Position numbers and translations under genes: made by a program
In this document: positions 1-64,000 of the stretch, piece by piece
How positions within the stretch are numbered: the stretch's first letter is position 1
Layout: every line of letters starts with the position of its first letter
Source of the DNA: Ignavibacteriota bacterium
Lineage (GTDB): Bacteria; Bacteroidota; Ignavibacteria; CAWHAG01
Reading direction: 5' to 3'
NCBI GenBank assembly: GCA_963827285.1
Contig: CAWHAG010000001.1
Coordinates: 274,682 to 338,681 of the forward strand
Length of the DNA: 64,000 bases
The notes under the pieces: model-generated
Databases searched by the model: none
Seen by the model: the letters and a program-made list of their open reading frames with translations, nothing else
Told to the model about the DNA's origin: nothing

Positions 1-728
1 AACACATCTATGCCCACATCCCGCTGAATGATCTCCGCGTAGTGTCGAAGTGCTCTATCAAGCAATTCAACGTCCCGCGGTATTGCTCCTTTCTGAGGTG
101 CATAGACGAACGATGCGCCTCCAGAGCCACAGAGCTTGTTCGTAACGTCTGTCGCACCGATGATTTCAATGTTGTGGATTCTCTTGTCAATGTCCGAAAT
201 ATCCATACGTGCAAGATCGAGGAGTGTGGCACCACCTTGCTGAAGCTCACGACCGTGTGAGTCAAGCAATTGTACCCCTAATGCTTAAGCCATGCCGGCA
301 CCGCCGTCATTAGTCGCACTTCCTCCGAGTCCAACAATGATTCTCTTCACACGCTGATCCATTGCAGCACGGATAAGTTGGCCGACACCGTATGTGGTCG
401 TAACCTTTGGATCTCGCTTTTCAAGTGGAACGAGCGTGATACCCGCTGCTGCCGCCATTTCAATCACCGCTGTCGTTCCATCGCCCAGGACTCCCCAGGT
501 TGCCTTTACCTTCTGATAGGGTAGAGGTCCCGAGACCTCCGACTCATAGAAGGTTCCGTTCGAGGCAGAGATGAGCGCGTCCACCGTGCCCTCACCGCCA
601 TCGGCAATCGGAAGAGCAAGAACTTCTGCGATGGGGAGTGCTTTCTCCACTGCTTGGGTCATGATGTCAGCGGCTTTCCGGGCTGTGAGCGAGCCTTTGA
701 ATGAGTCGGGTGCGACGAGAACAGTCAT
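1..728 (-). pseudogene. glycerate kinase (GlxK/GarK family), interrupted by an in-frame TAA at 285-287; 3' end runs off the window
   Basis: ORF 285-728 begins MTVLVAPDSFKGSL...LPIADGGEGTVDA...GLGGSATNDGGAGMA, typical glycerate kinase. The same frame continues past the stop as ALGVQLLDSHG...GATDVTNKLCGSGGASFVYAPQKGA... down to position 3. The stop sits where the family has a conserved Gln (CAA vs TAA). Confidence 0.6.
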
Positions 729-1038
729 GGGTGTCAGGTTACATGGGTATCAGGTTACAGAGGTCAGATTTCAGTTGGAGGTTGACCAAAAAGATCACAA
801 ATTGTCACCCCGAAGTTGTTTCGGGGTCTGAAAACAGCCCAGAACAGATGCTGAAACAAGTTCAGCATGACAACAGTCATGCATTCGTTTACTTTCTGTT
901 CAACCTCTTACCCTGTTTAACTGAAAGATAAGCATTTCCAGAATCTTCCTCAATGGAAAAATGATTTGTGAATCTGCGCCTTTTTTTGTAGATTGAGACA
1001 GTCGAATATCCAACGAGCATTATTCTCAGGGGAACAGT

Positions 1039-1819
1039 ATGATTGACATCGCCATCCAAGCTGCTCGAGAGGCAGGCAAGTTCTTGAAAGCCAATCTCGG
1101 CAAGGTCAGGAATATCGAACACAAACGGGAAGAAATCAATCTCGTTACAGAAGTTGACAGGAAATCCGAAGCGATCATCATTGATATGATCAGACAGCAT
1201 TACCCGCACCATGATATCTTAGCCGAGGAGACTGGAAGTCATAACAAGGCATCAGACTTCAAGTGGATCATTGACCCACTCGATGGCACAACGAACTACA
1301 CACATGGACTGCCTATCTATGGCGTGTCCATTGGACTTGAGAAGCGCGGGGAGATCATTCTTGGCGTTGTGTATAATCCTAATCTTGATGAATTGTTCGT
1401 TGCCGAGAAAGGGGGCGGTGCATTCCTGAATCATCGGCGCATCAAGGTTTCTGAGACCAAAGAGTTTATCAAGAGCCTCTTGATAACGGGGTTCCCTTAC
1501 AGTGTAAAAGAGAATCCCGGCAACTGTATCGAGCACTTCAATAATTTCCTGGTCTCAGCGCGGGCAGTCCGTCGCCTTGGCTCGGCATCGTTGGACATGT
1601 GCTACCTCGCCTGCGGGCGCTTCGATGGATTCTGGGAAGTGTTCTTGAATCCCTGGGATTCTGCTGCTGGGTATCTGATGATTCTTGAGGCGGGAGGAAA
1701 GGTCACCGATTTCGCTGGCAGACCATACAGCATCTATTCAGAAGCCGATATTAGCGAGCAACGGTAGAATTCATGAGCAGATGATGGAGATATTGAGAAA
1801 GGGAAATGTTGGTCAATAA
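1039..1819 (+). CDS. inositol monophosphatase family protein (SuhB-like) with apparent frameshift near the C-terminus
   Basis: 242-aa ORF with IMPase motifs (LAEETG, WIIDPLDGTTNY, WDSAAG). ORF stops at 1767 (…SEADISEQR*), but the +1 frame from about 1742 reads ILASNGRIHEQMMEILRKGNVGQ* ending at 1819, the canonical IMPase C-terminus. Confidence 0.75.
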
Positions 1820-2000
1820 GTCTGGATTTTGACAGCGATGTTCTCTTATGCGCTTATCAGAGGTTACCGAGGCGGGCACGGACCACCCCCATACCCGTGC
1901 GGTAAAGCCGGCACGATGGCGCCGATTACACCACAGGGCTGTGGACAGTGCAAGCCTGTATAAAGTATCGAATGGATTGTCCGGAGAAAGCGCGATGATG

Positions 2001-3206
2001 TTACGCCGCCTTTCGCCTTACCAACCTAATCCTAAACGTTGTCCCTTTTCCAATCGTGCTTTCTTTCACGAAGAGCTTGCCCTTGTGATAATTCTCGATG
2101 ATGCGTTTCGAGAGGCTCAAGCCTAATCCCCAGCCACGTTTCTTCGTGCTGAATCCTGGACGGAAAATATCCTTTTTGTACTTCATCTCAATTCCTTTGC
2201 CAGTATCGGTCACATCAATGTAAGTCACGTTCCCTCTCTGAGACAGCGAAAAGGTTATTTTCCCTTGCCCATTCTCGATTGCATCTAAAGCGTTCTTCAC
2301 CAAGTTTTCCAGCACCCATTCAAAGAGTTCACAGTTGATCATCGCCGTGTACTGCTCTGATGTAGCTGCGGTGATTTCAACTCTCTTTCCCATCTGAGGA
2401 AGTCGTCGTTCAAAATAGCGAATGATGTTCTGAACAACGTCATTGAGATTCTCTTCCTTCAGAACTGGCTTCGAGCCGATTTTTGAAAAACGAGACGCGA
2501 TCTTGTTCAGCCGGTTGACGTCGTTCTCAAGCTCCTGTATCGTTTCCATGAGCCTCCCATCACTGCCAGCGTTCCCTTTGAGGATTTCAACCCATCCCAT
2601 CAAACTGGAAAGCGGTGTTCCGAGTTGGTGAGCTGTCTCCCGCGCCATCCCAACCCAGATATTGCTTTGCTCACTCCTCTTGATGTAGCTGAATCCGATG
2701 TAGCCGATGAAGATGAGCAATCCACCAAGAACAATCTCAACGTAGGGTAGCCACCGAAGTCGCGTGACAAGTGTTGACTCGCCATAGTGGACATAATTGA
2801 TCACAGTATCTTGATGGGCAACTTTTATAGGAGTATGGTCTCGATCCATCGCGGGGATAAGACTGGCAACATATTCCCCTTTCTTGTTTTCATCCCAAGA
2901 GGAATCTACATCAACGTTTTTATATGAAATAACCACGTGGTTTGAGGCATCGCTCAGAATAAGCGGGAGATCAATCTTCACCGTGTTTTCCTGAACGATT
3001 TCCTGAAAGATGAAACCGAATTCGGCACTTGGTGTCTCCTCGTTGGCAATGAATTGCAGGGATTTGGCGTAGAGGTCAGCGATCTCCCGTTCGCGTTTCT
3101 GTAACTTCTCTACAATGGTTTGTGTGTACCACAGCGTCCCAATAATGATCGCAACGGCGATGACTACTAGTGCAGCTTTGATGTTGATAGATATTGGACC
3201 TTTCAT
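2001..3206 (-). CDS. sensor histidine kinase (two N-terminal TM helices, HisKA + HATPase_c)
   Basis: 401 aa; ETAHQLGTPLSSLMGW H-box; C-terminal DTGKGI...GWGLGLSL ATPase motifs. Confidence 0.8.
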   Translation of the reverse strand: MKGPISINIKAALVVIAVAIIIGTLWYTQTIVEKLQKREREIADLYAKSLQFIANEETPSAEFGFIFQEIVQENTVKIDLPLILSDASNHVVISYKNVDVDSSWDENKKGEYVASLIPAMDRDHTPIKVAHQDTVINYVHYGESTLVTRLRWLPYVEIVLGGLLIFIGYIGFSYIKRSEQSNIWVGMARETAHQLGTPLSSLMGWVEILKGNAGSDGRLMETIQELENDVNRLNKIASRFSKIGSKPVLKEENLNDVVQNIIRYFERRLPQMGKRVEITAATSEQYTAMINCELFEWVLENLVKNALDAIENGQGKITFSLSQRGNVTYIDVTDTGKGIEMKYKKDIFRPGFSTKKRGWGLGLSLSKRIIENYHKGKLFVKESTIGKGTTFRIRLVRRKAA

Positions 3207-3281
3207 AGAATCCTCTCCTCAATGTGATAGGGGAATATACTCAATTACCCTCATCGAGGCTATCCAAAAAATTTTCCCCTG

Positions 3282-5165
3282 CTACTTCTCACTGCTTTGT
3301 TGGAAGAACTTCTTTATCCCTCTGTAAATCGCTCCAGCGACTCTTCTCTGAAATGCCCCGTTCATCAGAAGAGCCTCTTGCTTTGGAAGAATGATGAACG
3401 CTGGCTCGACAAGGACAGAAATTGTCTCGTGAATGCGGCACATATACAGATTGTCCCAGTAGAGTCCGAAGTTCGGGAGTTTCAACTCCCTCGTGATTGC
3501 CTCTTGAATATCATAGGCTAAGGGATATGCCTGAGGATGATAGTAGTAAGTGCTGCTGCCGTTCCACACACGTGGGTCAACGCCATCGGGAACAGCATTG
3601 TTGTGAATGCTGATCATAATGTCAGGATGATAACTGACTACCACAGGTCGCCGCTGGCGTAAAGGAAGCGGATCAGTTGTGTGAGTAAGGTACACTTTTG
3701 CACCACTTTGTTCCAACAGCCTCTTGAGATCCAATGAGATTTTAAGATTGACATCCTTCTCCAGTGTCCCCCTTGGTCCAATGGCACCGGGATCAGGAGT
3801 GTGTCCGGGATCAAGGCAGATGGTACGCCCCTTCAGAACATTTCTCCCTGAACCGAGTTTCGGTGGACGCTTGATGTCCAGCAACAGGTTTGTCCCATCG
3901 TATCTCACCGTATAACCCCACTGTTGTTTCCCATTCAGATTGATCACAACCTGCATCATATCATTCTGCAGTTGTGACCACGTGATGTCTCGGATAGTCC
4001 TATCGCCAAAGTCATGGCGGATCCAGTCAAGGTCGGAAACGACACCGTAGAGGGTCAAGACCAGTCGTTGTGGATCAGTTGATTGCCCAATCTTGTAAGG
4101 GAGTCTTTCATGCAGTGCAAACTTCACTTCCACTTTGTCGGCGTACCCTTCTGTTCTAATGATCTCCAAGGTGCTGCGAGGTGGGGGAGTTCCCATAGGA
4201 AGCTCCTTCGTAGCATTCTTTGGAACCCAGATGTCTTCCGTGGGAGCAATTTTGAGTCGTGTCCAGTCGCCCTTTTTCCCGGTAGCAACTGCCTTCACTC
4301 CTCGCGGTATGAAAAGGTTGTAGCCAAGCTCCGCACCGGTGCGGGCGATGGTCATACTGTCTGAGAATTCGACCACACGAAGGATCGTGGAATTGTCAAC
4401 GGAGAGTTTTCCTTTCGCTTCTTTAGAAAGCTCACCAAGTTCTTCATGCTTCAGATGGAAAATAATCTTCGCACCAATGAGAGCGGTATCCGGCAAAAGA
4501 TAATGTCCTCTGTAGATTCCTTGAATAGTATCACCAGTAGCCTTTGCACCGCTGCCGAACACCGCCTCACCCCAATAGTAGTTGTCCACCATGCTGGTCT
4601 CTGTCATCGGAATGTTTCGTATCACTCCCTCGATGTCGAATGAAGCCGCACAGTGTGGCGTTCCTTTGAACTCAACGGTGAAGGCTTCGTGAGGACTGAG
4701 AACCACATTATCATCAGGCTGCATTGAGTAGGTCGTATCAATTAGCAGCGTATCACGGCGAGAGGTTTTGAGCGGCACAGGAGCAAAGGCGTAAACAACG
4801 AGCGTATCCTCCTTCCCATTAAATCGCGCGATGCAGGTGAATCGCACATTTACAGTAACAGTGTCTTGACCGGATATGATTTGTTTTTCTTTGTCAAGAA
4901 AGATTATAGGGGCAAGAGCGAGAAATGCACCATCCATCTCGACCTTTGCCTCTATGCCATTGACACATACTTTTGCCGATGGTGGAGAGACAGTTCCAAT
5001 GGCAAATGTTGGCGCTTTGGAATAGGAGATCCTCTCGCGCTCATTAGGATAGACAACTGTGAGCTTGATACTCTGGGAATTCGGGACTCCGTCGTGAGGT
5101 TCAGCCCGAAGGGTTGCTGACACCAGCAGACAAACAGATGCGAAGAAGAGACTTCTCATGAGCAT
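3282..5165 (-). CDS. N-acetylmuramoyl-L-alanine amidase (Amidase_3 C-terminal domain, large N-terminal extension)
   Basis: 627 aa with signal peptide; C-terminal ICLDPGHTPDPGAIG...ISIHNNA...AFIILPKQEALL matches Amidase_3. Confidence 0.75.
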   Translation of the reverse strand: MLMRSLFFASVCLLVSATLRAEPHDGVPNSQSIKLTVVYPNERERISYSKAPTFAIGTVSPPSAKVCVNGIEAKVEMDGAFLALAPIIFLDKEKQIISGQDTVTVNVRFTCIARFNGKEDTLVVYAFAPVPLKTSRRDTLLIDTTYSMQPDDNVVLSPHEAFTVEFKGTPHCAASFDIEGVIRNIPMTETSMVDNYYWGEAVFGSGAKATGDTIQGIYRGHYLLPDTALIGAKIIFHLKHEELGELSKEAKGKLSVDNSTILRVVEFSDSMTIARTGAELGYNLFIPRGVKAVATGKKGDWTRLKIAPTEDIWVPKNATKELPMGTPPPRSTLEIIRTEGYADKVEVKFALHERLPYKIGQSTDPQRLVLTLYGVVSDLDWIRHDFGDRTIRDITWSQLQNDMMQVVINLNGKQQWGYTVRYDGTNLLLDIKRPPKLGSGRNVLKGRTICLDPGHTPDPGAIGPRGTLEKDVNLKISLDLKRLLEQSGAKVYLTHTTDPLPLRQRRPVVVSYHPDIMISIHNNAVPDGVDPRVWNGSSTYYYHPQAYPLAYDIQEAITRELKLPNFGLYWDNLYMCRIHETISVLVEPAFIILPKQEALLMNGAFQRRVAGAIYRGIKKFFQQSSEK

Positions 5166-5204
5166 AAGGTTTCATTACAGGAGATATTGAGGAGCAACTA
5201 TGAA

Positions 5205-5834
5205 TTAGAGTTCCATCGCTTCATTGACGATGCGAAGGATATCTTCCGTCAGCGTTTGAATCCTAGATGTCGCTGATTGCATCTCCGCTAGCATCTGTGC
5301 GCTGAAGTCTCTGTCGCTTATTGAGCTGAGATTGATCCACACATTCAAGGCGGCGCTTTCGCTAGCAGCTCTCAACATCAAGGCAGCAACTCCTGCATCA
5401 CTGATCGAATTCTGGTTTCCTTTCTGTGCTACTACCTTGGTGAGTTCCAGCATACGAGCGCAGTCGCTCATAACTTCCATTGGCACTATTGCCGCCTGTT
5501 TCGTTGCCTGTTCTACAGCATCGCGTCGCACTTGTTTCTGTGAATCAGTATCCTTCGGTAAACCGTAAGCGCCCATCACCTTGTTGAAGGCTTCGGTGTC
5601 TTTGTCAATCAACTCAATGAAGATTCTTCTCAATTCTTCTGACGCTTTCAGCACGTCGGAGATCTCCTCGGTTACCTCAAGATACTTCTTTTTTCCAATG
5701 GTGAGATTACACACCATGGAGGTCAGTGCTGCACCGAGTGCCCCTAACAATGCGGCTACGCTGCCTCCGCCTGGAGCGGGTGAGTTAGAGGCGAGTTCGT
5801 TGAGAAAATCATTGACGGTCCTATCTACAAGCAT
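5205..5834 (-). CDS. formimidoyltetrahydrofolate cyclodeaminase (FTCD C-domain / cyclodeaminase-cyclohydrolase family)
   Basis: Motif NDFLNELASNSPAPGGGSVAALLGALGAAL. Start taken at internal Met (MLVDRTVNDF); track ORF extends to 5894. Confidence 0.75.
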   Translation of the reverse strand: MLVDRTVNDFLNELASNSPAPGGGSVAALLGALGAALTSMVCNLTIGKKKYLEVTEEISDVLKASEELRRIFIELIDKDTEAFNKVMGAYGLPKDTDSQKQVRRDAVEQATKQAAIVPMEVMSDCARMLELTKVVAQKGNQNSISDAGVAALMLRAASESAALNVWINLSSISDRDFSAQMLAEMQSATSRIQTLTEDILRIVNEAMEL

Positions 5835-6010
5835 AAGGGTTTCTCCAGAAACTGCAGTGTATGATGTTGAGTTCAGCGATTCTGATTTGACCAAATCAGA
5901 TTAGGATCAGTCGCGAGCAACACGGGATTACAGTTTGGGGATTGTGGATTACGGACTGATTCGAGATCTCTGGCCATTACGAAATCTAGAACGGGCAAGC
6001 TAATTTCGAT

Positions 6011-7045
6011 CTAGATTTGATATTCGATAATCTTTTTCTCTGAATCGAAGACATCCAACTGGCTAAGTCCCAAGCGATCAATCGCCACCTGAATCAATTC
6101 TTCTTCTGATACTTCAACGGTCTTTCCATCTCTTTCAAGATAGAACTTTCCCGCTATAAGCAGTGCTTTCTTCGGCGTAAGTCCGACAATTTCGCTGCCG
6201 GTCGCTTTGAAGCCAAGTTTCTCCGCTTCTTTTCTCACTTCCTCGAATGCGACGTGTGGTGGTGTGATTTCATAGTTGACGAGGTTGATGGATACCTGCG
6301 CAATGTTATGCGCTTCAAGCAACACGCCCATGGCTTTCACAGCCTTGAGGGAACCGGGAGTCATCACTTTCTCGCCGTGCTCGTCTAGGACAAATTCACC
6401 CTTAGCGTTCTTCAATGCTCGTCCACTTTCTCGTATCCTCGAGGCAATTTCCTGAGCGACTTTTGAATCGTTTGTATTTAGATTGACGTTGTAGGCGATC
6501 AGGAACACTCTTGCCCCAGTCACTGTCGCGCCGGACTTCGCATTGAACGTCCCCGGACCATAGTCAGGCTGCCAGGTTGGATCCTTCAGCTTCTCAGGCA
6601 AGCCTTCATATTCTCCCTTGCGAATGTTGGCAAGGTTCTTCCTTTCGGGTCTCGTCGCGGCTTCTTCGTAGAGATAGATTGGAATGCTCAGTTCCTCGCT
6701 GACTCGTTTGCCATATTCGTTCGCGAGTCGAACGCAATCCACCATTGCTACTCCGGAGACCGGCACGAACGGCACAACGTCTGTGGCGCCAATGCGCGGA
6801 TGCTCACCTTTGTGCTTTGTCATATCAATCAGCTCAGATGCCGTCTTCGTTGCTTGAAAAGCCGCTTCTTTCACAGATTCAGGTCCCCCGACGAAGGTGA
6901 CAACCGTTCGGTTGTAATCTCTATCAGGTTCAACGCTGAGCAGTTTCACACCCGAGATTCTGCGGATGCTGTCAGCAATCGCATTGATAATATCGAGGTT
7001 CCGTCCCTCACTGAAGTTGGGAACGCATTCAACAATCTGATTCAA
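6011..7045 (-). CDS. ftcD: glutamate formimidoyltransferase
   Basis: N-terminus MNQIVECVPNFSEGRN is the classic formiminotransferase signature; 344 aa. Confidence 0.85.
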   Translation of the reverse strand: MNQIVECVPNFSEGRNLDIINAIADSIRRISGVKLLSVEPDRDYNRTVVTFVGGPESVKEAAFQATKTASELIDMTKHKGEHPRIGATDVVPFVPVSGVAMVDCVRLANEYGKRVSEELSIPIYLYEEAATRPERKNLANIRKGEYEGLPEKLKDPTWQPDYGPGTFNAKSGATVTGARVFLIAYNVNLNTNDSKVAQEIASRIRESGRALKNAKGEFVLDEHGEKVMTPGSLKAVKAMGVLLEAHNIAQVSINLVNYEITPPHVAFEEVRKEAEKLGFKATGSEIVGLTPKKALLIAGKFYLERDGKTVEVSEEELIQVAIDRLGLSQLDVFDSEKKIIEYQI

Positions 7046-7093
7046 TGGTTCTCCTTTAGAAAGTGTTGTAGATCACGGGTTGGAGCTTGCCTC

Positions 7094-8347
7094 TCATCGC
7101 CGATTGAACTCTAAGACCTTGCCTTGCTTGATAACCGTCTCCACATGGTTCACGCCGAAGTGATAGGGGAGATATTGGTAATTCGGAATATCGAGAATGA
7201 GCATATCGGCTTTCTTGCCGACTTCAATGCTTCCAATGTCACTAGACAGACCAATTGCTGCGGCAGCATTCAACGTTGAGGCAACAATAGCCTCTTCCGG
7301 TGTCATCTTCATCTGTGTGCAGGCAATGGTCATCATCAGTTGCATATTTTCACTCATGCACGAGCCGGGATTGAAATCAGTAGCGATGGCGACTGGAACT
7401 CCCACGTCAATTAACTTCCTTGCAGGTGCGTAACTATGACCAAGGAAGAAAGAGACGCCGGGCAACAACACGGCGATCGTGCCTTTTTCCTTCATAGCTC
7501 GGATGCCGGCATCTCTGGTATGCTCAAGATGGTCAGCAGAAATCGCCGCAACCTCCGCAGCAAGTTCTGCACCATTGCCTGAAGTCAATTCATCTGCGTG
7601 GACCTTCGGTGTCAGTCCAAACTTCTTTCCTTCCTCCAAGATCCGCTTTGAATCTTCAAGGCTCAGGAATCCTTGTTCGCAGAACACATCGCAGAATCTT
7701 GCCAGTTTCTTCTTACCAACGTAGGGGATCATCTCCGAAACCACCAGCTCAACAAAATCCTTCTTCCTTCCCTTGAACTCTGGAGGGATTGCATGCGCGC
7801 CAAGAAATGTTGGCACGAGGTCAAGAATGTGTTCCTTGTTTAGTTCTTTGATCGCCTCCAGCATTTTGATTTCGTTCTTGAAATCCAAACCATATCCGCT
7901 TTTGACCTCGGCCGTTGTAGTGCCAAAACGAAGCATGGAATCAAGTCGTTTGTCGGTAGCTTTCTTCAGTTGCTTCTTTGTGGCTTCCCTTACCGCCATG
8001 ACCGTGTTGATGATTCCGCCGCCCCGTTCAGCAATCTCACGATACGTCATCCCTTGCGTTCGCAAGGCAAACTCGTTCTCACGACTGCCAACGAACGCAA
8101 CGTGGGTGTGGGCATCTACAAAACCAGGCATAACTACTCTGTCGGATGCGTCGAGGACGTGCGCATCTGAACCGATTTCAAAACCGAACTCGTCGGTGCG
8201 ACCCACCCACTTGATTATTCCGTTCTCACTCAGAACGGAACCGTTTTCGATGACGCGCACGTCGAGCATCTCCTTGCCACTTTTGATATGCTTGCCGCCT
8301 CCTGCGATAGTCACCAATTGTTTGGCATTTCGGACGATAAGACGCAT
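7094..8347 (-). CDS. hutI: imidazolonepropionase
   Basis: Amidohydrolase motifs FVDAHTHV, KVHADE, ATDFNPGS; about 416 aa from internal Met MRLIVRNAK (track ORF starts further upstream at 8482). Confidence 0.85.
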   Translation of the reverse strand: MRLIVRNAKQLVTIAGGGKHIKSGKEMLDVRVIENGSVLSENGIIKWVGRTDEFGFEIGSDAHVLDASDRVVMPGFVDAHTHVAFVGSRENEFALRTQGMTYREIAERGGGIINTVMAVREATKKQLKKATDKRLDSMLRFGTTTAEVKSGYGLDFKNEIKMLEAIKELNKEHILDLVPTFLGAHAIPPEFKGRKKDFVELVVSEMIPYVGKKKLARFCDVFCEQGFLSLEDSKRILEEGKKFGLTPKVHADELTSGNGAELAAEVAAISADHLEHTRDAGIRAMKEKGTIAVLLPGVSFFLGHSYAPARKLIDVGVPVAIATDFNPGSCMSENMQLMMTIACTQMKMTPEEAIVASTLNAAAAIGLSSDIGSIEVGKKADMLILDIPNYQYLPYHFGVNHVETVIKQGKVLEFNRR

Positions 8348-8367
8348 CTTATTATTTATCGGATGAA

Positions 8368-8682
8368 TCAATTGAGTGAAAACTCTGTGATTTGAGAAGA
8401 GACATTGTAGTTCTTGATAGCTGATCCGTAGCCGTACTTCAGCGCTAGATTGTATCCGTACGTCTCGTGAAAACGGGACCAACCTATCGCGGAATATGGT
8501 AGGAGTCCCGCGTATCTCTCTTTTGAGATGTATTCATCACGCACAGCAAGCCAACCTATCCCCCCGTGCACGCCAATGCCTTCCGAAAAGGCGGTTTGGT
8601 GATTTAATGAATCCTGGCTGTGTAGAATGGTGGTAATCAAAGGAATGAAACAAGGGATTAGAACTAACGAAGAAGTTTTCAT
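8368..8682 (-). CDS. hypothetical small secreted protein (signal peptide, Tyr/Gly-rich C-terminus)
   Basis: ORF 8368-8706; MKTSSLVLIPCFIPLITTILHSQ signal-like N-terminus; no recognisable family. Confidence 0.3.
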   Translation of the reverse strand: MKTSSLVLIPCFIPLITTILHSQDSLNHQTAFSEGIGVHGGIGWLAVRDEYISKERYAGLLPYSAIGWSRFHETYGYNLALKYGYGSAIKNYNVSSQITEFSLN

Positions 8683-9129
8683 TTTCGTGTGGAAACTTTG
8701 TATCATTCGTCAGTTGTTCTACTGTTGCGAGGACGAACAAATCGGTTTGCTTTGTTCGTGGATAATGAAACCATGCAGTATGTCGTTTCAAGTGTAAGAA
8801 TTTTTGTTATCTTTGTCAAGTCTTTTCTATGTGCTCGCGTGGAGTGAAGGCTGCTAGTTCATAGCTTCCATCGGGGAACGGAAGGGAAACCTCTTACCAC
8901 TGCGTGAAGGCGCCGGCACAACTATCGTCCTAGCCATCTCTGGATGACCATGATAAGAGAATCCGTTATTTGTGTCCTTTTGACTTGATTATGACGACTA
9001 ATAATGTTAGATTGTAATGTGCAATTATCGCTGACTACGCGCGATGGAGATGTGAGATGTTTTCGGTGCCTTCTACTGAATTAAATCTAGACTGCTAATT
9101 CCTTCTTGCTTGACATCCTTGGTTGCTTC

Positions 9130-10362
9130 ATGAATCAGCGCAAACTCTACCACACGATCGAAAGCATCGCTTCTCAGAAATTTGATACTGATGAAGCATT
9201 ATTGAAACATGTGCTCGAAGAGGTACTCCGAAAGGAGCAGGTGAATGTGAAGGGTGGACGAATATGGAAGTTAAGACCCAACAAACGTTCCTACACTTTG
9301 GTATACCAGACGGGAGATGTAGATCACATACCCGAGGGATTTACTATACGGATTTCCGAGTATCCGATTTTCTTGGAAGTAGGACGGCGCAAATCGGCGT
9401 TGGCTGATGAAACGAATCGGTATCTTCGGAAGAAAGGAATCACAACCTATTCAGCGACAGGGGTCGGTGAGAAGCTCCGATTCCAGAACCAACCGCTGTA
9501 TTCGTATATCATTGCCTTGAACACCGATTCGGTAGATGAGCGCTTTCTCTACACATTGAATATTGTGAGCAACGCCGTCACTTCAGTGATGAAAAGCAGG
9601 AACATAGAGAAGAAGGCGCAGGAGTTAGAAAGGGATTTGGACAAGGCGCGGGAAATCCAGCAGAGCATTCTGCCAGCACATGAATACCACTTTGCGCAGT
9701 ATGAGTTGTTTGGAGCATCACTGGCCGACCGAATCGTTGGCGGAGATTTCTTTGATTATCTGGAAATTGGCGATGATGGCGAACGACTCGGTGTAGCAAT
9801 TGGAGATGCTGTGAGCAAGGGACTCTCAGCGGCAGTAGAAGCGCTATATGTTTCAGGGGCATTGAGGATGGGGGTGGATTACCAGACAAAATTGGGTTTG
9901 CTTGTAAGGAAGGTCAGTAACTTGGTGAACAAGACTTTTCCCGATGATAGATTCGTCACTCTGTTCTTCGTAGAACTCTTAAACACCAAGAACGGTCTCT
10001 GCATTTATGTCAACGCGGGTCATAACAATCCGATGTTGTTCAAGTCAGAGGTTAATAGCGTAGAGCTGCTGGAGGTCACGGGACCTGCCCTTGGACTTTC
10101 CCCAGATCAGAAATACTCAGTGGAAAACATCAACATGAAGCTGGGGGATATCTTACTGTGCTATACCGATGGTATCACGGAAGCGCCTAATGCCAATTTC
10201 GAGCTGTACAGTGAAGCACGACTTGCCCGCAAATTGGCGGAGGCGAAGGACTTGAGTGCAAAGGAAATTACACAATCCATTTTGGAAGAGGTGCAGCTTT
10301 TCAGTGCTGAGGCACCTTATGCGGATGACAAGACCATAGTGACGGTCAAGAGAATCAAGTAG
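9130..10362 (+). CDS. PP2C-type serine phosphatase (SpoIIE/RsbU family) with N-terminal sensory region
   Basis: C-terminal half has GGDFFDY...GDAVSKGLSAA...CYTDGITEA PP2C/SpoIIE motifs; track ORF begins at a TTG (9106), ATG at 9130. Confidence 0.8.
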   Translation: MNQRKLYHTIESIASQKFDTDEALLKHVLEEVLRKEQVNVKGGRIWKLRPNKRSYTLVYQTGDVDHIPEGFTIRISEYPIFLEVGRRKSALADETNRYLRKKGITTYSATGVGEKLRFQNQPLYSYIIALNTDSVDERFLYTLNIVSNAVTSVMKSRNIEKKAQELERDLDKAREIQQSILPAHEYHFAQYELFGASLADRIVGGDFFDYLEIGDDGERLGVAIGDAVSKGLSAAVEALYVSGALRMGVDYQTKLGLLVRKVSNLVNKTFPDDRFVTLFFVELLNTKNGLCIYVNAGHNNPMLFKSEVNSVELLEVTGPALGLSPDQKYSVENINMKLGDILLCYTDGITEAPNANFELYSEARLARKLAEAKDLSAKEITQSILEEVQLFSAEAPYADDKTIVTVKRIK

Positions 10363-10387
10363 GCTCTAGGTTTGGCAGCAAAAAAGC

Positions 10388-11986
10388 ATGCTTCAGCGAC
10401 TGCTATACTGTTTCCTTTTCTCCATAGTTCTTTCGGCTGGGACTTCCGCAGAGATTGTGAAAGTAGTGTTCGAAGGTAGTAAGCAGCCTACCCAGTTGGT
10501 CGCTGCGTTTAACGAGCGAGAAGTTCTTTATGGTTCTCTCAAGGATTTGTCTGACGCTCTTTCTCTTCAGGTCTATTACAACAGCACGACGAAGAAACTT
10601 GAGGTGAAGTGTGGGCAATACAGGATCAAAGCATCGGCGAACAACCCATTCATTGTAATTGCAGATAGATCAAACAATTCCACAACGTATCAACTTCCTC
10701 TCAATGTGATTCTCGCTTCGGATGCGATTTTCGTTCCTCTCCAATTCTTCATCCCTCTTTTGAATACGGTGTGTGGTAGCGAGCTCTCTTACAGGGGCAT
10801 GGATAAGGTCATTGCGGTCAAATCGGCGAAGCCGGGAAACAAATCTCCGTGCATGGAAAGGCTATTCGATATTTCGAGTTTGAAAGTGGAGGAGAAGAAG
10901 AATGGTTACTTGATACGCATTACCGCTGCAAGGAGGTTCACTGACTATGAAAGTTTCATCGGTCGCGACGGCTCACTCTATACTACCATAGCAAATGCAA
11001 AGGGAGATGTTGATCGGCTTCAAGCGACGAAACCCGTTGGCATTGTAAGGATGGTGGAGGCTATCCAATCGCCAACCGCGTTGCAACTGAACGTTCGATT
11101 AAACCGCAAAGCTGAAAGCAGTGATATCTTCCAGGATCCTCAAAGCAACGACCTGTTGATTCCAGTGTATCTTCCCATTCGCTCTGAGCGCATTGATAGC
11201 ATCTATCGGTCAGAGCAGCAGAGACTACGTCAGCAGGAGCAGAAGGCGAAGGGACGTAAAGACTGGAAACTTGACCGTATTGTCATTGACCCTGGTCATG
11301 GCGGCAAAAGTGTTGGCACCATTGGTCTATCCGGTGTCTATGAAAAGAAGCTGGCGCTGGCAATCGCACTGAAGCTCGGCAAACTAATTGAGAAGAATCT
11401 GAAGGGCGTTAAGGTTGTCTACACGCGCCAGGATGATAGCTCTGTCGAACTCTATCGAAGAGGTCAAATTGCAAACGAGGCAGGAGGGAAACTCTTTATC
11501 AGCATTCACTGCAACTCCATGCCGAAGAAGCCTTATAAGACAAATGGCTTTGAGATCTATCTGCTTCGCCCTGGAAGAGTAGATGAAGCAATTGCCATTG
11601 CAGAGCGGGAGAATTCAGTCATCAAGTTGGAAGAAGGGTACGCGAAGAGACCAGAATACAAGGAGTTGACAGATGAAAACTTCATTCTTGTTACCATGGC
11701 ACAAAGCGCTTACATGAAGTACAGCGAGCGGTTTGCCCAGTTGGTGTCTGGGGAGATGAGTGGAAAGTCACGGATCGAAAATCGCGGTGTCATGCAAGCA
11801 GGATTCTTTGTGTTGGTTGGGGCTTCGATGCCGTCTGTTCTAATTGAAGCGGGGTATCTCTCCAACAGGCGCGATGAGAAATTCCTGAAGAGCTCATCAG
11901 GCCAACAGGAGATCGCGACAGGGATTTTCAAGGCAGTCAGGAAGTACAAAGTTGAATATGAAAAAGCACTGCAGGAGGGAAAGTAA
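10388..11986 (+). CDS. N-acetylmuramoyl-L-alanine amidase (Amidase_3, AmiC-like) with N-terminal extension
   Basis: IVIDPGHGGKSVG...LFISIHCNS...GFFVLVGASMPSVLIEAGYLSN matches Amidase_3; signal peptide. Confidence 0.85.
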   Translation: MLQRLLYCFLFSIVLSAGTSAEIVKVVFEGSKQPTQLVAAFNEREVLYGSLKDLSDALSLQVYYNSTTKKLEVKCGQYRIKASANNPFIVIADRSNNSTTYQLPLNVILASDAIFVPLQFFIPLLNTVCGSELSYRGMDKVIAVKSAKPGNKSPCMERLFDISSLKVEEKKNGYLIRITAARRFTDYESFIGRDGSLYTTIANAKGDVDRLQATKPVGIVRMVEAIQSPTALQLNVRLNRKAESSDIFQDPQSNDLLIPVYLPIRSERIDSIYRSEQQRLRQQEQKAKGRKDWKLDRIVIDPGHGGKSVGTIGLSGVYEKKLALAIALKLGKLIEKNLKGVKVVYTRQDDSSVELYRRGQIANEAGGKLFISIHCNSMPKKPYKTNGFEIYLLRPGRVDEAIAIAERENSVIKLEEGYAKRPEYKELTDENFILVTMAQSAYMKYSERFAQLVSGEMSGKSRIENRGVMQAGFFVLVGASMPSVLIEAGYLSNRRDEKFLKSSSGQQEIATGIFKAVRKYKVEYEKALQEGK

Positions 11987-12029
11987 GTTAGATCCCAGCC
12001 TTCTCCGAGAAGGCTGACGTCTGGTAATG

Positions 12030-12074
12030 AAAGTCCCAATCCCACATAAGCAGGATTGGGACTTTTGCTTTCTC
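12030..12074 (+). terminator. Rho-independent terminator between convergent genes
   Basis: 13-bp perfect inverted repeat AAAGTCCCAATCC / GGATTGGGACTTT with 10-nt loop, followed by TTGCTTTCTC; a second hairpin CAGCCTT...AAGGCTG lies just upstream. Confidence 0.7.
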
Positions 12075-12097
12075 AACCGTTTGAGATGGTAGTGTTG

Positions 12098-13507
12098 TCA
12101 AAACCTATAAGACAGTGTGAACAAGAAATTATCCGTTGTCACCTTCTCATCAGTGCGTGAAGATTGATCATCGTACTGGACACGGTATGTGCTGAATGAC
12201 CCGCGGGCGTACGCGCCGTCAATCATCAATGTCTCGCTCACTAAGAACCCAATTCCCACAGTCCAATACTTATGCTGTCGGTCTGAGATGCCTTTATCTT
12301 CAGCGTAAGGTGATGGACGATATCCGTAACCAGCACGTAACTGCACGTTAATATCAGGAATGGTGTATTCACCACCTATTCTCAGGCTTGTCACCGCTTG
12401 AAGAAACTGTTTAATGTCGGTATTCAATGCAGCAACGTCAGAGTTAGCATCATCAAATCGAAGTTGCGTGTAATCAGTGTAATCCACATCGCCAGACACG
12501 GTGAATCCGGCGTAACTCACTGATACGCCTCCTCCAAACACCCATGGTGTCACCACATCGTATTTGTCGGTGCCGGGGAGTTTGTAGTAATAGGTGTCCC
12601 CGTTGTCGAAATAGCTGTTGCCGTCAGTGGAGTAATCTTCCCGGATAGTGTAGATTGAGGGCGTTTTGATTGTCGCGCCGAATCGTAGAACGTCCTTCCA
12701 CCGATACAATAGCCCAAACTTTCCCCCCACCCCGCTGATGTCCCCAGTAATGATGTTGTGCAGCGTCAAGCTTCTGAAATCCCAGGGGAGTGTATTATAG
12801 ACATTCTTCGTGTCCTCCTCGATGAAATTTCTATCATAGGTGTAGGTTCCCGATAATATGTTGAGTGTTAATCCAACGGATAAATCTTGCGCAATATCAA
12901 GTGCACCTGCAAAGGACCAGTTGTTTAATCCTCCTCCTTCGAGCACAGTCCCTCGCTGATTGACATTTCTTTGAATAGGAGTATTTCCAAGGCTATCATT
13001 CAAATAAAGTTGATATGCTATGTCTTGATCGTAATTCTTGTTATAGAGTGTTGGGATAATGGAGCTATTCGGGTTGAAGTTGTTAAACGAAAGTGTGGTT
13101 GTAAAGTCATTTACTCGGTTGTAGCCAACTGCAAATGTCAGACTACCTCGAATCGTCGGGAATGGGTACACAAAGCCAATGTTGTTCAAGCCGGTTGAGC
13201 TGTTGGATGAACTGCTTGACGCGTTCAAGAACGTGCCGTTGTTCTGATATGACAGCGTCGAGAGCCCACCCATCAGTTCCATTCGTTTGACTTGTGCTAA
13301 TCCCGCCGGGTTCCAGAATGTTGCGCTGTAATCGTCAGCGACGCCCGTGTAAGCTCCGCCCATTCCTAGAGAACGAGCACCAATACCGAGTCCAGGTACC
13401 GCCAACCGCAAGGCATCCTCGATAAATTGTGCTTCTGAAGTCTGTACCGCAAACAACAATATACAAAGCGTGATCGCTGTCCATCCGATATTCATTTTGA
13501 TTTTCAT
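12098..13507 (-). CDS. outer-membrane beta-barrel protein, FadL/TodX/PorV-like
   Basis: Signal peptide; N-terminal LAVPGLGIGARSLGMGGAYTGVADDYSATFWNPAGLA resembles the FadL-family N-terminus; C-terminal LSYRF aromatic barrel end. Confidence 0.7.
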   Translation of the reverse strand: MKIKMNIGWTAITLCILLFAVQTSEAQFIEDALRLAVPGLGIGARSLGMGGAYTGVADDYSATFWNPAGLAQVKRMELMGGLSTLSYQNNGTFLNASSSSSNSSTGLNNIGFVYPFPTIRGSLTFAVGYNRVNDFTTTLSFNNFNPNSSIIPTLYNKNYDQDIAYQLYLNDSLGNTPIQRNVNQRGTVLEGGGLNNWSFAGALDIAQDLSVGLTLNILSGTYTYDRNFIEEDTKNVYNTLPWDFRSLTLHNIITGDISGVGGKFGLLYRWKDVLRFGATIKTPSIYTIREDYSTDGNSYFDNGDTYYYKLPGTDKYDVVTPWVFGGGVSVSYAGFTVSGDVDYTDYTQLRFDDANSDVAALNTDIKQFLQAVTSLRIGGEYTIPDINVQLRAGYGYRPSPYAEDKGISDRQHKYWTVGIGFLVSETLMIDGAYARGSFSTYRVQYDDQSSRTDEKVTTDNFLFTLSYRF

Positions 13508-13576
13508 GGTTGTCACCTATCAAGTTTATGAAGTGAAGAATCGTCGTGAATTAGGCTGTAGCATTCTCTCCATAAA

Positions 13577-14275
13577 CTATTTTCCTCTTGTTGAACCGCT
13601 TGTTCTCTTGCCTCCGCTATCGCTCTTGCCATCGTCTGAACTCTCGTCTCTTTGAGCATCGTTAGAACGTATATCTGTTGTGTTACTGTTGTCCCTTGAA
13701 TTACTGGTCGAGTCCTGCCGTACTGACCCCCGGGCGTCTTTCTGCGGCGATGAACCCGCTGTGTTTTCACTGCTGGTTGATGCACCAGCGGCGGAAGGAA
13801 CGCTTCTTGCCGGCGGAGGAATGTTGATTGTGTTAGGACTACTTCCTCTTTGACTGCCGATATTCCGCCTGCTATCATCATACTGGCTGTCAACTGAAGT
13901 CTTCCCACTTCCGCCACCGGATTGAACCGCTCCCCCCCGCGTATAATCATACCACCACGGATAATGATAGTAATTCCACCGCCGACCATGGGTTGTAATG
14001 GCTCGATTTTGCTCACCATTGATGGTGCCGTCGTCTCCGCGGCTGAGATTGCCAAACAAAGCTACATCGTGGTCGTAGGTGTTGTCGCTGTATCGCTCCG
14101 TGTGACAGCTTGAGCACTCATCTCGGTAGCCAATCGTCGCTCGGTAACCATTCTCGCTATCATCTTTCATTGCTACTTCTGGATGCTTAAGCACAGTGTA
14201 GCAACCAGAGATGCCAAGAGCGAACAGGACAACAAGTCCGAGATATTCTTTCCTTCTAATAAGTCTCATCTTCAT
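13577..14275 (-). CDS. low-complexity lipoprotein (lipobox ISGC; Tyr/Trp-rich core; Ser/Thr/Gly/Arg/Asp-rich tail)
   Basis: MKMRLIRRKEYLGLVVLFALGISGCYT...; WNYYHYPWWYDYTRGG; long disordered S/G/R/D tail. Confidence 0.6.
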   Translation of the reverse strand: MKMRLIRRKEYLGLVVLFALGISGCYTVLKHPEVAMKDDSENGYRATIGYRDECSSCHTERYSDNTYDHDVALFGNLSRGDDGTINGEQNRAITTHGRRWNYYHYPWWYDYTRGGAVQSGGGSGKTSVDSQYDDSRRNIGSQRGSSPNTINIPPPARSVPSAAGASTSSENTAGSSPQKDARGSVRQDSTSNSRDNSNTTDIRSNDAQRDESSDDGKSDSGGKRTSGSTRGK

Positions 14276-14845
14276 TTGCCTCTGTGAGCTTTTTCTACCG
14301 GCTATCGTCCTCTGGTGCTTCCTCCTCCTCGGCTGCCCCCACTGCTTCCGCCCCCGCCACTTCCACCCCGACTTCCTCCACCGCTTCCTCCTCTGGTACC
14401 TCCACTGCTACTTGGTGGGGGAGAGTAACTTGGTGAGGATGATTAAGCCGGAGGAGTATAACTCGATGGCGTAGCTCCTGATTTCGGAGAACTTGACGAT
14501 TGTGACGAAGGATGCGAATTGGTGCGTGTCCTGCTCCTTCCGCTCTCTGTCCTGGGACGAATGCTGGGCACCGGCACGGGTTTCAGTTCATTGGGGACAA
14601 CGTATTTGCTTTTGCCTTTAGGATTATCATCTCTTGTGCTTCCGCCTCTCGATTTACTATCTCTCGAACTTCCGCCTCGTGTATTGCCTTGACCTCGTGT
14701 CCCGCTTCCACCCTGGTTGCCTTCAACTCGTGTTCCTCCTCCAGCACGGTCAGCGCCGACGGTCGGATTCCGGTCTGTTCCAGTGCGAGTTCTGTCTGTA
14801 CCCGCTGCACCGCGGGTCGTGCTTTCCTTCGTTGTGCTTTCGGTT

Positions 14846-15415
14846 CTAGTTCCCGTAGCCGATGGTGGATTGAAGGAAGAAACCTGCTCCACCGGTAGAT
14901 ACGCCCCGCGTTGAACCAGCGCCACGAGTTGAACCAAAGTCTCTCGTCCTTGAGCGATCCTTGTTATAACCGTAGTAAGTGCCGTAGTAGTAGGGATTAT
15001 AGTCGCCGTAGTAACCCCCGTAGTAGTAATTCCCGTAAGGGTAATACCACCCAGGACTGTAGCCGCCGTAGTACCACCATGGATGCCAATACCAATCGGG
15101 GTACCAGTACGAACTCGACCAATAGTAATTGCCCCCGTACCAATCATCGTAAGATGGGTCGAACCAATAGGAGGACGGATAATAGAACCGGAAGTAGAAC
15201 CTATGACGAGGGTAGCCATAGAAGTAATAGTTGTTGACAACATTGCCGCGCGCCGTATCCGTAGAGGCGTAGGTGCTATCTTGGTCATAGTATTCATTGG
15301 AGTAACTCTCGTCTGACCTCATAGTGGCGACTTGTGTGTAGCAGCCTGAGATCAGCAGACCCATCCCCAGAAGTCCGATCAGTAGAGTTAGTGTTGCTTT
15401 CGCCTTTCTGTTCAT
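14846..15415 (-). CDS. paralogous Tyr/Trp/Gly-rich lipoprotein (lipobox ISGC); apparent frameshift, tail probably continues to 14443
   Basis: MNRKAKATLTLLIGLLGMGLLISGCYT...; extreme aromatic stretch (YYWSSSYWYPDWYWHPWWYYGGY...). The S/T/R/G-rich tail continues in another frame (ORF 14443-15297, C-terminal part), mirroring the tail of the 13577-14275 paralog. Confidence 0.6.
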   Translation of the reverse strand: MNRKAKATLTLLIGLLGMGLLISGCYTQVATMRSDESYSNEYYDQDSTYASTDTARGNVVNNYYFYGYPRHRFYFRFYYPSSYWFDPSYDDWYGGNYYWSSSYWYPDWYWHPWWYYGGYSPGWYYPYGNYYYGGYYGDYNPYYYGTYYGYNKDRSRTRDFGSTRGAGSTRGVSTGGAGFFLQSTIGYGN

Positions 15416-15824
15416 GGCTCTGCTCCTTTATATATTTGGGTTTGTGATCTATTCACTATTCTGAACAATTCGTATGCCAGAAGGTTCCTCATGGATATCG
15501 TCATTCCATACCGCTTTAAGTCGTTGTTTTTCAGTGTCGTCTAACCGTCGGGCAAAGAATCCTTGAACCACCAGTGTATGGCATTCTCAACTGTATCGTT
15601 GAGTTTTAAGCACACATAGCTTTGCCCATGCACAAATTAGCGAAAAGAGCTGAGAAAGTCAAGCGTGACTTTCATCTTGAATCCACAAGAGACTCAACAG
15701 GAAGTCCCTCAACACAGCGGCTATTGCCGATAACCAATACGGAGAGAGTCTGCCTGTGGCCTCGTGCGCTCGACATCTTTCATCGTGTTGCAGATGCTGT
15801 GAGAACGGCAGGTGACGCGTCATG

Positions 15825-16725
15825 CTAACGGTGTTCTCGTTCCGATAGTGCACTTGCTTTTAGGTAATCCCGAAAATTCCTGTGTCCATCAACCACCTCA
15901 TTGTGTTGAAGGTTGGTGTAGAGGAAAACAAGCCGATGCTTTCGCAGATCCTCTGGTGTCACATCTGCTTCTTTTCTCGCAAGATGCGGAATGCCCCAAC
16001 TCTCCAAATCAGAGATCAATGCTTCGGTCTCGTCCTTTGTCCCGCCATCCTTTGTGTAAATGCTGATAAGTTTGCCGTTGTGATGATCAAGCCAGTACAC
16101 GTACTTTTCCGTTTGTCCGTAAAGTGCGTCGAACAGAAACACCTCTTTGATATGATCAGTTAATCCACCACGCATGAGGATAAAGGAAATAACGTGATAG
16201 CCCCCACTATGACCCGAGAGGATGATGTCCCCTATTTGCCTGCTTGTCGTTTTCTTCTGCTGAAAGAGCCACTCGATAATATCACTCATAAACCTCTCGA
16301 ATCCTTCTGGATCTTCCAGTTTGCCACCGAACGAATCGGGAGAGTTGCGAGGTCCCTGAGGGAACGATCAAGATGGCGTTTTTCTCACTCTCACTGAACT
16401 GCTCGATGAGCTGAAAACGACGCAACACACTGTCAACATTGTTCCACCAACCATGGAAGTGAACGGCGAAGTCAACTCTTTCTGTCTGCCTATACCCTTT
16501 CGGAATGAACATTGCTACGCTGCTGTCGTTGTAGTGTTTATCGGCCGGATAGATCACGTTGTCATATTTGTGTCCTTCAGCTCGTTTTGGATGAGGAAAT
16601 GGTGCGGAAGAAAGCTGCGTAATGATTAGCTCACCGAACTGGGTATATCGTTGATCTGGATTTTGGGCCTGCAGAGCGACTGCTGTTGAAAGCATTGGAG
16701 CGAGTAGTAGTGAAAGTTTATTCAT
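15825..16725 (-). pseudogene. alpha/beta-hydrolase (esterase-like, GHSGG nucleophile elbow) split by a frameshift near 16355-16368
   Basis: ORF 16282-16725 (signal peptide...AVHFHGWWNN...NAILIVP) and ORF 15825-16289 (MSDIIEWL...IGDIILSGHSGGYHV...) are adjacent. The frame of the second reads back as ...QGPRNSPDSFGGKLEDPEGFERF-MSDIIEWL, joining the first after ILIVP. Confidence 0.65.
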
Positions 16726-16832
16726 AAATCATGATGGTGCGTGTTAGAGAGAGTTGTGGTCACTCATATGAAGACGAAAGCAAGTAGCGAGATCCTTTTG
16801 TTTCTCGCTTCTCGTCTCCTGTAAATGCAGAA

Positions 16833-16910
16833 GTGAGCGCCTGTCGCTTGCAGCGCCATCTGGAGCAAGACATAGACTCACAATCTTGCGCCATGGCGCC
16901 GAAGGCGCTC
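16833..16910. repeat. conserved intergenic element, copy 1 (GCGCCATGGCGC palindrome plus AGATGGCGCTGCAAGCGACAGGCGCTCAC core)
   Basis: A 29-nt block GTGAGCGCCTGTCGCTTGCAGCGCCATCT here is identical to the reverse complement of 62689-62717; both copies also carry GCGCCATGGCGC. Confidence 0.6.
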
Positions 16911-17037
16911 ATTCGATTTGGTGCCAGGAGGCTTTAGCATCACATCGTGGCACTCCGTGCCACTTCTGATTTCCATCTTCCTCATTGTAGGAAGAAGAAT
17001 GTCTTACCACGCCACTTTCAAGCTAGTCCAGAAGATT

Positions 17038-20000
17038 CTATTCCGTAATGTCCAGGCTCACCTCGTTAGCATTTCCTCTTACCTCTGGATAATACATCAG
17101 CGAGGCAAGCGATGGCATCACGTGGTAGTTTCCAGGAATCTGTGCACGAACGATGTAAGTAAAGGCATGTTCACCTGAATAGAAATATCGTGCAAAGAAC
17201 GCGACTTTCTCATCTCGCACGTCTCGCTCTTCCCACCACCATCGCCATCCATAATACTCGCCGCCGCTGTAGCCATCCTCATCTGCAATCTTGTATCCAT
17301 CTGTTTTCCGAATCACCTCGCAGCCTGAGGGCAGTGGATCTTCGAGCATGAAATATTCATAGTTGTCGTCAGAGTAAATGTGCAACTTTACGAAGATCTC
17401 GTCTCCTGACTTCACGGTCCCAGTGAAGGGCTGTTTCACATAGACGATCTCCTCACTCCTTCTCTGCTTCACAAGTTTGAAATACTCCCTTGTTACTTTG
17501 AATCCGGCACTCTTCGGCTGGATGTTTTCATCTGCTGAGTAATACATCACCCGGGAGGTGAAGTAAAGTTTCCCGTCGCCGTATTTTTCCACCCGAATCC
17601 GGTTTTCACCCTGCCTGAGCGAACGCCCGTTCACCTTCACGCGCGCCTCTTTAGAGAACACATCATCCTGTGTGACTTTCTTCTCCATGACCATCTGGTC
17701 ATTCACATACACTTTCGTTAGATAGTTCGGCTGAAGCTCCTTGCTGTTCTTCAAATAGTCCGCCAAGGCAAAGATGATGATTGCTGTCTGTCGCGTCGAG
17801 TTCCATGAGAACCCGTGCCGCTGACTCAATAGCCAGTGCACGCCCTTCCTGATGAGGTCGCTGTTGCCCTTCATTTCAATCAATGCCTTGAGTGCAAAGG
17901 CGGTGGTTTCAACAGCGTCGTCCTGCCAGTTGTAGTGCCAACTCTTGCCTGTCCAGTAAATCGCCGTTCCGGTGCTGGTAGTGCCGGCCTCCAGTTGATT
18001 AACAAGTGTCATCGCCGTCGCCTTGTCGCCTTGATGGTAACTTGCTAATGCCAGGAGCGACCGTGCATAGTTGTTAATACCCCTCGTATCGAACCGTGCC
18101 AACTGACCATCAATGATGGACTTCTCCAAAACCTTCTCTTGCTCATTGGCGAACGTCATCACGTAGATCACATACGCATGTGTCGTGGGGTCAAGTTTCA
18201 CTGTGCTCTCCAGGTGTCCCTTCAAGTTCCAGATCCCTTTCGAAATCACATTTTCAGGAATCTCGTAGTTGGCGCGCTTTGCAAGTGAGAGACCATAGAC
18301 GACGTATGCTGTCATAAACGGGTCAGACTGATCGTTTTCCCACCAGCCCCATCCTCCGTCTTCATGCTGGAAGTTGTAAAGTCGCTTCAAGCCTTTCTCC
18401 ACCATCTTCGGGATCTCTTTTTTCACATCCTCCGCTAATGGCACATTCAAGTCGCGCATCGTGTTTGCCACGATGACTGTTGGCAGGAATCTGCTCATTG
18501 TCTGCTCAACGCAGCCATAAGGATAACCTATCAAATCGTCAAGTGCACCAAGTATGCTCGAGGCAAGCGATGGAGAGATACTGACGTAGAACTGTGCGCT
18601 GCTCAAATCCACAGCTTGCGGGATATTCACGGTTGCTGTCTTGACCTCCCGATTTGCATCAATATCAATCACCTGCGCCTCCGCGATCTGCAATCCATGA
18701 GGCAACACCGGTACTTTCACTTCCATCGCATCGGATTCCTCGTTGGTGAGTGCCTTGGCTAACAGCTTGGCTTCACCAGGGCTGGAGGTTCTCACCTTCC
18801 AATCAATCTTCACCTCACCATTTCTTGGAACAGTTATGATCTTCTCAGTCCCCTCAACGTTAAGATTGGTTGCCGACAAACTGACTTTCGTTTGTTTGTC
18901 TTCGCTGAGGTAATTGTGCACGATGGTCGCAATCAGCAGTTCATCTTTCTGCATGAAGAATCTCGGCGTCTCCATCCGAACTATCAAGTTCTTGCGTGCA
19001 ATGACTCTGCTGATTTCACTGCCAACTTCCGTTTCTCTGGTCATGGCGCGAACGGTTGCTCGCCAGGTCGTCAAGTTGTCTGGATACTTCACTTGTACTT
19101 TGGCAATGCCGTTCCCATCCGTCACAAGTGTTGGCTGCCACAGCATCATATCCTTGAACTCTCGACGAGTCGCCGGTTCCATGAAGAGTTGCCCCTTGAC
19201 ATCACCAAGAGCGATGCGCTCTCGCTCCGATCTTGTTGCCATCAGTGGAGCTGCTTCACCCGCCTTCTTGTTGTCAGAGTATTCTTCTTTCCTCAGACCT
19301 CGAGAATAGCCGTAGAAGTTGAAGAACAGCGATGATGATGTCTGGACGGAGTTGTATCGTATGTTGTAGAAGAACTTTTTGATGTCCGTCGTTCTCTCGG
19401 GCGAGATCGCATACACGCTTTCGTCCACCACACCGACGGAGACTTCCGCATTGCGTACCGATCTACCGTTTTCGTCAGTGACCTTCACCGTCAACTCACC
19501 TTGATCCTGCGGCTTGTAGGTCTGCTTGTCATTCAGAATTTCGACGTTGAGAAACTTCTCCTGCGGGATAATGAGCACTCGCTTGCTCTGATTGTAAAAG
19601 TTGTCATTGAAGAGAGTCGAAACAGAGAGGTATATATTTGGACGATAGTTATCTTTCAATTTCACATCAATCACTTTAGAAACCCCATCAAATCGTTCGA
19701 CGTTCTGATCAAGAATGTCCTCACCTTCAACGGTCACCAGTGCGTCAATTCCAGAAGTCGGCAGCACGATCAGAGCATGCATTGTCTCGCCGGCAGTGTA
19801 ACTGTCTTTGTCGGGAATTATTTGAATCTTTGCGGATTCCTCCCCCCAGTACGCGTAGTAACGCTCGTCTGTGACATAAAGATAGCTGGTCTCATCAATG
19901 TAGTTGTTGCGCGAATCCCTTGCACTGACGACCAAGCGATAGTAGCCGTTCTCCTGTACTGAGAAGTTCACTGTGCCGCTGCCATCACGATTCGTCGCGC

Positions 20001-21840
20001 TGCTTAGAGTCATCACTTCCTGCTCGTGATGCTGATAGTTGTATCGCTTTACATTGTTATCCCAGTATTCTGTTCTATCCCACCACTGTCGGATGACCTT
20101 GACAGCGAAGTTTGCCATCACACCATTTTCCTTGAAATCTGCGATTCGTACCTTGAGTCGAACATCTTCCTTCGGCTTATAGACGTATTTATCCGTCTGC
20201 GAGGAAATATAGAACAGCCCTCGTGTCACCTCCACGCTCTTGGCACCTGAGATCGCCCTTCGGCTGTTATCTATGACATTCGCTTGAATGCGATAGACGT
20301 AGTCTTCTCTTGCCTTGACATCGGTATAGTAGGTGAGTTCGAACCTTCCGTTGTTGTCAACTTTCCCCGTGCCGCTATCGAGCAGTTCCTGACGATAGGT
20401 GTAATACTCTTCATCTTCTTCGTAATACCACGCATAATCTGTTCCCTTCCACCACGGACGCCAGTAGCGACTGCGATAGATATAATACTCAACGTCGGCG
20501 TTCGTCACAGGGCTACCAAAGTAATAGTCCGCCTTGACGGTCGCCTTGATAACATCACCTTTCGCGTAATGATCCTTGTCGAATGCAACTTCAACTTTGT
20601 ATTCTGGCTTCTTATATTCCTGGACTTCGAAGTTGTTAGTGTAAGTCCTATTCTCGACAACGGTTTGGATGTTGTAGAAACCCAGTGGTGGTTCCTCGGC
20701 AAGTCTCAGACTCCCATGGAAACTTCCAAACTCGTTTGTCTTCATTGAGTCTTTGTAGACGACACTGCCTCTCGAATCGGTGACGGTAATCTTCACAAGT
20801 TGATTTGGGAAATTCACCAACTGTCCTTCATCGTCTTTCTTTCTTACAATACCTTTGAAGAAGACATCCTGTCCTGGACGATACACGGGACGCTCGGTAT
20901 AGACGTACACATAATACCCCTGTTCTCTATCATAGGAGTAGTAATAAGGATCGGAGATGACAAGGTTTCCATCCTTGATACCCATTATCAGAATATTGCC
21001 GCCGCCGTATTCCCAGTCGAACTCTTCACCTTCCTCTTCAGTCGGAGTTGCTTGCTCTTTCTTTTCTATCGTTAGTGTATAGAGTCCTTTCTTGTCAGTT
21101 GTTCCTTTCCCAATCTTCTTATTCTTTTCATAGAAGGACAGTTCAAAGTCAGAAATCGGCTCACCGGTCTTCTTGTCCACGACATACGCAACCAATTTGG
21201 TTCCAGACCGTTTTGTGACCATCCCACACTTTGAGATCACCAGCATGGTGTAGGCAACTTTGTCAAGAGCTCTGCCCTCGACGAGATAGACACCAGCCTC
21301 TTTGATGTCTGCTCGCACCGTCTGGTAGTTCCACCATTCCTTTGTTTTGATAATCTGCTCCGTCCACTCCTTCACGATCTTGTAGCCCTCGAGTTCTTTG
21401 GGAACTTTCTGTTGCTCTTCAGCTGCCTTCTTTTCCTCCGCTTTTTCTATTCCTGCCATATCGCGGATGTTCACCCGGCTTTCGGCTTTCATGTAGGCGC
21501 GGGCAATCTGCCGAGCATCTCGCTGGATTTTGTTAGCAGCTTCACCGAAGATTTTGAAGATACTCGTCTCGTTGAGGCTTCTGAGATCTGGATGGTGCGG
21601 ATTCCTTTGCTTTTGGAAGAATTTGACAGGGTCGTCAATCTGATACACCCGAAGCTTAATGGTTCCTGAAAGATTATATGTCTCGAGTTGGAACGTGACC
21701 TCATCGCCGGGTGAGAACACTTTCGAGGTTGATAGGTAGAAGCTGTAATCTTTGTCCGCCACTCTCATGGCTGAAAGGAACAGGAGAGCAAACAGCGCAA
21801 GTGGCAGAACAACTCCTCTACGACTGATGATCTGTTTCAT
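17038..21840 (-). CDS. alpha-2-macroglobulin family protein (bacterial A2M, thioester-containing)
   Basis: 1600 aa, signal peptide; thioester motif YPYGCVEQT (CxEQ); size and architecture typical of bacterial A2M. Confidence 0.85.
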   Translation of the reverse strand: MKQIISRRGVVLPLALFALLFLSAMRVADKDYSFYLSTSKVFSPGDEVTFQLETYNLSGTIKLRVYQIDDPVKFFQKQRNPHHPDLRSLNETSIFKIFGEAANKIQRDARQIARAYMKAESRVNIRDMAGIEKAEEKKAAEEQQKVPKELEGYKIVKEWTEQIIKTKEWWNYQTVRADIKEAGVYLVEGRALDKVAYTMLVISKCGMVTKRSGTKLVAYVVDKKTGEPISDFELSFYEKNKKIGKGTTDKKGLYTLTIEKKEQATPTEEEGEEFDWEYGGGNILIMGIKDGNLVISDPYYYSYDREQGYYVYVYTERPVYRPGQDVFFKGIVRKKDDEGQLVNFPNQLVKITVTDSRGSVVYKDSMKTNEFGSFHGSLRLAEEPPLGFYNIQTVVENRTYTNNFEVQEYKKPEYKVEVAFDKDHYAKGDVIKATVKADYYFGSPVTNADVEYYIYRSRYWRPWWKGTDYAWYYEEDEEYYTYRQELLDSGTGKVDNNGRFELTYYTDVKAREDYVYRIQANVIDNSRRAISGAKSVEVTRGLFYISSQTDKYVYKPKEDVRLKVRIADFKENGVMANFAVKVIRQWWDRTEYWDNNVKRYNYQHHEQEVMTLSSATNRDGSGTVNFSVQENGYYRLVVSARDSRNNYIDETSYLYVTDERYYAYWGEESAKIQIIPDKDSYTAGETMHALIVLPTSGIDALVTVEGEDILDQNVERFDGVSKVIDVKLKDNYRPNIYLSVSTLFNDNFYNQSKRVLIIPQEKFLNVEILNDKQTYKPQDQGELTVKVTDENGRSVRNAEVSVGVVDESVYAISPERTTDIKKFFYNIRYNSVQTSSSLFFNFYGYSRGLRKEEYSDNKKAGEAAPLMATRSERERIALGDVKGQLFMEPATRREFKDMMLWQPTLVTDGNGIAKVQVKYPDNLTTWRATVRAMTRETEVGSEISRVIARKNLIVRMETPRFFMQKDELLIATIVHNYLSEDKQTKVSLSATNLNVEGTEKIITVPRNGEVKIDWKVRTSSPGEAKLLAKALTNEESDAMEVKVPVLPHGLQIAEAQVIDIDANREVKTATVNIPQAVDLSSAQFYVSISPSLASSILGALDDLIGYPYGCVEQTMSRFLPTVIVANTMRDLNVPLAEDVKKEIPKMVEKGLKRLYNFQHEDGGWGWWENDQSDPFMTAYVVYGLSLAKRANYEIPENVISKGIWNLKGHLESTVKLDPTTHAYVIYVMTFANEQEKVLEKSIIDGQLARFDTRGINNYARSLLALASYHQGDKATAMTLVNQLEAGTTSTGTAIYWTGKSWHYNWQDDAVETTAFALKALIEMKGNSDLIRKGVHWLLSQRHGFSWNSTRQTAIIIFALADYLKNSKELQPNYLTKVYVNDQMVMEKKVTQDDVFSKEARVKVNGRSLRQGENRIRVEKYGDGKLYFTSRVMYYSADENIQPKSAGFKVTREYFKLVKQRRSEEIVYVKQPFTGTVKSGDEIFVKLHIYSDDNYEYFMLEDPLPSGCEVIRKTDGYKIADEDGYSGGEYYGWRWWWEERDVRDEKVAFFARYFYSGEHAFTYIVRAQIPGNYHVMPSLASLMYYPEVRGNANEVSLDITE

Positions 21841-22222
21841 AAAGCACCTTGGCTTTAGTAGAGTTCATGGCAGTTTCTGTTTTTATACTGGATTTGCAGT
21901 GCGACTTCTAAATCGCTGCTTTAGAAGCGAGATAAATCTTGCGCTACGATCTATCGAAACTTGCTCAACAGAGTAGTGGTTTCTGTCTTGTACACTTGTT
22001 ATATGTCCGTTAAGAAGGTTATGTTCCTAAAGGGGAAGCGAAAAGGCAAGGCACAGTTAGCCAAGGACCTACTATGGGCTGAAGCGTTGTAGGACGAGCT
22101 TCAGCTCGTCGTGCGACATGAATGTCGCGCTTCATCCTTTTCCGCAAAAGGTGTTAATGTCTGAGTTATCCCGGCTTGTCAGGCTTGGGAACTCGCAATG
22201 ACAGGTTCTTTTCCGGTCACCC

Positions 22223-23110
22223 TTATCCCTCAACAAAACAGACGCTATTCCACAATGTATTCTCTCCATCTTTATAGACCGCATACTGGAAGTCCTTTCT
22301 CACACTTGCCGCACCAATTTCCCCTTTCTTGCTTAGAGCGATAACGCCGACCTGAAAATCACGGGTGCCGTTCATCTTGAGCATTCTCTTAATCGCTAGC
22401 TCACACGCTTGTTGCGGAGTCATTCCTTCTCTCATCTTCTCTACGACGAGAAAACTGCTGCATGCTCGTATCACTTGCTCTCCGTTACCTGTTGCTGCGG
22501 CGGCACCAACTTCGTTATCAACATATAGCCCTGCACCGATGATGGGCGAGTCTCCAACACGCCCTCGCTTCTTGAACGCAAGTCCGCTTGTCGTGCAGGC
22601 ACCGGAGAGATTTCCGTCGCTGTCGAGGGCGAGCAGACCAATTGTATCGTGGTCTTCCTCATTTGGCATAGGTGGACGCCAGTTCGCTTTATCGCTAAGG
22701 GCGTTCCAGTCCAACCACCTATTGCGCGCATGTTCCGTCAGCAAGTCTGTTTTCTCGAAGCCGTGAGCCAGTGCAAATTCTAGTGCGCCCTCACCGGCAA
22801 GCATCACGTGTTTGGTCTCCTCCATCACAAGTCGGGCAACAGAAATCGGATTCTTGATATGTTCAAGAAACGCAACGGCACCAGCATTGCCACGCCAGTC
22901 CATAATCGCGGCGTCAAGCGTCACCTGACCGGTTTCATCGGGCATACCGCCGTAACCGACACTCGTCACTGTGGCATCATCCTCTGCGACACGCACCCCC
23001 TGTTCCACCGCGTCAAGTGCACTGCCGCCACTGATGAGCACCTTCCACGCCGCTTCATTTGCCGCAAGACCATGCTTCCAGGTTGATATAACAGTAGGCT
23101 TGTTTTCCAT
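22223..23110 (-). CDS. isoaspartyl peptidase / L-asparaginase (Ntn-hydrolase, plant-type asparaginase family)
   Basis: HDTIGLLALDSDGNLSGACTTSGLAFKKRGRVGDSPIIGAGLYVDNEVGAAAATGNGE matches the asparaginase_2 family. Confidence 0.8.
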   Translation of the reverse strand: MENKPTVISTWKHGLAANEAAWKVLISGGSALDAVEQGVRVAEDDATVTSVGYGGMPDETGQVTLDAAIMDWRGNAGAVAFLEHIKNPISVARLVMEETKHVMLAGEGALEFALAHGFEKTDLLTEHARNRWLDWNALSDKANWRPPMPNEEDHDTIGLLALDSDGNLSGACTTSGLAFKKRGRVGDSPIIGAGLYVDNEVGAAAATGNGEQVIRACSSFLVVEKMREGMTPQQACELAIKRMLKMNGTRDFQVGVIALSKKGEIGAASVRKDFQYAVYKDGENTLWNSVCFVEG

Positions 23111-23113
23111 TCT

Positions 23114-25069
23114 CTATTTGCTGATGATCATTTTGTTTGTTTCAGTGAAACCCTTTGCCGACAGACGATAGAAGTACACACCGCTGGATAGAATGTCGAA
23201 TGTTCCCGCAAAGCGGGATCGAATATCGAATGTCACACGGTAGTTTCCAGGATTTTTTTCTTCATTTACCAAGGTTGCCACTTCTCTTCCAAGCACATCG
23301 AAGACTTTCAGCGTCACGTGTTCGCGCTGTGGAAGTGAGAAACGAATCGTGGTGGCAGGATTGAAGGGATTCGGATAATTTCGTTCAAGCCGATAGCCTT
23401 GCGGCGCCATGGGCAGAGATTCTTTCACGCTTGTGATGGCCGTCGTTGACAGCAAAACCCGAGATGGACAACTCGCATCGTGATAAATACAATTCGTCGC
23501 GACAAGCGTATCGCCTGGTTTGTAAAGAACACCGCCATTATTCAGGTTGATATCAAAACGTGGGTAGTCCGATGAACTCACATCAATCCGCAACTGGTGT
23601 CCCTTCAGAAACGTCATTGCAAGATTTTGCAGTTCAGTCGTCACAGGATATATTTGCCCGGGTGTCATTAAATCTTCCACACTGTACGAATTGCGGAAGC
23701 GCATTCGTCTGATACCAGCCGTCAGAATCATGGAGCGTCCGTCGGGGTACACATCGCACAAACGTACACCGAAGTCTGTATCTTTTCTGTTGGATGACAC
23801 ATAGAGTCGAACTTCTGTTGCTCCGTCCACCATCAAATCATTTTGGAGAACCGGAGTGGTGTACGTGAGAACATCGCTGCGGCTTTCAACACGCTGTCGC
23901 TGGTCGAGCGGTCCACCCTGAACCGACGGGTCAAACGGATTAAATCTCACACCGCCGTAAGAGGGTGTAGGATCGCGCGGATTGTACCTCAACGAATCAG
24001 GTGTGGCACTCTGTGGTGGTGCAGCTCGTGATAACAAGCCGCCCGATTGCAGATACAACGTATCCGTTGCACCGCCGAGCGAATACCAATCGCTTGTTGA
24101 GCGCCATTCATCTGTTCCCATCTGGTAGTAGCGTATAGTCGGGTTTTGGTCGTACCCGCTCTGCATGTTCCGCAGATAGTAATCAAAGAAACGCATTGCT
24201 GCGGTATCAGAGATCCCAACGGCGTTCGGATACTCTAACTCTCCTTGCTTCGATTTTCCTATTTCTGAATGCATCCAGGGACCGATAATGAATTTGTGCT
24301 TCGAGCGAACTGATGGTGCACTTCTCGCTTTAAGATCATGAAAAGCACGAATCACATCATCAGGATAATGGTCGTACCATCCACCAATCAGAAGCATGGG
24401 TACGGCAATCGAATCGGGATAATCCGAACTTGTCTCGAGGAGCCTCCACATCGGATTATATGATGGGTTTGCTAATATGAACTCCGTCGGGAGAAACCCG
24501 AGTCTTTCCATCGTCTCATTGTGTTCCTTCAGGTAATCGCCACCATAATAAAAATTCGAGTACGCAATTTTATAATCTTTCACCAGCGGCATACTGCAGA
24601 CAAGATGCGGCGGATGGTGTTTGGCTGTCTGAAACTGAATGAGACCCAGAGCGGACGGTCCCCACGTACCGACTTTGCCATTGCACCACCGCCGATATGC
24701 TATCCATTCAACGGCATCGTAGCCATCCAAGCCTCTATCGTAGCCGGATACATCCGCATCCTTCGAGCCGTAGAATCCACGCCAATCAACAACTACGCAA
24801 TTGTAATGCACACTGTCGTAAGGAAACGATGAGCCGCCTGCTTCCGGCAGACCAACTCTGATGCGATAATAATTTTTGTTGTATGGTGTCTGGACGAGGA
24901 TGACGGGCTTTGCTGCAGTGGTGTCAAGGGAATATAGATCAGCCGCAAGAACTTTTCCATCACGGGTCGGAATCGTGATGGGAATGTAACGCGCTGTATC
25001 TTGAGCGAACATCCTGGAACCGAGCGTTGTTATAAGACAGACGATCAGATAATAAACTGTGATTTTCAT
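23114..25069 (-). CDS. CocE/NonD-family hydrolase (S15 Xaa-Pro dipeptidyl-peptidase-like) with T9SS C-terminal sorting domain
   Basis: 651 aa, signal peptide; YNCVVVDWRGFYGSKD region; C-terminal ERNYPNPFNPATTIRFSLP...VFDVLGREVATLV...GVYFYRL...KMIISK is a T9SS CTD. Confidence 0.7.
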   Translation of the reverse strand: MKITVYYLIVCLITTLGSRMFAQDTARYIPITIPTRDGKVLAADLYSLDTTAAKPVILVQTPYNKNYYRIRVGLPEAGGSSFPYDSVHYNCVVVDWRGFYGSKDADVSGYDRGLDGYDAVEWIAYRRWCNGKVGTWGPSALGLIQFQTAKHHPPHLVCSMPLVKDYKIAYSNFYYGGDYLKEHNETMERLGFLPTEFILANPSYNPMWRLLETSSDYPDSIAVPMLLIGGWYDHYPDDVIRAFHDLKARSAPSVRSKHKFIIGPWMHSEIGKSKQGELEYPNAVGISDTAAMRFFDYYLRNMQSGYDQNPTIRYYQMGTDEWRSTSDWYSLGGATDTLYLQSGGLLSRAAPPQSATPDSLRYNPRDPTPSYGGVRFNPFDPSVQGGPLDQRQRVESRSDVLTYTTPVLQNDLMVDGATEVRLYVSSNRKDTDFGVRLCDVYPDGRSMILTAGIRRMRFRNSYSVEDLMTPGQIYPVTTELQNLAMTFLKGHQLRIDVSSSDYPRFDINLNNGGVLYKPGDTLVATNCIYHDASCPSRVLLSTTAITSVKESLPMAPQGYRLERNYPNPFNPATTIRFSLPQREHVTLKVFDVLGREVATLVNEEKNPGNYRVTFDIRSRFAGTFDILSSGVYFYRLSAKGFTETNKMIISK

Positions 25070-25383
25070 TCTATCACGACCATTGATTTTTGTTGGACAT
25101 ATTCACCGTCGCGAAGTTGATAAAGATATACACCGCTGGATAGAATGTCGAGTGTCGAATAACGAATGTCGTATGTCGCACGATAGTTCCCAGGACTCTT
25201 TTCTTCACTTACCAGGGTTGCCACTTCTCTGTCCAATACATCAAAGACCTCGAGAGAAACAGATGTAGAATTCGGGACTCGAAATTTGTCATTGGATTGA
25301 AGGGGTTTGGATAGTTCTGGGATAGCCGATGGTTGCTCTCTGTCATCCGTGTGGATAGCACTTCCACGATGGAACTGATTCAA
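25066..25383 (-). pseudogene. orphan T9SS C-terminal-domain remnant (frameshifted, no catalytic domain upstream)
   Basis: ORF encodes ...VSLEVFDVLDREVATLVSEEKSPGNYRATYDIRYSTLDILSSGVYLYQLRDG...; QNYPNPFNP is in a different frame just upstream and preceded by a stop; DNA is clearly related to the 3' end of the adjacent S15 gene (23141-23300). Confidence 0.6.
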
Positions 25384-25460
25384 CAGATCAAATATTGGTG
25401 GATAAATCTGTGCATATCCGTCACATCCGCGTTATCCGTGGTCCATTTTCTTCTGGTGGT

Positions 25461-26903
25461 TTAAGCCTTCCTCCACACAGTCCCTTCTCTTTTGTCTTCA
25501 AGTATCACGCCGAGATTCTCCAATTCTTCACGGATTTTGTCTGAGAGTGCCCAGTTCTTATTTGCTCGTGCTTCATTCCGTAGATTTATCAAAAGACTAA
25601 TTAGACGATCCTCTGATACTGCGCCCTCTGCTTTTCGTGTACCCAATTCTCTCGGAACAATACCGAGTACCTCATGACCAAGTTCACGATAGAGCGCATC
25701 AGCGTTTGTCAATGACTCTGAGCTAAGCTGTTCCCCAGAATTTAGAACAGTGTTGACCTCCTTGCTTAGATCGAACAGGACAGCGATCGCCTGAGGGGTG
25801 TTGAAGTCATCGTCCATCGCTTCAATGAACTTTTCTTTATATCCAGAGAGATTGATAATCTCTACTTTCTTGCCTGGTTGATTCTTCGCAATCTCAATGT
25901 GCAGCTGCTCTACCGTATGAAGAAGTCTCTCTAACCCCTTCTTTGCTCCATCCATTGCTGCATCGCTGAAATCCAATGTGCTGCGATAATGTCTTTGCAG
26001 AACAAAGAAACGCACCACGAGAGGATCGTATTTGTTGAACAACTCTTTCAGATAAACAGCGTTGCCAAGCGATTTACCCATCTTCTGACCGTCAACAGTC
26101 ACCATGTTGTTATGCATCCAGTACTTCACAAATGGCTTCGCTGTCGCAGCTTCGCTCTGGGCAATCTCACACTCGTGATGAGGAAATTCATTTTCGATTC
26201 CGCCTCCATGTAGGTCGAAGCTTTCACCGAGATACTTCATGCTCATTGCTGAACACTCGATATGCCAGCCGGGAAATCCTTTTCCCCACGGACTCTGCCA
26301 CTGCATGATATGCTCTGGCTCAGCTCGTTTCCAGAGAGCGAAATCAGCAGGGTGCTTCTTCTCCTCCTTCACATCAATTCGCACGCCAGCCTCCATATCC
26401 TCAACTTTTCTCCCGGAGAGTCTTCCGTATTCATGGAATTTGCTCACATCGAAATACACCGAGCCGTTGACTTCGTAGGCATAACCTTTCGCCAGCAGGT
26501 CCTTGATCATTTCGATCTGTTCAATGATATGACCGCTTGGGCGGGGAGATATGTCCGGACGCAAGATACCGAGCTTATCCATATCCTCAAAGTAACTGCG
26601 CATGTAGGTCTCGACCATCTGCATCGGCTGTAAACTGTCGCGCGCTGCACCGTGCAGAATGCGATCCTCGCCTGATTCGAGCATGTGACCAACGTCCGTG
26701 ATGTTCTGGACATAGAGCACTCTGTAACCGAGATACCGCAGGTAGCGGACAATCACATCGAAGGATACATAGCTCTTGGCGTGTCCGATGTGCGAGTGGT
26801 CATAGACCGTTGGACCGCAGACGTAGATTCCTACTCTGCCTTCCTGCAGTGGTCGAAATTCTTCTTTCTGGCGTGCGAGAGTGTTGTAGATATGAAGAGA
26901 CAT
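25461..26903 (-). CDS. cysS: cysteine--tRNA ligase
   Basis: 480 aa; HIGH motif (HIGHAKSY) and KMSKS-type motif (KMGKSLGN). Confidence 0.95.
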
Positions 26904-27031
26904 AGACTATCAAATGAGTATGGCTTTCTGTCTTTCAAACATGATAATAGGACACTGATTTGACGGATTCGACCGATTCACACGGATTATTCTCTGTCCC
27001 GCTTTGCGGGATTCAATCCGTGTTCCATTTT

Positions 27032-28753
27032 TCATTTCGTTATTTCCATTAGTTCTCTTGCTCCTCTCAAGCTCGCCTCCGTCACTTCCTCACCGCTCAT
27101 TAGTTTGGCAATCTCTCGAACTCGTTCATCGAGCTCGAGTTTTCGAATGGTGGTCGCAGCTCGCTTCCTGTCCACTGTCTTTTCAACGACGAAGTGCGTC
27201 TCGGCTAAGCCGGCAATCTGAGGGAGATGGGTGATGGCAATGATCTGATGGAAGTTCGAGAGCGTCTTTAGACTGATTCCCACTTTCTGTGCGATGCGAC
27301 CGCTGATACCGATGTCAATCTCATCAAACACGAGTATCGGAAGTCTGTCAGATTTTGCGAGAATCATCTTCAGCGCAAGCATCACACGAGAAATCTCACC
27401 ACCGGAAGCAACCTTCACGAGAGGCTTGACATCTTCGCCGATGTTTGTGGAAATATGGAACTCGACAAAATCAATTCCACATGGAGTTGTCTCATAAAAC
27501 TCCCTCCCTAGTTTCACATAACCCTTGGTCGGATTTCTGGAGTCTGCTTTCTGGCTCCTGTTCTCGATTTTGACTTCAAAACTCCCGTTGCTGATGCCAA
27601 GCTCCTTGAGGGCGTTCACTACTTGCCCGCTCAAGCGACCTGCCACTTCGCGTCGCTTTGTGGATAGTCTCTGAGCTAAGTTCGAACATTTTCTTCTCTC
27701 GCCTTCGATCGTTGCCTGCAGCTTCTGGATCTCAGTCTCGAAGTTCTCGGCGAGGGCAAACTCTTTCCCGATCTTCTGACGATGCTCGATCACCGTTTCC
27801 AGCGAACCGCCATATTTTTTCTTCAAGTGAGTAAGCTGACCCAGCCGATCTCGAATCTCCTCCAACCGCTCAGGATTAAATTCAATGCGTGCATTGTAAC
27901 TCTGGATGGTTTTCCGCAGCTCGTCCACAATCACTTCTGCAGAACGACATTCCTCCGTTGCTTCATGAAACGACTTATCTATCTGAGCAAGGTCATCCAA
28001 CTGATTCCGGGCAAGGACGAGTTGATCGTGTATGGAACCATCGTTCTCATACAAGAGTTGATACAGTCTCGTTGTTGCATCGTACAATCGTTCCGCGTTC
28101 TCCAGTATTCTCAATTCTGCTTCCAGTTCCTCCATCTCGCCCACACGGGGATTGACACTGTCAATCTCTTTGATCTGAAACTCGTATAGTTCCTTTCTCT
28201 CCTTGAGTAGTGCTTCTCTGTCTATCAGGGATTTCAGTTCTGCGAAGAGGCTGTTCAATTCTTGATAGGAAGTCTTGAACTCCTCCACCATTCCGCCTAA
28301 GCCGGCAAAGTCGTCCAGCAGTTCAATATGTGTTTCCGATTTCAAGAGCGACTGATGCTCATGCTGACCATGTAAATCCACTAGCATGTCGCCCACCTCT
28401 TTCAAGAACGATAGTGTTACCGGTGTGTCATTGATGAAGCATCGGCTTTGCACCTTGACGGAAACATCACGTCGCAGGATAACTTCTTCAGCGCATTCGA
28501 TTTGATGCTGTTCCAGAAGTGCTTTGAGTGTTTGGTTGCCTGAGACGTTCAACACTCCTTCAACGATTGCTTTCTCAGTTCCTCTGCGGATTTCCTCGAT
28601 GGTTGCACGCTCACCGAGCAGGAGACCCAGTGCATCAATGATGATGGATTTCCCGGCACCCGTCTCGCCCGTCAATATGTTCAGTCCGCTGTCAAACTGG
28701 ACTTGGATACTCTCGATCAGGGCGTAGTCTTGAATGTGAAGCGACTTGAGCAT
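27032..28753 (-). CDS. recN: DNA repair protein RecN
   Basis: 573 aa; N-terminal Walker A LNILTGETGAGKSIIIDAL; SMC-like coiled-coil architecture. Confidence 0.9.
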   Translation of the reverse strand: MLKSLHIQDYALIESIQVQFDSGLNILTGETGAGKSIIIDALGLLLGERATIEEIRRGTEKAIVEGVLNVSGNQTLKALLEQHQIECAEEVILRRDVSVKVQSRCFINDTPVTLSFLKEVGDMLVDLHGQHEHQSLLKSETHIELLDDFAGLGGMVEEFKTSYQELNSLFAELKSLIDREALLKERKELYEFQIKEIDSVNPRVGEMEELEAELRILENAERLYDATTRLYQLLYENDGSIHDQLVLARNQLDDLAQIDKSFHEATEECRSAEVIVDELRKTIQSYNARIEFNPERLEEIRDRLGQLTHLKKKYGGSLETVIEHRQKIGKEFALAENFETEIQKLQATIEGERRKCSNLAQRLSTKRREVAGRLSGQVVNALKELGISNGSFEVKIENRSQKADSRNPTKGYVKLGREFYETTPCGIDFVEFHISTNIGEDVKPLVKVASGGEISRVMLALKMILAKSDRLPILVFDEIDIGISGRIAQKVGISLKTLSNFHQIIAITHLPQIAGLAETHFVVEKTVDRKRAATTIRKLELDERVREIAKLMSGEEVTEASLRGARELMEITK

Positions 28754-28907
28754 GGTGGTAAGGAGAACGGAAATCCCAATTTCACTTCTATAGAATCACG
28801 ACACAATTTAAGGATTCTTTCGGTGAAATTCAAGCGAGCGGTGGGAAAATGCTGCAGTTAAGTCTGAGAGAGCCTCAAGACTGGAAGATCTTCTCCTGCT
28901 GCTTTGT

Positions 28908-29822
28908 TCATTTTAGATAAACTACACGGATCGTTCTCATCTTATGATTCCATCTGAGCCGAATAAGATACACTCCAGAGCCAACGTTGCCTCCAAAATC
29001 ATTTCTGCCATCCCAGCGCACACTGTGCTTTCCGGCTCCCAGTCGCTGTGGGGGGATTATTGTCCCTATCATCATTCCCAGTGCGTTATAAACCTCCCCC
29101 TTAACCTCCCCCGCTTGTGGAAGGTGATACACGATAGTGACAATACTGTTAAATGGATTCGGGAAACTCTGTTCAACAACGAAATCTGATGGCAATTCCG
29201 CCCTTGTTTGAGTGCTTGATACAAGGAGGCTCCCATACCTCTTTCCGTTGATGATTGCCCCAATGAGATAAAACCTAATCCCCCACTCTGCGAGTATATA
29301 ATAAGGTCCGAATTCATCTGCGAAATCAATCAGCTTCACATCCACACCGCGACCATACTCGATTTCCCTGGTTTCAACTGCATCGCCAAGAACAACCGCC
29401 TTACCATAGCCTACCATCGTTGCTGTCCCTGATCCACTTCTATAACTCATCCATGTCTCACCAACCTGCGCACCCAACTTGTCCATCAAGAACTCACCTG
29501 ACTCTCCTATATAGCGGCTATATCGGTAAGTGTTCAACGAATCGTCAATACGTATGGGTAGCCCGCCATCAAAGACATGGTACTTTTTCCCATTCGGCAT
29601 CAACGTATCTCGGATTATTTCTGCTGTTGTGATTGAGGTGTCCCCGGGCCAACCACCCTCTACCCTATACTGCCAGGCATTCCCTACTTGCAACGGATAG
29701 AAATTTTTCGTGGTGTCTGGTTGGGCAGATAAGCGGAACACGAGTAGAATTAACGGCAACGCTGCGGACAGTACTTTCGTCGTCACATTTCTCTGCACAG
29801 GAAAACGTTTAAGAAGAAGCAT
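28908..29822 (-). CDS. hypothetical secreted protein with T9SS-type C-terminal sorting domain
   Basis: 304 aa, signal peptide; C-terminal FPNPFNS...VYNALGMMIGTII...GVYLIRL resembles a T9SS CTD. Confidence 0.6.
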   Translation of the reverse strand: MLLLKRFPVQRNVTTKVLSAALPLILLVFRLSAQPDTTKNFYPLQVGNAWQYRVEGGWPGDTSITTAEIIRDTLMPNGKKYHVFDGGLPIRIDDSLNTYRYSRYIGESGEFLMDKLGAQVGETWMSYRSGSGTATMVGYGKAVVLGDAVETREIEYGRGVDVKLIDFADEFGPYYILAEWGIRFYLIGAIINGKRYGSLLVSSTQTRAELPSDFVVEQSFPNPFNSIVTIVYHLPQAGEVKGEVYNALGMMIGTIIPPQRLGAGKHSVRWDGRNDFGGNVGSGVYLIRLRWNHKMRTIRVVYLK

Positions 29823-30002
29823 GGACTTCCTTCAGAGTTATGTTTCAAAATGCATCTTCCGATAATTCCACAAAGGATTTCAGAATCGGAAGAACTCTAA
29901 GATGTTTATCTCCGGATGCGATCCAGGGGCCGAACAGCCCTGCACTTCACTGTGGCGATAGGTTAGAATCTTCTCGGTTGACCAACTACAGATACAAACG
30001 CA

Positions 30003-30047
30003 AAATCCCTATGCCACCTACCGTCATGGTAATTGGCATAGGGATTT
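30003..30047 (-). terminator. terminator-like hairpin (14-bp perfect inverted repeat) about 450 nt downstream of rplS
   Basis: AAATCCCTATGCCA ... TGGCATAGGGATTT with 17-nt loop; on the minus strand it is followed by TTTTGCGTTTGT. Confidence 0.5.
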
Positions 30048-30499
30048 CCTCAGCCGTCCGCCTAAGGCGGATGGCGGAGTTGAGAGGTCCCGTCACGACG
30101 GGACTTCAGTGCATGGTATCTCACCTTTGCGCTCTTCATGCGCACCCAACCGTCAATATAGCTTCACTAACTCGACACAGCTCGCTCGCTATTCCCACGC
30201 CAACAACATAATTAAAAGAAACCCGAAAGTCAAGAACTTTTCACGGAGACGACAGGTTTGGAGGATGGCTTTCGACAAGAGTCCGGTTCGGACCGCCACA
30301 TCTCTCAGAATTCATCCAGTGTCAGTCTCTAGCGCGCGTTTCTCTTCCTTATTTCAAGAGATTGATTTGGACTGGCCGTTACATCAAGGCAGGCTGGGGC
30401 GGCAAGTCTAGTCTAGGGCGGTGGTGGCGATCGCCTCTAAATGATGCGGAAGTGCACTCAGTATCCATGCTGTTTACATTCATCTGCCGCTGCCGAATC

Positions 30500-30844
30500 T
30501 CATGCTGCACTTGTCTTCTGGCGAACAGCTTTGGTAGCAAGTTGACGAAGATAGTATAACTTCGCTCTGCGGACTCTTCCTTTTTGGATCAGATCAACCT
30601 TCGCTACTCTTGGCGAGTGTAGTGGGAATGTGCGTTCAACACCAACACCGTCAGATATCTTTCTTACGGTGAATGTCGTCCCCATGCCCATTCCGCGCCG
30701 ACCGATGACGATACCTTGAAACTCCTGAATGCGCTCTTTATCGCCTTCAATTACTCTAACATGAACATTTACGGTATCCCCTGGTTCAAACCTCGGTATA
30801 TCGGTCTTCATCTGGGTTGCTTCGACAAGTTTCAATTTATCCAT
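30500..30844 (-). CDS. rplS: 50S ribosomal protein L19
   Basis: 114 aa; [30 protein letters not shown]...RRAKLYYLR matches L19. Confidence 0.95.
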
Positions 30845-30915
30845 GTTATCATCTCCAGTTTTCTATGACAAAAGTGAAAAACATCCCATCGTACAGACAG
30901 AACGGTGTTCTGTCC

Positions 30916-31587
30916 CTACAAGAGATCTTTTCTCCGCTGTTCTGTTCGCTCCAGTGCTTGTTCCTCACGCCACCGTTTTATTTCGGCATGATTGCCTGAT
31001 AGGAGCACTTCCGGTACTCTCATCCCCCGATACTCTGGCGGACGGGTGTAGTGTGGACAATCCAACTTACCACTTTGGAATGAGTCCGTCAGCAATGACT
31101 CACCATCGCTGAGTACACCTGGGATCAACCGCACTACAGCATCAAGAATGACAAGGGCAGGAAGCTCACCTCCGGTTAAAACATAGTCGCCGATGGAAAT
31201 CTCACGCGTAATGAGAACCTGACGTACACGCTCATCCACACCCTTATAGTGACCACACAGCAGAATCAGATTGCTCTTCAGTGAAAGCTCGTTCGCCAGT
31301 CTCTGACTGAACAGCTCTCCGTCAGGTGTTGGAAAGATGATTTCATCATACCCCCGCTGAGTTTTCAGTCGTTCAATACATTCAAAGATCGGTTCCGGTT
31401 TCAAGATCATTCCCGCTCCACCGCCATAGGGAGCGTCATCAATCGTCTTGTGCTTGTCGTGTGTATAGTCTCTCAGATTATGAACCACAATCTCTACCAG
31501 CCCCTTTTCTCCTGCCCGCTTGATGATGCTCTCACTCAGCGGACTCTCCAGCAATTTGGGCAAACCAGATATGACGTCAATTCTCAT
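30916..31587 (-). CDS. trmD: tRNA (guanine37-N1)-methyltransferase
   Basis: 223 aa; [13 protein letters not shown]... TrmD signature and conserved operon position. Confidence 0.9.
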
Positions 31588-31626
31588 CGCACATGCGAGA
31601 TTAGTGACCCATTACCTGTCGTTCAT

Positions 31627-32139
31627 TTATTCCAATAATCCTTCCATCACATGAATAACCATCTTCCGTTTCTGCACGTTCACTTCTTTCACCACGGGCT
31701 TAATCGCTGGTATCAGAACTTCTCGCTCTTCCGTCCTAAGCACGTACACATCGTTTGCCGGTAGTACCATCACATCAACGATTTCGCCGAGTCGTTGACC
31801 CTCTTCGTCGAACACCGATACACCAATAATGTCATGGATGTAGTACGCATCATTCGGCAGCTTGACCACCGTCTCTTCGGTGATGTAGATTCCTTGATGA
31901 ACAAGTGCATCTGCTTCACTGCCACTGTCAATGCCAAAGAATTTTAGGAAGACATTCTTGCCCCTGATTCTCACGCGTTCAATGCGATACCTCTCAACGC
32001 ACTCACTGCTCGCTCCGACGAACACGTCACTCAGATCATAAAACCGTTTGATGAAATCCGTAAACGGTGAAATCCTGACCTCACCTTTGACACCAACACT
32101 CCTCGTGATGGCACCAATCAGAAATAACTCGTTGCCCAT
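31627..32139 (-). CDS. rimM: 16S rRNA processing protein RimM
   Basis: LFLIGAITRSVGVKGEVRI N-terminus; sits between rpsP and trmD. Confidence 0.85.
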   Translation of the reverse strand: MGNELFLIGAITRSVGVKGEVRISPFTDFIKRFYDLSDVFVGASSECVERYRIERVRIRGKNVFLKFFGIDSGSEADALVHQGIYITEETVVKLPNDAYYIHDIIGVSVFDEEGQRLGEIVDVMVLPANDVYVLRTEEREVLIPAIKPVVKEVNVQKRKMVIHVMEGLLE

Positions 32140-32242
32140 AGAACACGCAGAGGGAAGTCTCACTCACAACAGCCCATAGGCAAGGAACCTTCCGTCTTCT
32201 TCATGATGAAATCAATGAAGTTGGTCCAGCATTGATGCTGCG

Positions 32243-32689
32243 TTACTGCTGTGCCTCCGCGGGAGGCGCGGCTTCTGTGCTGCTCGGTTGTTCTGCAGCT
32301 TCCTTTCTCTTCTTTCTCTTTATCTCCGCCCTTCTGACTTTTCGATCTGCCTCGCGCGTTGCTTTCTCCGGCTGCATCATCTGCCACTTCTCCAGAGCGG
32401 CTCGGATCGCGTCCTCATCGGCGCCCTTCCTCAACAGATGCCACTTCAGCATGATTCCCTTGCGTCGGAGAAGACTGCGTACGGTATCCGATGGTTGGGC
32501 ACCTCGTTTTAACCAATAGAACACTCGCTCCTCTTTGAGATCAATCTGAGCTGGTTCCGTACGTGGGTTATACGCACCAACGGCTTCGAGAAATCGTCCG
32601 TCTCTAGGTGAACGCGAATCGGCTGCAACGATCTTGTACATGGGCAAGTTTCTTCTCCCCATGCGTCTGAGTCTCAGTCTGACTGCCAA
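32243..32689 (-). CDS. rpsP: 30S ribosomal protein S16 with Lys/Arg/Glu-rich C-terminal extension
   Basis: MAVRLRLRRMGRRNLPMYKIVAADSRSPRDGRFLEAVGAYNP matches S16; 148 aa. Confidence 0.9.
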   Translation of the reverse strand: MAVRLRLRRMGRRNLPMYKIVAADSRSPRDGRFLEAVGAYNPRTEPAQIDLKEERVFYWLKRGAQPSDTVRSLLRRKGIMLKWHLLRKGADEDAIRAALEKWQMMQPEKATREADRKVRRAEIKRKKRKEAAEQPSSTEAAPPAEAQQ

Positions 32690-32734
32690 GTGTGGATGTT
32701 CCTCCCTATAAAGTGATCTTGCTGATGTGTGTAT

Positions 32735-34066
32735 CTAAAAACCTGTGGGTAGTCTCATTCCCTGCATCATTCGCCCATGTTTCCCTCTTGTCATCTGCTT
32801 CATCATCTTCTGCATTTCGCTGAACTGTTTCAGAAGACGGTTCACGTCCTGAACCGTCGTCCCGCTTCCCATGGCAATCCGCTTCCGCCGACTTCCGTTG
32901 ATGACATTTGGCTTCTGCCGTTCCTCTTTTGTCATTGAGTTGATGATGGCTTCGATCTTGACAAACGCTTTTTCATCAACATCAACATTGCGTATCGCCT
33001 TGCCTACCCCGGGAATCATGCCCAGAATATCTCCAAGCGAACCCATCTTCTTGATTTGCTGAATCTGATCAAAGAAATCCTCAAAAGTGAACTGACTCTT
33101 CCGAATCTTTTCTTCCAACTTCTGTGCTTGCCGTTCGTCAAACTGCTCCTGAGCTTTTTCCACAAGCGTCACAATGTCCCCCATACCAAGGATGCGAGAT
33201 GCCATCCGATCAGGATAGAACGGTTCCAAGGCATCCAGTTTCTCCCCTACACTCACGAACTTGATGGGCTTATCCACGACAGAACGGATGGAGAGGGCAG
33301 CGCCGCCTCGTGTGTCGCCGTCTAATTTCGTTAGAACCACACCGTCATAGTCCAGCCTGTCGTGGAAGGCTTTTGCCGTGTTCACGGCGTCTTGTCCGGT
33401 CATCGAATCAACCACAAACAGAATCTCATGCGGCTCGACACGATTCTTGATCTCCTCCACCTCCTTCATCATCTCTTCGTCAATGTGCATGCGTCCAGCC
33501 GTGTCTATGATAACGATATCGCGGGCATTCTGTCGGGCATAGTCGAGTGCACCCTGAGCAATGGCAACGGCATCATTCTCGCCGCCTGAGACGACCGGAA
33601 CGTCTATCTGGTTTCCTAGAAGCCTCAGTTGTTCAATGGCTGCTGGACGATAGATGTCCGCCGCCACGAGCAGAGGATGTCGTCCCTTACTTTTCAGATG
33701 GTTTGCCAGTTTCGCACAGAATGTCGTCTTTCCAGAGCCTTGCAGTCCAGCGATCATCACGACGGTAGGCGGTGAAGGCGAGAGTCTAATGTCTGCTTTC
33801 GACGAACCCATCAACTTCACGAGTTCATCGTGAATGATCTTCACGATGAGTTGACCAGGTGTGATGCTCGTCAGGACTTCCTGTCCAACGGCACGCTTCT
33901 GGACATCCTCGACAAACTGTTTAGCAACCTTGTAGTTGACGTCGGCATCTAACAACGCGCGACGGACTTCCCGCATCGAGTCAGCAACGTTGCTTTCCGT
34001 AATCTTTCCTTGACCACGGAGTCTTTTGAACACCGTCTCAAGTTTCTGGCTCAAGTCCTCAAACAT
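32735..34066 (-). CDS. ffh: signal recognition particle protein Ffh
   Basis: SRP54-type GTPase ([14 protein letters not shown]) with Met-rich C-terminal M domain; start taken at MFEDLSQ. Confidence 0.95.
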
Positions 34067-34194
34067 TCTGCATCTTCGACTGTTCTCGACACTTTCTGTT
34101 TTTAATGCCAACAAATGTAACAAAAAAATGCGAGTTATGCAAGTTTTTTCACCCCCTTGCTTCCCAACAGATTATTTCGTAAATTTGCGTCGTC

Positions 34195-35259
34195 ATGCAA
34201 CGGAAGAAGAATCTCAAAGGCTTGATGATAGATAAAATAGCGTCCTTCGTTGAGGAAATCGGAGAACAACGTTATCGCGCTAATCAAATTTTCTATTGGC
34301 TCTATAACAAGGGCGTTTCGAGCTTCGCGGAGATGTCGGATCTCTCGAAGTCGCTCCGAGCAAAACTTGATGAAGTCGCCTGCATAGAACAAATCAAACT
34401 TGTCAGAACACAGATCTCCCGCCACGACGGCACCTCTGAGTTTCTGTTCGAGCTGCACGATGGATCGAAGATCGAGAGCGTGTTGATCCCTGCGGAGAGT
34501 GCTGATGACAGCGAAGGGAAAAGACTCACGCTTTGCATTTCAACGCAGGTAGGTTGCCCGCTTGACTGCAAGTTCTGCGCAACGGGGACAATGGGCTATA
34601 GGCGGAATCTTACCGCAAGCGAAATCGTTGACCAACTCTTGCAGGTGCAAAAACAGAGTCAAAAGAGAATTACAAACCTTGTCTATATGGGAATGGGTGA
34701 GCCATTGATGAACTATGACAATGTCCTGAAGTCGGTGGATATTATCATGAACGAACGCTCCATTGCCATCAACGCAAAGCATATTACGATTTCCACGGTA
34801 GGACTTGCGGATAAGATCATACAACTGGCAGACGATAAGAAGAAGGTCAAATTAGCGATTTCGCTTCACTCAACTGATAACGCCCTCCGTACAAGGCTAA
34901 TGCCAATCAACAAGAAATTCAATCTCGAGAGCCTTATGGCTGCTGTACAGTATTATTACAGGAAGACGAAGCGCCGTCCGACGTATGAATATATTTTGTT
35001 CGATGATTTGAATGACACTGATGAGGACATCAAACGGTTCACGAGACTTGCCAGAATGGTGCCGTGTAAGATCAACATCATTCCTTTTCATCCGATAGAG
35101 TTCACCAAGCCGACGGGATTTGCTGCTCAGCTTAAACCGAGCAGGCGAGCAGAGAAGTTCATTGAGAAGCTACGTAGTGCAAATTTCACGGTGATGATGC
35201 GAAGCAGTGCAGGCGAAGACATTGATGCGGCGTGTGGTCAGTTAGCGGTCAGGAGTTAA
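34195..35259 (+). CDS. rlmN: 23S rRNA (adenine2503-C2)-methyltransferase, radical SAM
   Basis: 354 aa; CPLDCKFCATG radical-SAM cysteine motif; divergent from ffh. Confidence 0.9.
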   Translation: MQRKKNLKGLMIDKIASFVEEIGEQRYRANQIFYWLYNKGVSSFAEMSDLSKSLRAKLDEVACIEQIKLVRTQISRHDGTSEFLFELHDGSKIESVLIPAESADDSEGKRLTLCISTQVGCPLDCKFCATGTMGYRRNLTASEIVDQLLQVQKQSQKRITNLVYMGMGEPLMNYDNVLKSVDIIMNERSIAINAKHITISTVGLADKIIQLADDKKKVKLAISLHSTDNALRTRLMPINKKFNLESLMAAVQYYYRKTKRRPTYEYILFDDLNDTDEDIKRFTRLARMVPCKINIIPFHPIEFTKPTGFAAQLKPSRRAEKFIEKLRSANFTVMMRSSAGEDIDAACGQLAVRS

Positions 35260-35365
35260 TTGCACAAAGAGGGAACGATGTTCAGCCTTCAGGTTATCAG
35301 CGTACGGTGAGCCAATTGACCATCTAACCAATTAACCGATACACCAGTACACCAATACACCAACA

Positions 35366-36016
35366 ATGCGACTTATCATATTCGGTCCGCCCGGTGTAGG
35401 CAAAGGCACTCAGGCGCAAATCCTTTCTCAGGAGTATCAGATTCCCCATATATCCACTGGCGATATTCTGCGCGAGGCTATTCGAGAAGGCACAGACCTC
35501 GGGAAGAGGGCGGAATCATATTCGAGCAAAGGGGAACTGGTTCCCGATGAGGTCATGATTGGAATCGTTCGCGAGGTACTCAGCTCGGAACGGTGTCGCA
35601 ACGGATTCGTTCTAGATGGATTCCCACGCACTGTTGCGCAGGCAAACGCACTGAGTGAACTCTTTGAGGAGCTTAACATTACCCTGAGCCGTGTAGTCAA
35701 CCTTGAGGTGAACGAATCCAAACTTATTCTCCGCCTGACACAGCGGCGGCAGTGCAAGAACTGCGGATCAGTGTTCAATCTCATCATTGACAAGCTGGAT
35801 GGCAGCAATTGTCCTGTGTGCTACGGCGTTGGAACAATCTATCAGCGGGATGATGACAAAGAGGAGACCATCAGACATCGGCTCAAGGTCTATCACGAGT
35901 CCACGCTTCCTGTCAAGGCATTTTATCAAGCAATCGGATTGCTGACTGATATTAACGGTGATGGAGAGATCGAGGCAATTCATCAAAGTATTCTAGATGC
36001 CTTGCGTTCGCCGTAA
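35366..36016 (+). CDS. adk: adenylate kinase
   Basis: GPPGVGKGTQ P-loop; zinc-lid CKNCG...CPVC. Confidence 0.95.
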   Translation: MRLIIFGPPGVGKGTQAQILSQEYQIPHISTGDILREAIREGTDLGKRAESYSSKGELVPDEVMIGIVREVLSSERCRNGFVLDGFPRTVAQANALSELFEELNITLSRVVNLEVNESKLILRLTQRRQCKNCGSVFNLIIDKLDGSNCPVCYGVGTIYQRDDDKEETIRHRLKVYHESTLPVKAFYQAIGLLTDINGDGEIEAIHQSILDALRSP

Positions 36017-36214
36017 GCAAATCTGCGCTCTCTTCATGTTGTCTCGACTTGATTCATGATTGAGCATGGTTGGACATGCTGCGCACTCCCAGAGTGCGTG
36101 GCACGTCCAATTTGAGGGCTGGGAAATCTCGTTGCGTTTCTGTCTTGATTCCCTCCTGAAAGTTTGTTATATTGCTTGCGGAGAACGTTCGACGTAAAAC
36201 CTGTGCGTAACGAC

Positions 36215-38569
36215 ATGCGCTACATCACCATCGTTACTCTTCTCTATTTCGTGACAACGTCTCTTCACGGACAAGAGCCTGTTTTCACCTTCAGCGGCAC
36301 CGTCTGCGACGCGGAGACCAAACAAGCAATGGCTAGCGTGATCGTTCGGGTGCTTGGCACAGCCAAAGGGACCGTTGGGGGCAGCGATGGCTCGTTCCGT
36401 ATTTCACTGCCGGCAGGAACCTATGCGTTTGCCATTAGCAGCGTTGGTTACGTTCCTGACACGCTCCGTATCACGTTGAAGAATAATCTCACACGTGCCA
36501 TTGAGCTGCAACCTTCCTCGATTCTTTTGCCTGAAGTTGTGACGACAGCCGAGGACCCGGGCATAGGCATCATCCGCAAGGCAATAGCCAACAAACGCAA
36601 ATGGATGGACCTGCTGCGTTCTTATCAATTCGAAGCATACACAAAGCAGATTCTGAATAAAGATAGTGCCATTGCCAGCATTACCGAATCATATACAACC
36701 GGATACTGGCAGAAAGAACATGGTCTGCGCGAAGTCATTCGCCAGCGCAGGCAGACGGAAAACATTCGTGCGGAACAGAACTTTGCCTCCGTCGGGCAAA
36801 TCCTTAATTTTAATGACGATGAAATTCTCCTCGGTGGTTACACCTTTGTTGGACCAACTGCGCCTGAGGCACTTGATAATTACGATTACAAGTTGGAACG
36901 CACGTATGAATCCAAAGGGGTGCGGATTTACGAACTGCGGATTAAACCAATCGGCAAAATGAAGCCGCTCTGGGATGGTACCATCAACATTGCGGATAGT
37001 ACATTTGCGGTGATGAAGGTGAACGTGATGCCGAACGACGTTTTTAGGTTTCCGTTCGTCAGCGGTTTGAAAGTTCACTACGGACAGCAATTCGGTCTGT
37101 TTGATAAGATCTACTGGATGCCGGTGGACATTACGATTCAAGCATCCCTTGGAGTCAATATTCCCGGGATTTCTTTTCCGAAGTTCGGATTTGAACAGCG
37201 CTCGGCGCTGTATGAATATGTCATCAATGTGACTATTCCCGACACGATCTTTGAAAAGCGGCGCATCACAACGGATTCAACCGCAACGAAATTTGATTCA
37301 ACGTACTGGACGCGCAATGTAGTGCTGCCGCTTACTGCCGTTGAGCAAACTGCATACAAAACGCTCGACAGCACGGCAACACTCGATAAACAATTTCGAC
37401 CTGGCGGGGCATTGACGACGTTGGGTGACGTGCTTACATCGCCTGTTCAGTATCTCGACCTGCACTTTAATCGTGTTGAAGGAGCATTTGTTGGTGGACA
37501 GGCATCCTTCTATAATGTTCTGATAGATGGGATGACTATTTCAGGGAATCTCGGCTATGGATTTTCAGACAAGGTCTGGAAGTGGAAGGCAGGACTTCGA
37601 CAGCGTTTGATGCAACGACCCTTCCTGAGCGTTCGTGGTGAGGTGTATCGAGATCTATCGTACCGTCCGGATGGGGATTTCTATGGCTCGTTTCTCATTA
37701 GTCTCGCCGCGCTGTTTGATAAGAACGATTACCGCGACTATTACCTGGCTTCCGGTTGGAATGCAGCCGTGCATGTCGAACCACTCCGTTGGTCTTTCTT
37801 CGATGCAGGCTATCGCAGTGAAAAGCAGACCACTATTCAGAACACGACGGACTTCAGTCTGTTTGCGCGTGACCGCTCGTTTCACGCGAACCCGCCGATT
37901 CGTGAAGGGAATCTGCGCAGCGTTGAATTCTCCTTTGGGCTGAACAGAAACATTTTCGCAACTCCTTTTGTGTCGAGTTCGCTCTTTCGGGATGAAATGC
38001 CGCTCACAATTTCCTTTGAGCATTCCGATGCCTCGCTGGGCAGCGACTTTGATTTCACACGCTACTCCGCCGTCTTCTCCATGCGGCAGACGACATTTCT
38101 GCCAAGTCTTCTCTTTTCACCGTATCTGAATATTCGTGCTGCCGCAGGAACTTCACGAGGCGTCTTGCCGCCACAGCGGCTGTTTGATTTGGAGTCACGC
38201 TATAGTGGCATCGCTCCGTTTGGTGTGCTGCGAGGCGCAAACGTGAAAGAATTTACAGGCGACAGTTACATCGCTGTTGCTCTCGAACACAATTTTCGTT
38301 CAGTCCCGTTTCGCTGGCTTGGTATTTCCTTTCTCGATGAAGCAAATATCGGATTGATTCTTTCCGGTGCTGCTGGCAGGACATGGCTTCGCGATGAAAC
38401 GAAAAATGCGCTGCCATTTGCGGTTCAAAATATGGATGGTTGGTATTATGAAGCAGGATTTGGCATCGGCGGCATCCTTGCCTTCTTCCGGATGGATTTC
38501 ACATGGAGATTATCGCAACTTCATGGCGACCCATTCTTCTTCTCAGTATCCGTGGCGGAATTCTTCTAG
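36215..38569 (+). CDS. outer-membrane protein with CarboxypepD_reg-like N-terminal domain (DUF5686-like)
   Basis: About 785 aa from internal ATG; signal peptide; FTFSGTVCDAETKQAMASVIVRV...GSDGSFRI carboxypeptidase-regulatory-like fold; function not recognised. Confidence 0.6.
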   Translation: MRYITIVTLLYFVTTSLHGQEPVFTFSGTVCDAETKQAMASVIVRVLGTAKGTVGGSDGSFRISLPAGTYAFAISSVGYVPDTLRITLKNNLTRAIELQPSSILLPEVVTTAEDPGIGIIRKAIANKRKWMDLLRSYQFEAYTKQILNKDSAIASITESYTTGYWQKEHGLREVIRQRRQTENIRAEQNFASVGQILNFNDDEILLGGYTFVGPTAPEALDNYDYKLERTYESKGVRIYELRIKPIGKMKPLWDGTINIADSTFAVMKVNVMPNDVFRFPFVSGLKVHYGQQFGLFDKIYWMPVDITIQASLGVNIPGISFPKFGFEQRSALYEYVINVTIPDTIFEKRRITTDSTATKFDSTYWTRNVVLPLTAVEQTAYKTLDSTATLDKQFRPGGALTTLGDVLTSPVQYLDLHFNRVEGAFVGGQASFYNVLIDGMTISGNLGYGFSDKVWKWKAGLRQRLMQRPFLSVRGEVYRDLSYRPDGDFYGSFLISLAALFDKNDYRDYYLASGWNAAVHVEPLRWSFFDAGYRSEKQTTIQNTTDFSLFARDRSFHANPPIREGNLRSVEFSFGLNRNIFATPFVSSSLFRDEMPLTISFEHSDASLGSDFDFTRYSAVFSMRQTTFLPSLLFSPYLNIRAAAGTSRGVLPPQRLFDLESRYSGIAPFGVLRGANVKEFTGDSYIAVALEHNFRSVPFRWLGISFLDEANIGLILSGAAGRTWLRDETKNALPFAVQNMDGWYYEAGFGIGGILAFFRMDFTWRLSQLHGDPFFFSVSVAEFF

Positions 38570-38884
38570 TTGGCACTTGCCGCTATGGGGGAGCTTTGGA
38601 TTCCGCCGGTTAATTCAAGCGACCTACGGGATAGAAGCAAGGGAGCGGAGAGGTTATTCATTTGTACTTTGTGTGTAGAGTTAAGCAGAGGTTGTCCCCA
38701 TGAGAGATGCAGCGCGAAATGTCATGCTGCATGATGTGAAGTATCGTCATTCGCGATGTTGCACGGGCTGATTCAGAATCGGGAACTGAGCCTGTCCAGG
38801 GACCATGGGAACGCCTTCAAACAGCTACAGGATTGTCGGCTTCAGATTCTTTTTGGGTTATTGACAGACAGGGGAAAGCCTTCC

Positions 38885-41830
38885 ATGAGGAGACATCTCT
38901 CACTTATCCTCCTACTGCTTGGCAGCATCAGCTACGGCTTCAGTCTTCTCATACATACTCGTCCACAGCACGAGACGAACGGCATTTCATCAAGGAGTCA
39001 TACGCTTCAGCAACCCTCTGACAGGAATTATTTGCCAGGTGTTGTCGTTGTAAAGTTCAAATCGGCAATCAGACATGCCCTCGGCAAGACCTCTGTACAA
39101 GAATCTTCCTTGAATTTCGTCTTCAACAAGTATTCGGTCTATGAGACAAGGCAGTTGTTTCCACAGCATGAACAGGCGCCACCGCGACCTGAACAGGTTG
39201 ACCTCTCTCGCATCTACATGATCCGCTACAACGCCAGCAACGACGCTGGAGAAGCAGCCAAGGATTTCGCGCGGGAGGAAGTGGTGGAATATGCTGAGCC
39301 GCATTACATTCACAGGGTGATGTTCACTCCTAACGATCCAATGTTCAACGTGAACCAATGGTATTTGAAGAAGATTCATGCCGAGCAAGCATGGGATATC
39401 ACGCAAGGTGATACGAGTGTGGTGATAGGGATCATTGATACTGGTGTGGATTGGGTCCACCCCGATCTTGCGGCAAACATCTGGATGAACCCTCGACCAG
39501 GGGGGAATCCCCAATATCCCAACGACATACGAGGATGGGACTTCGGCGGACTACATGGTACACCGGATAACGACCCAAACGAAGACCAACCCGATCACGG
39601 GACAGCAATTGCTGGGTTAGCATCTTCTGTTACGAATAATGGCATCGGTATCGCTGGTATGGGATTCAAATCCAAGATCATGGCAGTCAAAGTAACGCAA
39701 GATGATCAACGGAACGCTTCAGGTCCCTTGATACTTTACGGCTACGAAGGTATTGTCTATGCTGCTGATAATGGTGCGGCGATTATCAATTGCAGTTGGG
39801 GGCGACCCGGTAAGCAATCAACCTCTTCCAAGTATGAACAAGAGGTAATCAACTATGCTTACCAAAAAGATGCACTAGTTGTTGCAGCAGTCGGAAACGC
39901 TAATACTTCAACGAGGTACACCCCTGCTGCATACAACCATGTGCTCGCAGTTGCTGCTACTGATCCCAACGACCATAGATCCGTGTGGTCCTACGATTTC
40001 GCATCCAATTATGGACCATGGGTTGACGTCACGGCACCCGGTTCAGCTATGTTCAGCACATGGAAAGAGAATTCCTACACATATTCGTTGAATGGAACAT
40101 CCTTTGCGAGTGCTCTGGTTTCTGGCGTGGCAGCATTGGTGAAGTCGTTGCATCCTTCATGGACGCCTGACCAGGTCGCTGAGCAAGTGAGAGTTGCTGC
40201 CGACAAGATTGACTCGCTTAATCCCGGCTTCGCGGGTCAATTAGGCTCTGGCAGAGTAAACGCCTACCGTGCTGTGACGCAGCAGTCCCCGGCTGTCAGA
40301 GTTGTCTCTGTCATAATCAACGATTGGGCTGGTGGGAACAATGATGGGATTGCCGATCCTGGAGAAACAATCTCCATAGTGATGACATTTGAGAACTTCC
40401 TTGCTCCAGCATCAAATGCACAGGTGGAGATCACGACGACAGATCCATATGTGACCATGGTCAATGGCACTCTCATTACGCTCGGCACATTGGGCACGTT
40501 AGATTCAGTTAGCAATCGCATGCATCCAATGGTTGTGAAGATTTCCCCCTCGGTGCCAGAGAACTATGAAATCAGCTTCGCCGTCTCCGTTGTGGACAGT
40601 GACTACAGAGATGTCACGACCTTTGGAGTACCGGTCCAGCCGACGTTTAGGGACATGAACATCAACGACGTCGTTCTGACTATGACAAGTAGCGGGAGTC
40701 TCGGATTCAATGACTTCCCGGCAAACTTACAAGGGTCGGGCTTCACCTTCAAGAACATCTTTCAGAACCTTCTTCTTGAAGGTGCTCTCATGGTTGGGGT
40801 AAGTGGTTCGAAGGTGTCCAATGTTGCGCGAGATGAAACTGGAGTTTATCCAAACCGACATTTCGTAACGCTCCAGGACCTTCGAGTGGCTACCCCCGGG
40901 ACTGTTGCGGATCAAGAAGGCGTCGCGATTTTCAATGACGATGGTGCAGGAACAAACAAGATTGGGATCCGAGTAACACTGCGCAGCTACGCGTTTGTGA
41001 ATCCCCCTGATGAGAAGTACGTCATGTTGAAATACACACTTGAGAACACCGCAGACTCGACGATCACGAACTTACACGCGGGTCTGTTTTTCGATTGGGA
41101 TATCAATGGTGGCTCGAACAATGTCGCTGACTTTGACAGAGATCATCGCATGGGATATGTCTATGATACCGGAAGCGCAGTTGGGACGTACGTAGGTGTA
41201 ACGTTGGTGAGTCCGGACGGAATCTGTTACAGAGCAATTGATAATGCTGGGAAGAATGGGTGGGGCATTTACGATGGATTCAGCCTTGCTGAAAAATGGG
41301 AGGCGTTGAGTGGTGGGACATCGTCACATCTGACAGCAGGTCCAGGCGATGTCTCTCACGTCGTTTCGGCTGGTCCACTGGAGATCGCTCCGGGACAGAA
41401 GAAGGTGATCGGCTTTGCTGTGATGGGTGGAGATAGCTTGGCGGATTTGAGGAGCACGGCTGAGACAGCGATGGTGAAGTGGAAACAGATCCTTGATTCC
41501 AACGAAATGCCACCTGTGCCGTACGAGTTTGCATTGTATCAGAATTATCCGAATCCCTTCAATCCAACGACAACTATCAAGTATCAAGTTGCGAACTCAG
41601 GATTTGTTACTCTGAGAGTGTTCGATTTGCTTGGAAGGGAAGTCACCTCGTTGGTCCAGGAGTATCAAACTCCAGGACTGTATCAAGTCGCGTTCGATGC
41701 TCGAAGCTCGATGTCTAGTTCTCTTGCGAGTGGCGTGTATTTCTGTGATCTTCAGGTCTCAACCGCATCGGGTAAGGGCAACTACCACACTCAGTTTCGA
41801 GACGTGAAGAAAATGTTGATACTGAAATGA
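38885..41830 (+). CDS. S8 subtilisin-family serine peptidase with T9SS C-terminal sorting domain
   Basis: Catalytic triad contexts DTGVDWVHPDL, HGTAIAG, GTSFASALVSG; C-terminal LYQNYPNPFNPTTTIKY...GVYFCDL CTD; start at ATG with signal peptide. Confidence 0.85.
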   Translation: MRRHLSLILLLLGSISYGFSLLIHTRPQHETNGISSRSHTLQQPSDRNYLPGVVVVKFKSAIRHALGKTSVQESSLNFVFNKYSVYETRQLFPQHEQAPPRPEQVDLSRIYMIRYNASNDAGEAAKDFAREEVVEYAEPHYIHRVMFTPNDPMFNVNQWYLKKIHAEQAWDITQGDTSVVIGIIDTGVDWVHPDLAANIWMNPRPGGNPQYPNDIRGWDFGGLHGTPDNDPNEDQPDHGTAIAGLASSVTNNGIGIAGMGFKSKIMAVKVTQDDQRNASGPLILYGYEGIVYAADNGAAIINCSWGRPGKQSTSSKYEQEVINYAYQKDALVVAAVGNANTSTRYTPAAYNHVLAVAATDPNDHRSVWSYDFASNYGPWVDVTAPGSAMFSTWKENSYTYSLNGTSFASALVSGVAALVKSLHPSWTPDQVAEQVRVAADKIDSLNPGFAGQLGSGRVNAYRAVTQQSPAVRVVSVIINDWAGGNNDGIADPGETISIVMTFENFLAPASNAQVEITTTDPYVTMVNGTLITLGTLGTLDSVSNRMHPMVVKISPSVPENYEISFAVSVVDSDYRDVTTFGVPVQPTFRDMNINDVVLTMTSSGSLGFNDFPANLQGSGFTFKNIFQNLLLEGALMVGVSGSKVSNVARDETGVYPNRHFVTLQDLRVATPGTVADQEGVAIFNDDGAGTNKIGIRVTLRSYAFVNPPDEKYVMLKYTLENTADSTITNLHAGLFFDWDINGGSNNVADFDRDHRMGYVYDTGSAVGTYVGVTLVSPDGICYRAIDNAGKNGWGIYDGFSLAEKWEALSGGTSSHLTAGPGDVSHVVSAGPLEIAPGQKKVIGFAVMGGDSLADLRSTAETAMVKWKQILDSNEMPPVPYEFALYQNYPNPFNPTTTIKYQVANSGFVTLRVFDLLGREVTSLVQEYQTPGLYQVAFDARSSMSSSLASGVYFCDLQVSTASGKGNYHTQFRDVKKMLILK

Positions 41831-41966
41831 ATCAGTCGTGCTCTATTCACTCAAGGAGGGTGTGTGAATCTTGCTATCGTCTAATTCAAGATCTGACGGT
41901 GCCCTTTGGTCTAATTGCGCATTGGACTCTATCGCTTACATAATTAGGATTAGGAGAATCTTGGAA

Positions 41967-44867
41967 ATGAAAAACCGTTTGCTCATCGTTGTCTTACTTC
42001 TGGTTGGCATAAGCTATGGATTTGCACTGGCGACTCGTCCTCATTCCTCTAAGCAGACGGCAACAATAGCATCCTTTGGCAGCACACACAAGCAGTTGTC
42101 CGAGAAGAATTATCTTCCCAATGTTGTTGTCGTCAAATTCAAATCTGCGATCAGCCAGGCGCTTGGGAAAACGTCAGTTGATGAGCCTTCATTGAGTTTC
42201 ATCTTCAAGAAATTCTCTGTCAACAGCACGCAGCGGATGTTCCCTGACCACGATAGAGCGCCAACATCACCTGAGCGGGTTGATCTATCGAGATTCTACG
42301 AGATCCATTACTACGGCAACTATGATCCAGTGAATGTTGCGAGAGAGTTTGCCAAGGAAGCCGTGGTCGAATATGCCGAACCTTACTACATTCACAAATT
42401 AGCTTATGTCCCAAACGATCCGGCATACACAGGAGGTACTCAATGGTACTTGAAAACCATTCAAGCTGAACAGGCGTGGAATATCACCCAGGGGGATACC
42501 AGTGTTGTAATTGGTATTGTGGACACGGGCGTGGATTGGACTCACCCGGACCTTGCTGCTAATATCTGGGCAAATCCTAAACCCGGCTGGAATCCTAATT
42601 TTCCCAATGATGTTCGTGGATGGGATTTTGGCGGCTTGAACGGTACACCGGACAATGATCCGAATGAAGACCGTCCTGACCATGGAACAGGCGTTGCCGG
42701 TGTGGCATCTGCTGTGACGAACAACGGAATTGGCATCGCCGGCATTGGATTCAGATGCAGGATTATGGCGGTGAAAGTCGCTCAAGATGATCAAAGAGAT
42801 GTTTATGGCAATCCGTACATTGTCTATGGATTTCAGGGGATTGTCTATGCGGCTGATAATGGTGCCTCCGTAATCAACTGCAGTTGGGGTGGGGAAGGTT
42901 ATTCTCGCTATGAGCAAGAGGTCATCAACTACGCGTGTGAGAAAGGTGCCTTGGTGGTTGCCGCGGCTGGAAACGATAACACCTCAGTGATGTTCACACC
43001 TGCCGGGTATAACCACGTGCTGGCTGCTGCCGCAACCGATTCTCGTGACCGTAGAGCAGTCTGGCTCAGCGGTCAAGCGTCGAACTACGGAGAGTGGATT
43101 GATGTCTCTGCCCCCGGCTCAAGTATCTATATGACGTGGAAAGGCAATCAATATACGTACAACTCAGGAACCTCGTTTTCCAGTCCACTGACTGCAGGTG
43201 TCGCAGCATTGGTGAAATCATTGCATCCTGCCTGGACGCCAGATCAAATCGCCGAACAAGTCCGAGTCTCTGCCGACAAGATTGACTCGCTCAACACCGG
43301 ATACGCTGGGAAACTTGGCTTTGGGAGGATCAACGCCTATCGTGCTTTGACGGTTGTCTCTCCGGCAGTTAGGATTTCATCCTCCTCAGTGAGCGATTCT
43401 ATTGGCGGAAATAATGATGGCGTTGTTGATCCAGGAGAGACAATTCACATCACGCTCACACTGAAGAATCTGCTTGCCCCAACAACCAATGCGACGATTC
43501 GCTTCAGCTCGACAGATTCGAGTGTCAGGATTCTTGACGGAGATGTTTTCCAGGCAGGCAAGCTCTTGACACTGCAAGAGACTGATAACAAATCCCGTCC
43601 ACTTATTGTGCACGTTGCTAACACGGTGCCAGAAAATCACTATGTGAATTTCACGGCGAACATTTCCGATGGTGACTACAATGATGTCGCAACATTCAGA
43701 ATCCTCGTGCGACCGACGTTCGAGGATCACAACACTGATATCGTAACAATGACGGTTTCCAGCAAAGGAACGCTTGCATTCAATGATTATCCCACTAATC
43801 TTCAGGGAAGTGGCTTTACTTTCAAGGATAGATTTGAGAATCTTCTCTTTGAAGGCGCTTTGATGATAGGGATCAGCAGCACGCAAGTCTCAAACGCAGC
43901 GCGAGATGAAACCGGCAATCAGCAGTGCGATCATTTTGTCCCACTTCAATCCTTCAAGATAAGAAGTCCGGGCACTGTTGCTGATCAGGAAGGATTGTCA
44001 GTTCTGAATGATGACGGTGCGGGAAGAAGCACGATCGGCGTTCGCGTCACGCTGAAGAGTTACGCATTCAAGGACCCGCCTAACGATGGTTATGTCCTGC
44101 TGAGATATCTTCTCGAGAATACGACAGCCTCCAACATCTCAAACCTGTACGCTGGATTGTTTCTCGATTGGGATATCGGTCCAGACGGGGCAAACAATCA
44201 GGCTGACTACGATGGAGAACATAACTTGGGGTATGTCTATAATGTCAAGCGTACTGTGAAGACGTACTGCGGTGTAGCGTTGATGAGCAGCACCGCTTCT
44301 GTCGGTTATTGGGCGATTGATAATGACCAAAGCACTCCGGGTGCTCCATGGGGTATCTATGATGGATTCACCATCGCAGAAAAATGGCAAGCGCTGAGCA
44401 GCGGTGTCGGGAGGACTCCAAGCAGCGTTGGAGATGTCTCTCAAGTTCTCTCAACAGGACCACTGACGATCGCACCCGGGAAGACAGTCGAAGTTGGATT
44501 TGCTGTGTTAGGTGGAGACACCTTGTCTGATATGCAAGCCAACGTAGAGGTGGCGCTGAGAAAATGGAAGCAGATCACCCTTGAAGATATTAATACTGTT
44601 CCCGAGGAATTCGCACTTTATCAAAACTATCCAAATCCATTTAACCCGGCGACAACAATCATCTACGATTTGCCTTCGGACAACTTCGTGAGTCTGAAAG
44701 TGTATGATCTGCTCGGACGGGAAGTGGCAACATTGGTCAGCGAACGTCAGAAGGCCGGACGCTATATTAGAGAGTTCACGAGCAGCACGCTCTCGAGCGG
44801 TGTGTATTTCTATCGCCTGGAAGCAGGAGGATTTGGTGAGGCGAGGAAGATGTTGATCATCCGATAG
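41967..44867 (+). CDS. S8 subtilisin-family serine peptidase, tandem paralog, with T9SS C-terminal sorting domain
   Basis: Colinear with the upstream S8 gene (DTGVDWTHPDL, HGTGVAG, GTSFSSPLTAG); C-terminal LYQNYPNPFNPATTIIY...GVYFYRL. Confidence 0.85.
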   Translation: MKNRLLIVVLLLVGISYGFALATRPHSSKQTATIASFGSTHKQLSEKNYLPNVVVVKFKSAISQALGKTSVDEPSLSFIFKKFSVNSTQRMFPDHDRAPTSPERVDLSRFYEIHYYGNYDPVNVAREFAKEAVVEYAEPYYIHKLAYVPNDPAYTGGTQWYLKTIQAEQAWNITQGDTSVVIGIVDTGVDWTHPDLAANIWANPKPGWNPNFPNDVRGWDFGGLNGTPDNDPNEDRPDHGTGVAGVASAVTNNGIGIAGIGFRCRIMAVKVAQDDQRDVYGNPYIVYGFQGIVYAADNGASVINCSWGGEGYSRYEQEVINYACEKGALVVAAAGNDNTSVMFTPAGYNHVLAAAATDSRDRRAVWLSGQASNYGEWIDVSAPGSSIYMTWKGNQYTYNSGTSFSSPLTAGVAALVKSLHPAWTPDQIAEQVRVSADKIDSLNTGYAGKLGFGRINAYRALTVVSPAVRISSSSVSDSIGGNNDGVVDPGETIHITLTLKNLLAPTTNATIRFSSTDSSVRILDGDVFQAGKLLTLQETDNKSRPLIVHVANTVPENHYVNFTANISDGDYNDVATFRILVRPTFEDHNTDIVTMTVSSKGTLAFNDYPTNLQGSGFTFKDRFENLLFEGALMIGISSTQVSNAARDETGNQQCDHFVPLQSFKIRSPGTVADQEGLSVLNDDGAGRSTIGVRVTLKSYAFKDPPNDGYVLLRYLLENTTASNISNLYAGLFLDWDIGPDGANNQADYDGEHNLGYVYNVKRTVKTYCGVALMSSTASVGYWAIDNDQSTPGAPWGIYDGFTIAEKWQALSSGVGRTPSSVGDVSQVLSTGPLTIAPGKTVEVGFAVLGGDTLSDMQANVEVALRKWKQITLEDINTVPEEFALYQNYPNPFNPATTIIYDLPSDNFVSLKVYDLLGREVATLVSERQKAGRYIREFTSSTLSSGVYFYRLEAGGFGEARKMLIIR

Positions 44868-44913
44868 GCTACTCGATGTTTGAGTAGCTAAGAGTGAACG
44901 ATCCTATTTAACC

Positions 44914-44950
44914 AAAGTCCTGATGCCTCATCGGGACTTTTTCTTTTCTT
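44914..44950 (+). terminator. Rho-independent terminator after the second S8 peptidase gene
   Basis: AAAGTCCTGATG-CCT-CATCGGGACTTT hairpin followed by TTCTTTTCTT. Confidence 0.7.
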
Positions 44951-44988
44951 GATAAATAGAATATATTTTGTTATATTCAGTTCGAAAA

Positions 44989-45777
44989 ATGAGAAAGCGA
45001 CAGATGAACAAATTAAAGATTCTGGTCTCTAACGATGACGGCATTGATTCTCCGGGACTTTTTGCTCTTGTGCAGGAGTTGAAGAAGATCGCTGACGTCA
45101 CCATCGTCGCGCCGGATAAACAGCAAAGCGCCGTTGGTCACGCTATCACCGTACGGTTACCACTGAGGGCGCACAAGTTTCACAAAGATGGGAAATTCTA
45201 TGGCTACGCGGTGAACGGTACACCCGCAGACTGTGTGAAACTGGGCGTGCGAACGTTGATGCGAGAGAAACCAGATCTGGTCATCTCGGGAATCAATCAC
45301 GGCTCGAATGTCGCAGTGAACGTTATCTACTCCGGGACGGTTTCCGCAGCCACGGAGGGCACGATTCTCGGGATCCCTTCAATTGCGGTTTCGCTGGCAA
45401 CCTACGATGAACCGGACTTCTCTTACGCCGCGAAGTTCACTCAGAAGCTCGCAGCGATGATCGTTCAGAATGGACTGCCGGAAAGAACGCTCTTGAATAT
45501 CAATGTGCCGCCTGTCCCGGAATGCGAGATCAAGGGTATCGTTGTCACCAAACAAGGCAAATCGAACTGGGATGATACATACGATGTGCGGAAGGATCCC
45601 AACGGTCGAACGTATTACTGGCTGACTGGGGAGTTCAATGTCCTTGACCAAGAGGACGATGCCGATTTCATCGCCATCAGAAATAACATGGTCTCGATGA
45701 CGCCAATTCACTACAACCTAACAGACTATGAGATGTTCGAGAAGATGAAGCAGTGGGATTTAGACAGACTGCGATAG
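44989..45777 (+). CDS. surE: 5'/3'-nucleotidase SurE
   Basis: KILVSNDDGIDSPG N-terminal signature; promoter-like TTGATA-17-TATATT just upstream. Confidence 0.9.
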   Translation: MRKRQMNKLKILVSNDDGIDSPGLFALVQELKKIADVTIVAPDKQQSAVGHAITVRLPLRAHKFHKDGKFYGYAVNGTPADCVKLGVRTLMREKPDLVISGINHGSNVAVNVIYSGTVSAATEGTILGIPSIAVSLATYDEPDFSYAAKFTQKLAAMIVQNGLPERTLLNINVPPVPECEIKGIVVTKQGKSNWDDTYDVRKDPNGRTYYWLTGEFNVLDQEDDADFIAIRNNMVSMTPIHYNLTDYEMFEKMKQWDLDRLR

Positions 45778-46080
45778 GATTGTGTGAACATTCACTGCGG
45801 CAATCGTCGGTAAGCTGCAGAACAGATTTCAGCAGATATGCTGGTTGTCCCGCGGAGCGGGATTCCGCTACCGCGGAACAGATTACCGGTTGGTGCTGGA
45901 GAGATCTGATGACCTGTAACCCGAAATCTCTCTCATCATTCACATACATTTCCGTCGGAGGTGGATAAGTGGCGCAAAGTGGTGCTTTTCAGCATCATGG
46001 TGCGTGGCAGTCACTCCATGGCGTTACAGGCGCTGACCTCTGACTTAAATCTAAGAACAACATAGGAGAACGATAACGAA

Positions 46081-47241
46081 ATGAAGATAGGTATCCTCAC
46101 GGGTGGGGGAGACGTCCCTGGACTAAACCCATGTATTAAAGCCGTGGTCTATCATGCTGTTGATGCTGGACATCAAGTGATTGGTATTCGTCGTGGATGG
46201 GGAGGCTTGCTCTATTATAATATGGACGATCCCAGCTCGCAGGTGGAGTGGGTCATTCCGTTAAGCAAAGCAAACACACGAACCATTGACCGCTCCGGTG
46301 GAACGTTCATTCACACGTCGAGAACGAATCCGGGAAAGGTGCGCCCCCAAGAAACTCCAAAGTTTTTGCAGGACCCTAAACATCCCTGGAAGAAAGATGA
46401 TCCTCCCGCAGATTTCACACCACATGTCTTGGGTGTGCTTGAGAAGCTGGGTATCAACGTAATGATTCCCATCGGCGGTGATGACACCTTGAGCTACGCA
46501 GTGCGCCTGCATCAAGAGGGATTTCCAGTGGTAGCTATTCCTAAGACTATGGACAACGATGTTTTTGGCACGGACTACTGTATCGGATTTTCGACTGCGG
46601 TGACGCGCAGTGTGGATTTCATTACAGCGCTGAGGACGCCTGCCGGCTCACACGAGCGTATCGCCATCGTGGAGCTGTTTGGGAGGAATTCTGGAGAGAC
46701 ATCACTTATTTCTGCCTATCTCGCCGGTGTGGACAGAGCGATTATCTCCGAAGTGCACTTTGATCCTGAAAAATTAGCAGGTCTGCTAATGGAGGATAGA
46801 CGCAACAATCCCAGCGGCTACGCGATCATGACCATCTCTGAAGGTGCCCAGATGATTGCTGGAAAGATTATTGAATATGGTCAGGAAGATGCCTTTGGTC
46901 ACAAGAAACTCGGAGGCATTGGGATGTTAACAAGCGAAGCGGTGCATCAGTTGACAGGCGCCCATACCATTTACCAACAGGTCGCATATCTGATGCGAAG
47001 TGGCGAGCCAGATGCACTTGATAGAATGGTTGCTATCAGTTACGCGAACCTGGCAACTGATCTGGCCATGAAAGGTGAATATGGAAAGATGGTCGCGCTC
47101 CAAGGAGGCAAGTACACCACCGTTCCCCTGGATACAATAACGAAGGGCGCGAAGCGTGTGGATGTTGAGGAACTCTATGATGTGGAGCAATACCGTCCCA
47201 AAGTTGCCCATATTCTTGGCAAGCCGATGTTCCTTTACTAG
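46081..47241 (+). CDS. pfk: 6-phosphofructokinase (ATP- or PPi-dependent not resolved)
   Basis: [23 protein letters not shown]...[11 protein letters not shown] motifs; 386 aa. Confidence 0.85.
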
Positions 47242-47312
47242 ATGGGTATCTCAATGCAGCAAGATTGCCACGCACATCCGAAATGCGTGGCAATTCAACC
47301 TGCTACGTATTC

Positions 47313-48812
47313 CTACCCCACCCTACTTTCAGACTTCCTTGCTTTTCTTCCGTGCCAATACCAATAGACGGGCAATCCGAGCAAGACAATAACCAGACCG
47401 GGCCATGTATATCTTGGTTTAACAAGAAGCAAATCAAGCGAGATCAAAGAGGCGACGATGACATATAATGCGGGCACAATCGGATAGCCGAAGGCTCTGT
47501 ACGGGCGCTGCGTGTTGGGCTGCTTGCGACGCAGAATGAACAAACCGACAATCGTAAGAACATAGAATATCAACACTGCAAAAATCACGTAGTCCAGCAA
47601 GTCACTATACGTGCCCGATAAACACAGCAGACTTGCCCAAACGCCCTGCACGATCAGTCCCTTTGCGGGAACACTCTTTTCACTCAGTGTTCCTACCCCT
47701 TTGAAGAAGAGTTTATCTTTCGACATTGCGTAGTACACGCGTGCCCCAGCCAGTATCAATCCGTTGTTACATCCGAACGTCGAGATCATGATGAACGCTG
47801 CCATGATGATAGCTGCTGCGTCGCCAAAGATGATCCAGGCTGCCGCTGTTCCAACGCGGTCATCAGCTGCAAACTGTATTCCGCGAGCCATCACATCAGC
47901 ACCAGCTTGTGAGCCGTGGAGAGGAAGAACGTTTATGTAGACGATGTTGGCGAGAAAATAAAGCACTGTCACAGTACCTGTCCCCAATACCAGACTCCAC
48001 GGAATGTTTCTTCTCGGATTGACAACCTCGCCTGCAGTGAATGTGATGTTGTTCCAAGCATCAGAAGCAAACAGAGAGCCGACCATTGCGGCGCCGAGCG
48101 CAGTCAATATCGCAAGGCCACTCAGTCGCTCAATCGAGATTTGATTCCCACTGATGTGCATCCATGATGCGCTCCAGAAGTCACTCAAGTTAGCAGCGAT
48201 CGCTTGGGCATTTCGTCCAATGAAAAATCCAAGCAAGATGAGACCCAACAGCGCTGTGGTTTTGGTGACAGTGAAAATATTCTGCACAACCTTCCCTGTT
48301 TGGATTCCTCTCGTGTTGATCCAGGTCAAAACGATGATTGAGAGGATAGCGAACGCCTGTGTCACAGAGATGGAGAACGAACCAATAGTCAGAATCTTAT
48401 TGCTCTCCGAAATCCACGGAACTAGAACGCCGGTAAAACGTGCAAAGGCAACCGCCACCGCCGCAATTGTACCCGTTTGAATTACCAGAAACAATGTCCA
48501 TCCATAGAGAAATCCCAGTGAAGGTCCATACGCCTCACGCAGATATACGTATTGTCCACCGGCATGGGGCATCATCGCAGCGAGTTCACCGTAGCTGAGT
48601 GCCGCAACAACTGTGATAACGCCTGTCACCAACCATGTTACAAGCAACCAACCGGGAGAACCAACGGTGCGAGCGATGTCAGCCGAGACGATGAAAATGC
48701 CTGAGCCAATCATTGACCCAATGACAATCATCGTTGAATCGAGCAAGCCAAGTCTCCGGTTGAATTCTCGGCTTACTGTGGTTGTTGTCTTGGTTACTTC
48801 AGCACTGTCCAT
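47313..48812 (-). CDS. amino acid permease (APC superfamily)
   Basis: 499 aa, 12 predicted TM segments, GSGIF motif region. Confidence 0.8.
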   Translation of the reverse strand: MDSAEVTKTTTTVSREFNRRLGLLDSTMIVIGSMIGSGIFIVSADIARTVGSPGWLLVTWLVTGVITVVAALSYGELAAMMPHAGGQYVYLREAYGPSLGFLYGWTLFLVIQTGTIAAVAVAFARFTGVLVPWISESNKILTIGSFSISVTQAFAILSIIVLTWINTRGIQTGKVVQNIFTVTKTTALLGLILLGFFIGRNAQAIAANLSDFWSASWMHISGNQISIERLSGLAILTALGAAMVGSLFASDAWNNITFTAGEVVNPRRNIPWSLVLGTGTVTVLYFLANIVYINVLPLHGSQAGADVMARGIQFAADDRVGTAAAWIIFGDAAAIIMAAFIMISTFGCNNGLILAGARVYYAMSKDKLFFKGVGTLSEKSVPAKGLIVQGVWASLLCLSGTYSDLLDYVIFAVLIFYVLTIVGLFILRRKQPNTQRPYRAFGYPIVPALYVIVASLISLDLLLVKPRYTWPGLVIVLLGLPVYWYWHGRKARKSESRVG

Positions 48813-48898
48813 GTCCGTCCTTTTGGTTCAAGAGCCACAATGGATTGTGGATTCAAAATCTCTTTTGATCTGCGTCACGACGAGGCAGGCAAGGCGGC

Positions 48899-50404
48899 TT
48901 ATTCACGATTCTCGCTAGCGCGCCGACGTGCCATGACGCTGTGATATCTGCCGTAGGAAAAGTATATTACAAACCCTATGAGGAGCCAGATTATCAGTCG
49001 GAGCCAGTTTTCTGCCGGCAGCGAGAACATGAGCAACAAACACATCGCTATGCCGAGAATCGGGACAATGGGAACAAGTGGTGCACGGAATGGGCGCTCG
49101 GCATTGGGATGGGTGCGTCGCATGATGAGCACTGCCGAGCAAACAATCACAAATGCTAGTAGGGTCCCGATGTTCACCAGCTCAGCCAGAATTCTGAGAG
49201 GCAAGAATGCGGCTAATGAAGCGACAAAGAGACCTGTGAGGATGGTTGATTTCCACGGCGTGCGAAAACGAGGGTGTACTGCCCCAAAGAAGTTAGGTGG
49301 CAGCAGGCCGTCGCGAGCTACCGCGAGAAGAACACGCGGTTGGCTAAGCATCATCACCAGCAGTACCGACGTGATTCCAGCAAGTGCACCAAGCGAGATC
49401 AGGAGTTGCGCCCACTGAAGTCCCACCTGTTTGAAAGCATCCGATACTGGTGCATCAATGTTAATCTTATTGTATGGGACCATTCCTGTTAGCACCGCTG
49501 ACACTGCGATGTATAGCACGGTGCAAATGATCAACGAGGCGATGATGCCGATTGGCACGTCGCGCCGAGGATTGCGGGCTTCCTCAGCGTGTGTTGATAC
49601 CGAATCAAAGCCGATGTAGGCAAAGAATATCATGGCAGCACCAGCTAACATCCCGAGTGGTTCGCCGCCCAGACCTGTCTGGCCAACTATGGTCTTGCCG
49701 AAGAAGCTGATGCCGGTGAGTCCGTACGGGGCAAACGGCTGCCAATTCTTTGGGTCAATGTAAAAGGCTCCGAGCACAATCACGAGCAGGACAATTGCAA
49801 GCTTCGCGATCACCATTGACGCATTGAACGTCGCGCTCTCTCTGATACCTTTGACGAGAATAGCTGTGACGATTGCGGTGATGATGATGGCGGGTAAGTC
49901 AAGAAGCGTACCGGTGGTTGCCAGAAGCCCCGTATCTGGATTGAAATCAAATGGTGCTCTCGTAAGTGCATGGGGTATCTTAATTCCAAAGATGCCGATG
50001 AAGTCTTGAAAATAGTGCGACCATCCATGAGCTACAGTGGCGGATCCGACCGCATACTCCAGTACCAAATCCCAGCCGATGATCCAAGCGAACAGCTCTC
50101 CGAGCGTGGCGTAGGCATAAGTGTAAGCTGACCCGGCAATGGGCACCATCGAAGCAAACTCAGCGTAGCAGAGTGCTGCAAAGACGCACGCGACCCCCGC
50201 AACGACGAATGAGAGCGTGAGTGCTGCGCCCGCTTTGTCGTGTGCGGCTACACCTGTCAGAACAAAAATGCCTGTGCCGATGATTGCACCGACACCGAGA
50301 CTTGTTAGAGTAACTGGGCCAAGGATGCGCCGCAGTCGGTTCTCGCCTTTCATCTCTTCGAGCATTAAGGCAAGCGGTTTCGTTGCGAAAAGATTCTTAG
50401 CCAT
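48899..50404 (-). CDS. amino acid permease (APC superfamily), tandem paralog
   Basis: 501 aa; SLGVGAIIGTGIFVLTG typical APC N-terminus. Confidence 0.8.
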   Translation of the reverse strand: MAKNLFATKPLALMLEEMKGENRLRRILGPVTLTSLGVGAIIGTGIFVLTGVAAHDKAGAALTLSFVVAGVACVFAALCYAEFASMVPIAGSAYTYAYATLGELFAWIIGWDLVLEYAVGSATVAHGWSHYFQDFIGIFGIKIPHALTRAPFDFNPDTGLLATTGTLLDLPAIIITAIVTAILVKGIRESATFNASMVIAKLAIVLLVIVLGAFYIDPKNWQPFAPYGLTGISFFGKTIVGQTGLGGEPLGMLAGAAMIFFAYIGFDSVSTHAEEARNPRRDVPIGIIASLIICTVLYIAVSAVLTGMVPYNKINIDAPVSDAFKQVGLQWAQLLISLGALAGITSVLLVMMLSQPRVLLAVARDGLLPPNFFGAVHPRFRTPWKSTILTGLFVASLAAFLPLRILAELVNIGTLLAFVIVCSAVLIMRRTHPNAERPFRAPLVPIVPILGIAMCLLLMFSLPAENWLRLIIWLLIGFVIYFSYGRYHSVMARRRASENRE

Positions 50405-50689
50405 TTGTTAAACCCCCGAAGTTTTTTCTGGAGAGGTCGGCGACTTCCAGAGCTTGTCTCAATCCCTGTCCAGTGTGTGCTGCTTCGACCATAAGACCAG
50501 TAGTAGAGTTCTTCGCAAACAGATTCAGTGGCATTAAACCTCCTATGGAGTTTTGTTATGAGCAAGATGGTTTAACCGTAGATAGCATGGATTCTGCACA
50601 AGAAGTTGGAAATGAGTGGATAGGGAGCTGATTAGTGTTGAAGATTATAACGAAAAAAAACTACTTTGTCAAGAAACCACGGAAGAAAC

Positions 50690-50718
50690 TTGACTTTTTC
50701 TGAGCGAATTAGTATATT
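50690..50718 (+). promoter_or_regulatory. rRNA operon promoter P1 (TTGACT-17-TATATT) with A-rich upstream stretch
   Basis: Sigma70-like hexamers at consensus spacing about 215 nt upstream of 16S. Confidence 0.6.
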
Positions 50719-50750
50719 CTCAATGTCAAGTTGCCAAGAGAAGAAAGTTC

Positions 50751-50779
50751 TTGACTTGAGATGTTTTTTTTTGTATATT
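50751..50779 (+). promoter_or_regulatory. rRNA operon promoter P2 (TTGACT-17-TATATT)
   Basis: Hexamers identical to P1, 61 nt downstream, followed by a T-run. Confidence 0.6.
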
Positions 50780-50930
50780 GAACTCCCATCTTAGATGGGG
50801 ACTTTCTCGTGAGTTCTTTGAAACATAGTGTGCATACCAAGTCAATTTAGCAGAGTTTCACACCTCGTCCTTCCGCCGCAAGTGGAAGGACAAGATTGAA
50901 CTCGAAGTTGTCTTTGAAAGAATACAACGG

Positions 50931-52466
<1,536 letters not shown>

Positions 52467-52566
52467 AGTTCTCTCTCGACGGTGTCGAGGGTAAACATCC
52501 TTTCCTGCTAAATCTGATTTTACTATGCACACTATTTTATTGAAGTCAGCTTGGCTACACTCACAA

Positions 52567-52640
<74 letters not shown>

Positions 52641-52671
52641 CACAGGTGTGTGTTCCCAACCGAGAGACTAC

Positions 52672-52744
52672 GGGGCTATAGCTCAATTGGGAGAGCGCCT
52701 GCCTTGCACGCAGGAGGTTATCGGTTCGATCCCGATTAGCTCCA
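52672..52744 (+). tRNA. tRNA-Ala (anticodon TGC)
   Basis: GGGGCTATAGCTCAATTGGGAGAGCGCCTGCCTTGCACGCAGGAGG...; G3-U70 identity pair present. Confidence 0.9.
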
Positions 52745-52805
52745 CTGGGAGAGCGTGGCGCCGTTAGGCGCCAAGGTAGTCGGTTCAAGCGCGATTAGCT
52801 CCACA
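52745..52805 (+). other. tRNA-Ala-derived fragment (D-loop and 3' acceptor retained, anticodon arm replaced by GGCGCC hairpin)
   Basis: CTGGGAGAGCG...GGTTCAAGCGCGATTAGCTCCAC parallels the tRNA-Ala 3' two-thirds immediately upstream; no 5' acceptor strand. Confidence 0.5.
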
Positions 52806-53186
52806 AAGAGTGATTGGTTAGGGAAGCAATATTTGTCATATCAGATTTGGTTGCGCTGATAGGTGTTATCATTGCGGTGCGGGATACTTACACCTTGCGC
52901 AAGGAGAAAAAAGCAAAAAGGGTTTAGTTTGATATAAGAAATAGGGTAGGCGATTCTCGCTTATCATCCAAAAGTGTTCTTTGACAATTGAGAAGAGTTC
53001 ATCAGCTTCGAGGTAAGTAGTTGTGGCGCATTTGGCGCCATAAATTCTGCCCATGGTGCCACGAACAAACATCTTGAAGTTTGATGACTGCAAAGAAAGA
53101 CCTAGCAGTATTTCCGTAGTATTTGTTGATGCACCGAGTCCGATTCCCAATCGGACCAGACTATCTGTGTATCAATAAAGATTTTT

Positions 53187-56267
<3,081 letters not shown>

Positions 56268-56348
56268 TAATCTTTATTGATATCAGATGGTGGTGCATCA
56301 ACAAATGGTTCGGAAGTAACTCTTCTCGATTGTCTAAACGTTAGAATT

Positions 56349-56466
56349 CCCTGGCGACAATATCACGGGTGTAACACCTCTTCCCATTCCGAACAGAGCA
56401 GTTAAGCCCCGTAGAGCCGATGGTACTGCATGGGCAACTGTGTGGGAGAGTAGGTCGTTGCCAGGG
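56349..56466 (+). rRNA. rrf: 5S ribosomal RNA
   Basis: CCCTGGCGAC...CCGAACAGAGCAGTTAAGCCCCGTAGAGCCGATGGTACTG...GTTGCCAGGG; followed by a T-run. Confidence 0.9.
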
Positions 56467-56515
56467 ATTCTCTTTTTCCACCAACCCACGGAATTCTCAA
56501 AGGAGGGAAGGTCAC

Positions 56516-57094
56516 ATGAAACGTCTCTCTGTGGTTGTTGCCTTCTTAGCGATTCCCCTGCTGTATCCTAACCTGCACGCTCAAGAGAATATCTCTACGA
56601 CGCAGTCAATCTCTCTGCAACCAATCTTCTGGATTGAGAGCGTGCTTCCAAGAGAATGGATAGGGGTTTCAGGTCAGTATGAGTTGGGTGTTGCAGTGGA
56701 TAGGAGCTTAACGTGGAGGATGTTCTGGCTTCGTATGGCACGGATGGCATTCGGGGATTTTACAGGACTCGAAGCAGTTGGCATATCCGCCGAGTATCGT
56801 ATTTATCTAGAGGACGATCTTCAGGGATGGCACCTCGGTCCCTTTGTGGAAGGCTCTCGGTGCGGGTGGCGCGCATACGGTGGAGGTGTCTTTGGCAATT
56901 ACGCCAAGAATGTATTTGATTTTGGCATACAGGCTGGGCACAAGTGGATCTCAAAACACCACGTCTCCTTTGATATTTCTGTGAGAGCAGCATGGTTCAG
57001 TCATTCGGTGGAAAGAGGCTATGCCACATTTCTGCCTAGAGGTGATTTCGAACCGAACGGACACCTGCTCGTGAGCATCGGATACGCTTTCTAG
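56516..57094 (+). CDS. hypothetical small outer-membrane beta-barrel-like protein
   Basis: ATG preceded by AAGGAGGGAAGG RBS; signal peptide MKRLSVVVAFLAIPLL...AQ; ends GYAF; about 192 aa. Confidence 0.6.
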   Translation: MKRLSVVVAFLAIPLLYPNLHAQENISTTQSISLQPIFWIESVLPREWIGVSGQYELGVAVDRSLTWRMFWLRMARMAFGDFTGLEAVGISAEYRIYLEDDLQGWHLGPFVEGSRCGWRAYGGGVFGNYAKNVFDFGIQAGHKWISKHHVSFDISVRAAWFSHSVERGYATFLPRGDFEPNGHLLVSIGYAF

Positions 57095-57875
57095 CTGATC
57101 CGTAGCTGGCAGTCGCGAGTATGTAAATCATATTGCTTAGACTTGACAATCGTGTTCTTACCACGCCGGAAAGGAACAGGATATCACATGCGAAATCCCT
57201 TCATAGAATTCCACCCTTGTCTCTCACCTTCATAGAAGAGAGTCTCCTTGTCGAACTGATCTAGCAGTCGAATCAATCATGAAACATCAAGGTCAAGTTC
57301 CAACCTCGCAGTGATCTCACTTCTCACGCTCGCTCATCTTATCCTCGAGAGTCTCTCCACATCAATCCATCTATTCTCAGAGCAATCAGCCTCATTCCAA
57401 AACTCAGTTTCCAAGAATGAATTCCATTGTGAATGCTGGTGTCATTCCAAGGAGGTCCATCTGCAAATCTTACCAATGACACCGAAATATTTACCTGGGA
57501 AATCTGAACGAAAAAGAATTCGCCAAAGAAATCCAAACGGTGCTTAGTTTTTGCTAAATCCGGGGGATCAGATATCAACTTGAAAGCGAAGAGAAAATGG
57601 TACGATGATTGCATACGATAAATTAGTGGAACTCTCTCTAGTGGTGGACTTCCCATCAAGATTTGTCGGAATCAAAAGGATGAACATTTAGTTCTACGAT
57701 TCAAAGGGAAAGGCCAGTTCGTGGGTCCTCTGAATCAAGTCCCCAGGGTGAGCTTTCGCTTCGCATGACATGATGCACAACACCACTTGAAACCAGTCAT
57801 CTACAGAGCGGCCAAGAACTTCATTGACAAATCGTCTCGGCGTTCTTCCATCCATCAAGGTTGGGACGTGACACA

Positions 57876-60800
57876 ATGCTGAAACAACTCCTTCGTTTCA
57901 TAGCCAGTCTCGAACTCATACTTATCGTTGGCGCGACGCTGAATGCTGGATCTCTGATCCCCCCTCGGCACTTGGGTGAACTGTCAAGTCTAAGCGATGC
58001 AGCACTATTGGGGAGAGCGAGAGCATCTCGCGTTGTGAAACATGGTTCACTTTTGTTCACCCGGACATCTTTCGAGGTGTTGGATGTGATGCGGGGATCT
58101 GTGCGGAAGGGTGATAGCGTTTGTGTTGAGACTCCCGGAGGGGCGGGGGATGGTGTGGCTTGGTTGGTGCTCGGTTCGCCGCGATTCTTGGAGGGGCAAG
58201 TTTATCTCCTATTCCTAAATCGCAAATCCCCTGATGTGTGGCAGCCGCGTATGCTCTCGTATGGATTGCTGCAGCGCGTTAGAGGTCGCGATGGCACAAA
58301 TCTTCTTGTTCCACTTGCTGAGAGAGACGGACTTCAGCCCTTTCCACGTCCAGATGGAGTTGTCCCCGAGCCCGTTGGTATCTACCGAGAGAAGATGCTC
58401 CTCAGCCATCTGACACAAGTCGTGCGAGGAGAAATCCGGTGGAACTCGAAGGCTGTACTAGCACCCAGCGAGGTGATACCTACAGAAGCGTTGCAGGTGT
58501 TGGCTCCACCTTCTCAGTGTGCGTTCATGAATTATGGAGGTCTGAACATAAGGTGGAACGTGTTCGATGGTGGCGGACAGGTCACTGTCAGTGCTAATGC
58601 GACTGGAGACAACTCTCTTCCTGGAGGTGGCTTCGCAGAGGTGCAAGGGGCTGTCTCGGATTGGATGAGCGTTCCTAACACCACCATCAACCTCGGCTAC
58701 GGGGGTGCCATGAGCTACGCCATGACCTGTACCGGAAATCAGGACACGCCCGCCTCTGGTGTCAACATAGTAATGTTCAACGACCCATGCTCGGATATTC
58801 CTGATCTTTCAGGCTGCACTGGGACGCTGGCATTCGGTGGACCATGGTTCGGCGGCACACACACGTTTGATGGCGCTACGTGGTACTCTATTCAGAGCTG
58901 CTTTGTCGTGGTGAACAACGGTGTAGGTTGTCTGGGTAGCGCCAACTACCGGCGAATGATAGCTCACGAGTTGGGCCACGGTTTGGGCTTTGGTCACTTC
59001 AGCGACCCCAATGCTCTCATGTATGCCTACTGCTGCAACTCTATCAGCTCGACGGACATAACGTGTGCACAATACCTTTATCCCGTGGTGCTTTCAGCAC
59101 CTTCACTCTTGTCTCCATCAGATGGTGGGACAGATGTTTCAACGAGCCCGACGTTGAGTTGGAACGCTTCCAGCGGTGCGACTTCGTATCGGTTGCAGGT
59201 TTCGACCAGTTCAGGCTTCGCGACAACAGTGTATGATCAAAGCGGAATTACGGGTACTTCTCAGGCTGTGACAGGTCTTTCAAACAATACGATGTATTAC
59301 TGGCGAGCGAACGCGACTAACGCTGGAGGGACAAGCGCTTGGTCCAGCATCTGGAGTTTCACTACAGCGGGTGGCGTGACTCCGTCACCTCCAGTGCTTG
59401 CCTCCCCCGCAAATGGTGCAACAAGTGTTTCAACGAGTCCGACATTAAGCTGGAACGCCGCGAGTGGCGCGACATCATATCGGTTGCAGGTGTCAACAAA
59501 TTCAAGTTTCTCGTCAACGGTGTTTGATCAAAGTGAAATCACAAGCACTTCTCAGGTGGTGACAGGTCTATCGAACAATACGATGTATTACTGGCGAGTG
59601 AACGCCACTAATACTGCAGGGACAAGTGTCCGGTCTAGTGTATGGAACTTCACAACGATTGCTGGCGTACCGTCAGCACCAACGCTTGCTTCACCTTCCA
59701 ATGGTGCAACAGGAGTATCAACAAGTCCGACCTTGAGTTGGAATGCTTCGAGTGGAGCGACATCCTATCGCCTGCAGGTCTCTACAAGTTTAAGTTTTTC
59801 GACAACAGTGTTTGATCAGAGTGAGACAACTGGAACATCGCGGCTCGTGAGTGGGCTATCGAATAACACCATCTACTACTGGCGAGTGAACGCAACTAAT
59901 GCTGGAGGGACAAGCGGTTGGTCTGGCATGTGGAGTTTCACAACGACGGGTGGGGTCGCTCCCTCAACACCAATGCTTGCCTCGCCGGCAAATGGTGCGA
60001 CTGGAGTCTCAACAAGTCCGGCATTGAGTTGGAACACTTCTAGCGGTGCGGCTTCGTATCGGCTGCAGGTTTCCATGACTTCTGGTTTCGCGACAACAGT
60101 GATAGACTCCGGTGGAATAGTGGGAACGTCAGTCTTGTTGAGCAGTCTTGTCAACAACACTACCTACTTCTGGCGTGTAAATGCGACAAACGCTGGAGGG
60201 ACAAGCGATTGGTCTAGTGTGTGGAATTTCACAACGACTGTGGCAGCTCCCTCGCCGCCAACTCTTGCCTCTCCGTCAAATGGTGCAACTGGAGTCTCAA
60301 CAGGTCCGACATTGAGTTGGAACACTTCTAGCGGTGCGGCTTCGTATCGGCTGCAGGTTTCCATGACTTCTGGTTTCGCGACAACAGTGATAGACTCCGG
60401 TGGAATAGTGGGAACGTCAGTCTTGTTGAGCAGTCTTGTCAACAACACTACCTACTTCTGGCGTGTAAATGCGACAAACGCTGGAGGGACAAGCGATTGG
60501 TCTAGTGTGTGGAATTTCACAACGACTGTGGCAGCTCCCTCGCCGCCAACTCTTGCCTCTCCGTCAAATGGTGCAACTGGAGTCTCAACAGGTCCAACAT
60601 TGACTTGGAACGCTTCCAGCTCTGCAACTTCGTATCGGCTGCAGGTTTCCATCACTCCTGATTTCGTGACGACAGTGATAGACTCTGGTGGAATGGCAGG
60701 AACATCAGTCATGCTGAGTAGTCTTGTCAACAACACCACTTACTACTGGAGAGTGAGTGCAACAAACGTTGGAGGAACAGGCGCCTGGTCAAGCGTCTGG

Positions 60801-62585
60801 AGCCTCACAACCATTGTGGGACCCCCATCACCGCCTCTACTCGTTTCTCCTTCGGACGGCGCGATCGGTGTTTCGACGAGTGAGACGCTAGTCTGGAATG
60901 GCTCAGCGAATGCTGCATCATATCGCCTGCAGGTTTCCATCAATCCAGATTTCTCGGAGATCTCGTTCGATCAAAGCAGCATCGCGAGTACTTCGCAGGT
61001 CGTAACTGGACTTTCAAACAACTCAGCATATTACTGGAAGGTGAATGCGGTGAATGCTGGTGGAACTAGTATCTGGTCAAACGTCTGGTCTTTCACAACC
61101 ATGCTTGCTCCACCAATTCTCGCCTCACCTTCAGATGGTGCGACGGGTGTTTCAACTGATCCAACACTGACCTGGAGCAGATCCAGCGGTGCGACATCGT
61201 GTTGGATACAAATCTCCACCAGCGCAGACTTCTCTTCTCTCATCATCAACCAGAGTGGAATCCCGCTTCCGCTGTACAAGGCGAACAGTCTATCCAGTAA
61301 CACAACGTATCATTGGAGGGTTAATGCAGGAAATGCAGGAAGAACAAGTGTCTGGTCGAGCGTCTGGAGTTTCACGACGGTTGTAGCGGCTCCATCAATC
61401 CCGAGCCTTGCATCTCCATCGAATGGTGCTGCAGGTGTCTCCACAAATCCCACCTTGGATTGGAACGCCTCATCAGGTGCAACATCATATCGGCTGCAAG
61501 TTTCCACCAGTTCTCATTTTGAAACGACGGCCACTGACACGAGCGGGATTCCGGGAACGTCAGTCCGGACCAATGGCTTAGCCAACCATAGGACATACTA
61601 TTGGAGACTGAGCGCGACGAACGTAGGGGGAACGAGTGATTGGTCATCCGTGTGGGATTTTATGACCACCAACAGGGCGCCCAAACTCATTCTCGGTGCT
61701 TACGACACCACGATCAATCAAGGTGAACTTCTAAGCTTCAGCGTTGCAGCGGCAGACTCGGATTACGACCCATTGGCGTTCACGGGGTTCAATCTCCCAC
61801 CAGGAGCTACGCTTGATTCACTCAGTCCCACAAGTCGGGTGTTCGACTGGACACCCACGTACACCCAAGAGGGAGTCTTCAGCAACATCAAGATCGTTGT
61901 CTCCGATGGTGATTCATCAGACAACGCACAGTTTACGATCACTATCAGGAAAGTGAATAGAGCTCCAGCACGGTTCGCTCTTGTATCTCCGACATCAGGA
62001 GATACAGTCGCACTGACGTTTCCATCCAAACCGATTGTCTTTCGTTGGCACAAGTCAATAGATCCGGACGTTTCAGATACAGTCAGGTACTCGCTGCGTG
62101 TAACGGGTTCAGGATTCGATGACATGGTGGCTAATATCAAGGATACGACCGTGTTGCTCGATATCATGTCCCGCCTCAAGAACTCAAGCATTTACTTGTG
62201 GTATGTGGTTGCTACCGACGGACAGCTTGCATCAAACTCGGATTCTGCCACCTTCAGAACATCCTCAAGAGTCACGGGCATGCCTGACAACGTCAAGAAG
62301 ATGCCGACAGAATTTGCGTTACATCAAAATTATCCCAATCCGTTCAATCCATCTACAGAGGTTGTTTTCGCCGTTCCAAACCGGTGTCGTGTGAAGATAG
62401 ACATCTTCAGCGTTCTGGGCAACGTAGTATGTGAAATGACAGATGCAGAGTACCCGGCGGGTGTTTATCGTGTGCGATGGAACGGGCAAAGCACATCAGG
62501 AGCTGCGGTTTCAAGCGGTGTCTATTTCTATCGGATGATAACTGAGACTGGAGTGTTCACTAAAAGAATGGTTTTGCTGCGATGA
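57876..62585 (+). CDS. giant secreted metzincin-like zinc metalloprotease with nine tandem Fn3-like repeats, cadherin/Ig-like domains and T9SS C-terminal sorting domain
   Basis: HELGHGLGFGH (HExxHxxGxxH) followed by ALMY Met-turn; nine units of about 96 aa (SP.NGATGVSTSPTLSWNASSGATSYRLQVS...YYWRVNATNAGGTS.WSS.W.FTT); C-terminal FALHQNYPNPFNPSTEVVF...GVYFYRM CTD. Track ORF starts at a TTG (57861). Confidence 0.8.
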   Translation: MLKQLLRFIASLELILIVGATLNAGSLIPPRHLGELSSLSDAALLGRARASRVVKHGSLLFTRTSFEVLDVMRGSVRKGDSVCVETPGGAGDGVAWLVLGSPRFLEGQVYLLFLNRKSPDVWQPRMLSYGLLQRVRGRDGTNLLVPLAERDGLQPFPRPDGVVPEPVGIYREKMLLSHLTQVVRGEIRWNSKAVLAPSEVIPTEALQVLAPPSQCAFMNYGGLNIRWNVFDGGGQVTVSANATGDNSLPGGGFAEVQGAVSDWMSVPNTTINLGYGGAMSYAMTCTGNQDTPASGVNIVMFNDPCSDIPDLSGCTGTLAFGGPWFGGTHTFDGATWYSIQSCFVVVNNGVGCLGSANYRRMIAHELGHGLGFGHFSDPNALMYAYCCNSISSTDITCAQYLYPVVLSAPSLLSPSDGGTDVSTSPTLSWNASSGATSYRLQVSTSSGFATTVYDQSGITGTSQAVTGLSNNTMYYWRANATNAGGTSAWSSIWSFTTAGGVTPSPPVLASPANGATSVSTSPTLSWNAASGATSYRLQVSTNSSFSSTVFDQSEITSTSQVVTGLSNNTMYYWRVNATNTAGTSVRSSVWNFTTIAGVPSAPTLASPSNGATGVSTSPTLSWNASSGATSYRLQVSTSLSFSTTVFDQSETTGTSRLVSGLSNNTIYYWRVNATNAGGTSGWSGMWSFTTTGGVAPSTPMLASPANGATGVSTSPALSWNTSSGAASYRLQVSMTSGFATTVIDSGGIVGTSVLLSSLVNNTTYFWRVNATNAGGTSDWSSVWNFTTTVAAPSPPTLASPSNGATGVSTGPTLSWNTSSGAASYRLQVSMTSGFATTVIDSGGIVGTSVLLSSLVNNTTYFWRVNATNAGGTSDWSSVWNFTTTVAAPSPPTLASPSNGATGVSTGPTLTWNASSSATSYRLQVSITPDFVTTVIDSGGMAGTSVMLSSLVNNTTYYWRVSATNVGGTGAWSSVWSLTTIVGPPSPPLLVSPSDGAIGVSTSETLVWNGSANAASYRLQVSINPDFSEISFDQSSIASTSQVVTGLSNNSAYYWKVNAVNAGGTSIWSNVWSFTTMLAPPILASPSDGATGVSTDPTLTWSRSSGATSCWIQISTSADFSSLIINQSGIPLPLYKANSLSSNTTYHWRVNAGNAGRTSVWSSVWSFTTVVAAPSIPSLASPSNGAAGVSTNPTLDWNASSGATSYRLQVSTSSHFETTATDTSGIPGTSVRTNGLANHRTYYWRLSATNVGGTSDWSSVWDFMTTNRAPKLILGAYDTTINQGELLSFSVAAADSDYDPLAFTGFNLPPGATLDSLSPTSRVFDWTPTYTQEGVFSNIKIVVSDGDSSDNAQFTITIRKVNRAPARFALVSPTSGDTVALTFPSKPIVFRWHKSIDPDVSDTVRYSLRVTGSGFDDMVANIKDTTVLLDIMSRLKNSSIYLWYVVATDGQLASNSDSATFRTSSRVTGMPDNVKKMPTEFALHQNYPNPFNPSTEVVFAVPNRCRVKIDIFSVLGNVVCEMTDAEYPAGVYRVRWNGQSTSGAAVSSGVYFYRMITETGVFTKRMVLLR
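59110..61670 (+). repeat. intragenic tandem repeat, nine units of about 288 bp (coding Fn3-like modules)
   Basis: Periodic antisense ORFs (59876-60160, 60164-60448, 60452-60739) and near-identical protein units; units 4 and 5 (about 60030-60300 and 60318-60588) look identical over roughly 270 bp by eye. Confidence 0.8.
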
Positions 62586-62668
62586 GACGAGAGTTCTGGT
62601 TGAGAGGGGGAATCTCGAACGTTCCAAGTTCTGTGAGGCAAGGTGCAAGAAGTCAGAGGTGGTGCGAA

Positions 62669-62717
62669 GCGCCATGGCGCCACATCGAAGATGGCGCTGC
62701 AAGCGACAGGCGCTCAC
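62669..62717. repeat. conserved intergenic element, copy 2 (inverted relative to copy 1)
   Basis: GCGCCATGGCGC at 62669-62680 and AGATGGCGCTGCAAGCGACAGGCGCTCAC at 62689-62717; same orientation relative to the upstream gene as copy 1. Confidence 0.6.
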
Positions 62718-63009
62718 AAGAATCCAGAAGCCAGAAGTCAGCGTTGTATCGGGAACAAAGTGGTTCGTTCCCGCCGAGGATTGTGCATTGCATAATTGCT
62801 GAAAATGGTGTGAGACTTCTCAGTGTCGAAGATCGTGTCACTAGAAGAATGTCCTCCCAGTCTTGATATGTTGCTGAACTCATTACGCTTTCCTCTGTAG
62901 TCAGTTGCTCTTCTACTGTTTTCTCCGTATATTTGATCAGCACGAAAGAGGCGTGATTATCCAGCCGTGTTAGTGAATTCCGCCTAGGAACATTCCTCAG
63001 AGGCGTCAT

Positions 63010-64000
63010 ATGAAAACTCCGGTCGCCGTTCTGTTAGCTCTTCTGTTGCTTTATTCAGTTGCAGTTGGTCAATACTGTAATCTCTCCAATAATGCTGGAC
63101 AGTCGGTTGAGCCACAACTTGCCGTGGACAAATCGGGCGGTATTCATGTTGTGTGGATGGATAACACCCCTGGCAACCGGGAAATTTTCTACGCACGCGG
63201 TTCCGGGGTAGGATGGAGTTCGTCATACAACATTTCGGCAACACCCACCGATTCAAAACATCCGCGAATGGTTGTAGACTCGCTTGGCTGGGTTGATGTA
63301 GTCTGGGAAGAACATCTTCCGTCCAAGGTTGATATCATCCACGCCAGATTTAACATCCTTGCTAATACTCCTATCAAGAAAGATACACTTACTGCGTCAC
63401 TTGATAGCTCGTCCTACAGTCCCGACATCGCATTCGTCCTGAACAAACCATCAGTTTGTTGGATTTCTAAGGATGGAAATCTGGGCAAACTATACTGGTC
63501 GTACTTTGAGCCTATGCAACAGGTTTGGTTTGCCAGGGCACTGGATGATTCCGTTGACATCAGCCTTTGTCGCATCACTTCGGGGAATTATGGCTCGGTC
63601 ATTTATCTGAAGATGAAAAAGAACTGGGATGGTCTATGTTACGTGTTTGGCATTTATACTCGCTGTCCGGAGTTCGGAGTGATTGCTGACACTGTGCACG
63701 ATCATTATTACCAGATCTTCAATTCGCGAGCAAACTTCGAAGTGGTGACCGAACCATCTGCAACCCGCTCAGAGAAACTTAATGCGTGTGGGCAGCTCAT
63801 TTCGTCAGACGTGTTGCACCTCATTTTTCATGGACCGCATTTTACGGCGTGCGCATGCGACTATGATATTAGCTACATCAAGCATGATGGGACTGCTTGG
63901 GGAAACTGGAAGGTTCTTGCTCACGACGATCGAGAATTCATTCAGTGGGGAAAAGTAAGCCTCGCTTCGTTGAACAGCAGGTTCATTGTTGCGGCTTATG
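63010..64000 (+). CDS. hypothetical secreted protein, 3'-partial (runs off window)
   Basis: ATG at 63010, signal peptide MKTPVAVLLALLLLYSVAVGQ, open frame to the window end; not in the ORF track, presumably because no stop is reached. Confidence 0.5.
   Translation, partial: MKTPVAVLLALLLLYSVAVGQYCNLSNNAGQSVEPQLAVDKSGGIHVVWMDNTPGNREIFYARGSGVGWSSSYNISATPTDSKHPRMVVDSLGWVDVVWEEHLPSKVDIIHARFNILANTPIKKDTLTASLDSSSYSPDIAFVLNKPSVCWISKDGNLGKLYWSYFEPMQQVWFARALDDSVDISLCRITSGNYGSVIYLKMKKNWDGLCYVFGIYTRCPEFGVIADTVHDHYYQIFNSRANFEVVTEPSATRSEKLNACGQLISSDVLHLIFHGPHFTACACDYDISYIKHDGTAWGNWKVLAHDDREFIQWGKVSLASLNSRFIVAAY

Follow-up and report, generated by a model that had tools for sequence, protein, structure and literature searches.

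The lesions that break genes in the first 25 kb of the window, the 64,000-nt stretch of Ignavibacteriota DNA analysed here, are several phenomena and not a single one. The best explanation, which we consider fairly probable, is that two of the lesions are real remnants of lost genes, three single-base insertions are most likely consensus errors, and two in-frame stop codons may be real, very young nonsense alleles. The original prediction offered pseudogenization or assembly indels; both apply, each to different lesions, given that the remnants are real and that the suhB frameshift is contradicted. Overall, this is a matter of annotation quality and of ordinary biology, with nothing new in it, and no old pseudogene, recoding signal or mechanism is present.

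Seven lesions were mapped to base level: two are stops, three are +1 insertions and two are deletions that truncate a gene. All five that had been listed before were located in the sequence, with coordinates roughly as originally given, and two more were added, a second lesion of the lipoprotein gene (14443-14445) and a truncated ORF (8368..8706), that are missing from that incomplete list. The single-base lesions comprise two CAA-to-TAA stops and the three insertions. For comparison, we relied on a sister population, 95-97% identical to the window, that provides at most four independent contigs per site and covers four of the five point lesions; all four sister contigs end at window position 848, adjoining two hairpins, such that the glycerate kinase stop was compared only with a 76%-identical outgroup. 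Each of the five point lesions occurs in the window only, and the comparison with a related lineage that had been proposed originally yielded sister contigs free of each of the four lesions that they cover (0/4). Intact relatives with clear homology exist for SuhB, glycerate kinase, the esterase-like protein, the lipoprotein and the ~260-aa family represented by the truncated ORF, and the broken products are recorded solely from one 1.63-Mb NCBI/ENA contig. A scan of the genome collection with HutI returned, among the matches listed, 64% identity at best and no synteny for the broken genes, and a JGI metagenome scan with glycerate kinase found no relative above 59%. There were no Rfam matches in the gaps 730-2010 and 29800-30520, and no Pfam matches in six gap ORFs.

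Both deletion remnants are judged to be real gene-loss remnants because they recur unchanged in independent contigs from this strain. The first, at 25066..25383 on the reverse strand, is what remains, in chimeric form, of a type IX secretion (T9SS) C-terminal sorting domain (CTD), delineated by a Por_Secre_tail-like match (E = 0.0036, weaker than the Pfam cut-off requires) and by comparison with the sister. It has no cargo part, and its weak CTD is internally frameshifted, with the QNYPNPFNP motif in a different frame from the remainder, in agreement with the frameshifted orphan CTD remnant described originally; the sister has a complete 437-aa gene. The 5' part of the remnant derives from an older decayed CTD remnant and the last ~50 nt from the 3' end of the 437-aa T9SS cargo gene still present in the sister. 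Between the two CTD repeats, which are ~70-80% identical to each other, ~1.3 kb containing one gene is gone, and the junction maps to a shared motif encoding SGVY. Recombination between the two sorting-domain copies would have removed the gene for the secreted 437-aa protein, leaving the orphan CTD behind. The second remnant, at 8368..8706 on the reverse strand, corresponds, by family lengths and the sister sequence, to the N-terminus (104-112 aa) of an outer-membrane-like family with a length of ~260 aa. The sister copy is also truncated (138 aa), and the window is short of ~80 nt more; probably, the gene was truncated beforehand and then lost these additional nucleotides. Two contigs from run ERR10755944 reproduce the remnants, the CTD remnant base for base in L001 (13.5 kb, 99.96% identical to the window) and the truncated ORF exactly in L174 (6,994 nt, 100% identical).

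The inositol monophosphatase (suhB) gene, in contrast to what its label as a pseudogene implies, is intact in the same strain. In the window, this SuhB-like gene (1039..1819, forward strand) does carry the originally predicted frameshift: in the DNA alignment to four sister contigs, there is an extra G at 1744 (GAA-CC to GAAGCC), the last ~32 codons are shifted, and the C-terminus 'PILASNGRIHEQMMEIL' carries on in the +1 frame, with the sister protein intact. However, the repaired 259-aa SuhB is recorded as P0488, letter-for-letter identical to the window product minus G1744, on a 2,523-nt Logan contig that is read-derived and comes from the same strain; the frameshifted 242-aa product is recorded from the 1.63-Mb contig only. 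An intact frame in reads was originally named as the observation that would turn the pseudogene into an ordinary coding sequence, and this read-derived contig supplies it. The dN/dS of suhB is 0.13, similar to that of intact neighbours. Among the point lesions, suhB alone has a demonstrated same-strain intact allele.

The other two insertions are of the same form and, we infer, share the cause of the one in suhB. The second lipoprotein gene (14302..15415, reverse strand; lipobox LISGC), delineated by alignment to the sister, where it is a single intact 377-aa ORF, has one extra base in the run 14880-14882 (TT to TTT on the coding strand) compared with two sister contigs. The esterase-like alpha/beta-hydrolase gene (15825..16725, reverse strand), with a GHSGG motif and delineated by sister alignment and fold, is split by one extra base at 16360-16362 (CC to CCC on the coding strand) compared with four sister contigs. 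Both frameshifts had been predicted and are present in the sequence. The two esterase-like fragments, P0123 and P0124, are recorded from the 1.63-Mb contig only, and the repaired protein has 2071 homologues, mostly of ~295 aa among the matches listed. The label 'esterase' itself stands at the level of the fold, where an AF2 model (pLDDT 70.8) matches esterase D and feruloyl esterases at TM ~0.4, and does not stand at the level of Pfam and NCBIfam, which return no matches to this protein. The protein collection lacks the repaired esterase (299 aa) as well as both repaired forms of the lipoprotein (323 and 370 aa); their absence carries no information, given that the lipoprotein gene may run off the end of the same-strain contig.

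Most likely, the three insertions (1744, 14880-14882 and 16360-16362) are consensus errors that escaped correction; failing that, they would be private variants of very recent origin. The errors would be those of a long-read-type assembly, and a contig that reaches 1.63 Mb and runs through an rRNA operon indicates long reads. Comparison of the window with same-strain contigs reveals single-base indel disagreements in both directions: at position 32499, the S16 gene is out of frame in the Logan contig, and at 24442, its S15 peptidase is in two pieces, and such two-way disagreements look like technical noise. If the insertions are errors, the suhB, lipoprotein and esterase-like genes would be ordinary and intact. 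Each disrupted gene has one or two hits, with the frame remaining open once repaired, and there is no convincing decay of the genes with point lesions, nor a sign of old decay.

Alternatively, all five single-base lesions might be real, very young, strain-private losses of function, with the loss of accessory genes reflecting early genome reduction, which we regard as rather unlikely. In this case, the intact Logan suhB would come from a co-occurring, nearly identical genotype, and P0480, a copy of the histidine kinase next to suhB that is recorded from a contig of equal length (2,523 nt), differs by one residue from that of the window and hence represents a non-identical genotype. However, the same-strain contigs are only ~4 substitutions away from the window in 23 kb, making a real coding frameshift a priori unlikely. 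The direction of the indels also speaks against real mutation: all three are +1 insertions (3/3 against the published 17% insertion share, p ~0.026), given that the single-hit lesions of Salmonella pseudogenes consist of 17% insertions, 41% deletions and 38% stops (PMC2916853). The context of the insertions is more favourable to this alternative. Homopolymers had been singled out as a context to inspect, and the insertions fall in no long one (0/3): two are 2-mers turned into 3-mers, and 1744 lies outside any run. No frameshift was found at any of the 86 coding homopolymers of at least 5 nt counted within the mapped genes (75 of 5 nt, 9 of 6 nt and 2 of 7 nt). Long-read errors usually occur at locations different from these sites. 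The high accuracy of the assembly elsewhere, with 0 differences from L174 over 6,994 nt, likewise tells against errors.

The two stops require separate consideration. The glycerate kinase gene (3..728, reverse strand, identified by translation and the Pfam Gly_kinase domain) is represented by its 5' two-thirds, cut by the start of the window, and contains, as predicted originally, a nonsense codon: an in-frame TAA at 285-287, within the invariant GGAGMA-Q-ALG motif, that replaces a conserved Gln, encoded by CAG in four outgroup contigs. The Gly_kinase match runs unbroken across this codon (profile 1-238/372), and the resulting 147-aa fragment is recorded from the 1.63-Mb NCBI/ENA contig only. 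In the lipoprotein gene, the TAA at 14443-14445 corresponds to CAA in the sister and is followed by 46 more codons in frame that end at a stop common to the sister. We lean slightly toward considering these stops real, very young nonsense alleles. Two nonsense substitutions among five point lesions fit the spectrum of real pseudogenes better than that of indel errors, which also favours the possibility that all five lesions are real (PMC2916853), as does the finding that the window-private substitutions, the two stops and R534C at 23470, are all C-to-T on the coding, leading strand (3/3). Both stops occur as GGCT-TAA. Motif-specific base-calling error was considered as their cause and rejected: the sister GCTCAA is kept in the window at nine aligned sites and altered at one, and GGCTCAA occurs six times in the window. 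The spectrum of window-versus-sister substitutions is symmetric, and therefore, there is no overall damage signature. C-to-T is the commonest natural mutation.

The dN/dS values of the lipoprotein (0.38) and the esterase-like gene (0.32), each resting on 13-17 changes and a low dS, are elevated compared with 0.08-0.19 in intact neighbours (Fisher p = 0.004), as would be expected if these genes were truly broken, but the elevation coincides with a dS of 0.05-0.08, and low dS inflates dN/dS. Eight amino acid changes in the esterase-like protein are window-derived and four are sister-derived. The distribution of the point lesions between lineages, five in the window and none in the sister, with the glycerate kinase stop polarised by the outgroup only, also weighs against five genuine inactivations. 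In their favour are the two proven gene losses within the same 25 kb and the sparing of core housekeeping genes (translation, tRNA modification and secretion; 0 hits), together with the lipoprotein as the one gene hit twice; moreover, real pseudogenes are for the most part confined to one strain and carry a single lesion (PMC2916853). Less probable still, in our assessment, is an extension of this reading to all seven lesions, under which an Ignavibacteria-like lineage with a chromosome contig of 1.63 Mb would be in early, active genome reduction. Young strain-private inactivations would then affect many accessory genes and still be segregating, and the private frameshifts of other contigs of the species would belong to the same process.

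The concentration of the lesions was originally read as an unusual cluster that affects the trust in every call within this stretch. No similar disruptions were found after 25.4 kb, as had been stated: among the 20 ORFs scanned there, 18 have Pfam domain matches fitting intact genes and two have no match, in a check that is less sensitive than the sister comparison used for the first 25 kb. With a boundary picked post hoc, 6/18 against 0/20 disrupted loci gives Fisher p = 0.007 and 4/18 against 0/20 gives p = 0.04, and with the same proviso, the confinement of all five point lesions to the initial 22.5 kb out of 53.5 kb of coding sequence gives p = 0.013. Nominally significant at p ~0.01-0.04, with the boundary set after the data had been seen, the clustering is only suggestive, and its reading as unusual was statistically weak. 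Gene content explains it in part, with accessory genes first and housekeeping genes later. The possibility that a single technical cause, a mis-assembled, low-coverage or badly polished block at ~1-17 kb, accounts for the stops and even the remnants, along with the insertions, seems to us very unlikely. It would account for the confinement of the point lesions to 17 kb, with none found later, and for the contradiction of suhB by an independent contig. However, positions 3372-10365, in the middle of this block, are 100.000% identical to an independent assembly (6,994 nt, 0 differences), and therefore, there is no generally untrustworthy block. Furthermore, both deletion remnants recur in independent same-strain contigs, five errors in 17 kb are far below the expectation for a consensus of few noisy reads, and the base composition is unremarkable throughout. 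The 'cluster' is best explained as a coincidence of three different things within a stretch of accessory genes.

Expression of the disrupted genes by programmed recoding, that is, via +1 ribosomal frameshifting and decoding of TAA as glutamine, is extremely improbable. Both in-frame TAAs do replace Gln codons, and the esterase site reads GTT-CCC-T, CCC-N being a known +1-prone context. However, the shifts are present in none of the relatives, each gene being an ordinary uninterrupted ORF in the sister and the outgroup; judging from the sequence, +1 tRNA re-pairing is impossible at two of the three sites (GAA-G and GGT-T). As for the stops, TAA is the terminator of 11 out of 33 ordinary genes across the window, among them cysS, adk, rlmN and the gene for S16, CAA-to-TAA is the commonest one-step path to a stop codon, and the window encodes no suppressor tRNAs. 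With the shift sites unconserved and TAA an ordinary terminator, neither programmed frameshifting nor stop-codon reassignment is tenable.

These assignments have direct consequences for annotation. Probably, the suhB, lipoprotein and esterase-like hydrolase genes deserve annotation as intact genes with a sequence error, in place of pseudogene labels, whereas the orphan CTD and the 104-aa ORF are real remnants. More generally, a dense run of 'pseudogenes' in one long-read contig can be divided, even when no reads are at hand, into those that are real and those that are doubtful, by searching independent read-derived assemblies for the exact repaired protein. Should all the lesions turn out to be real, the genome would be a candidate for reductive evolution at an early stage within a free-living phylum, which would be of moderate interest.

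Comparison with known systems places the lesions among several familiar classes. They resemble young strain-specific pseudogenes (Kuo & Ochman 2010, PMC2916853) in being private, with one or two hits per gene, little extra divergence and a mixture of stops with small indels, and in striking only genes that seem dispensable; unlike those, which are dominated by deletions, the indels here are all insertions, an independent same-strain assembly contradicts one lesion, and the density (4/18 genes) far exceeds that of typical free-living genomes. The gene-fragmenting indel errors of long-read assemblies (for example, PMC12007338 and PMC9262707) are similar in that single-base indels split otherwise conserved genes, in a very long contig across an rRNA operon, with a second assembly that differs at one site; the present case departs from them in that the sites lie outside long homopolymers, two of the lesions are substitutions, and the remainder is 99.96-100% identical to independent contigs. 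Frameshifting of the prfB type has in common with the insertions one extra base per site and the need for a +1 shift to restore the frame, but here, the sites are unconserved in relatives, and the slippery/stop context is missing at two of the three. Finally, the orphan CTD is comparable to the products of gene deletion via direct repeats, in that it is chimeric and the intervening ~1.3 kb, with one gene, is gone. The repeats involved in such a deletion here differ in being only ~70-80% identical, and therefore, the event would have been either a recombination between diverged repeats or one at microhomology.

All five gene disruptions that the original prediction placed in the first 25 kb were recovered by translation, Pfam matching and alignment to relatives, and two further lesions were added. 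In cluster look-ups, every tested window protein, broken fragments included, traces to one NCBI/ENA contig, 1,630,525 bp long; the lesions therefore belong to the deposited assembly and are no artefact of cutting the window. The deposited contig, at 1.63 Mb, implies a long-read origin. The stretch is chromosomal, has a G+C content of ~49% and includes a whole rRNA operon (50924-56466). Among the matches listed in a genome-collection scan, the best relatives of the imidazolonepropionase-like HutI lie in Ignavibacteria/Bacteroidota metagenome-assembled genomes and reach 64% identity at most.

The references are read-derived, independently assembled Logan contigs and one JGI metagenome. A sister population at 95-97% DNA identity (Logan runs SRR29366189, 192, 193, 204 and 205, together with the JGI metagenome) covers window positions 848-5084 and 6600-25583; an outgroup, four contigs at 76% identity, covers glycerate kinase and suhB; and two contigs from run ERR10755944, L001 and L174, represent the same strain. 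L001 matches window 21397-34928 at 99.96%, L174 is identical to 3372-10365 over 6,994 nt, and only ~4 substitutions over 23 kb set the same-strain contigs apart from the window. Logan contigs carry private single-base homopolymer indels (L001 at window 32499 and 24442, L083 at 11351, L086 at 5030) that shift the frame of an S16 gene or split S15 peptidase or amidase genes, all intact elsewhere; at roughly one per 7-10 kb, such indels preclude the use of these contigs as error-free references. Across window 848-25139, neighboring genes differ more than 10-fold in their synonymous divergence from the sister (0.03 in SpoIIE and 0.05 in the lipoprotein vs 0.41 in the amidase and 0.38 in the asparaginase), a spread that indicates a recombination mosaic between the two lineages.

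Both remnants are real. The orphan type IX secretion (T9SS) C-terminal sorting domain (CTD) at 25066-25383 matches Por_Secre_tail weakly, with its N-terminal motif in another frame. Between cysS and the S15 peptidase, the sister carries two elements, an old CTD remnant in decay and, after it, a full-length gene for a 437-aa secreted protein that has a CTD of its own; the window tracks the old remnant up to an SGVY-encoding motif and then switches to the last ~50-60 nt of the 437-aa gene, so ~1.3 kb was deleted between the two CTD repeats. L001 carries the same sequence identically. The truncated ORF at 8368-8706, absent from the original prediction, retains the first 104-112 residues of a ~260-aa family; the truncation already exists in the sister (138 aa), a further ~80 nt have been lost in the window, and L174 reproduces the ORF exactly.

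Among the five point lesions, suhB (1039-1819) alone allowed a decisive same-strain test. The window has one extra G at 1744 compared to four sister contigs, and its removal yields a 259-aa translation that matches verbatim the collection protein P0488, encoded on a 2,523-nt Logan contig; P0480, a copy of the histidine kinase one residue off that of the window, is also recorded from a 2,523-nt Logan contig. Exact restoration of a frame is not something an error would produce; the intact allele is therefore real. With only ~4 substitutions in 23 kb between same-strain contigs and the window, a genuine coding frameshift is unlikely and a consensus error is favored: this insertion is very probably an artefact. 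The proposed interpretation, pseudogenization or assembly indels, is partly supported: each applies to different lesions, the remnants being reproduced in the same strain and the suhB frameshift contradicted there.

The other point lesions were judged against more distant relatives. In glycerate kinase (3-728, minus strand), a TAA at 285-287 lies within the GGAGMA-Q-ALG motif; the Pfam match continues across it, and the codon is CAG in all four outgroup contigs, which alone polarize this stop. The second lipoprotein gene (14302-15415) contains an extra base at 14880-14882 and, not previously listed, a TAA at 14443-14445 that is CAA in the sister and is followed by 46 further in-frame codons up to a stop common to both. 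The esterase-like gene (15825-16725) has an extra base at 16360-16362. The latter two insertions were assessed against two to four sister contigs, and each is probably an artefact; for the two stop codons, a real mutation is slightly the better reading. All five point lesions are private to the window, the sister contigs lacking the four that they cover, and repair opens every gene throughout in the ancestral frame. Recoding was rejected, given that no relative shares the shifts, +1 re-pairing is impossible at two of the three sites, and TAA terminates 11 of 33 genes; comparison of the GGCT-C-AA motif between window and sister ruled out motif-specific base-calling error.

The repaired esterase-like protein has 2071 family matches, mostly ~295 aa among those listed, in Ignavibacteria, Bacteroidota and Marinimicrobia, with an invariant GHSGG; no Pfam or NCBIfam model was found, and its AF2 model, of moderate confidence, resembles esterase D and feruloyl esterases. 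Tandem paralogues occur in three pairs: Tyr/Trp-rich lipoproteins with Ser/Thr/Arg/Gly-rich tails (13577-15415), S8 peptidases that bear T9SS sorting domains (38735-44867) and amino-acid permeases (47313-50407). The 23S rRNA match (53186-56268) is 3,083 nt long for a model of 2,925 positions, leaving ~150 nt extra, possibly an intervening sequence.

Sister loci (L083, L084, L086, L087) contain 20-30-nt palindromic hairpin inserts (e.g., TAAGCCAGAGGCTTATGAGCCTTTGGCTCA) absent from the window (equivalent positions 21823, 14284 and 3223), which resemble a REP-like mobile element of small size; one 30-nt in-frame insert lies in the alpha-2-macroglobulin signal-peptide region (1610 aa vs 1600 aa in the window). 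Two adjoining hairpins, CCCCGAAGTTGTTTCGGGG and ATGCTGAAACAAGTTCAGCAT, separate glycerate kinase from suhB at 800-865, and all four sister contigs stop there, exactly at 848-849; such shared ends suggest that the repeat is multi-copy. Where suhB and the histidine kinase gene converge, 1812-2005 holds ~157 nt more than the sister; this region had no Rfam match, its single tested gap ORF (1848-2126) had no Pfam match, and the window contains no other copy of it. The 677-nt gene-free gap that separates rplS from a T9SS cargo gene (29823-30499), identical in the same-strain contig, gave no convincing Rfam or Pfam match.

The lesions cluster at nominal p-values of 0.007-0.04, for a boundary picked after the data were seen, and the sister reference available for the first 25 kb made detection more sensitive there. 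That part encodes amidases, histidine-utilization (Hut) enzymes, lipoproteins, alpha-2-macroglobulin and secreted peptidases, and the next stretch cysS, recN, rplS, trmD, rimM, rpsP, ffh, rlmN, adk, surE and pfk. Midway through the cluster, 7 kb match perfectly, which rules out a generally bad block. Against artefact stand the otherwise near-perfect assembly, the lack of lesions in core housekeeping genes, the absence of insertions from long homopolymers (none of 86 coding runs of at least 5 nt, all within mapped genes, is frameshifted) and the two nonsense substitutions, both C-to-T, as is the one other window-private substitution, the non-synonymous R534C (CGT to TGT) at 23470 in the S15 peptidase, where the same-strain contig and the sister have CGT. 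Raised dN/dS in the lipoprotein (0.38) and the esterase-like gene (0.32), vs 0.08-0.19 in intact neighbors, points the same way, on small counts and at low dS. Overall, the content is ordinary, combining real small-scale gene loss with probable assembly errors. The artefact reading draws on the long-read origin of the contig, on single-base indel disagreements with same-strain contigs in both directions and on all three indels being insertions, an outcome with p ~0.026 under the spectrum of Salmonella pseudogenes (PMC2916853).

Follow-up and report, generated by a model that had tools for sequence, protein, structure and literature searches.

A class I glycerate kinase gene interrupted by an in-frame TAA at a conserved glutamine codon in an Ignavibacteriota contig, probably a recent pseudogene

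The class I glycerate kinase gene at the edge of a 64,000-nt stretch of an Ignavibacteriota contig (CAWHAG010000001.1; this whole stretch is called the window below) is interrupted by an in-frame TAA at a codon that specifies glutamine in nearly all of its homologs. The same gene appears to contain another nonsense codon shortly after the window edge, and its divergent neighbor, a gene of the inositol-monophosphatase (IMPase) family, has a frameshift close to its 3′ end. In our opinion, these lesions are best explained by relaxed selection on the locus and a kinase gene that has recently become a genuine pseudogene, a reading to which we assign a probability of about 0.6. The feature is most likely an ordinary interrupted gene rather than a novel mechanism.

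The kinase gene is on the minus strand and runs from position 728 of the window down past position 1. Its N-terminal fragment (285..728, minus strand) comprises 147 codons, starting with MTVLVAPDSFKGSL and ending in ...GLGGSATNDGGAGMA, and the TAA at 285..287, which is codon 148 (on the gene strand T is position 287 and the two A are 286 and 285; the plus strand reads TTA). The 147-aa product is identical to the database protein P0020. After the TAA, the same frame stays open for 94 more codons, 149 to 242 (ALGVQLLDSHG...GIDV; 2..284, minus strand), up to the window edge. When the stop was masked, PF02595 (Gly_kinase) gave a single match over the 242 codons (E = 1.9e-94; profile positions 1-238 of 372; 317 bits against a cut-off of 23.3), and TIGR00045 also gave a single match across the stop (316 bits, cut-off 168.45). 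As both matches run across the stop, we are dealing with one interrupted gene and not with a pair of chance ORFs. The 2-kinase/3-kinase equivalogs NF007668 (256 bits, cut-off 686) and NF007401 (245 bits, cut-off 625) were below their cut-offs, with only 242 of the 379 residues scored. A Pfam search of the window ORFs revealed no further PF02595 gene within the 64 kb.

The sequence-only reading had placed the TAA at a conserved glutamine, and the alignments confirmed this. Among the 113 top homologs in which the motif could be located, the column of the stop contains Q in 110 and E in three, and none of these sequences has a stop there. The structure 3cwc, which aligned end to end with the 242 codons (E = 2e-68), has Gln at this position; in 1to6, an Ala is aligned with it. 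We also surveyed metagenome_contigs with the degenerate pattern GAGMA[any]ALGVQLLD. None of the 31 loci recovered has a stop at the codon 148 position; all of them carry CAA, CAG, GAA or GAG, at identities of 59% or less. Among 82 other fetched loci, the motif could be located in 54, and these have no stop at this position either. All of the 115 full-length homologs are continuous, whereas the window kinase does not form the single uninterrupted frame of about 370-390 codons expected of the family.

The remainder of the gene lies outside the window, and it was traced through the deposited proteins. P0020 is on record in NCBI and ENA from one contig of 1,630,525 bp. The 94 downstream residues were used as a query and matched P0122, which is encoded on this deposited contig as well. 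This protein of 111 aa begins, as called, at a TTG located six codons after the TAA and ends in ...GLGAGLVAFCNG (...AFCNG), 22 residues beyond the window edge. P0123, again from this contig, was found when the last third of the nearest full-length homolog served as the query; its 113 aa (MNGIDVVLD...STWNFEL) cover the remainder of the glycerate kinase family, including the conserved ITGEGKID region. The kinase gene is thus deposited as three ORFs. Placed on the homolog P0001, the fragments occupy residues 1-147 (P0020), 154-264 (P0122) and 267-379 (P0123); this numbering fits another in-frame stop, at codon 265, and allows for no indel. Judged from the deposited fragments, the gene appears to carry at least two nonsense codons. 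The earlier statement that the 94 codons downstream of the TAA are open therefore holds as far as the window edge, but the frame closes again 22 codons past it.

A close intact ortholog was found in the 90% cluster of P0123. It is P0282, a full-length member of 379 aa, and three sequencing runs (L114-L116) each gave it in an independent assembly. The L114 sequence aligns with the window kinase without gaps, at 89% protein identity and 90.4% DNA identity; the identity between P0001 and the window kinase with its fragments is 76%. At codon 148, L114-L116 have CAA; at codon 265, they have CGA, which is followed by CTG ATG. The TAA is accordingly one C-to-T transition away from the CAA of the ortholog, which directly supports the single-base change that had been supposed from the sequence. 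The second stop would likewise be one C-to-T change from CGA if it is TGA, the codon itself being outside the window. P0282, the closest relative, is filed as a non-representative under the 113-aa fragment in the clustered protein database, and for this reason our first homology search missed it. The practical lesson is that a decisive intact ortholog can hide inside a clustered protein database.

The IMPase-family gene (PF00459; 1039..1819, plus strand) is 87% identical to a 259-aa ortholog in locus L081. Its first frame begins at 1039 and is closed by a stop at 1765-1767, and the conserved C-terminus (KPILASNGRIHEQMMEILRKGNVGQ, then a stop; PILASNGRIHEQMMEIL) is found in the next frame, up to 1819. 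The difference comes from one excess base at 1738..1747 (plus strand), where the window reads TCAGAAGCCG and L081 reads TCCAGGCCG. Compared with the L081 ortholog, the final 25 codons are shifted out of frame, though their sequence is conserved.

Between the two divergent genes, the intergenic region (729..1038) contains two perfect hairpins, each with an 8-bp stem and a 5-nt loop, at 807-827 (ACCCCGAA/TTCGGGGT) and 848-868 (ATGCTGAA/TTCAGCAT). The first 180 nt or so upstream of the kinase are conserved in the relative L115, which has an extra insertion of about 45 nt beside the first hairpin. We examined, and rejected, the idea that the kinase and the IMPase-family gene are functionally linked. 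Only L081 and L082 among the 116 fetched loci have the two genes adjacent, and the closer relative L115 does not. The next-closest ortholog comes from hot-spring metagenomes, and the adjacency is common to that relative only. L082 comes from JGI 3300010938, the co-assembly of the Chocolate Pots hot spring (PMC6137239).

If the gene is a recent pseudogene, the C-to-T transition that turned CAA into TAA, and Gln148 into a stop, would be a recent nonsense mutation in a class I glycerate kinase gene, and the second nonsense codon, at 265, would probably have arisen by a C-to-T change of the CGA seen in the ortholog to TGA. Translation would end after 147 residues and give a product without the conserved ITGEGKID region. 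As such a product lacks this region, and as no homolog is naturally split, an active kinase would not be expected. The divergent IMPase-family neighbor would have been inactivated by its +1 frameshift. With the neighbor also inactivated, the whole small locus appears to be under relaxed selection. The stop, its alignment with the conserved Gln and CAA, the deposition of the gene as three ORFs, the frameshift of the neighbor and the normal use of TAA as a terminator are observed directly; we infer that the lesions exist in the organism, beyond its assembly, and that the enzyme is non-functional. In favor of this, the gene has disabling lesions at codons 148 and 265 when compared with an intact close ortholog, and the lesions are clustered, which is the pattern of relaxed selection on a dispensable locus and favors a pseudogene.

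The selection statistics would fit a gene that was inactivated very recently as well as one that was never inactivated. The comparison of the window gene with L114 gave a dN/dS of 0.26 overall, 0.29 before the TAA and 0.21 after it. With P0001 as the outgroup, 16 amino-acid changes were unique to the window lineage and 13 to P0282 (P = 0.71), and the test against P0001 with ten outgroups showed no rate asymmetry either. Ninety columns are conserved in 95% or more of the homologs; the window kinase keeps 85 of them, and intact controls keep 85-89. However, an Ala that is invariant in 115 of 115 homologs is replaced by Val in the window lineage (A250V), which speaks for a pseudogene. Neither dN/dS nor the relative-rate tests of the window kinase against the intact ortholog gave a signal of relaxed selection. 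As there has been no measurable drift since the interruption, the lesions must be either very young or not real. This counts against a pseudogene, as does the "clean" nature of all of the lesions, which is what consensus errors would look like.

The main competing explanation is that the single deposited assembly has consensus errors at the TAA, at the second stop and at the nearby frameshift, and that the kinase is intact in the organism. Locally low coverage or a mixture of strains could be the source of such errors. We regard this explanation as possible but somewhat doubtful. Apart from its stops, the kinase resembles a functional gene in its dN/dS of 0.26, its symmetric rates and its conserved residues, and the out-of-frame C-terminus of the IMPase-family gene is still almost identical to that of its ortholog. 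Moreover, at least one more frameshift, situated in a short C run, is present elsewhere in the window, and both frameshifts are single-base excesses. In the genome, metagenome and protein collections searched, we found only one assembly of the species and no second assembly, read set or other sequence of it, and a protein scan of genome_contigs did not contain the source species (best match 58% identity).

The additional frameshift is in a gene for a secreted hydrolase-like protein of about 300 aa (15825..16725, minus strand), with a signal peptide and no Pfam family. A frameshift at GTTCCCTCAGGG (16365-16354) divides it into two ORFs, 16282..16728 and 15825..16367. In its homologs of 290-310 aa, the first 125 residues or so match the upstream ORF and the rest match the downstream ORF. 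The representative library contains 657 homologs, and the full-length ones inspected cover both pieces. We used this broken gene as a measure of the background lesion rate. At a distance of 16 kb from the kinase, it also shows that lesions are not confined to the kinase locus, which is a further point against the pseudogene.

The remainder of the window looks well assembled. Pfam family matches fell on 29 other genes, 46,035 bp in total, as single uninterrupted ORFs, including those of 1608, 1585, 1031 and 999 aa, and all of the 80 homopolymer runs of at least 5 nt in the intact genes are in frame. These two observations exclude a generally noisy consensus, and the in-frame homopolymers also argue against consensus errors at the kinase. 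The length of the contig, 1.63 Mb with an rRNA operon, suggests that long reads were used. Only about one in 20 substitutions makes a stop, so two stops in a gene of 1.14 kb would be very improbable as random miscalls and would imply a high substitution error rate, which is seen neither in the gap-free alignment with L114 at 90.4% identity nor in the intact 46 kb. The lesions share no recurrent sequence motif. A motif-specific C-to-T artifact was considered as well. GGCTTAA is also present at the possible in-frame TAA of a lipoprotein gene (14449) and at the normal stop of CysS, but the artifact was rejected, since GCTCAA and GGCTCAA are present unaltered 37 and six times, respectively.

The distribution of the lesions also bears on the choice between these two explanations. 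We counted three lesions in the 2.2 kb or so of the kinase-IMPase locus and one confirmed lesion in the other 47 kb or so. Under a uniform lesion process, the Poisson probability estimated from these counts is below 0.001, and the difference is unlike uniform random error. The sequence-only reading had offered a choice between a recent nonsense mutation and a base-call error. This alternative still stands, but the TAA proved not to be an isolated lesion, as several are present in a small locus. With the lesions clustered in this way, a single random base-call error is a poor explanation, although a locally bad consensus would be compatible with them. On these grounds we prefer a recent pseudogene.

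Another lesion may be present in one of two tandem lipoprotein genes (13577-15415, minus strand), which have extreme low-complexity regions rich in Tyr/Gly/Trp and in Ser/Gly/Arg. The upstream gene, from 15415 downwards, may change frame near 14850 and may then contain an in-frame TAA at 14443-14445, but this is unproven. The 46 codons after this TAA align with the C-terminus of the adjacent paralog (...GSTRGR and ...GSTRGK, each followed by a stop) at about 3 SD above shuffled sequences. In this repetitive sequence, all three frames are open around the TAA. A Pfam search of 20 small or odd ORFs for more broken genes was mostly uninformative.

It could also be supposed that the stops are real and the kinase is still made, through read-through or suppression of TAA and TGA or through association of separately translated fragments. 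This would explain why the statistics of purifying selection are like those of the intact ortholog, and the gene caller did find start codons for the second fragment (the TTG six codons after the TAA) and the third (an ATG at codon 267). Nevertheless, we consider it very improbable. TAA is the most efficient terminator in bacteria. The only tRNAs in the window are Ile-GAT and Ala-TGC, both in the rRNA spacer, and a suppressor tRNA is absent from it. None of the 115 full-length homologs is split. As for codon 267, the intact ortholog has the ATG too, as an ordinary internal Met. Furthermore, read-through would not rescue the frameshifts of the neighboring genes.

A genetic code in which TAA is read as glutamine can be practically dismissed: the TAA of the kinase does fall exactly on a conserved Gln, and a second in-frame TAA is possible at 14443-14445 in the low-complexity lipoprotein gene, but the terminators of the 29 intact genes in the window are TAA in ten, TAG in 12 and TGA in seven, the Pfam match reaches the last residues in several TAA-ended genes (CysS, RimM and an FTCD_C protein), and none of these 29 Pfam-supported genes contains an internal stop of any kind, TAA included. 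The reassignment is refuted by this terminator usage, and the window follows the standard code.

Some other features of the window were recorded. A complete rRNA operon is located at 50924-56466 (plus strand; 16S, tRNA-Ile, tRNA-Ala, 23S and 5S). Its 23S match extends over 3083 nt against a model of 2925 positions, so that about 160 nt are extra, as an insertion or an expansion. The 1.3 kb or so after the 5S gene (56467-57827) contains no convincing gene; a 239-aa ORF at 56375-57094 has a weak DUF3575 match (E = 0.002). It is followed at 57828-62585 (plus strand) by the gene for a secreted protein of 1585 aa, with a matrixin-like domain, many fn3/Ig repeats and a type IX secretion tail. Antisense to this gene, at about 59876-60739, there are three consecutive ORFs of 288 bp with near-identical ends, which point to tandem repeats of about 288 bp in the gene. 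Several proteins of the window have C-terminal sorting domains of type IX secretion. A 121-aa ORF at 25066-25431 (minus strand) has little beyond a weak domain of this type (E = 0.0036); it overlaps the start of an S15 peptidase gene and could be what is left of a longer gene.

Should the lesions be real, a bacterium of a hot-spring lineage would recently have lost its class I glycerate kinase, and the phosphatase of the adjacent IMPase-family gene would probably be lost with it; metabolic reconstruction of glycerate, serine and glyoxylate salvage would be affected. If they are artifacts, the locus marks a weak stretch in an otherwise good assembly. In either case, the appropriate annotation is a pseudogene or "frameshifted/internal stop", instead of three small proteins. 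Outside annotation, the significance is slight.

Compared with known systems, the gene is closest to the class I glycerate kinases (GlxK/GarK; PF02595, TIGR00045). It matches them at full length and with a high score over all of the 242 visible codons, and with P0122 and P0123 the match spans the whole 379-aa protein. The motifs GGSATNDGGAG and ITGEGKID are both present in the kinase of the window lineage. It differs from them in being interrupted by the TAA at codon 148 and, as the fragments suggest, by a second stop at codon 265. The locus is similar to ordinary bacterial pseudogenes in that non-essential metabolic genes are hit and several disabling lesions, recognized against close intact orthologs, are present in one small locus. 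In contrast to them, selection on the kinase is not measurably relaxed, and it would thus be a very young pseudogene or none. With stop-codon reassignments (TAA/TAG to Gln, as in translation table 6 and some phage codes), it shares an in-frame TAA at a conserved Gln; however, TAA is a regular terminator here, only one gene or perhaps two would be concerned, and the other genes are affected by frameshifts.

Follow-up and report, generated by a model that had tools for sequence, protein, structure and literature searches.

A conserved outer-membrane module of a FadL-family barrel and aromatic-rich lipoproteins in Ignavibacteria-type bacteria that most resembles the BamG-BamH pair

Results and discussion

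Gene layout at the locus

The window analysed here is a stretch of 64 000 nucleotides of contig CAWHAG010000001.1 from an Ignavibacteriota bacterium. Direct reading of the sequence identified three genes on the minus strand in the order LP1, LP2 and barrel; the first two are separated by approximately 27 nt and the last two by approximately 60 nt. This agrees with a preliminary description made from the letters alone, in which two minus-strand genes with a lipobox (ISG followed by CYT) were placed upstream of a barrel gene in the same orientation. The features of the locus are as follows.

14302..15415, minus strand: LP1, full reading, a lipoprotein of approximately 370 aa, interrupted in the window sequence
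14846..15415, minus strand: uninterrupted ORF of LP1 as encoded, 189 aa
15341..15343, minus strand: LP1 lipobox Cys25, followed by invariant Tyr26-Thr27 (direct reading)
14960..15235, minus strand: LP1 aromatic core, residues 61-152, 33 Tyr and 9 Trp in 92 aa
14924..14944, minus strand: LP1 RxxGxxR motif, R158-D-F-G-S-T-R164, shortly past the aromatic core (alignment)
14302..14923, minus strand: LP1 basic disordered tail, S/T/G/R/P-rich, in two frames owing to the frameshift
13577..14275, minus strand: LP2, a lipoprotein of 232 aa, shorter paralogue of LP1
14201..14203, minus strand: LP2 lipobox Cys25
14102..14116, minus strand: LP2 CSSCH (CxxCH), putative haem c attachment site
13952..13960, minus strand: LP2 PWW motif
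13847..13867 and 13586..13606, minus strand: two copies of RxxGxxR in LP2
12098..13516, minus strand: barrel, FadL-family 14-stranded outer-membrane protein, 472 aa from GTG 13516
13406..13429, minus strand: barrel mature N-terminus QFIEDALR (Q30-R37), among the most conserved segments
13301..13315, minus strand: barrel W68-N-P-A-G72, the NPA motif of the FadL hatch, family-invariant

The database gene call for the barrel is 469 aa in length with its start at ATG 13507. Scans of the locus for sigma-70 promoters and terminators gave nothing above shuffled sequences. The three genes form a real outer-membrane module, which is widespread in Ignavibacteria-type bacteria and undescribed.

The lipoproteins LP1 and LP2

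Both lipoproteins have a signal peptide and a lipobox, ending in GLLISG before Cys25 in LP1 and in ALGISG before Cys25 in LP2 by direct reading, that matches the pattern [LVI][ASTVI][GAS]C of signal peptidase II substrates; position -1 was Gly in 70 of 72 LP1s and in all 18 LP2s. The sequence Cys-Tyr-Thr was invariant across 41 aligned LP1s and all complete members of the BLAST-defined cluster, occurred in 131 of 132 LP1 representatives from an independent phmmer search and was also invariant past the lipobox of LP2. No Bacteroidota surface-export signal was found in the six positions after Cys, which contained no (57/72) or one (15/72) acidic residue in LP1 and none or one in LP2.

Residues 61-152 of LP1 consist of 46% Tyr plus Trp, compared with an average of 5.4% in the 29 other long ORFs of the window (binomial P ~1e-28), and across the LP1 family the median aromatic core is 84 aa long with 34.5% Tyr plus Trp. 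These statistics bear out the extremely aromatic core that had been attributed to both proteins in the case of LP1; LP2 contains a short Tyr/Trp cluster only (WNYYHYPWWYDY), with 9 Tyr and Trp residues in its best 40 aa versus 23 in LP1. The motifs of the LP1 core are conserved and non-repetitive in the alignment. RxxGxxR was present in 71 of 72 LP1s at 2.4 copies per protein (0.46 in shuffles), G161 and R164 being invariant and R158 nearly so. The tail of LP1 has a net charge of +21, contains SYSPP motifs and ends in GGSTRGR. The paralogy of LP1 and LP2 that had been proposed is based on a common architecture and on GCYT, PWW, RxxGxxR and a basic C-terminus in both; the architecture and motifs agree with it, but the pairwise similarity is weak (BLASTP E=0.003).

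Profile searches of Pfam, NCBIfam and the PDB with LP1 and LP2 matched no family, in line with the initial impression of lipoproteins of no described family. The LP1 family profile retrieved no BamH chain from the PDB at E<=10, and similarity of LP1 or LP2 to BamH or any PDB chain was not found. Literature searches on tyrosine-rich lipoproteins and on IALB_1454/1455 yielded nothing relevant. An AF2 model of LP1 showed no fold (pLDDT 37) and is uninformative because its alignment consisted of two sequences.

Interruptions of LP1 in the window sequence

In the window, the encoded LP1 frame ends at 14846, having reached 189 aa. The extra T within GGTTTC, at 14882, is a +1 insertion that puts the S/T/G/R-rich tail in another frame, and within the tail there is an in-frame TAA at 14445..14443 (CAA to TAA). 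Relatives contain an intact single LP1 ORF, of 377 aa in L003/L004 (95% identical DNA) and 358 aa in L001/L002, and L005, an independent assembly with 99.98% identity, has CAA where the window has TAA. A programmed frameshift at GGTTTC was ruled out, as the extra T is missing in all relatives. Over 11.8 kb compared with L003, only two single-base indels were found in coding sequence, in LP1 and a neighbouring 299-aa gene. Because the indels are confined to these two genes and L005 lacks the TAA, the breaks may stem from local errors of assembly or from recent inactivation. The dN/dS between L003 and L001 was 0.11 for the core and 0.17 for the tail, indicating purifying selection on both. That the aromatic-rich frame might be an artefact, as had been considered beforehand, was ruled out by the intact orthologues and the low dN/dS (0.11-0.17), and homologues were numerous, with LP1 comprising at least 133 clusters at 50% identity.

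Linkage and distribution

LP1 was located directly upstream of the barrel gene on the same strand in all 71 GTDB-species loci whose upstream sequence covers at least 1.5 kb, and the barrel gene was downstream of LP1 in all 16 metagenome loci that were found via LP1 peptide patterns and whose downstream sequence covers at least 1.5 kb. This linkage persists down to 35-40% barrel identity. Every other neighbour was less constant, with occurrences in 55, 43 and 42 of 81 loci, and in the window the flanks are rearranged with the trio intact. The preliminary description had named two outcomes that would speak against a module, homologues never syntenic with the barrel and aromatic-rich ORFs lacking conserved homologues; neither was found, as the link of LP1 to the barrel is conserved and homologues are numerous. 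Of the two lipoproteins LP1 alone is universal: LP2, the shorter paralogue, is optional, with an LP2-type gene in approximately one-quarter of species-level loci and in an AT-rich clade.

Genes for barrel relatives occur in at least 583 GTDB species genomes, and all loci were from one broad clade (Ignavibacteria/Kryptonia-type MAGs). The genes for RecN and CysRS adjoin the module. On either side of the locus in the window lie Amidase_3 cell-wall genes, which are not kept in other lineages. A YjbH-like neighbour was not found within the window. Conserved degradation genes, T9SS component genes and genes for peroxidase, laccase or other cross-linking enzymes were not found in the neighbourhood of the locus.

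The barrel belongs to the FadL family

The approximately 470-aa gene product downstream of the lipoproteins had been described as FadL/PorV-like. Its FadL-like identity was confirmed by a match to Pfam Toluene_X (PF03349, FadL) of 67.1 bits (cut-off 29.7) covering profile positions 22-418 of 421, and its 14 strands with an N-terminal hatch are those of the FadL/OMPP1/TodX family. W68-N69-P70-A71-G72 was invariant in 31 barrels and aligned with N33-P34-A35 of FadL, and in a DSSP analysis of an AF2 model strand 3 is broken at residues 138-139, the position of the FadL kink. The PorV-like part of the label did not stand: the match to NCBIfam PorV_fam (NF033709) was 47.6 against a cut-off of 90, and with BamG as the top Foldseek match PorV identity was ruled out, although the N-terminal hatch region was matched by this model in 31/31 barrels. 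PorV and PorQ of type IX secretion are likewise FadL-like barrels from the same superphylum and serve as anchors for surface proteins (PorU, PorZ and cargo); the barrel differs from them in its score below the cut-off and in the lack of conserved T9SS genes at the locus. A faint NCBIfam match to FilD, a putative pilus-system FadL-like protein, was seen in 6/31 barrels.

The top Foldseek match was B. thetaiotaomicron BamG (9hiv_F, 4.8e-19), and BamG was also the strongest single match among curated NCBIfam models (27/31 family members). The window barrel scored 51.4 bits against BamG NF053685, below the equivalog cut-off of 250, and none of the 31 family members was near it, the best E of 1.9e-26 being far weaker than the cut-off implies. 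A sequence search of the PDB with the barrel family profile recovered FadL and TbuX, whereas none of the three solved BamG chains came up even at E<=10. A PDB search with the first 100 aa of the barrel gave no useful match. The barrel is equally close to BamG and FadL/TodX and more distant from PorV.

The mature N-terminus has the family consensus Q-F-x-E/D-D-A-L-R, with Q30, D34, A35, L36 and R37 invariant and a regional conservation of 0.74-0.76. In the alignment it exceeds the N-terminus of E. coli FadL by 10 residues, the GxGxAY motif beginning at mature residue 21 in the barrel versus residue 11 in FadL. At the other end, the last strand of the AF2 model runs to residue 471 of 472 (terminus SYRF), and a BamD-contacting C-terminal extension of the BamG type is absent.

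Comparison with BamG and BamH

The module is most similar to BamG and BamH, the barrel and lipoprotein pair in the outer-membrane assembly (BAM) complex of Bacteroidota. There, the FadL-like BamG is the docking platform for BamH, whose conserved lipidated N-terminus is wedged against the conserved extended N-terminus of BamG (Liu et al. 2025, PMC12611786; Silale et al. 2025, PMC12578637). BamG is set apart from transport FadLs by this conserved extension of approximately 10 residues, which touches the BamH N-terminus (PMC12578637) and has been reported in the lateral opening (PMC12578637, PMC12611786). Several FCB lineages encode bamG and bamH side by side, among them Ignavibacterium album (IALB_1455/1454; PMC12611786, Supplementary Table 1).

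Like BamG, the barrel is a 14-stranded FadL-family protein with a conserved N-terminus approximately 10 residues beyond that of FadL, and, like BamH, LP1 has a highly conserved lipidated N-terminus (invariant C-Y-T) and is encoded next to the barrel gene. Unlike BamG, the barrel is 70-80 aa longer, retains the NPA motif, has no C-terminal extension and falls far below the cut-off. Unlike BamH, LP1 and LP2 apparently have no folded scaffold domain, combine a Tyr/Trp cluster with a disordered, basic tail, and lack an acidic surface-export signal, whereas BamH-K have two or more acidic residues in this signal after Cys (PMC12578637).

Proposed role and alternative explanations

The reading that we tentatively prefer is that the barrel serves as a docking platform for the lipoprotein N-termini, as BamG does for BamH. 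The three genes would then specify one outer-membrane unit in which the barrel, most likely a membrane-embedded platform and not a secretion pore, would hold the lipidated Cys-Tyr-Thr N-termini of LP1 and, where encoded, LP2. From this anchor each lipoprotein may extend an acidic stretch, the Tyr/Trp cluster and the long Arg-rich disordered tail with RxxGxxR. The linkage of the genes, their pattern of conservation and the fold of the barrel are observed directly, and from these we infer physical binding, the membrane face of the lipoproteins and the final function by analogy with BamG and BamH, on which the pair would be either the lineage's BamG/BamH or a paralogous BamG2/BamH2-like unit. It is possible, though doubtful, that the pair is the lineage's own version of BamG/BamH; otherwise it would be the paralogous unit with a different envelope role. 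Several observations on gene linkage, conservation and barrel fold counted for docking, namely the linkage in 71/71 and 16/16 loci, the matching conserved N-termini, BamG as top Foldseek and NCBIfam match, the precedent of neighbouring bamG and bamH genes in FCB lineages, the housekeeping-like setting (RecN, CysRS) and the breadth of at least 583 species genomes. Counted against it were the missed BamG cut-off, the unretrieved BamG chains, the retained NPA motif and missing C-terminal extension, and, for LP1 and LP2, the lack of BamH similarity and of a surface-export signal and the LP1 AF2 pLDDT of 37. Co-variation of the post-Cys positions of LP1 with the barrel N-terminus showed no pattern beyond phylogeny.

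The barrel might instead function in uptake, as a FadL-type channel through which hydrophobic or aromatic compounds enter, with LP1 and LP2 as accessory proteins whose aromatic cluster captures or passes on substrate near the lateral opening. The full-length Toluene_X match, the invariant NPA hatch motif, the strand-3 break at the FadL kink position and the retrieval of TbuX and FadL, not BamG, by the family profile are consistent with this. We nevertheless regard it as unlikely: FadL, TodX and TbuX (PF03349) work alone, with neither a conserved N-terminal extension nor an operonic lipoprotein, and we know of no characterised transporter among them that requires a partner lipoprotein. The conserved 10-residue extension, given its reported position in the lateral opening of BamG, would block transport (PMC12578637, PMC12611786). 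The universal, housekeeping-like distribution beside RecN and CysRS is also unlike that of a catabolic uptake locus, with no conserved degradation genes, and a contribution of the long Arg-rich disordered tail to uptake is not apparent.

It had originally been suggested that the barrel exports or assembles LP1 and LP2 on the surface, where their Tyr/Arg-rich sequences would form an adhesive or dityrosine-cross-linked matrix. No result of the analysis pointed to surface-polymer export or dityrosine cross-linking, and 14-stranded hatch-plugged FadL barrels are, to our knowledge, not conduits for polypeptides or polymers. The conserved neighbourhood contains no peroxidase, laccase or other cross-linking enzyme, the surface-export signal is lacking and the LP1 core has no amyloid- or pilin-like repeats, its conserved motifs being non-repetitive. 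We therefore find this explanation distinctly unlikely, despite the extreme Tyr/Trp content and basic tail of LP1, the faint FilD match and the PSYSPP and SYTPP motifs, which we take to be reminiscent of mussel adhesive decapeptides. Lack of the export signal, the tail charge of +21 and the flanking Amidase_3 genes in the window would also fit a periplasm-facing tether or spacer anchored in the inner leaflet, its basic tail binding peptidoglycan or anionic lipids and the barrel being a mere neighbour. This seems very improbable, since it leaves the strict barrel pairing and the invariant CYT N-terminus unexplained, the amidase neighbour is not kept in other lineages and profile searches found no known peptidoglycan-binding domain in LP1 or LP2. 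Least credible of all is that adjacency reflects inherited gene order and the low-complexity lipoproteins are fast-evolving filler. All loci do come from one broad clade, with housekeeping neighbours partly conserved too, but linkage was 71/71 and 16/16 against 50-70% for other neighbours, holds down to 35-40% barrel identity, survives the rearrangement in the window and is accompanied by purifying selection on both LP1 regions.

Wider implications and LP2

The recognition of FCB FadL-like barrels as docking platforms is recent (BamG in BAM, PorV/PorQ in type IX secretion), and the docking reading would make the module a third, widespread type of barrel pairing, with an unannotated lipoprotein of extraordinary composition as partner. 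If it is the Ignavibacteria-type BamG/BamH, a disordered aromatic-rich lipoprotein would replace a folded scaffold in an essential part of outer-membrane protein assembly, which would change the view of how the extracellular 'canopy' works; if it is a separate unit, it would be a new conserved envelope component of a large, mostly uncultured clade. Either way, Cys-Tyr-Thr, RxxGxxR and the barrel N-terminus QFxEDALR provide three clear, testable signatures in sequence.

A more speculative view, which we hold to be rather improbable, is that LP1 is an envelope protein of a new kind, a lipid-anchored disordered 'sticker', and that the dedicated BamG-like barrel nucleates it into a dynamic aromatic/cationic layer at the outer membrane. 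In this lineage the layer might be a disordered chaperone layer above the site of outer-membrane protein insertion, replacing the BamH canopy, or an adhesive coat. With its Tyr/Trp block and Arg-rich tail, LP1 presumably follows a Tyr-Arg grammar like that of phase-separating proteins of the FUS type, and we would liken its composition to FUS-family prion-like and RGG domains and high-glycine-tyrosine proteins. The likeness is confined to composition, in that a Tyr-dense segment precedes a disordered one rich in Arg, Gly and Ser; unlike those proteins, LP1 is bacterial and lipid-anchored, with conserved non-repetitive motifs and no sequence homology to them. In a subclade, LP2 might on this speculative view add a lipid-anchored mini-cytochrome c. 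Cytochrome c models and chains gave only sub-threshold matches to LP2 (E 0.005-2); the CxxCH motif (C54-S-S-C-H58) is missing in L010 and the AT-rich clade and was present in 17 of 25 aligned LP2s.

Gene organization and conserved linkage

Two lipoprotein genes (LP1 and LP2) and a gene for an outer-membrane barrel of the FadL family form a real, conserved and unannotated outer-membrane module. Direct reading of the window placed the three genes head-to-tail in this order on the minus strand, separated by gaps of about 27 and about 60 nt. A 410-nt intergenic region lies upstream of LP1, and the downstream end of the cluster is an Amidase_3 gene in convergent orientation.

Genes of the module
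Start at 15415, minus strand: LP1, with signal and lipobox MNRKAKATLTLLIGLLGMGLLISG, cleavage before CYTQ
14275..13577, minus strand: LP2, lipobox FALGISG, cleavage before CYTV
13516..12098, minus strand: barrel, 472 aa (469 aa in the database gene call, from ATG 13507)

Word-indexed searches returned few lipoprotein homologues. For the barrel, by contrast, there are hundreds, at 45–55% identity, in 'Bacteroidota/Ignavibacteria/Kryptonia' MAGs. An alignment scan with the barrel over one genome per GTDB species identified at least 583 relatives, of which the best 80 loci were used. Of the barrel loci, 71 had 1.5 kb or more of sequence upstream, and in all 71 the adjacent upstream gene, on the same strand, encoded an LP1-type lipoprotein. 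Conversely, scanning metagenomes with an LP1 peptide pattern gave 32 loci, and the barrel was present in all 16 that had at least 1.5 kb of downstream sequence. An exhaustive phmmer search of 1.84 billion representatives yielded 133 LP1 proteins (E ≤ 1e-3), which all share the same architecture. The window and the linkage conserved in relatives thus bear out the preliminary description of tandem lipoproteins just upstream of a same-strand barrel. Co-occurrence of the whole trio holds for LP1 and the barrel but only partly for LP2, since an LP2-type gene lay between them in about a quarter of species loci, as well as in an AT-rich clade.

Interrupted reading frame of LP1

As encoded in the window, LP1 stops after 189 aa, and its S/T/G/R-rich tail lies in a different frame that is further interrupted by a TAA. 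Among relatives chosen by protein identity, LP1 was an intact ORF of 377 aa in L003/L004 (loci with DNA 95% identical to the window) and of 358 aa in L001/L002 (about 70% identical). With a dN/dS between L003 and L001 of 0.11 in the LP1 core and 0.17 in the tail, these intact relatives indicate that the lipoproteins are real conserved ORFs and not frame artefacts.

Breaks in the window
14882: additional T in GGTTTC, in LP1
14445: CAA to TAA, in LP1
15825..16725, minus strand: 299-aa gene, secreted, without a Pfam family; an extra C at 16362 divides it into ORFs of 147 aa and 154 aa

The 299-aa gene was intact in L003 and in a further locus, L006, and missing in the more distant L001. Over 11.8 kb, the only single-base indels within coding sequence were those in LP1 and the 299-aa gene; moreover, L005, an independent assembly with 99.98% identity over 4.2 kb, differed from the window by a single base, restoring CAA at 14445. 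Local assembly error and recent inactivation are therefore both possible origins of the breaks. Frameshifted LP1 or LP2 genes also occurred in other public assemblies (L044, 3449..4444; L006, 2627..3388, P0005), so these low-complexity genes tend either to be misassembled or to vary genuinely in length and frame.

Sequence features of the lipoproteins

Neither LP1 nor LP2 had a match in Pfam, in NCBIfam or among PDB chains, in agreement with the earlier view that they belong to no described family; their composition is novel. The extreme aromatic core ascribed to both was found in LP1, where Tyr (33) and Trp (9) make up 46% of the 92 aa at residues 61–152 (the window's other long ORFs average 5.4%; P about 1e-28), but not in LP2, which has only a short cluster, WNYYHYPWWYDY. 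The 35 residues past the lipidated Cys of LP1 are acidic, and the repaired tail (218 aa) is 54% Ser/Thr/Gly with a net charge of +21.

Across the LP1 family, the lipobox is followed by an invariant Cys-Tyr-Thr, usually then Gln, and an acidic stretch. The core (median 84 aa, 34.5% Tyr + Trp) includes motifs such as NNYYF, YYYPSYYW and DPW, and the tail (median 163 aa, 82% S/T/G/R/P/A/N, 14% Arg) carries SYSPP-like motifs and a basic C-terminus. The motif RxxGxxR (R-D-F-G-S-T-R) was present in 71/72 LP1s, at 2.4 per protein compared with 0.46 in shuffled sequences. That the invariance of CYT might be an artefact of the search pattern was rejected, since CYT was also kept across a BLAST-defined cluster and in 131/132 representatives detected by phmmer. 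The sequon for O-glycosylation in Bacteroidota, D-[ST]-[AILVMT], was enriched about threefold in the stretch of 60 residues that follows the lipidated Cys (window about 15160..15340; 45/72 against 15 expected, and 79/117 against 25 expected), which suggests that LP1 may be O-glycosylated, like BamG and BamH. An AF2 model of LP1 showed no fold (pLDDT 37), although the two-sequence alignment used is so shallow that this says little.

LP2 has GCYT, an invariant PWW and RxxGxxR in common with LP1, the last occurring twice, once at the extreme C-terminus. It has a polar tail of 120 aa ending in KRTSGSTRGK, and also contains CSSCH, an instance of a CxxCH motif:

14102..14116, minus strand: CxxCH in LP2; found in 17/25 LP2s, with a conserved His 20–35 residues downstream

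Carriers include the orthologues in L007, L015, L016, L021, L024 and L026. The motif and downstream His suggest that LP2 could be a lipid-anchored mini-cytochrome c; matches to cytochrome c were sub-threshold only. As CxxCH is missing from LP2 of L010 and of the AT-rich clade, the motif does not belong to the core of the system.

The barrel and its relation to BamG and BamH

The barrel matched Pfam Toluene_X with 67 bits (cut-off 29.7), and its confident AF2 model (pLDDT 88, pTM 0.80) was 14-stranded, with a hatch at the N-terminus and an interruption in strand 3. Foldseek ranked Bacteroides thetaiotaomicron BamG at the top (4.8e-19), with FadL, TodX and other BamGs close behind and PorV far lower (3e-7); of the FadL/PorV-like assignment made previously, the FadL part stands and the PorV part does not. 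The NCBIfam BamG model matched 27/31 family members (best E 1.9e-26) and the PorV_fam model 31/31 (best E 6.9e-17), both below the curated cut-offs. Against PDB sequences, the family profile retrieved TbuX and FadL, and not the BamG chains. W-N-P-A-G is invariant in the hatch. In its mature form the barrel begins with Q-F-x-E/D-D-A-L-R, one of its best-conserved segments; this N-terminus exceeds that of Escherichia coli FadL by 10 residues, measured to the common GxGxAY motif.

The Bacteroidota BAM complex contains BamG, a FadL-like barrel that differs from transporters in a conserved extension of its N-terminus (about 10 residues), which fills the lateral opening; this barrel anchors the lipoprotein BamH, the highly conserved lipidated N-terminus of BamH being wedged against BamG (two 2025 papers: PMC12578637, PMC12611786). 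The bamG and bamH genes adjoin in Chitinophaga, Salinibacter, Fibrobacter, Gemmatimonas, Caldithrix and Ignavibacterium album (IALB_1455/1454) (PMC12611786). The module resembles this system in the pairing of barrel and lipoprotein genes, in the conserved and extended N-terminus of the barrel and in the conserved N-terminus of the lipoproteins. However, the barrel scores under the BamG cut-off, has no C-terminal extension and keeps the NPA motif, whereas LP1 and LP2 differ from BamH in sequence and lack the acidic surface-export signal, only 0–1 of the six residues that follow Cys being acidic.

We rate the module as a variant of the theme of a FadL-like barrel with a lipoprotein, and it may be either the lineage's own BamG/BamH or a paralogous unit. 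By analogy, docking is the best-supported mechanism for the pairing: the barrel would hold the invariant N-termini of LP1 and LP2, whose aromatic cluster and basic, disordered tail would be their contribution. It is unlikely that the barrel is instead a FadL-type uptake channel with LP1 and LP2 as accessory lipoproteins. The surface adhesive or cross-linked matrix envisaged in the preliminary description found no direct support and seems less probable still, and we doubt even more that LP1 and LP2 act as a periplasmic tether. A gene order that was simply inherited, the genes being functionally unlinked, is the most improbable reading, contradicted by an LP1–barrel linkage that is strict in both directions.

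Genomic neighbourhood

The remaining neighbours vary more: a YjbH-like protein of 268 aa, an amidohydrolase, CysRS, a penicillin amidase and SIR2 were encoded in 32–55 of 81 loci. The YjbH-like gene (about 268 aa, secreted; weak Pfam YjbH match, E 0.0018) precedes LP1 by 50–240 nt, in the same orientation, in 55/81 loci (for example L008, 2770..3669; L018, 2821..3657), and was not found in the window or L001. In the window RecN-CysRS is still near the module; inserted here are genes for an M14 peptidase, asparaginase and α2-macroglobulin, as well as the 299-aa gene.

Neighbouring genes in the window
3282..5165 (minus strand) and 10388..11986 (plus strand): Amidase_3 (N-acetylmuramoyl-L-alanine amidase) genes, two within 9 kb, one with an AMIN domain
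9106..10362: SpoIIE-type phosphatase gene, just upstream of the second Amidase_3 gene
17038..25069, minus strand: 1600-aa bacterial α2-macroglobulin, asparaginase and 651-aa protein, between CysRS and the module
50924..56466, plus strand: complete rRNA operon (16S, tRNA-Ile, tRNA-Ala, 23S, 5S)

In L001, the protein orthologous to the 651-aa one is an M14 peptidase that carries a T9SS C-terminal sorting domain. At the position of 17038..25069, most other lineages have the amidohydrolase and the YjbH-like gene.

Follow-up and report, generated by a model that had tools for sequence, protein, structure and literature searches.

A palindromic element shared by the 3′ regions of an A2M and a metzincin gene in an Ignavibacteriota bacterium, a candidate REP-like repeat

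Genes and repeat blocks at the two loci

The window, i.e., the whole 64,000-nt stretch of DNA analysed here, carries two large genes, each followed by a copy of the same short element. Upstream of copy 1 is an ORF of 1600 aa (17038-21840, minus strand) with A2M/MG2 Pfam domains, and upstream of copy 2 is an ORF of 1574 aa (57861-62585, plus strand) with Peptidase_M10, fn3 repeats, and a T9SS sorting tail; these domains agree with the identities, alpha-2-macroglobulin (A2M) and metzincin, that an earlier sequence-only reading of this DNA had assigned. Copy 1 lies within the 312-nt spacer between the A2M and esterase genes (16726-17037) and copy 2 within 62586-63009; both are intergenic and have the extragenic position expected of REPs and REPINs. 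Export signals were found in the metzincin and in the products of both downstream genes, while the A2M-family protein is only assumed to be exported. The 45.8-kb segment between the copies encodes ffh, rpsP, trmD, rplS, cysS, adk, and pfk, as well as an rRNA operon. Among the 37 window ORFs scanned, none had a Pfam match to a transposase family, and no RAYT was found among them.

The 29-mer GTGAGCGCCTGTCGCTTGCAGCGCCATCT was matched exactly only at 16833-16861 (plus strand) and 62689-62717 (minus strand), with no further match in the window even when three mismatches were allowed and none expected from 100 shuffles. For the 12-nt palindrome GCGCCATGGCGC, the search gave two sites, 16888-16899 and 62669-62680, and allowing one mismatch added no other, against a chance expectation of 0.17. 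The sequence-only reading had described both blocks as shared, and each is indeed exact and present twice in the window. The two 29-mers form an inverted repeat pair, and the coordinates and strands bear out the description of the copies as inverted on the chromosome yet oriented alike with respect to the gene upstream of each. In the gene sense, the palindrome starts 138 nt past the A2M stop and 83 nt past the metzincin stop, close to the figures of about 130 and 85 nt given earlier, and the 29-mer is separated from the downstream start by 108 nt in copy 1 and 293 nt in copy 2; the distances to both flanking genes are thus not fixed between the copies.

In the A2M sense, copy 1 as a whole spans 16833-16912 (minus strand) and consists of a left arm, the palindrome, a 26-nt spacer that forms an apical stem of its own, and the 29-nt right arm. 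The right arm (16833-16861), an exact match of which none is expected by chance, reads GTGAGCGCC-TGTCGCTTGCA-GCGCCAT-CT on the plus strand. The short left arm, ATGAGCGCC-TTCG-GCGCCAT (16893-16912, minus strand), which was identified by a unit-pattern match and a model alignment, is an inverted version of the right arm, 7 nt shorter. In the metzincin sense, copy 2 spans 62657-62717 (plus strand). Its left arm, GTG(GTGCGA)AGCGCC, is degenerate and merges with the palindrome; an 8-nt spacer and a 29-nt right arm (62689-62717, minus strand) of the same sequence as that of copy 1 follow. Both palindromes, at 16888-16899 and 62669-62680, came from the exact-sequence search.

Each copy is a quasi-palindrome: beyond a variable spacer, the conserved right arm is mirrored by an inverted left arm that is either shortened or degenerate. 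For copy 1, this follows from its reverse strand, which matches the sequence model built from copies 1 and 2 (E=0.002). A search with the unit pattern GTGAGCGCC-N(0-15)-GCGCCAT, in which each block was allowed one substitution, detects both arms of copy 1; the inverted-doublet structure is convincing for this copy only, the left arms being degenerate. The shared blocks are identical at 42 of 42 positions between the copies, and the flanks are unrelated. The spacers, i.e., the gaps between the 29-mer and the palindrome (26 nt versus 8 nt), differ by an 18-nt indel and about 50% mismatch (about 4 of 8 positions identical), so the arms are more conserved than the spacer, as in REPs and REPINs. 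REPINs are described as having conserved arms and a free spacer (PMC3116915), a pattern matched by the identical blocks and the diverged spacer.

Two inverted copies 45.8 kb apart and without an array do not form a CRISPR, whose direct repeats of 28-37 nt recur at regular spacing. No flanking direct repeat of at least 6 nt was found at copy 1. Copy 2 is flanked by a 9-nt repeat, AGAAGTCAG, which lies 12 to 16 nt off its ends without abutting them and was reached by 30 of 2000 shuffles. The terminal inverted repeats with target-site duplication that characterise MITEs were thus found at neither copy.

Folding and terminator signals

For copy 1, folding predicts a single long hairpin with imperfect pairing (-43.9 kcal/mol, z -3.1). 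The predicted fold of copy 2 differs from it and, at -25.6 kcal/mol (z -1.5), is not more stable than shuffled sequences. The pairing of GCGCCAU with AUGGCGC, which the sequence-only reading had suggested, is predicted in both copies. Of the shared 3′ element that it had proposed, the non-chance sequence, the capacity to form a hairpin, and the intergenic position 3′ of both genes hold, but a common fold is not supported: the folding analysis gave none for the two copies, and over the whole spacer region either strand reaches the same -114.4 kcal/mol, which fits a DNA-level palindrome and not a strand-specific RNA. The region of the A2M-esterase spacer near copy 1 is strongly structured (z -4.7). 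The perfect hairpin at 16947-16963 sits between the A2M stop and copy 1. Complex GC-rich hairpins are common 3′ of genes throughout the window.

The suggestion that the element is a canonical terminator was not borne out. No U-tract or terminator-like site was present on the gene-sense strand at either copy, where the tails are TGCATTTACAGG and AGAATCCAGAAG, although canonical hairpin-plus-U terminators are used elsewhere in the window, after 11986, 36016, 44867, and 47241. The combination of a GC-rich hairpin and a U-run that defines an intrinsic terminator is thus lacking at both copies. No promoter-like site was found at either copy.

Conservation and a possible third copy

In the near-identical relative L034, copy 1 is 100% identical (0 of 79 positions differ), against a synonymous divergence of 10% in the genes on either side. 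Over all its 312 nt, the A2M-esterase spacer shows 6 differences in L034 versus 31 expected (P about 2e-8) and is approximately 5-fold more conserved than synonymous sites (pS 0.10). Judged from this sequence comparison, copy 1 is under constraint, and the constraint appears to extend over the entire spacer, which would be at least as compatible with a function at the level of the host as with a selfish repeat. A single C-to-U change in L034 at the base of the stem is tolerated on both strands.

Beyond L034, the one exception, neither the 29-mer nor the palindrome occurs in 1.68 Mb of loci from relatives. The proposal of an element tied to these gene families fared poorly at orthologous loci: copy 1 is kept in L034, but none of the more distant relatives examined has the element next to its A2M, esterase, or metzincin homologues. 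A search of metagenomes with the A2M C-terminus returned relatives of at most 55% amino-acid identity, none with the element. Esterase homologues with identities of 75% and 66% have tRNA-Leu instead of A2M before them and are without the element; for the copy 2 locus, no close relative was found, and L037 (53%) lacks it. A 23-mer core of the 29-mer had no exact match in GTDB species genomes and JGI metagenome contigs, a 20-mer core had none in viral contigs, and the 106-nt copy 1 region had no BLAST match in plasmids or phages. Rfam gave nothing at the gathering threshold and, at E<=10, only chance snoRNA and sRNA matches outside the element. A literature search for the palindrome gave cloning primers only.

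Within the window, the best non-self match of the model of copies 1 and 2 lies between surE and pfk at 45978-46047 (plus strand), with model positions 6-89 aligned at 6.9 bits (E=0.49). It is intergenic, has the same polarity as its flanking genes, and consists of GCATCATGGTGC, a 14-nt spacer, and ATGGCGTTACAGGCGCTGAC followed by CTCTGACTT. Its joint two-strand score is 51, a value that 4 of 27,745 null windows attain (an expectation of about 0.15 per window), its local-alignment score of 25-26 is inside the null range, and the unit pattern alone has 0.2-0.3 chance occurrences per 64 kb. This site may be a degenerate third copy of the element, though statistically it is not secure. L118, 99.975% identical to the window, represents the same strain and is uninformative on the conservation of this site.

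A lineage-specific repeat and its rivals

We give roughly even chances to the explanation that both copies represent a REP/BIME/REPIN-like palindromic repeat, intergenic and specific to the lineage, which gives a 3′ hairpin once transcribed. The copies would then be members of a small family, whose unit would be a GC-rich imperfect palindrome of roughly GTGAGCGCC - loop - GCGCCAT. Two units opposed across a variable spacer would allow the DNA strand or the transcript to fold as a long hairpin. Both copies follow a stop codon, the place in which such repeats usually accumulate, and upon transcription of the upstream gene a copy would become a stable 3′ stem-loop, which could slow 3′-to-5′ decay or hinder read-through into the next gene. 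The pairing of the A2M and metzincin genes would be coincidental. The observations that argue for such a repeat include the two exact 29-mers with the palindrome in unrelated intergenic contexts, the identical blocks beside a diverged spacer, the inverted doublet of copy 1, the equal folding of both strands, the variable distances to neighbouring genes, the candidate third copy between housekeeping genes, the lack of both a U-tract and an Rfam match, and the absence from other lineages. Counted against it are the presence of only two secure copies in the 64-kb window (the third has E=0.49), the degenerate left arms, the lack of a RAYT or transposase among the scanned window ORFs, and the lack of an abutting target-site duplication. 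On this explanation, the element would have undergone REP-type dispersal, past or present, and further copies would lie elsewhere in the genome; its effect on RNA would presumably be 3′-end protection or termination. If the repeat explanation is true, the element is routine genome furniture of use mainly for annotation and strain typing, and it adds a REP/REPIN-like family to a poorly sampled Ignavibacteria/Bacteroidota-related lineage in which such repeats are little described.

The strong constraint seen in L034 (0 of 79 differences in the element and 6 of 312 in the spacer versus pS 0.10) would suit a host-selected cis-regulatory module, in which the 29-nt box and the palindrome are recognised by one protein or small RNA that coordinates the metzincin with the A2M gene, or with the secreted hydrolase genes downstream of each. 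The exact conservation of the blocks, loops included, beside a free spacer is in line with this, as are the same polarity of both copies relative to the genes, the biologically suggestive pairing of a protease with an anti-protease, and the export signals on the metzincin and both downstream genes (that of A2M being assumed). However, two copies would agree in polarity by chance in 50% of cases, the distances to the flanking genes vary, there is neither a consistent fold nor a promoter-like site, and in other lineages no homologous A2M, esterase, or metzincin gene was seen to have the element next to it. The specific link between secreted cargo genes that the sequence-only reading had put forward as a candidate also loses ground within the window, where three further genes with T9SS tails (23114-25069, 38756-41830, and 41871-44867) are without the element and the best further candidate adjoins surE and pfk. 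We therefore regard such a module as possible but doubtful. Its fuller form, in which one regulator or small RNA acting on the box and the palindrome couples protease and anti-protease output and the conserved four-hairpin A2M-esterase spacer is part of the control region, seems rather improbable, and a dedicated protease-inhibitor regulatory link via the element has little support. Should the element turn out to be confined to the two loci, it would represent a small common cis-element connecting a secreted protease with a protease inhibitor, and the constrained spacer would then become a candidate for a new regulatory RNA region.

The position of both copies after a stop codon, with a GC-rich hairpin in the gene-sense RNA of a kind common after genes in the window, could also mean two ordinary terminators or 3′-end stabilisers that share sequence via a copied or gene-converted intergenic segment, with no wider family. 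This is unlikely given the missing U-tract, the hairpin at 16947-16963 that already intervenes between the A2M stop and copy 1, and the stability of copy 2, which is no better than that of shuffled sequence; a simple duplication would also leave the 42/42 identity beside a spacer diverged by about 50% unexplained. Sibling small RNAs, or 3′-UTR-derived sRNAs, with a common 29-nt seed region would account for an identical block within otherwise unrelated RNAs and for the highly conserved, structured region around copy 1 (z -4.7), but we consider them quite unlikely, as neither copy is bracketed by consistent promoter-like or terminator-like signals, no complementary target was found in the window beyond chance 9-15-mers, and Rfam gave no match. 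That perfect 29-bp inverted repeats flank the 45.8-kb segment raises the idea of recombination sites for its inversion, or of the ends of a large mobile element; this is very unlikely for a segment with housekeeping genes and an rRNA operon, without a recombinase or transposase in the Pfam-scanned ORFs and without flanking target duplications, and it leaves the variable distance of the palindrome unexplained. Least probable of all, to the point of being hardly credible, are small protein genes. An ATG in the palindrome opens a frame of 42-44 codons through the 29-mer in both copies (MA...RWRCKRQALT), similar in length and kept in frame by the 18-nt indel, but the peptides are unrelated outside the repeat, both of the L034 substitutions inside the frame are non-synonymous (2/2), none of 10 small ORFs was found in a 15-billion-protein collection, and a representative search gave low-complexity matches only.

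Among known systems, intrinsic (Rho-independent) terminators resemble the element in having a GC-rich stem-loop past the stop codon in the gene sense; they differ in that the element has no U-tract, its hairpin is much longer and branched, and copy 1 is preceded by another hairpin. MITEs such as Correia/NEMIS are short non-coding intergenic repeats with inverted ends and internal length variants. The element shares all of these features, but it has no abutting target-site duplication, its terminal inverted repeats are imperfect, and no parent IS was seen. E. coli BIMEs consist of two inverted REPs with alternative linker motifs between them; after genes they act as mRNA 3′ stabilisers and as protein-binding sites, with IHF, gyrase, and Pol I as partners. 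The element likewise has a post-gene location and can be read as a pair of inverted palindromic units, the left one degenerate in copy 2, joined by linkers that differ in length (8 versus 26 nt), whereas it has no sequence relation to E. coli BIMEs and no tandem arrays were seen. REPs are defined by their abundance, with tens to hundreds of copies in a genome and more than chance would give, and usually flank a cognate RAYT (Y1 transposase) gene. Unlike REPINs, the element was seen in two, perhaps three, copies in the 64-kb window, its left arm is shortened or degenerate, the scanned window ORFs include no RAYT, and it comes from an uncultured Ignavibacteria/Bacteroidota-related (FCB group) bacterium and not from a proteobacterium. 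Like REPINs, it is extragenic and built of GC-rich imperfect-palindrome units, two of them inverted around a less conserved spacer in copy 1 (the left one being degenerate in copy 2), with a predicted ssDNA or RNA hairpin, near-identical arms in distant copies, and a lineage-restricted sequence.

Structure and placement of the two copies

The 29-mer GTGAGCGCCTGTCGCTTGCAGCGCCATCT was found at 16833-16861 (+) and 62689-62717 (-) of the window (repeat pair I4), with no third match in the window at up to 3 mismatches and none expected from shuffles, and the 12-nt palindrome GCGCCATGGCGC was confined in the window to 16888-16899 and 62669-62680. The shared inverted block and palindrome noted in the sequence-only reading were thus confirmed, as was the identity of the upstream genes. 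Copy 1 (16833-16912, -) follows a gene for a 1600-aa A2M/MG2-domain protein (17038-21840, -), and copy 2 (62657-62717, +) follows a gene for a 1574-aa protein (57861-62585, +), here called the metzincin, that combines a Peptidase_M10 domain with nine fn3-type repeats and a sorting tail for type IX secretion (T9SS). The palindrome starts 138 nt past the A2M stop and 83 nt past the metzincin stop. Read in gene-sense orientation, copy 1 is aTGAGCGCC-TTCG-GCGCCATGGCGC-(26 nt)-AGATGGCGCTGCAAGCGACAGGCGCTCAC and copy 2 is GTG(GTGCGA)AGCGCCATGGCGC-(8 nt)-AGATGGCGCTGCAAGCGACAGGCGCTCAC, both copies having the same orientation relative to the upstream gene. The polarity of the copies matches both their genes and the local GC skew, orientation and skew switching near 34.2 kb; with n = 2 copies, this shared polarity is uninformative. 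At ~34124-34194, between ffh and rlmN, gene orientation changes from - to + and the cumulative GC skew reaches its minimum; this polarity is origin-like, yet the spacer is just 71 nt long and the window lacks dnaA.

The common blocks of 13 and 29 nt are identical between the copies (42/42), whereas the inter-block spacer carries an 18-nt indel with about half of its other 8 positions matching, and the flanks are unrelated. This is not the pattern of recent duplication followed by neutral decay; constraint therefore acts on the two blocks, whereas the spacer varies freely. Copy 1 is a quasi-palindrome, with a left arm ATGAGCGCC-TTCG-GCGCCAT against a right arm GTGAGCGCC-TGTCGCTTGCA-GCGCCAT; a unit pattern search showed the left arm to be the inverted right arm minus 7 nt, and the two-copy sequence model also finds copy 1 on its reverse strand (E=0.002). 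Copy 2 has a degenerate left arm that runs straight into the palindrome. When both copies were folded, copy 1 formed a single long imperfect hairpin (-43.9 kcal/mol, z -3.1), but copy 2 did not exceed shuffled sequence (z -1.5; +0.2 when flanks were included). The proposed pairing of the GCGCCAT and ATGGCGC segments was indeed predicted, as (A/G)GCGCCAU with AUGGCGCU, the sole stem found in both copies. The two strands of the copy 1 region are equally stable when folded, so the predicted signal is a palindrome at the DNA level rather than a strand-specific RNA structure.

Genomic surroundings and a candidate third copy

The 45.8 kb between the copies contain cysS, a recN-like gene, rplS, trmD, rimM, rpsP, ffh, rlmN, adk, surE, pfk, two amino-acid permease genes, and a complete rRNA operon, and no recombinase or transposase was found among the window ORFs scanned against Pfam; a mobile island with the 29-mers as its ends was therefore ruled out. 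Within the 16S-23S spacer, 52774-52817 stands after tRNA-Ala and is 75% identical over 44 nt to the tRNA-Ala 3' end and following sequence (52715-52758); it resembles a partly duplicated tRNA.

The genes downstream of the two copies are mutually unrelated, copy 2 being followed by a BNR-like T9SS protein gene and copy 1 by an esterase-like gene that encodes a signal peptide and carries a frameshift in the window. Judged against the intact 299-aa orthologue P0124 on L034, a contig of a close relative, a 1-nt insertion at 16362 breaks this esterase-like gene (15825-16725, -; HG and GHSGG motifs) into two ORFs, the result of either gene decay into a pseudogene or a mistake in the assembly. The glycerate kinase gene at 285-728 (-) also appears truncated or frameshifted, because its ORF spans only profile positions 1-144 of 372.

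The idea that the element links secreted cargo genes was not supported, since it is missing at three further T9SS-tail genes in the window. Beside the S15 peptidase, a 105-aa ORF at 25066-25383 (-) repeats the T9SS sorting tail of that gene (23114-23400; 76-86% nt identity in three blocks) and is an orphan C-terminal-domain fragment; a comparable stray fragment lies downstream of the metzincin homologue in L037, a relative's locus. The nine tandem fn3-type repeats of the metzincin (59094-61667) are 288-291 nt each, and the 90-nt segments listed for two of them (60147-60236 and 60435-60524) do not differ at all, pointing to a recent expansion or collapse of the repeats.

The unit pattern from copies 1 and 2 also matches 46018-46037 (-), within 45978-46047 (+), an intergenic sequence between surE and pfk with the polarity of its neighbours. 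It comprises a degenerate palindrome GCATCATGGTGC with a two-sided change (G3-C10 to A3-T10), a 14-nt spacer, a short-form arm ATGGCGTTACAGGCGCTGAC, and the 11-mer AAGTCAGAGGT (46037-46047), whose inverted counterpart lies in the copy 2 left flank. This sequence is the top non-self match of a model derived solely from copies 1 and 2 and aligns end to end, but its score is weak (6.9 bits, E=0.49), single local alignments fall inside the null range, 0.2-0.3 chance occurrences of the unit pattern alone are expected per 64 kb, and its joint two-strand score is expected ~0.15 times per window. The third copy is thus suggestive only and not statistically secure; if real, it would break the secreted cargo link. 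The Logan contig spanning it (L118) is 99.975% identical, i.e., the same strain, and adds no information. A sequence in the S15 peptidase coding region, GCCTTGCGGCGCCATGGGCAGAGATT at 23395-23421 (+), shows similarity to copy 1 in its left portion (24/27 with gaps; score 33 versus a null maximum of 32), probably by chance or as a relic.

Conservation in relatives

The JGI contig L034 (1884 nt) spans the spacer together with the 3' end of A2M and an intact esterase gene. Between it and the window, 10% of synonymous sites in flanking coding sequence differ (pS 0.083-0.132; pN ~0.017). The 312-nt A2M-esterase spacer shows 6 differences (31 expected at pS, P ~2e-8), with 3 in its 304-nt interior and none in the 79 nt of copy 1 (7.8 expected, P ~3e-4); the 198-nt spacer 3' of the esterase shows 8. 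The low-divergence tract (16726-17037) is bounded exactly by the gene boundaries; at least in this pair, purifying selection therefore acts on copy 1 and the entire four-hairpin spacer (16976-16995, 16947-16963, the element, and 16770-16819; region z -4.7, either strand). Taken on its own, this spacer is a candidate structured regulatory or ncRNA region.

Ignavibacteria/Bacteroidota-type loci totalling 1.68 Mb were compared, and L034 alone carries the 29-mer (allowing up to 6 mismatches) or the palindrome. The element is thus present at one orthologous locus and absent from more distant ones, nothing similar accompanying the closest retrievable homologues of A2M (≤55% identity), the esterase (66-75%), or the metzincin C-terminus (53%). 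These esterase relatives have tRNA-Leu as upstream neighbour, so the gene adjacency itself is not conserved. A 23-mer core of the 29-mer gave zero matches in 185,579 GTDB species genomes and 241 M JGI metagenome records, a 20-mer core gave zero in IMG/VR viral contigs, and BLAST against plasmids and phages found none. Rfam gave nothing at gathering score and nothing at E≤10 across the two spacers.

Possible nature of the element

A canonical intrinsic terminator was rejected, because the gene-sense strand has no U-run after either copy, the organism uses canonical hairpin+U terminators elsewhere (e.g., after 11986, 36016, 44867, and 47241 in a survey of all 3' regions), and the perfect hairpin at 16947-16963 sits between the A2M stop codon and copy 1. 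A stable 3' stem-loop could still act in transcript protection or punctuation. Another palindrome, 88 nt, GC-rich, and imperfect (~1870-1957; -38 to -44 kcal/mol), separates the convergent inositol monophosphatase and histidine kinase genes; it includes GATGGCGCC and is otherwise unrelated to the element. Small ORFs cross both copies in the same frame, but the peptides are unrelated beyond the repeat and both L034 substitutions within the frame are non-synonymous, so small protein genes were also rejected; 0 of ten such ORFs occurred in the protein collection, and a representative-library search gave low-complexity matches only. A MITE was dismissed, there being no target-site duplication at copy 1 and the 9-nt repeat around copy 2 not abutting its ends. 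That direct repeat, AGAAGTCAG at 62648-62656 and 62733-62741, is related to the 11-mer AAGTCAGAGGT, and 30 of 2000 shuffles reach its length.

A host-selected regulatory module is the less likely, rival reading, but the marked constraint in the L034 comparison leaves it with substantial probability. This constraint is the strongest argument for a host-level function, and it concerns the whole spacer, not the repeat specifically. The best-fitting reading, to which we give about even chances, is a lineage-specific palindromic repeat, a putative member of the REP/BIME/REPIN type as defined in PMC3116915 and PMC3337134. Its lack of a U-tract, variable distances to flanking genes, equal folding of both strands, and lack of a counterpart in other lineages fit this assignment, and the stem-loop at the 3' end of the upstream transcript would then likely be a by-product. 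Like REP/BIME/REPIN sequences, the element is intergenic, with length variants and with GC-rich, imperfectly palindromic arms that are conserved around a free spacer; the arms form a clear inverted pair in copy 1, the left arm of copy 2 being degenerate.

Follow-up and report, generated by a model that had tools for sequence, protein, structure and literature searches.

A candidate promoter-to-terminator unit in a rearranged spacer downstream of rplS in an Ignavibacteriota genome

Described RNA systems and the spacer after rplS

Trans-encoded small RNAs (sRNAs), such as the Hfq-type sRNAs of Proteobacteria, are intergenic transcripts of about 200 nt that start from a sigma-70 promoter, have little structure in their 5' part, and end in terminator hairpins followed by a U tail, and calls of such RNAs are usually supported by conservation in relatives. 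Features of this kind are predicted for the spacer between rplS and the next gene within a 64-kb window of Ignavibacteriota DNA (the window being the whole stretch that was analysed), but the putative spacer unit has no homologue in the relatives searched, and shows no target complementarity above background. When duplex energies were computed against 34 gene starts of the window, the best value (-43.1 kcal/mol) equalled, in effect, the mean best value of shuffled controls (-42.5 kcal/mol).

Several other described systems share part of this arrangement. The fold of 6S RNA is a rod whose 5' and 3' ends are paired and whose middle opens into a large bubble; the spacer unit resembles it in size (about 200 nt) and in its strong housekeeping-type promoter, but gives no covariance-model match to 6S RNA (RF00013) or 6S-Flavo (RF01685) at E ≤ 10, and its predicted fold has three local hairpins instead of a rod. 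Leader attenuators and riboswitch leaders, from which a short terminated RNA is released, are also comparable, having a promoter, a structured leader with a terminator, and a same-strand gene without a detected promoter of its own. Unlike them, the spacer has no Rfam match, no conserved aptamer-like core and no credible antiterminator, and the leaders of homologous genes are unrelated to it. The hairpins look much like the terminator clusters at gene ends of the same window (11987-12097, 44868-44967 and 36017-36163), which are tandem near-perfect hairpins, one with an A-tract and a UUUUGC.UUU tail; however, the spacer cluster lies about 390 nt past the rplS stop codon, and what is found roughly 100 nt before it is an rRNA-type promoter, not a gene. 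Read on the plus strand, the spacer has a 36-mer that resembles a repeat and contains a hairpin, and after it three stem-loops, as in tracrRNAs or CRISPR relics, but the window is without an array or cas genes, and the repeat similarity is weak and statistically inflated. To our knowledge, almost nothing is known about regulatory RNAs in the host phylum.

The gene order on the minus strand is ffh, rpsP, a KH-domain gene, rimM, trmD, rplS, the 677-nt spacer, a gene for a 304-aa protein, recN and cysS. The rplS gene (30500-30844, minus strand), which codes for ribosomal protein L19 (PF01245 in an identical contig), is the final conserved gene of the cluster ffh-rpsP-KH-rimM-trmD-rplS, and recN was recognized as an ORF at 27032-28753 (minus strand). 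Neighbouring large ORFs of the window specify proteases, an alpha-2-macroglobulin and housekeeping proteins. Elsewhere in the window, an ORF of 1574 aa (57861-62585, plus strand) contains 5.8 tandem copies of a 288-nt unit (59139-60819, 80% matches) and presumably codes for a repetitive surface or secreted protein. The source is an uncultured, Ignavibacteria/Kapabacteria-like bacterium of the FCB group. The best matches to L19 among GTDB species representatives are only 75–80% identical, and are labelled as Ignavibacteriota, Bacteroidota or 'Chlorobiaceae' MAGs. An independent Logan assembly (L081, run ERR10755944) matches the window base for base across the spacer region, so the arrangement is not a misassembly of one pipeline.

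A preliminary description of the spacer had reported no minus-strand ORF of 60 aa or more, and this is borne out. The longest minus-strand ORFs are of 53 aa (30379-30540, overlapping the end of rplS) and 36 aa (two examples). Plus-strand ORFs of 123 aa (29840-30211) and 100 aa (30109-30411) are present, neither with a Pfam match, and for the former there is no real homologue among 1.84 billion representatives.

The same description had proposed a candidate small RNA that could be assessed by an Rfam scan and by conservation after rplS in related genomes, and neither check came out in its favour. With Rfam 15, the whole window matched only rRNAs and two tRNAs at gathering thresholds, and the interval 29700-30620 gave three noise matches at E ≤ 10 (the best being mir-7131, with 22.9 bits against a gathering score of 74), so no family was matched at either level. 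The families covered include 6S, 6S-Flavo, SRP RNA, tmRNA, RNase P, riboswitches, ribosomal-protein leaders and the Chlorobi/Bacteroidetes motifs, and ARAGORN detected no tRNA or tmRNA in the spacer region. Neither BLAST nor nhmmer found a relative of 30235-29823 among 179 related loci (about 1.2 Mb around rplS, recN and T9SS homologues; 80 of them are GTDB loci around rplS). A single-sequence covariance model of the hairpin region (R1) was run against the window and 97 of the 179 loci (the rplS, T9SS and close-relative loci), and retrieved only its own source. Exact searches with a 23-mer in JGI metagenome contigs and with an 18-mer in viral contigs were negative, as were blastn searches against plasmid and phage collections, and the spacer element has no second copy in the 64-kb window that would mark it as a REP/BIME or MITE-type repeat. 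The proposed RNA belongs to no curated RNA family and lacks the conservation on which sRNA calls usually rely.

Promoter and hairpins on the minus strand

A predicted sigma-70-type promoter, TTGACT-17-TATGTT, was located at 30233-30205 (minus strand) by a motif scan and by comparison with the rrn promoters. The -35 hexamer TTGACT occupies 30233-30228 and the -10 hexamer TATGTT occupies 30210-30205, with 17 nt between them, and these correspond to the promoter-like TTGACT and A/T-rich -10 segment that had been pointed out earlier. The pattern TTGACT-N17-TATNTT has exactly three occurrences in the 64 kb when both strands are counted, where 0.02 would be expected, and a spacer of 677 nt would contain one by chance with a probability of about 2e-4. 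The promoter call is made credible by the remaining two sites, which are the tandem promoters of the 16S rRNA gene (TTGACT-17-TATATT, at 50690-50718 and 50751-50779) and lie 170–230 nt upstream of it. A generic promoter scan returns 9/12 matches at a near-chance frequency. The 13 nt around the -35 element, AAGTTCTTGACTT, are the same in the spacer site and in rrn P2, and about 27 of 38 positions agree between the two promoters (hand count on the alignment). The site has a spacing within the 16–18 nt usual for sigma-70 and hexamers like those of the strong promoters of this organism, and is probably a strong promoter of the rRNA-promoter class. A derivation from a duplicated recN promoter was considered and set aside, as the match of the TTGACT site to the recN promoter is not above chance.

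Close to the rRNA promoters, and divergent from them, is a 12/12 consensus promoter (TTGACA-17-TATAAT, 50672-50644, minus strand) that precedes an amino-acid permease gene by 240 nt. The promoters of the rRNA operon and the permease gene indicate that the lineage uses classical sigma-70 promoters and not the TTTG/TAnnTTTG type of Bacteroides.

Downstream of the spacer promoter, three inverted repeats follow one another almost contiguously from 30107 to 30003 (minus strand). Hairpin 1 (GAAGUCCCGUC-GU-GACGGGACCUC; 30084-30107) has a folding energy of -12.8 kcal/mol (z -2.7), and hairpin 2 (CUCCGCCAUCCGCCU-U-AGGCGGACGGCUGAG; 30049-30079) one of -20.5 kcal/mol (z -4.4). Hairpin 3 (30003-30047) is the most stable of them, and consists of an A-tract and a 20-bp stem (arms of 20 nt, forming 15+5 pairs) followed by the U-rich tail UUUUGCGUUUG; the hairpin reaches -30.2 kcal/mol (z -7.0), and together with the tail it occupies 29995-30047. 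The stable hairpins described previously, ending in a hairpin at 30003-30047 and a T-rich tract, are accordingly all present. When the 25,580 segments of 50 nt in the 64 kb, on either strand, are ordered by stability, hairpin 3 comes second and the hairpin 2 region fourth, and the 221-nt stretch 29985-30205 (minus strand) has a folding z of -5.1. Both the MFE and the centroid fold contain three independent local hairpins and a weakly folded 5' part, and the predicted 5' part of the transcript (30108-30198, minus strand) is not significantly structured (z -1.0). The earlier characterization of the spacer as a structured region is apt for the hairpins, which are highly stable, but these are largely a terminator cluster of the gene-end type, and the 90 nt at the 5' side do not share their stability.

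The tail of hairpin 3 (UUUUGCGUUUG, at 30005-29995) is an interrupted U-tract, and the hairpin was not listed by a simple terminator scan, probably because three U's of the tail can pair with the upstream A-tract. Its A-tract/stem/UUUUGC.UUU design (AAAUCCCUAUGCC…GGCAUAGGGAUUUUGCGUUUG) is the same as at the gene ends at 44914-44940 and ~12030-12075. Apart from those of the spacer, the most stable segments of the 64 kb all lie at gene ends, and when gene-end spacers were folded, two or three tandem near-perfect hairpins turned out to be the local norm; in each of them one hairpin is bordered by an A-tract and by a tail like UUUUGCUUUC or UUUUUCUUUUCUU. Very stable tandem hairpins, two or three per spacer and with z values of -4 to -6, are seen, for example, at 11987-12097, 36017-36163, 45778-45927 and 44868-44967, and in the spacer of 303 nt that follows surE (45778-46080) both strands are strongly structured. 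Within the stems of the rplS spacer, transition mismatches yield G.U pairs on the plus strand for the first two hairpins and on the minus strand for the third, a mixed pattern that gives no sign of strand-specific selection for pairing. The most suitable reading of the three hairpins is a terminator cluster, not an elaborate RNA fold, and hairpin 3 is predicted to be an intrinsic terminator, both for transcripts of the spacer promoter and for read-through from rplS. The possibility that hairpin 3 is an ancestral terminator was rejected, as its match to the pre-recN terminator of a related contig (L095) did not exceed shuffled controls.

History of the region between rplS and recN

The 80 GTDB relatives, without exception, have a gene of ~270 aa at 0–100 nt past rplS, with recN after it. 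In the closest metagenomic relatives, the ~270-aa gene belongs to PF02621 (VitK2_biosynth, MqnA-like). The identity of their L19 to that of the window is 96% for contigs L090-L094, 85% for L095-L097 and 84% for L099-L100; L090 is the closest, and its rplS is 91% identical at the DNA level. The mqnA gene is absent from the whole 64-kb window, where the MqnA-like proteins of the relatives have no tblastn match, and the organism may have lost or relocated a step of menaquinone biosynthesis (mqnA-like, of the futalosine-pathway type).

A DNA alignment with L090 accounts for the part of the spacer next to rplS. Immediately after the gene, 69 nt of the ancestral rplS-mqnA spacer (30431-30499, minus strand) are ~90% identical to L090, and are followed by a decayed, mqnA-like 5' remnant (PF02621; 30380-30430, minus strand, aligned to L090 525-575) that has lost its start codon and acquired in-frame stops. 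About 850 nt of mqnA are missing. An mqnA pseudogene in the spacer was therefore discounted, since tblastn is empty and only this ~50-nt remnant is left at the DNA level. Further on, a non-coding block (30236-30350, minus strand) is 73% identical to the DNA directly 3' of mqnA in L090, and a 2-nt indel relative to L090 disrupts all of its reading frames, which argues against coding. It is worth recording that this 115-nt block has been kept (73% against L090 1427-1546) despite deletion of the gene that preceded it. Just past the rplS stop codon there is also a run of ~33 bases (30472-30440, minus strand), CAGCATGGATACTGAGTGCACTTCCGCATCAT, which is identical in L090 although rplS itself is only ~91% identical; it starts with the ATG of a short ORF that overlaps the mqnA start in L090, and could be an upstream ORF or some other conserved signal.

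Homology with L090 ends at 30236, exactly at the -35 element of the spacer promoter, and L090 continues at the syntenic site with unrelated sequence up to the end of its contig. On the other side, the DNA upstream of recN is colinear with L095 and L099 from ~28848. The intervening ~1.39 kb (28849-30235, minus strand) is absent from relatives, and comprises the promoter, the hairpin region, the gene for the 304-aa protein and ~60 nt of 3' flank; its left boundary (30235) is firm and its right boundary (~28849) approximate. These alignments indicate that the spacer is a mosaic, in which mqnA was lost and ~1.39 kb (30235 to ~28849) was gained, and the 680-bp length of the spacer is a consequence of the two events and not of a large RNA gene. 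The ends of the insertion show no convincing terminal repeats or target duplication, and a mobile element was for this reason not retained as the origin of the insert. Searches anchored on recN for upstream DNA of the L090 type returned only relatives with at most 66% identity.

Two JGI contigs from different samples, both of the relative with 96% L19 identity, end shortly after rplS (L089 at 37 nt and L093 at 36 nt past the gene), and the two breaks correspond to practically one position in the window, which points to strain heterogeneity or to a hotspot of rearrangement at the junction in natural populations. At the recN side, two relatives (L095 7470-7553 and L099 7200-7284) have a conserved, promoter-like TTGAAT-17-TAnATT element upstream of recN, directly followed in the leader by a hairpin that is GC-rich, has GCAAAAGC as its loop and shows apparently compensatory changes in the stem, and by a U-tract about 25 nt before the ATG. 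By its sequence features, this leader hairpin looks like a terminator or attenuator, and it is degenerate in the window (28754-28848).

The gene carried by the insert (28908-29822, minus strand) specifies a protein of 304 aa that carries a signal peptide and, at its C-terminus, a T9SS sorting domain, recognized from the ORF and by a domain search. Homologues at 60–64% identity are found in quite different neighbourhoods and have unrelated upstream DNA. Two of the contigs that code for homologues (L082 493-521 and L181 1353-2500) show long upstream non-coding DNA and then a beta-helix/M6-peptidase-like T9SS protein. Between the terminator hairpin and the gene start are 172 nt (29823-29994, minus strand), in which promoter and hairpin scans detected no sigma-70-like promoter match, two small hairpins, and an AAGGAAG motif 3 nt before the ATG.

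Interpretation of the spacer unit

The spacer feature is real. Its ordinary component is the terminator cluster, situated in a rearrangement scar; the suggestive one is the rRNA-class promoter 100 nt upstream. Our tentative reading, to which we give slightly less than an even chance, is that the promoter and hairpins form a self-contained, lineage-specific, promoter-to-terminator unit making a non-coding RNA of ~200 nt. From its likeness to the rRNA promoters, we infer that the strong sigma-70 promoter at 30233-30205 (minus strand) fires and would start an RNA at the G at ~30198, a start placed by the position of the -10 hexamer. The RNA would begin with a weakly structured 5' part of ~90 nt, continue through two stable hairpins, and end at the terminator hairpin (30047-30003) with its U-rich tail. 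The predicted product, from 30198 to ~29997, would be about 200 nt long, close to the 190 nt or so of the preliminary estimate. The same terminator cluster would also halt read-through from the rplS operon, which lost its downstream gene mqnA, and the transcription unit would represent the 5' end of the ~1.39-kb segment that also brought the gene for the T9SS-sorted protein. Consistent with such a unit, no ORF on either strand has family or homologue support, and there is no sigma-70-like promoter between hairpin 3 and the T9SS gene. The short RNA would most likely be a young orphan sRNA or a prematurely terminated leader of the T9SS gene, with any function being conjectural. The candidate small RNA of the preliminary description thus keeps its promoter, its hairpins, its terminator and its strand, but it has neither an Rfam match nor conservation in the relatives searched.

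The closest rival to an independent ~200-nt RNA is that the promoter serves the T9SS gene itself. The 376 nt to the ATG would then be a 5' leader that is stabilized or attenuated by its hairpins, with the ~200-nt RNA as the terminated leader and read-through as the mRNA. The insert begins at the -35 element and ends a little beyond the T9SS gene, as would one expression cassette, and the gene is preceded by no other sigma-70-like promoter. Long leaders also have precedents, as another strong promoter of the window sits 240 nt before its gene, a 60%-identical homologue of the T9SS gene (in L082) is preceded, at about 270 nt from its ATG, by a promoter with 11/12 consensus positions, and the L181 homologue has more than 570 nt of non-coding DNA upstream. 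Other findings speak against a leader. The homologues examined (L082-L088 and L181, 33–64% identity) have upstream DNA that is unrelated and not rich in hairpins, and no sequence is shared among their leaders; that of L082 has a z of +1.4, that of L181 is devoid of inverted repeats, and the L087 homologue has a spacer of only 73 nt. In addition, a U-tailed hairpin of -30 kcal/mol would end much of the transcription, and no significant antiterminator pairing was found, the sole candidate being a 9/10 direct repeat at chance level. We regard this leader as a credible but unlikely alternative. On a more deflationary view, which we would also place on the unlikely side, the spacer holds only terminators, of the rplS operon or of a donor gene whose 3' end arrived with the insert, in junk DNA, the promoter-like site is unused or fortuitous, and any RNA is functionless. 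Gene ends in this genome routinely have two or three tandem hairpins, the spacer region is conserved nowhere among the loci searched, its mismatches show no strand preference, and the generic scan for promoters performs near chance. Moreover, an open frame (…VLDFRVSFNYVVGVGIASELCRVSEAILTVGCA*) stops 30 nt short of hairpin 1, which is how the end of a truncated donor gene would look, but the corresponding peptide has no detectable relative among the fetched loci. Such a view must also accommodate a pattern expected only 0.02 times in 64 kb (~2e-4 in the spacer) that is nevertheless present, and with an identical -35 context of 13 nt.

Two further alternatives concern the coding and CRISPR-like content of the spacer. 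The plus-strand 123-aa ORF matches only two translated CRISPR arrays (P0361 and P0362), by virtue of GPNSPALHCG, which resembles their repeated GANSPLLHCG; this peptide is the translation of a 36-nt segment (29921-29956) with an internal GGGC…GCCC hairpin. A plus-strand, tracrRNA-like RNA (an anti-repeat and three hairpins) or a solitary repeat relic at 29921-29956 would agree with the plus-strand order of a repeat-like segment followed by three hairpins, and with the better pairing of hairpins 1 and 2 on that strand. Yet it is the eightfold occurrence of a single short motif that inflates the E-value, only about 20/36 nt agree with the deduced repeat (hand count), and the plus strand is without a terminator past hairpin 1, while its sole promoter-like site would start transcription inside hairpin 3. 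The window lacks a CRISPR array and contains the motif only once, no cas gene occurs among the large ORFs within about 30 kb, and for these reasons the CRISPR matches were treated as chance. The likeness of 29921-29956 to a CRISPR repeat is probably fortuitous, and a CRISPR-related RNA here is very improbable. A small conserved protein gene, which the preliminary description had named as a finding that would speak against an RNA, was not encountered either. Possible candidates are the 36-aa ORF at 30189-30299 (minus strand), which has a hydrophobic tail and lies partly inside the block conserved in L090, and a 25-aa ORF that starts at 30138 (minus strand). Neither is convincing, since the 2-nt indel relative to L090 shifts the frame within the conserved block and the ORF ends differ, there is no Pfam match, the start is GTG with an unpersuasive ribosome-binding site, and the 25-aa ORF crosses hairpins 1 and 2. 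We consider a small protein to be improbable in the extreme.

Returning to the ~200-nt transcription unit, a stronger version would make its product a recently born, highly expressed orphan RNA, arising where an rRNA promoter copy, or a convergent version of one, came to stand before ~200 nt of new DNA and a terminator cluster, at the place where mqnA was lost and a T9SS cargo gene gained. This more specific scenario is distinctly doubtful.

The length of the spacer is explained whether or not an RNA is made, and if none is made, the locus is an operon terminator in the leftover DNA of a gene loss and an insertion. The analysis also provides a 'grammar' for this genome, i.e. TTGACT-17-TATATT promoters and tandem gene-end hairpins with A-tracts and U-tracts, that should be useful for annotating the remaining genome. 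If the RNA is made, the locus would contain an unannotated strain- or species-specific sRNA or leader under an rRNA-class promoter, and would show in a clean case how units of this kind come into being at rearrangement scars. Should such an orphan RNA act in trans, or attenuate the T9SS cargo gene, it would document the de novo birth of a regulatory RNA, tied to gene replacement, in an uncultured Ignavibacteria-like lineage.
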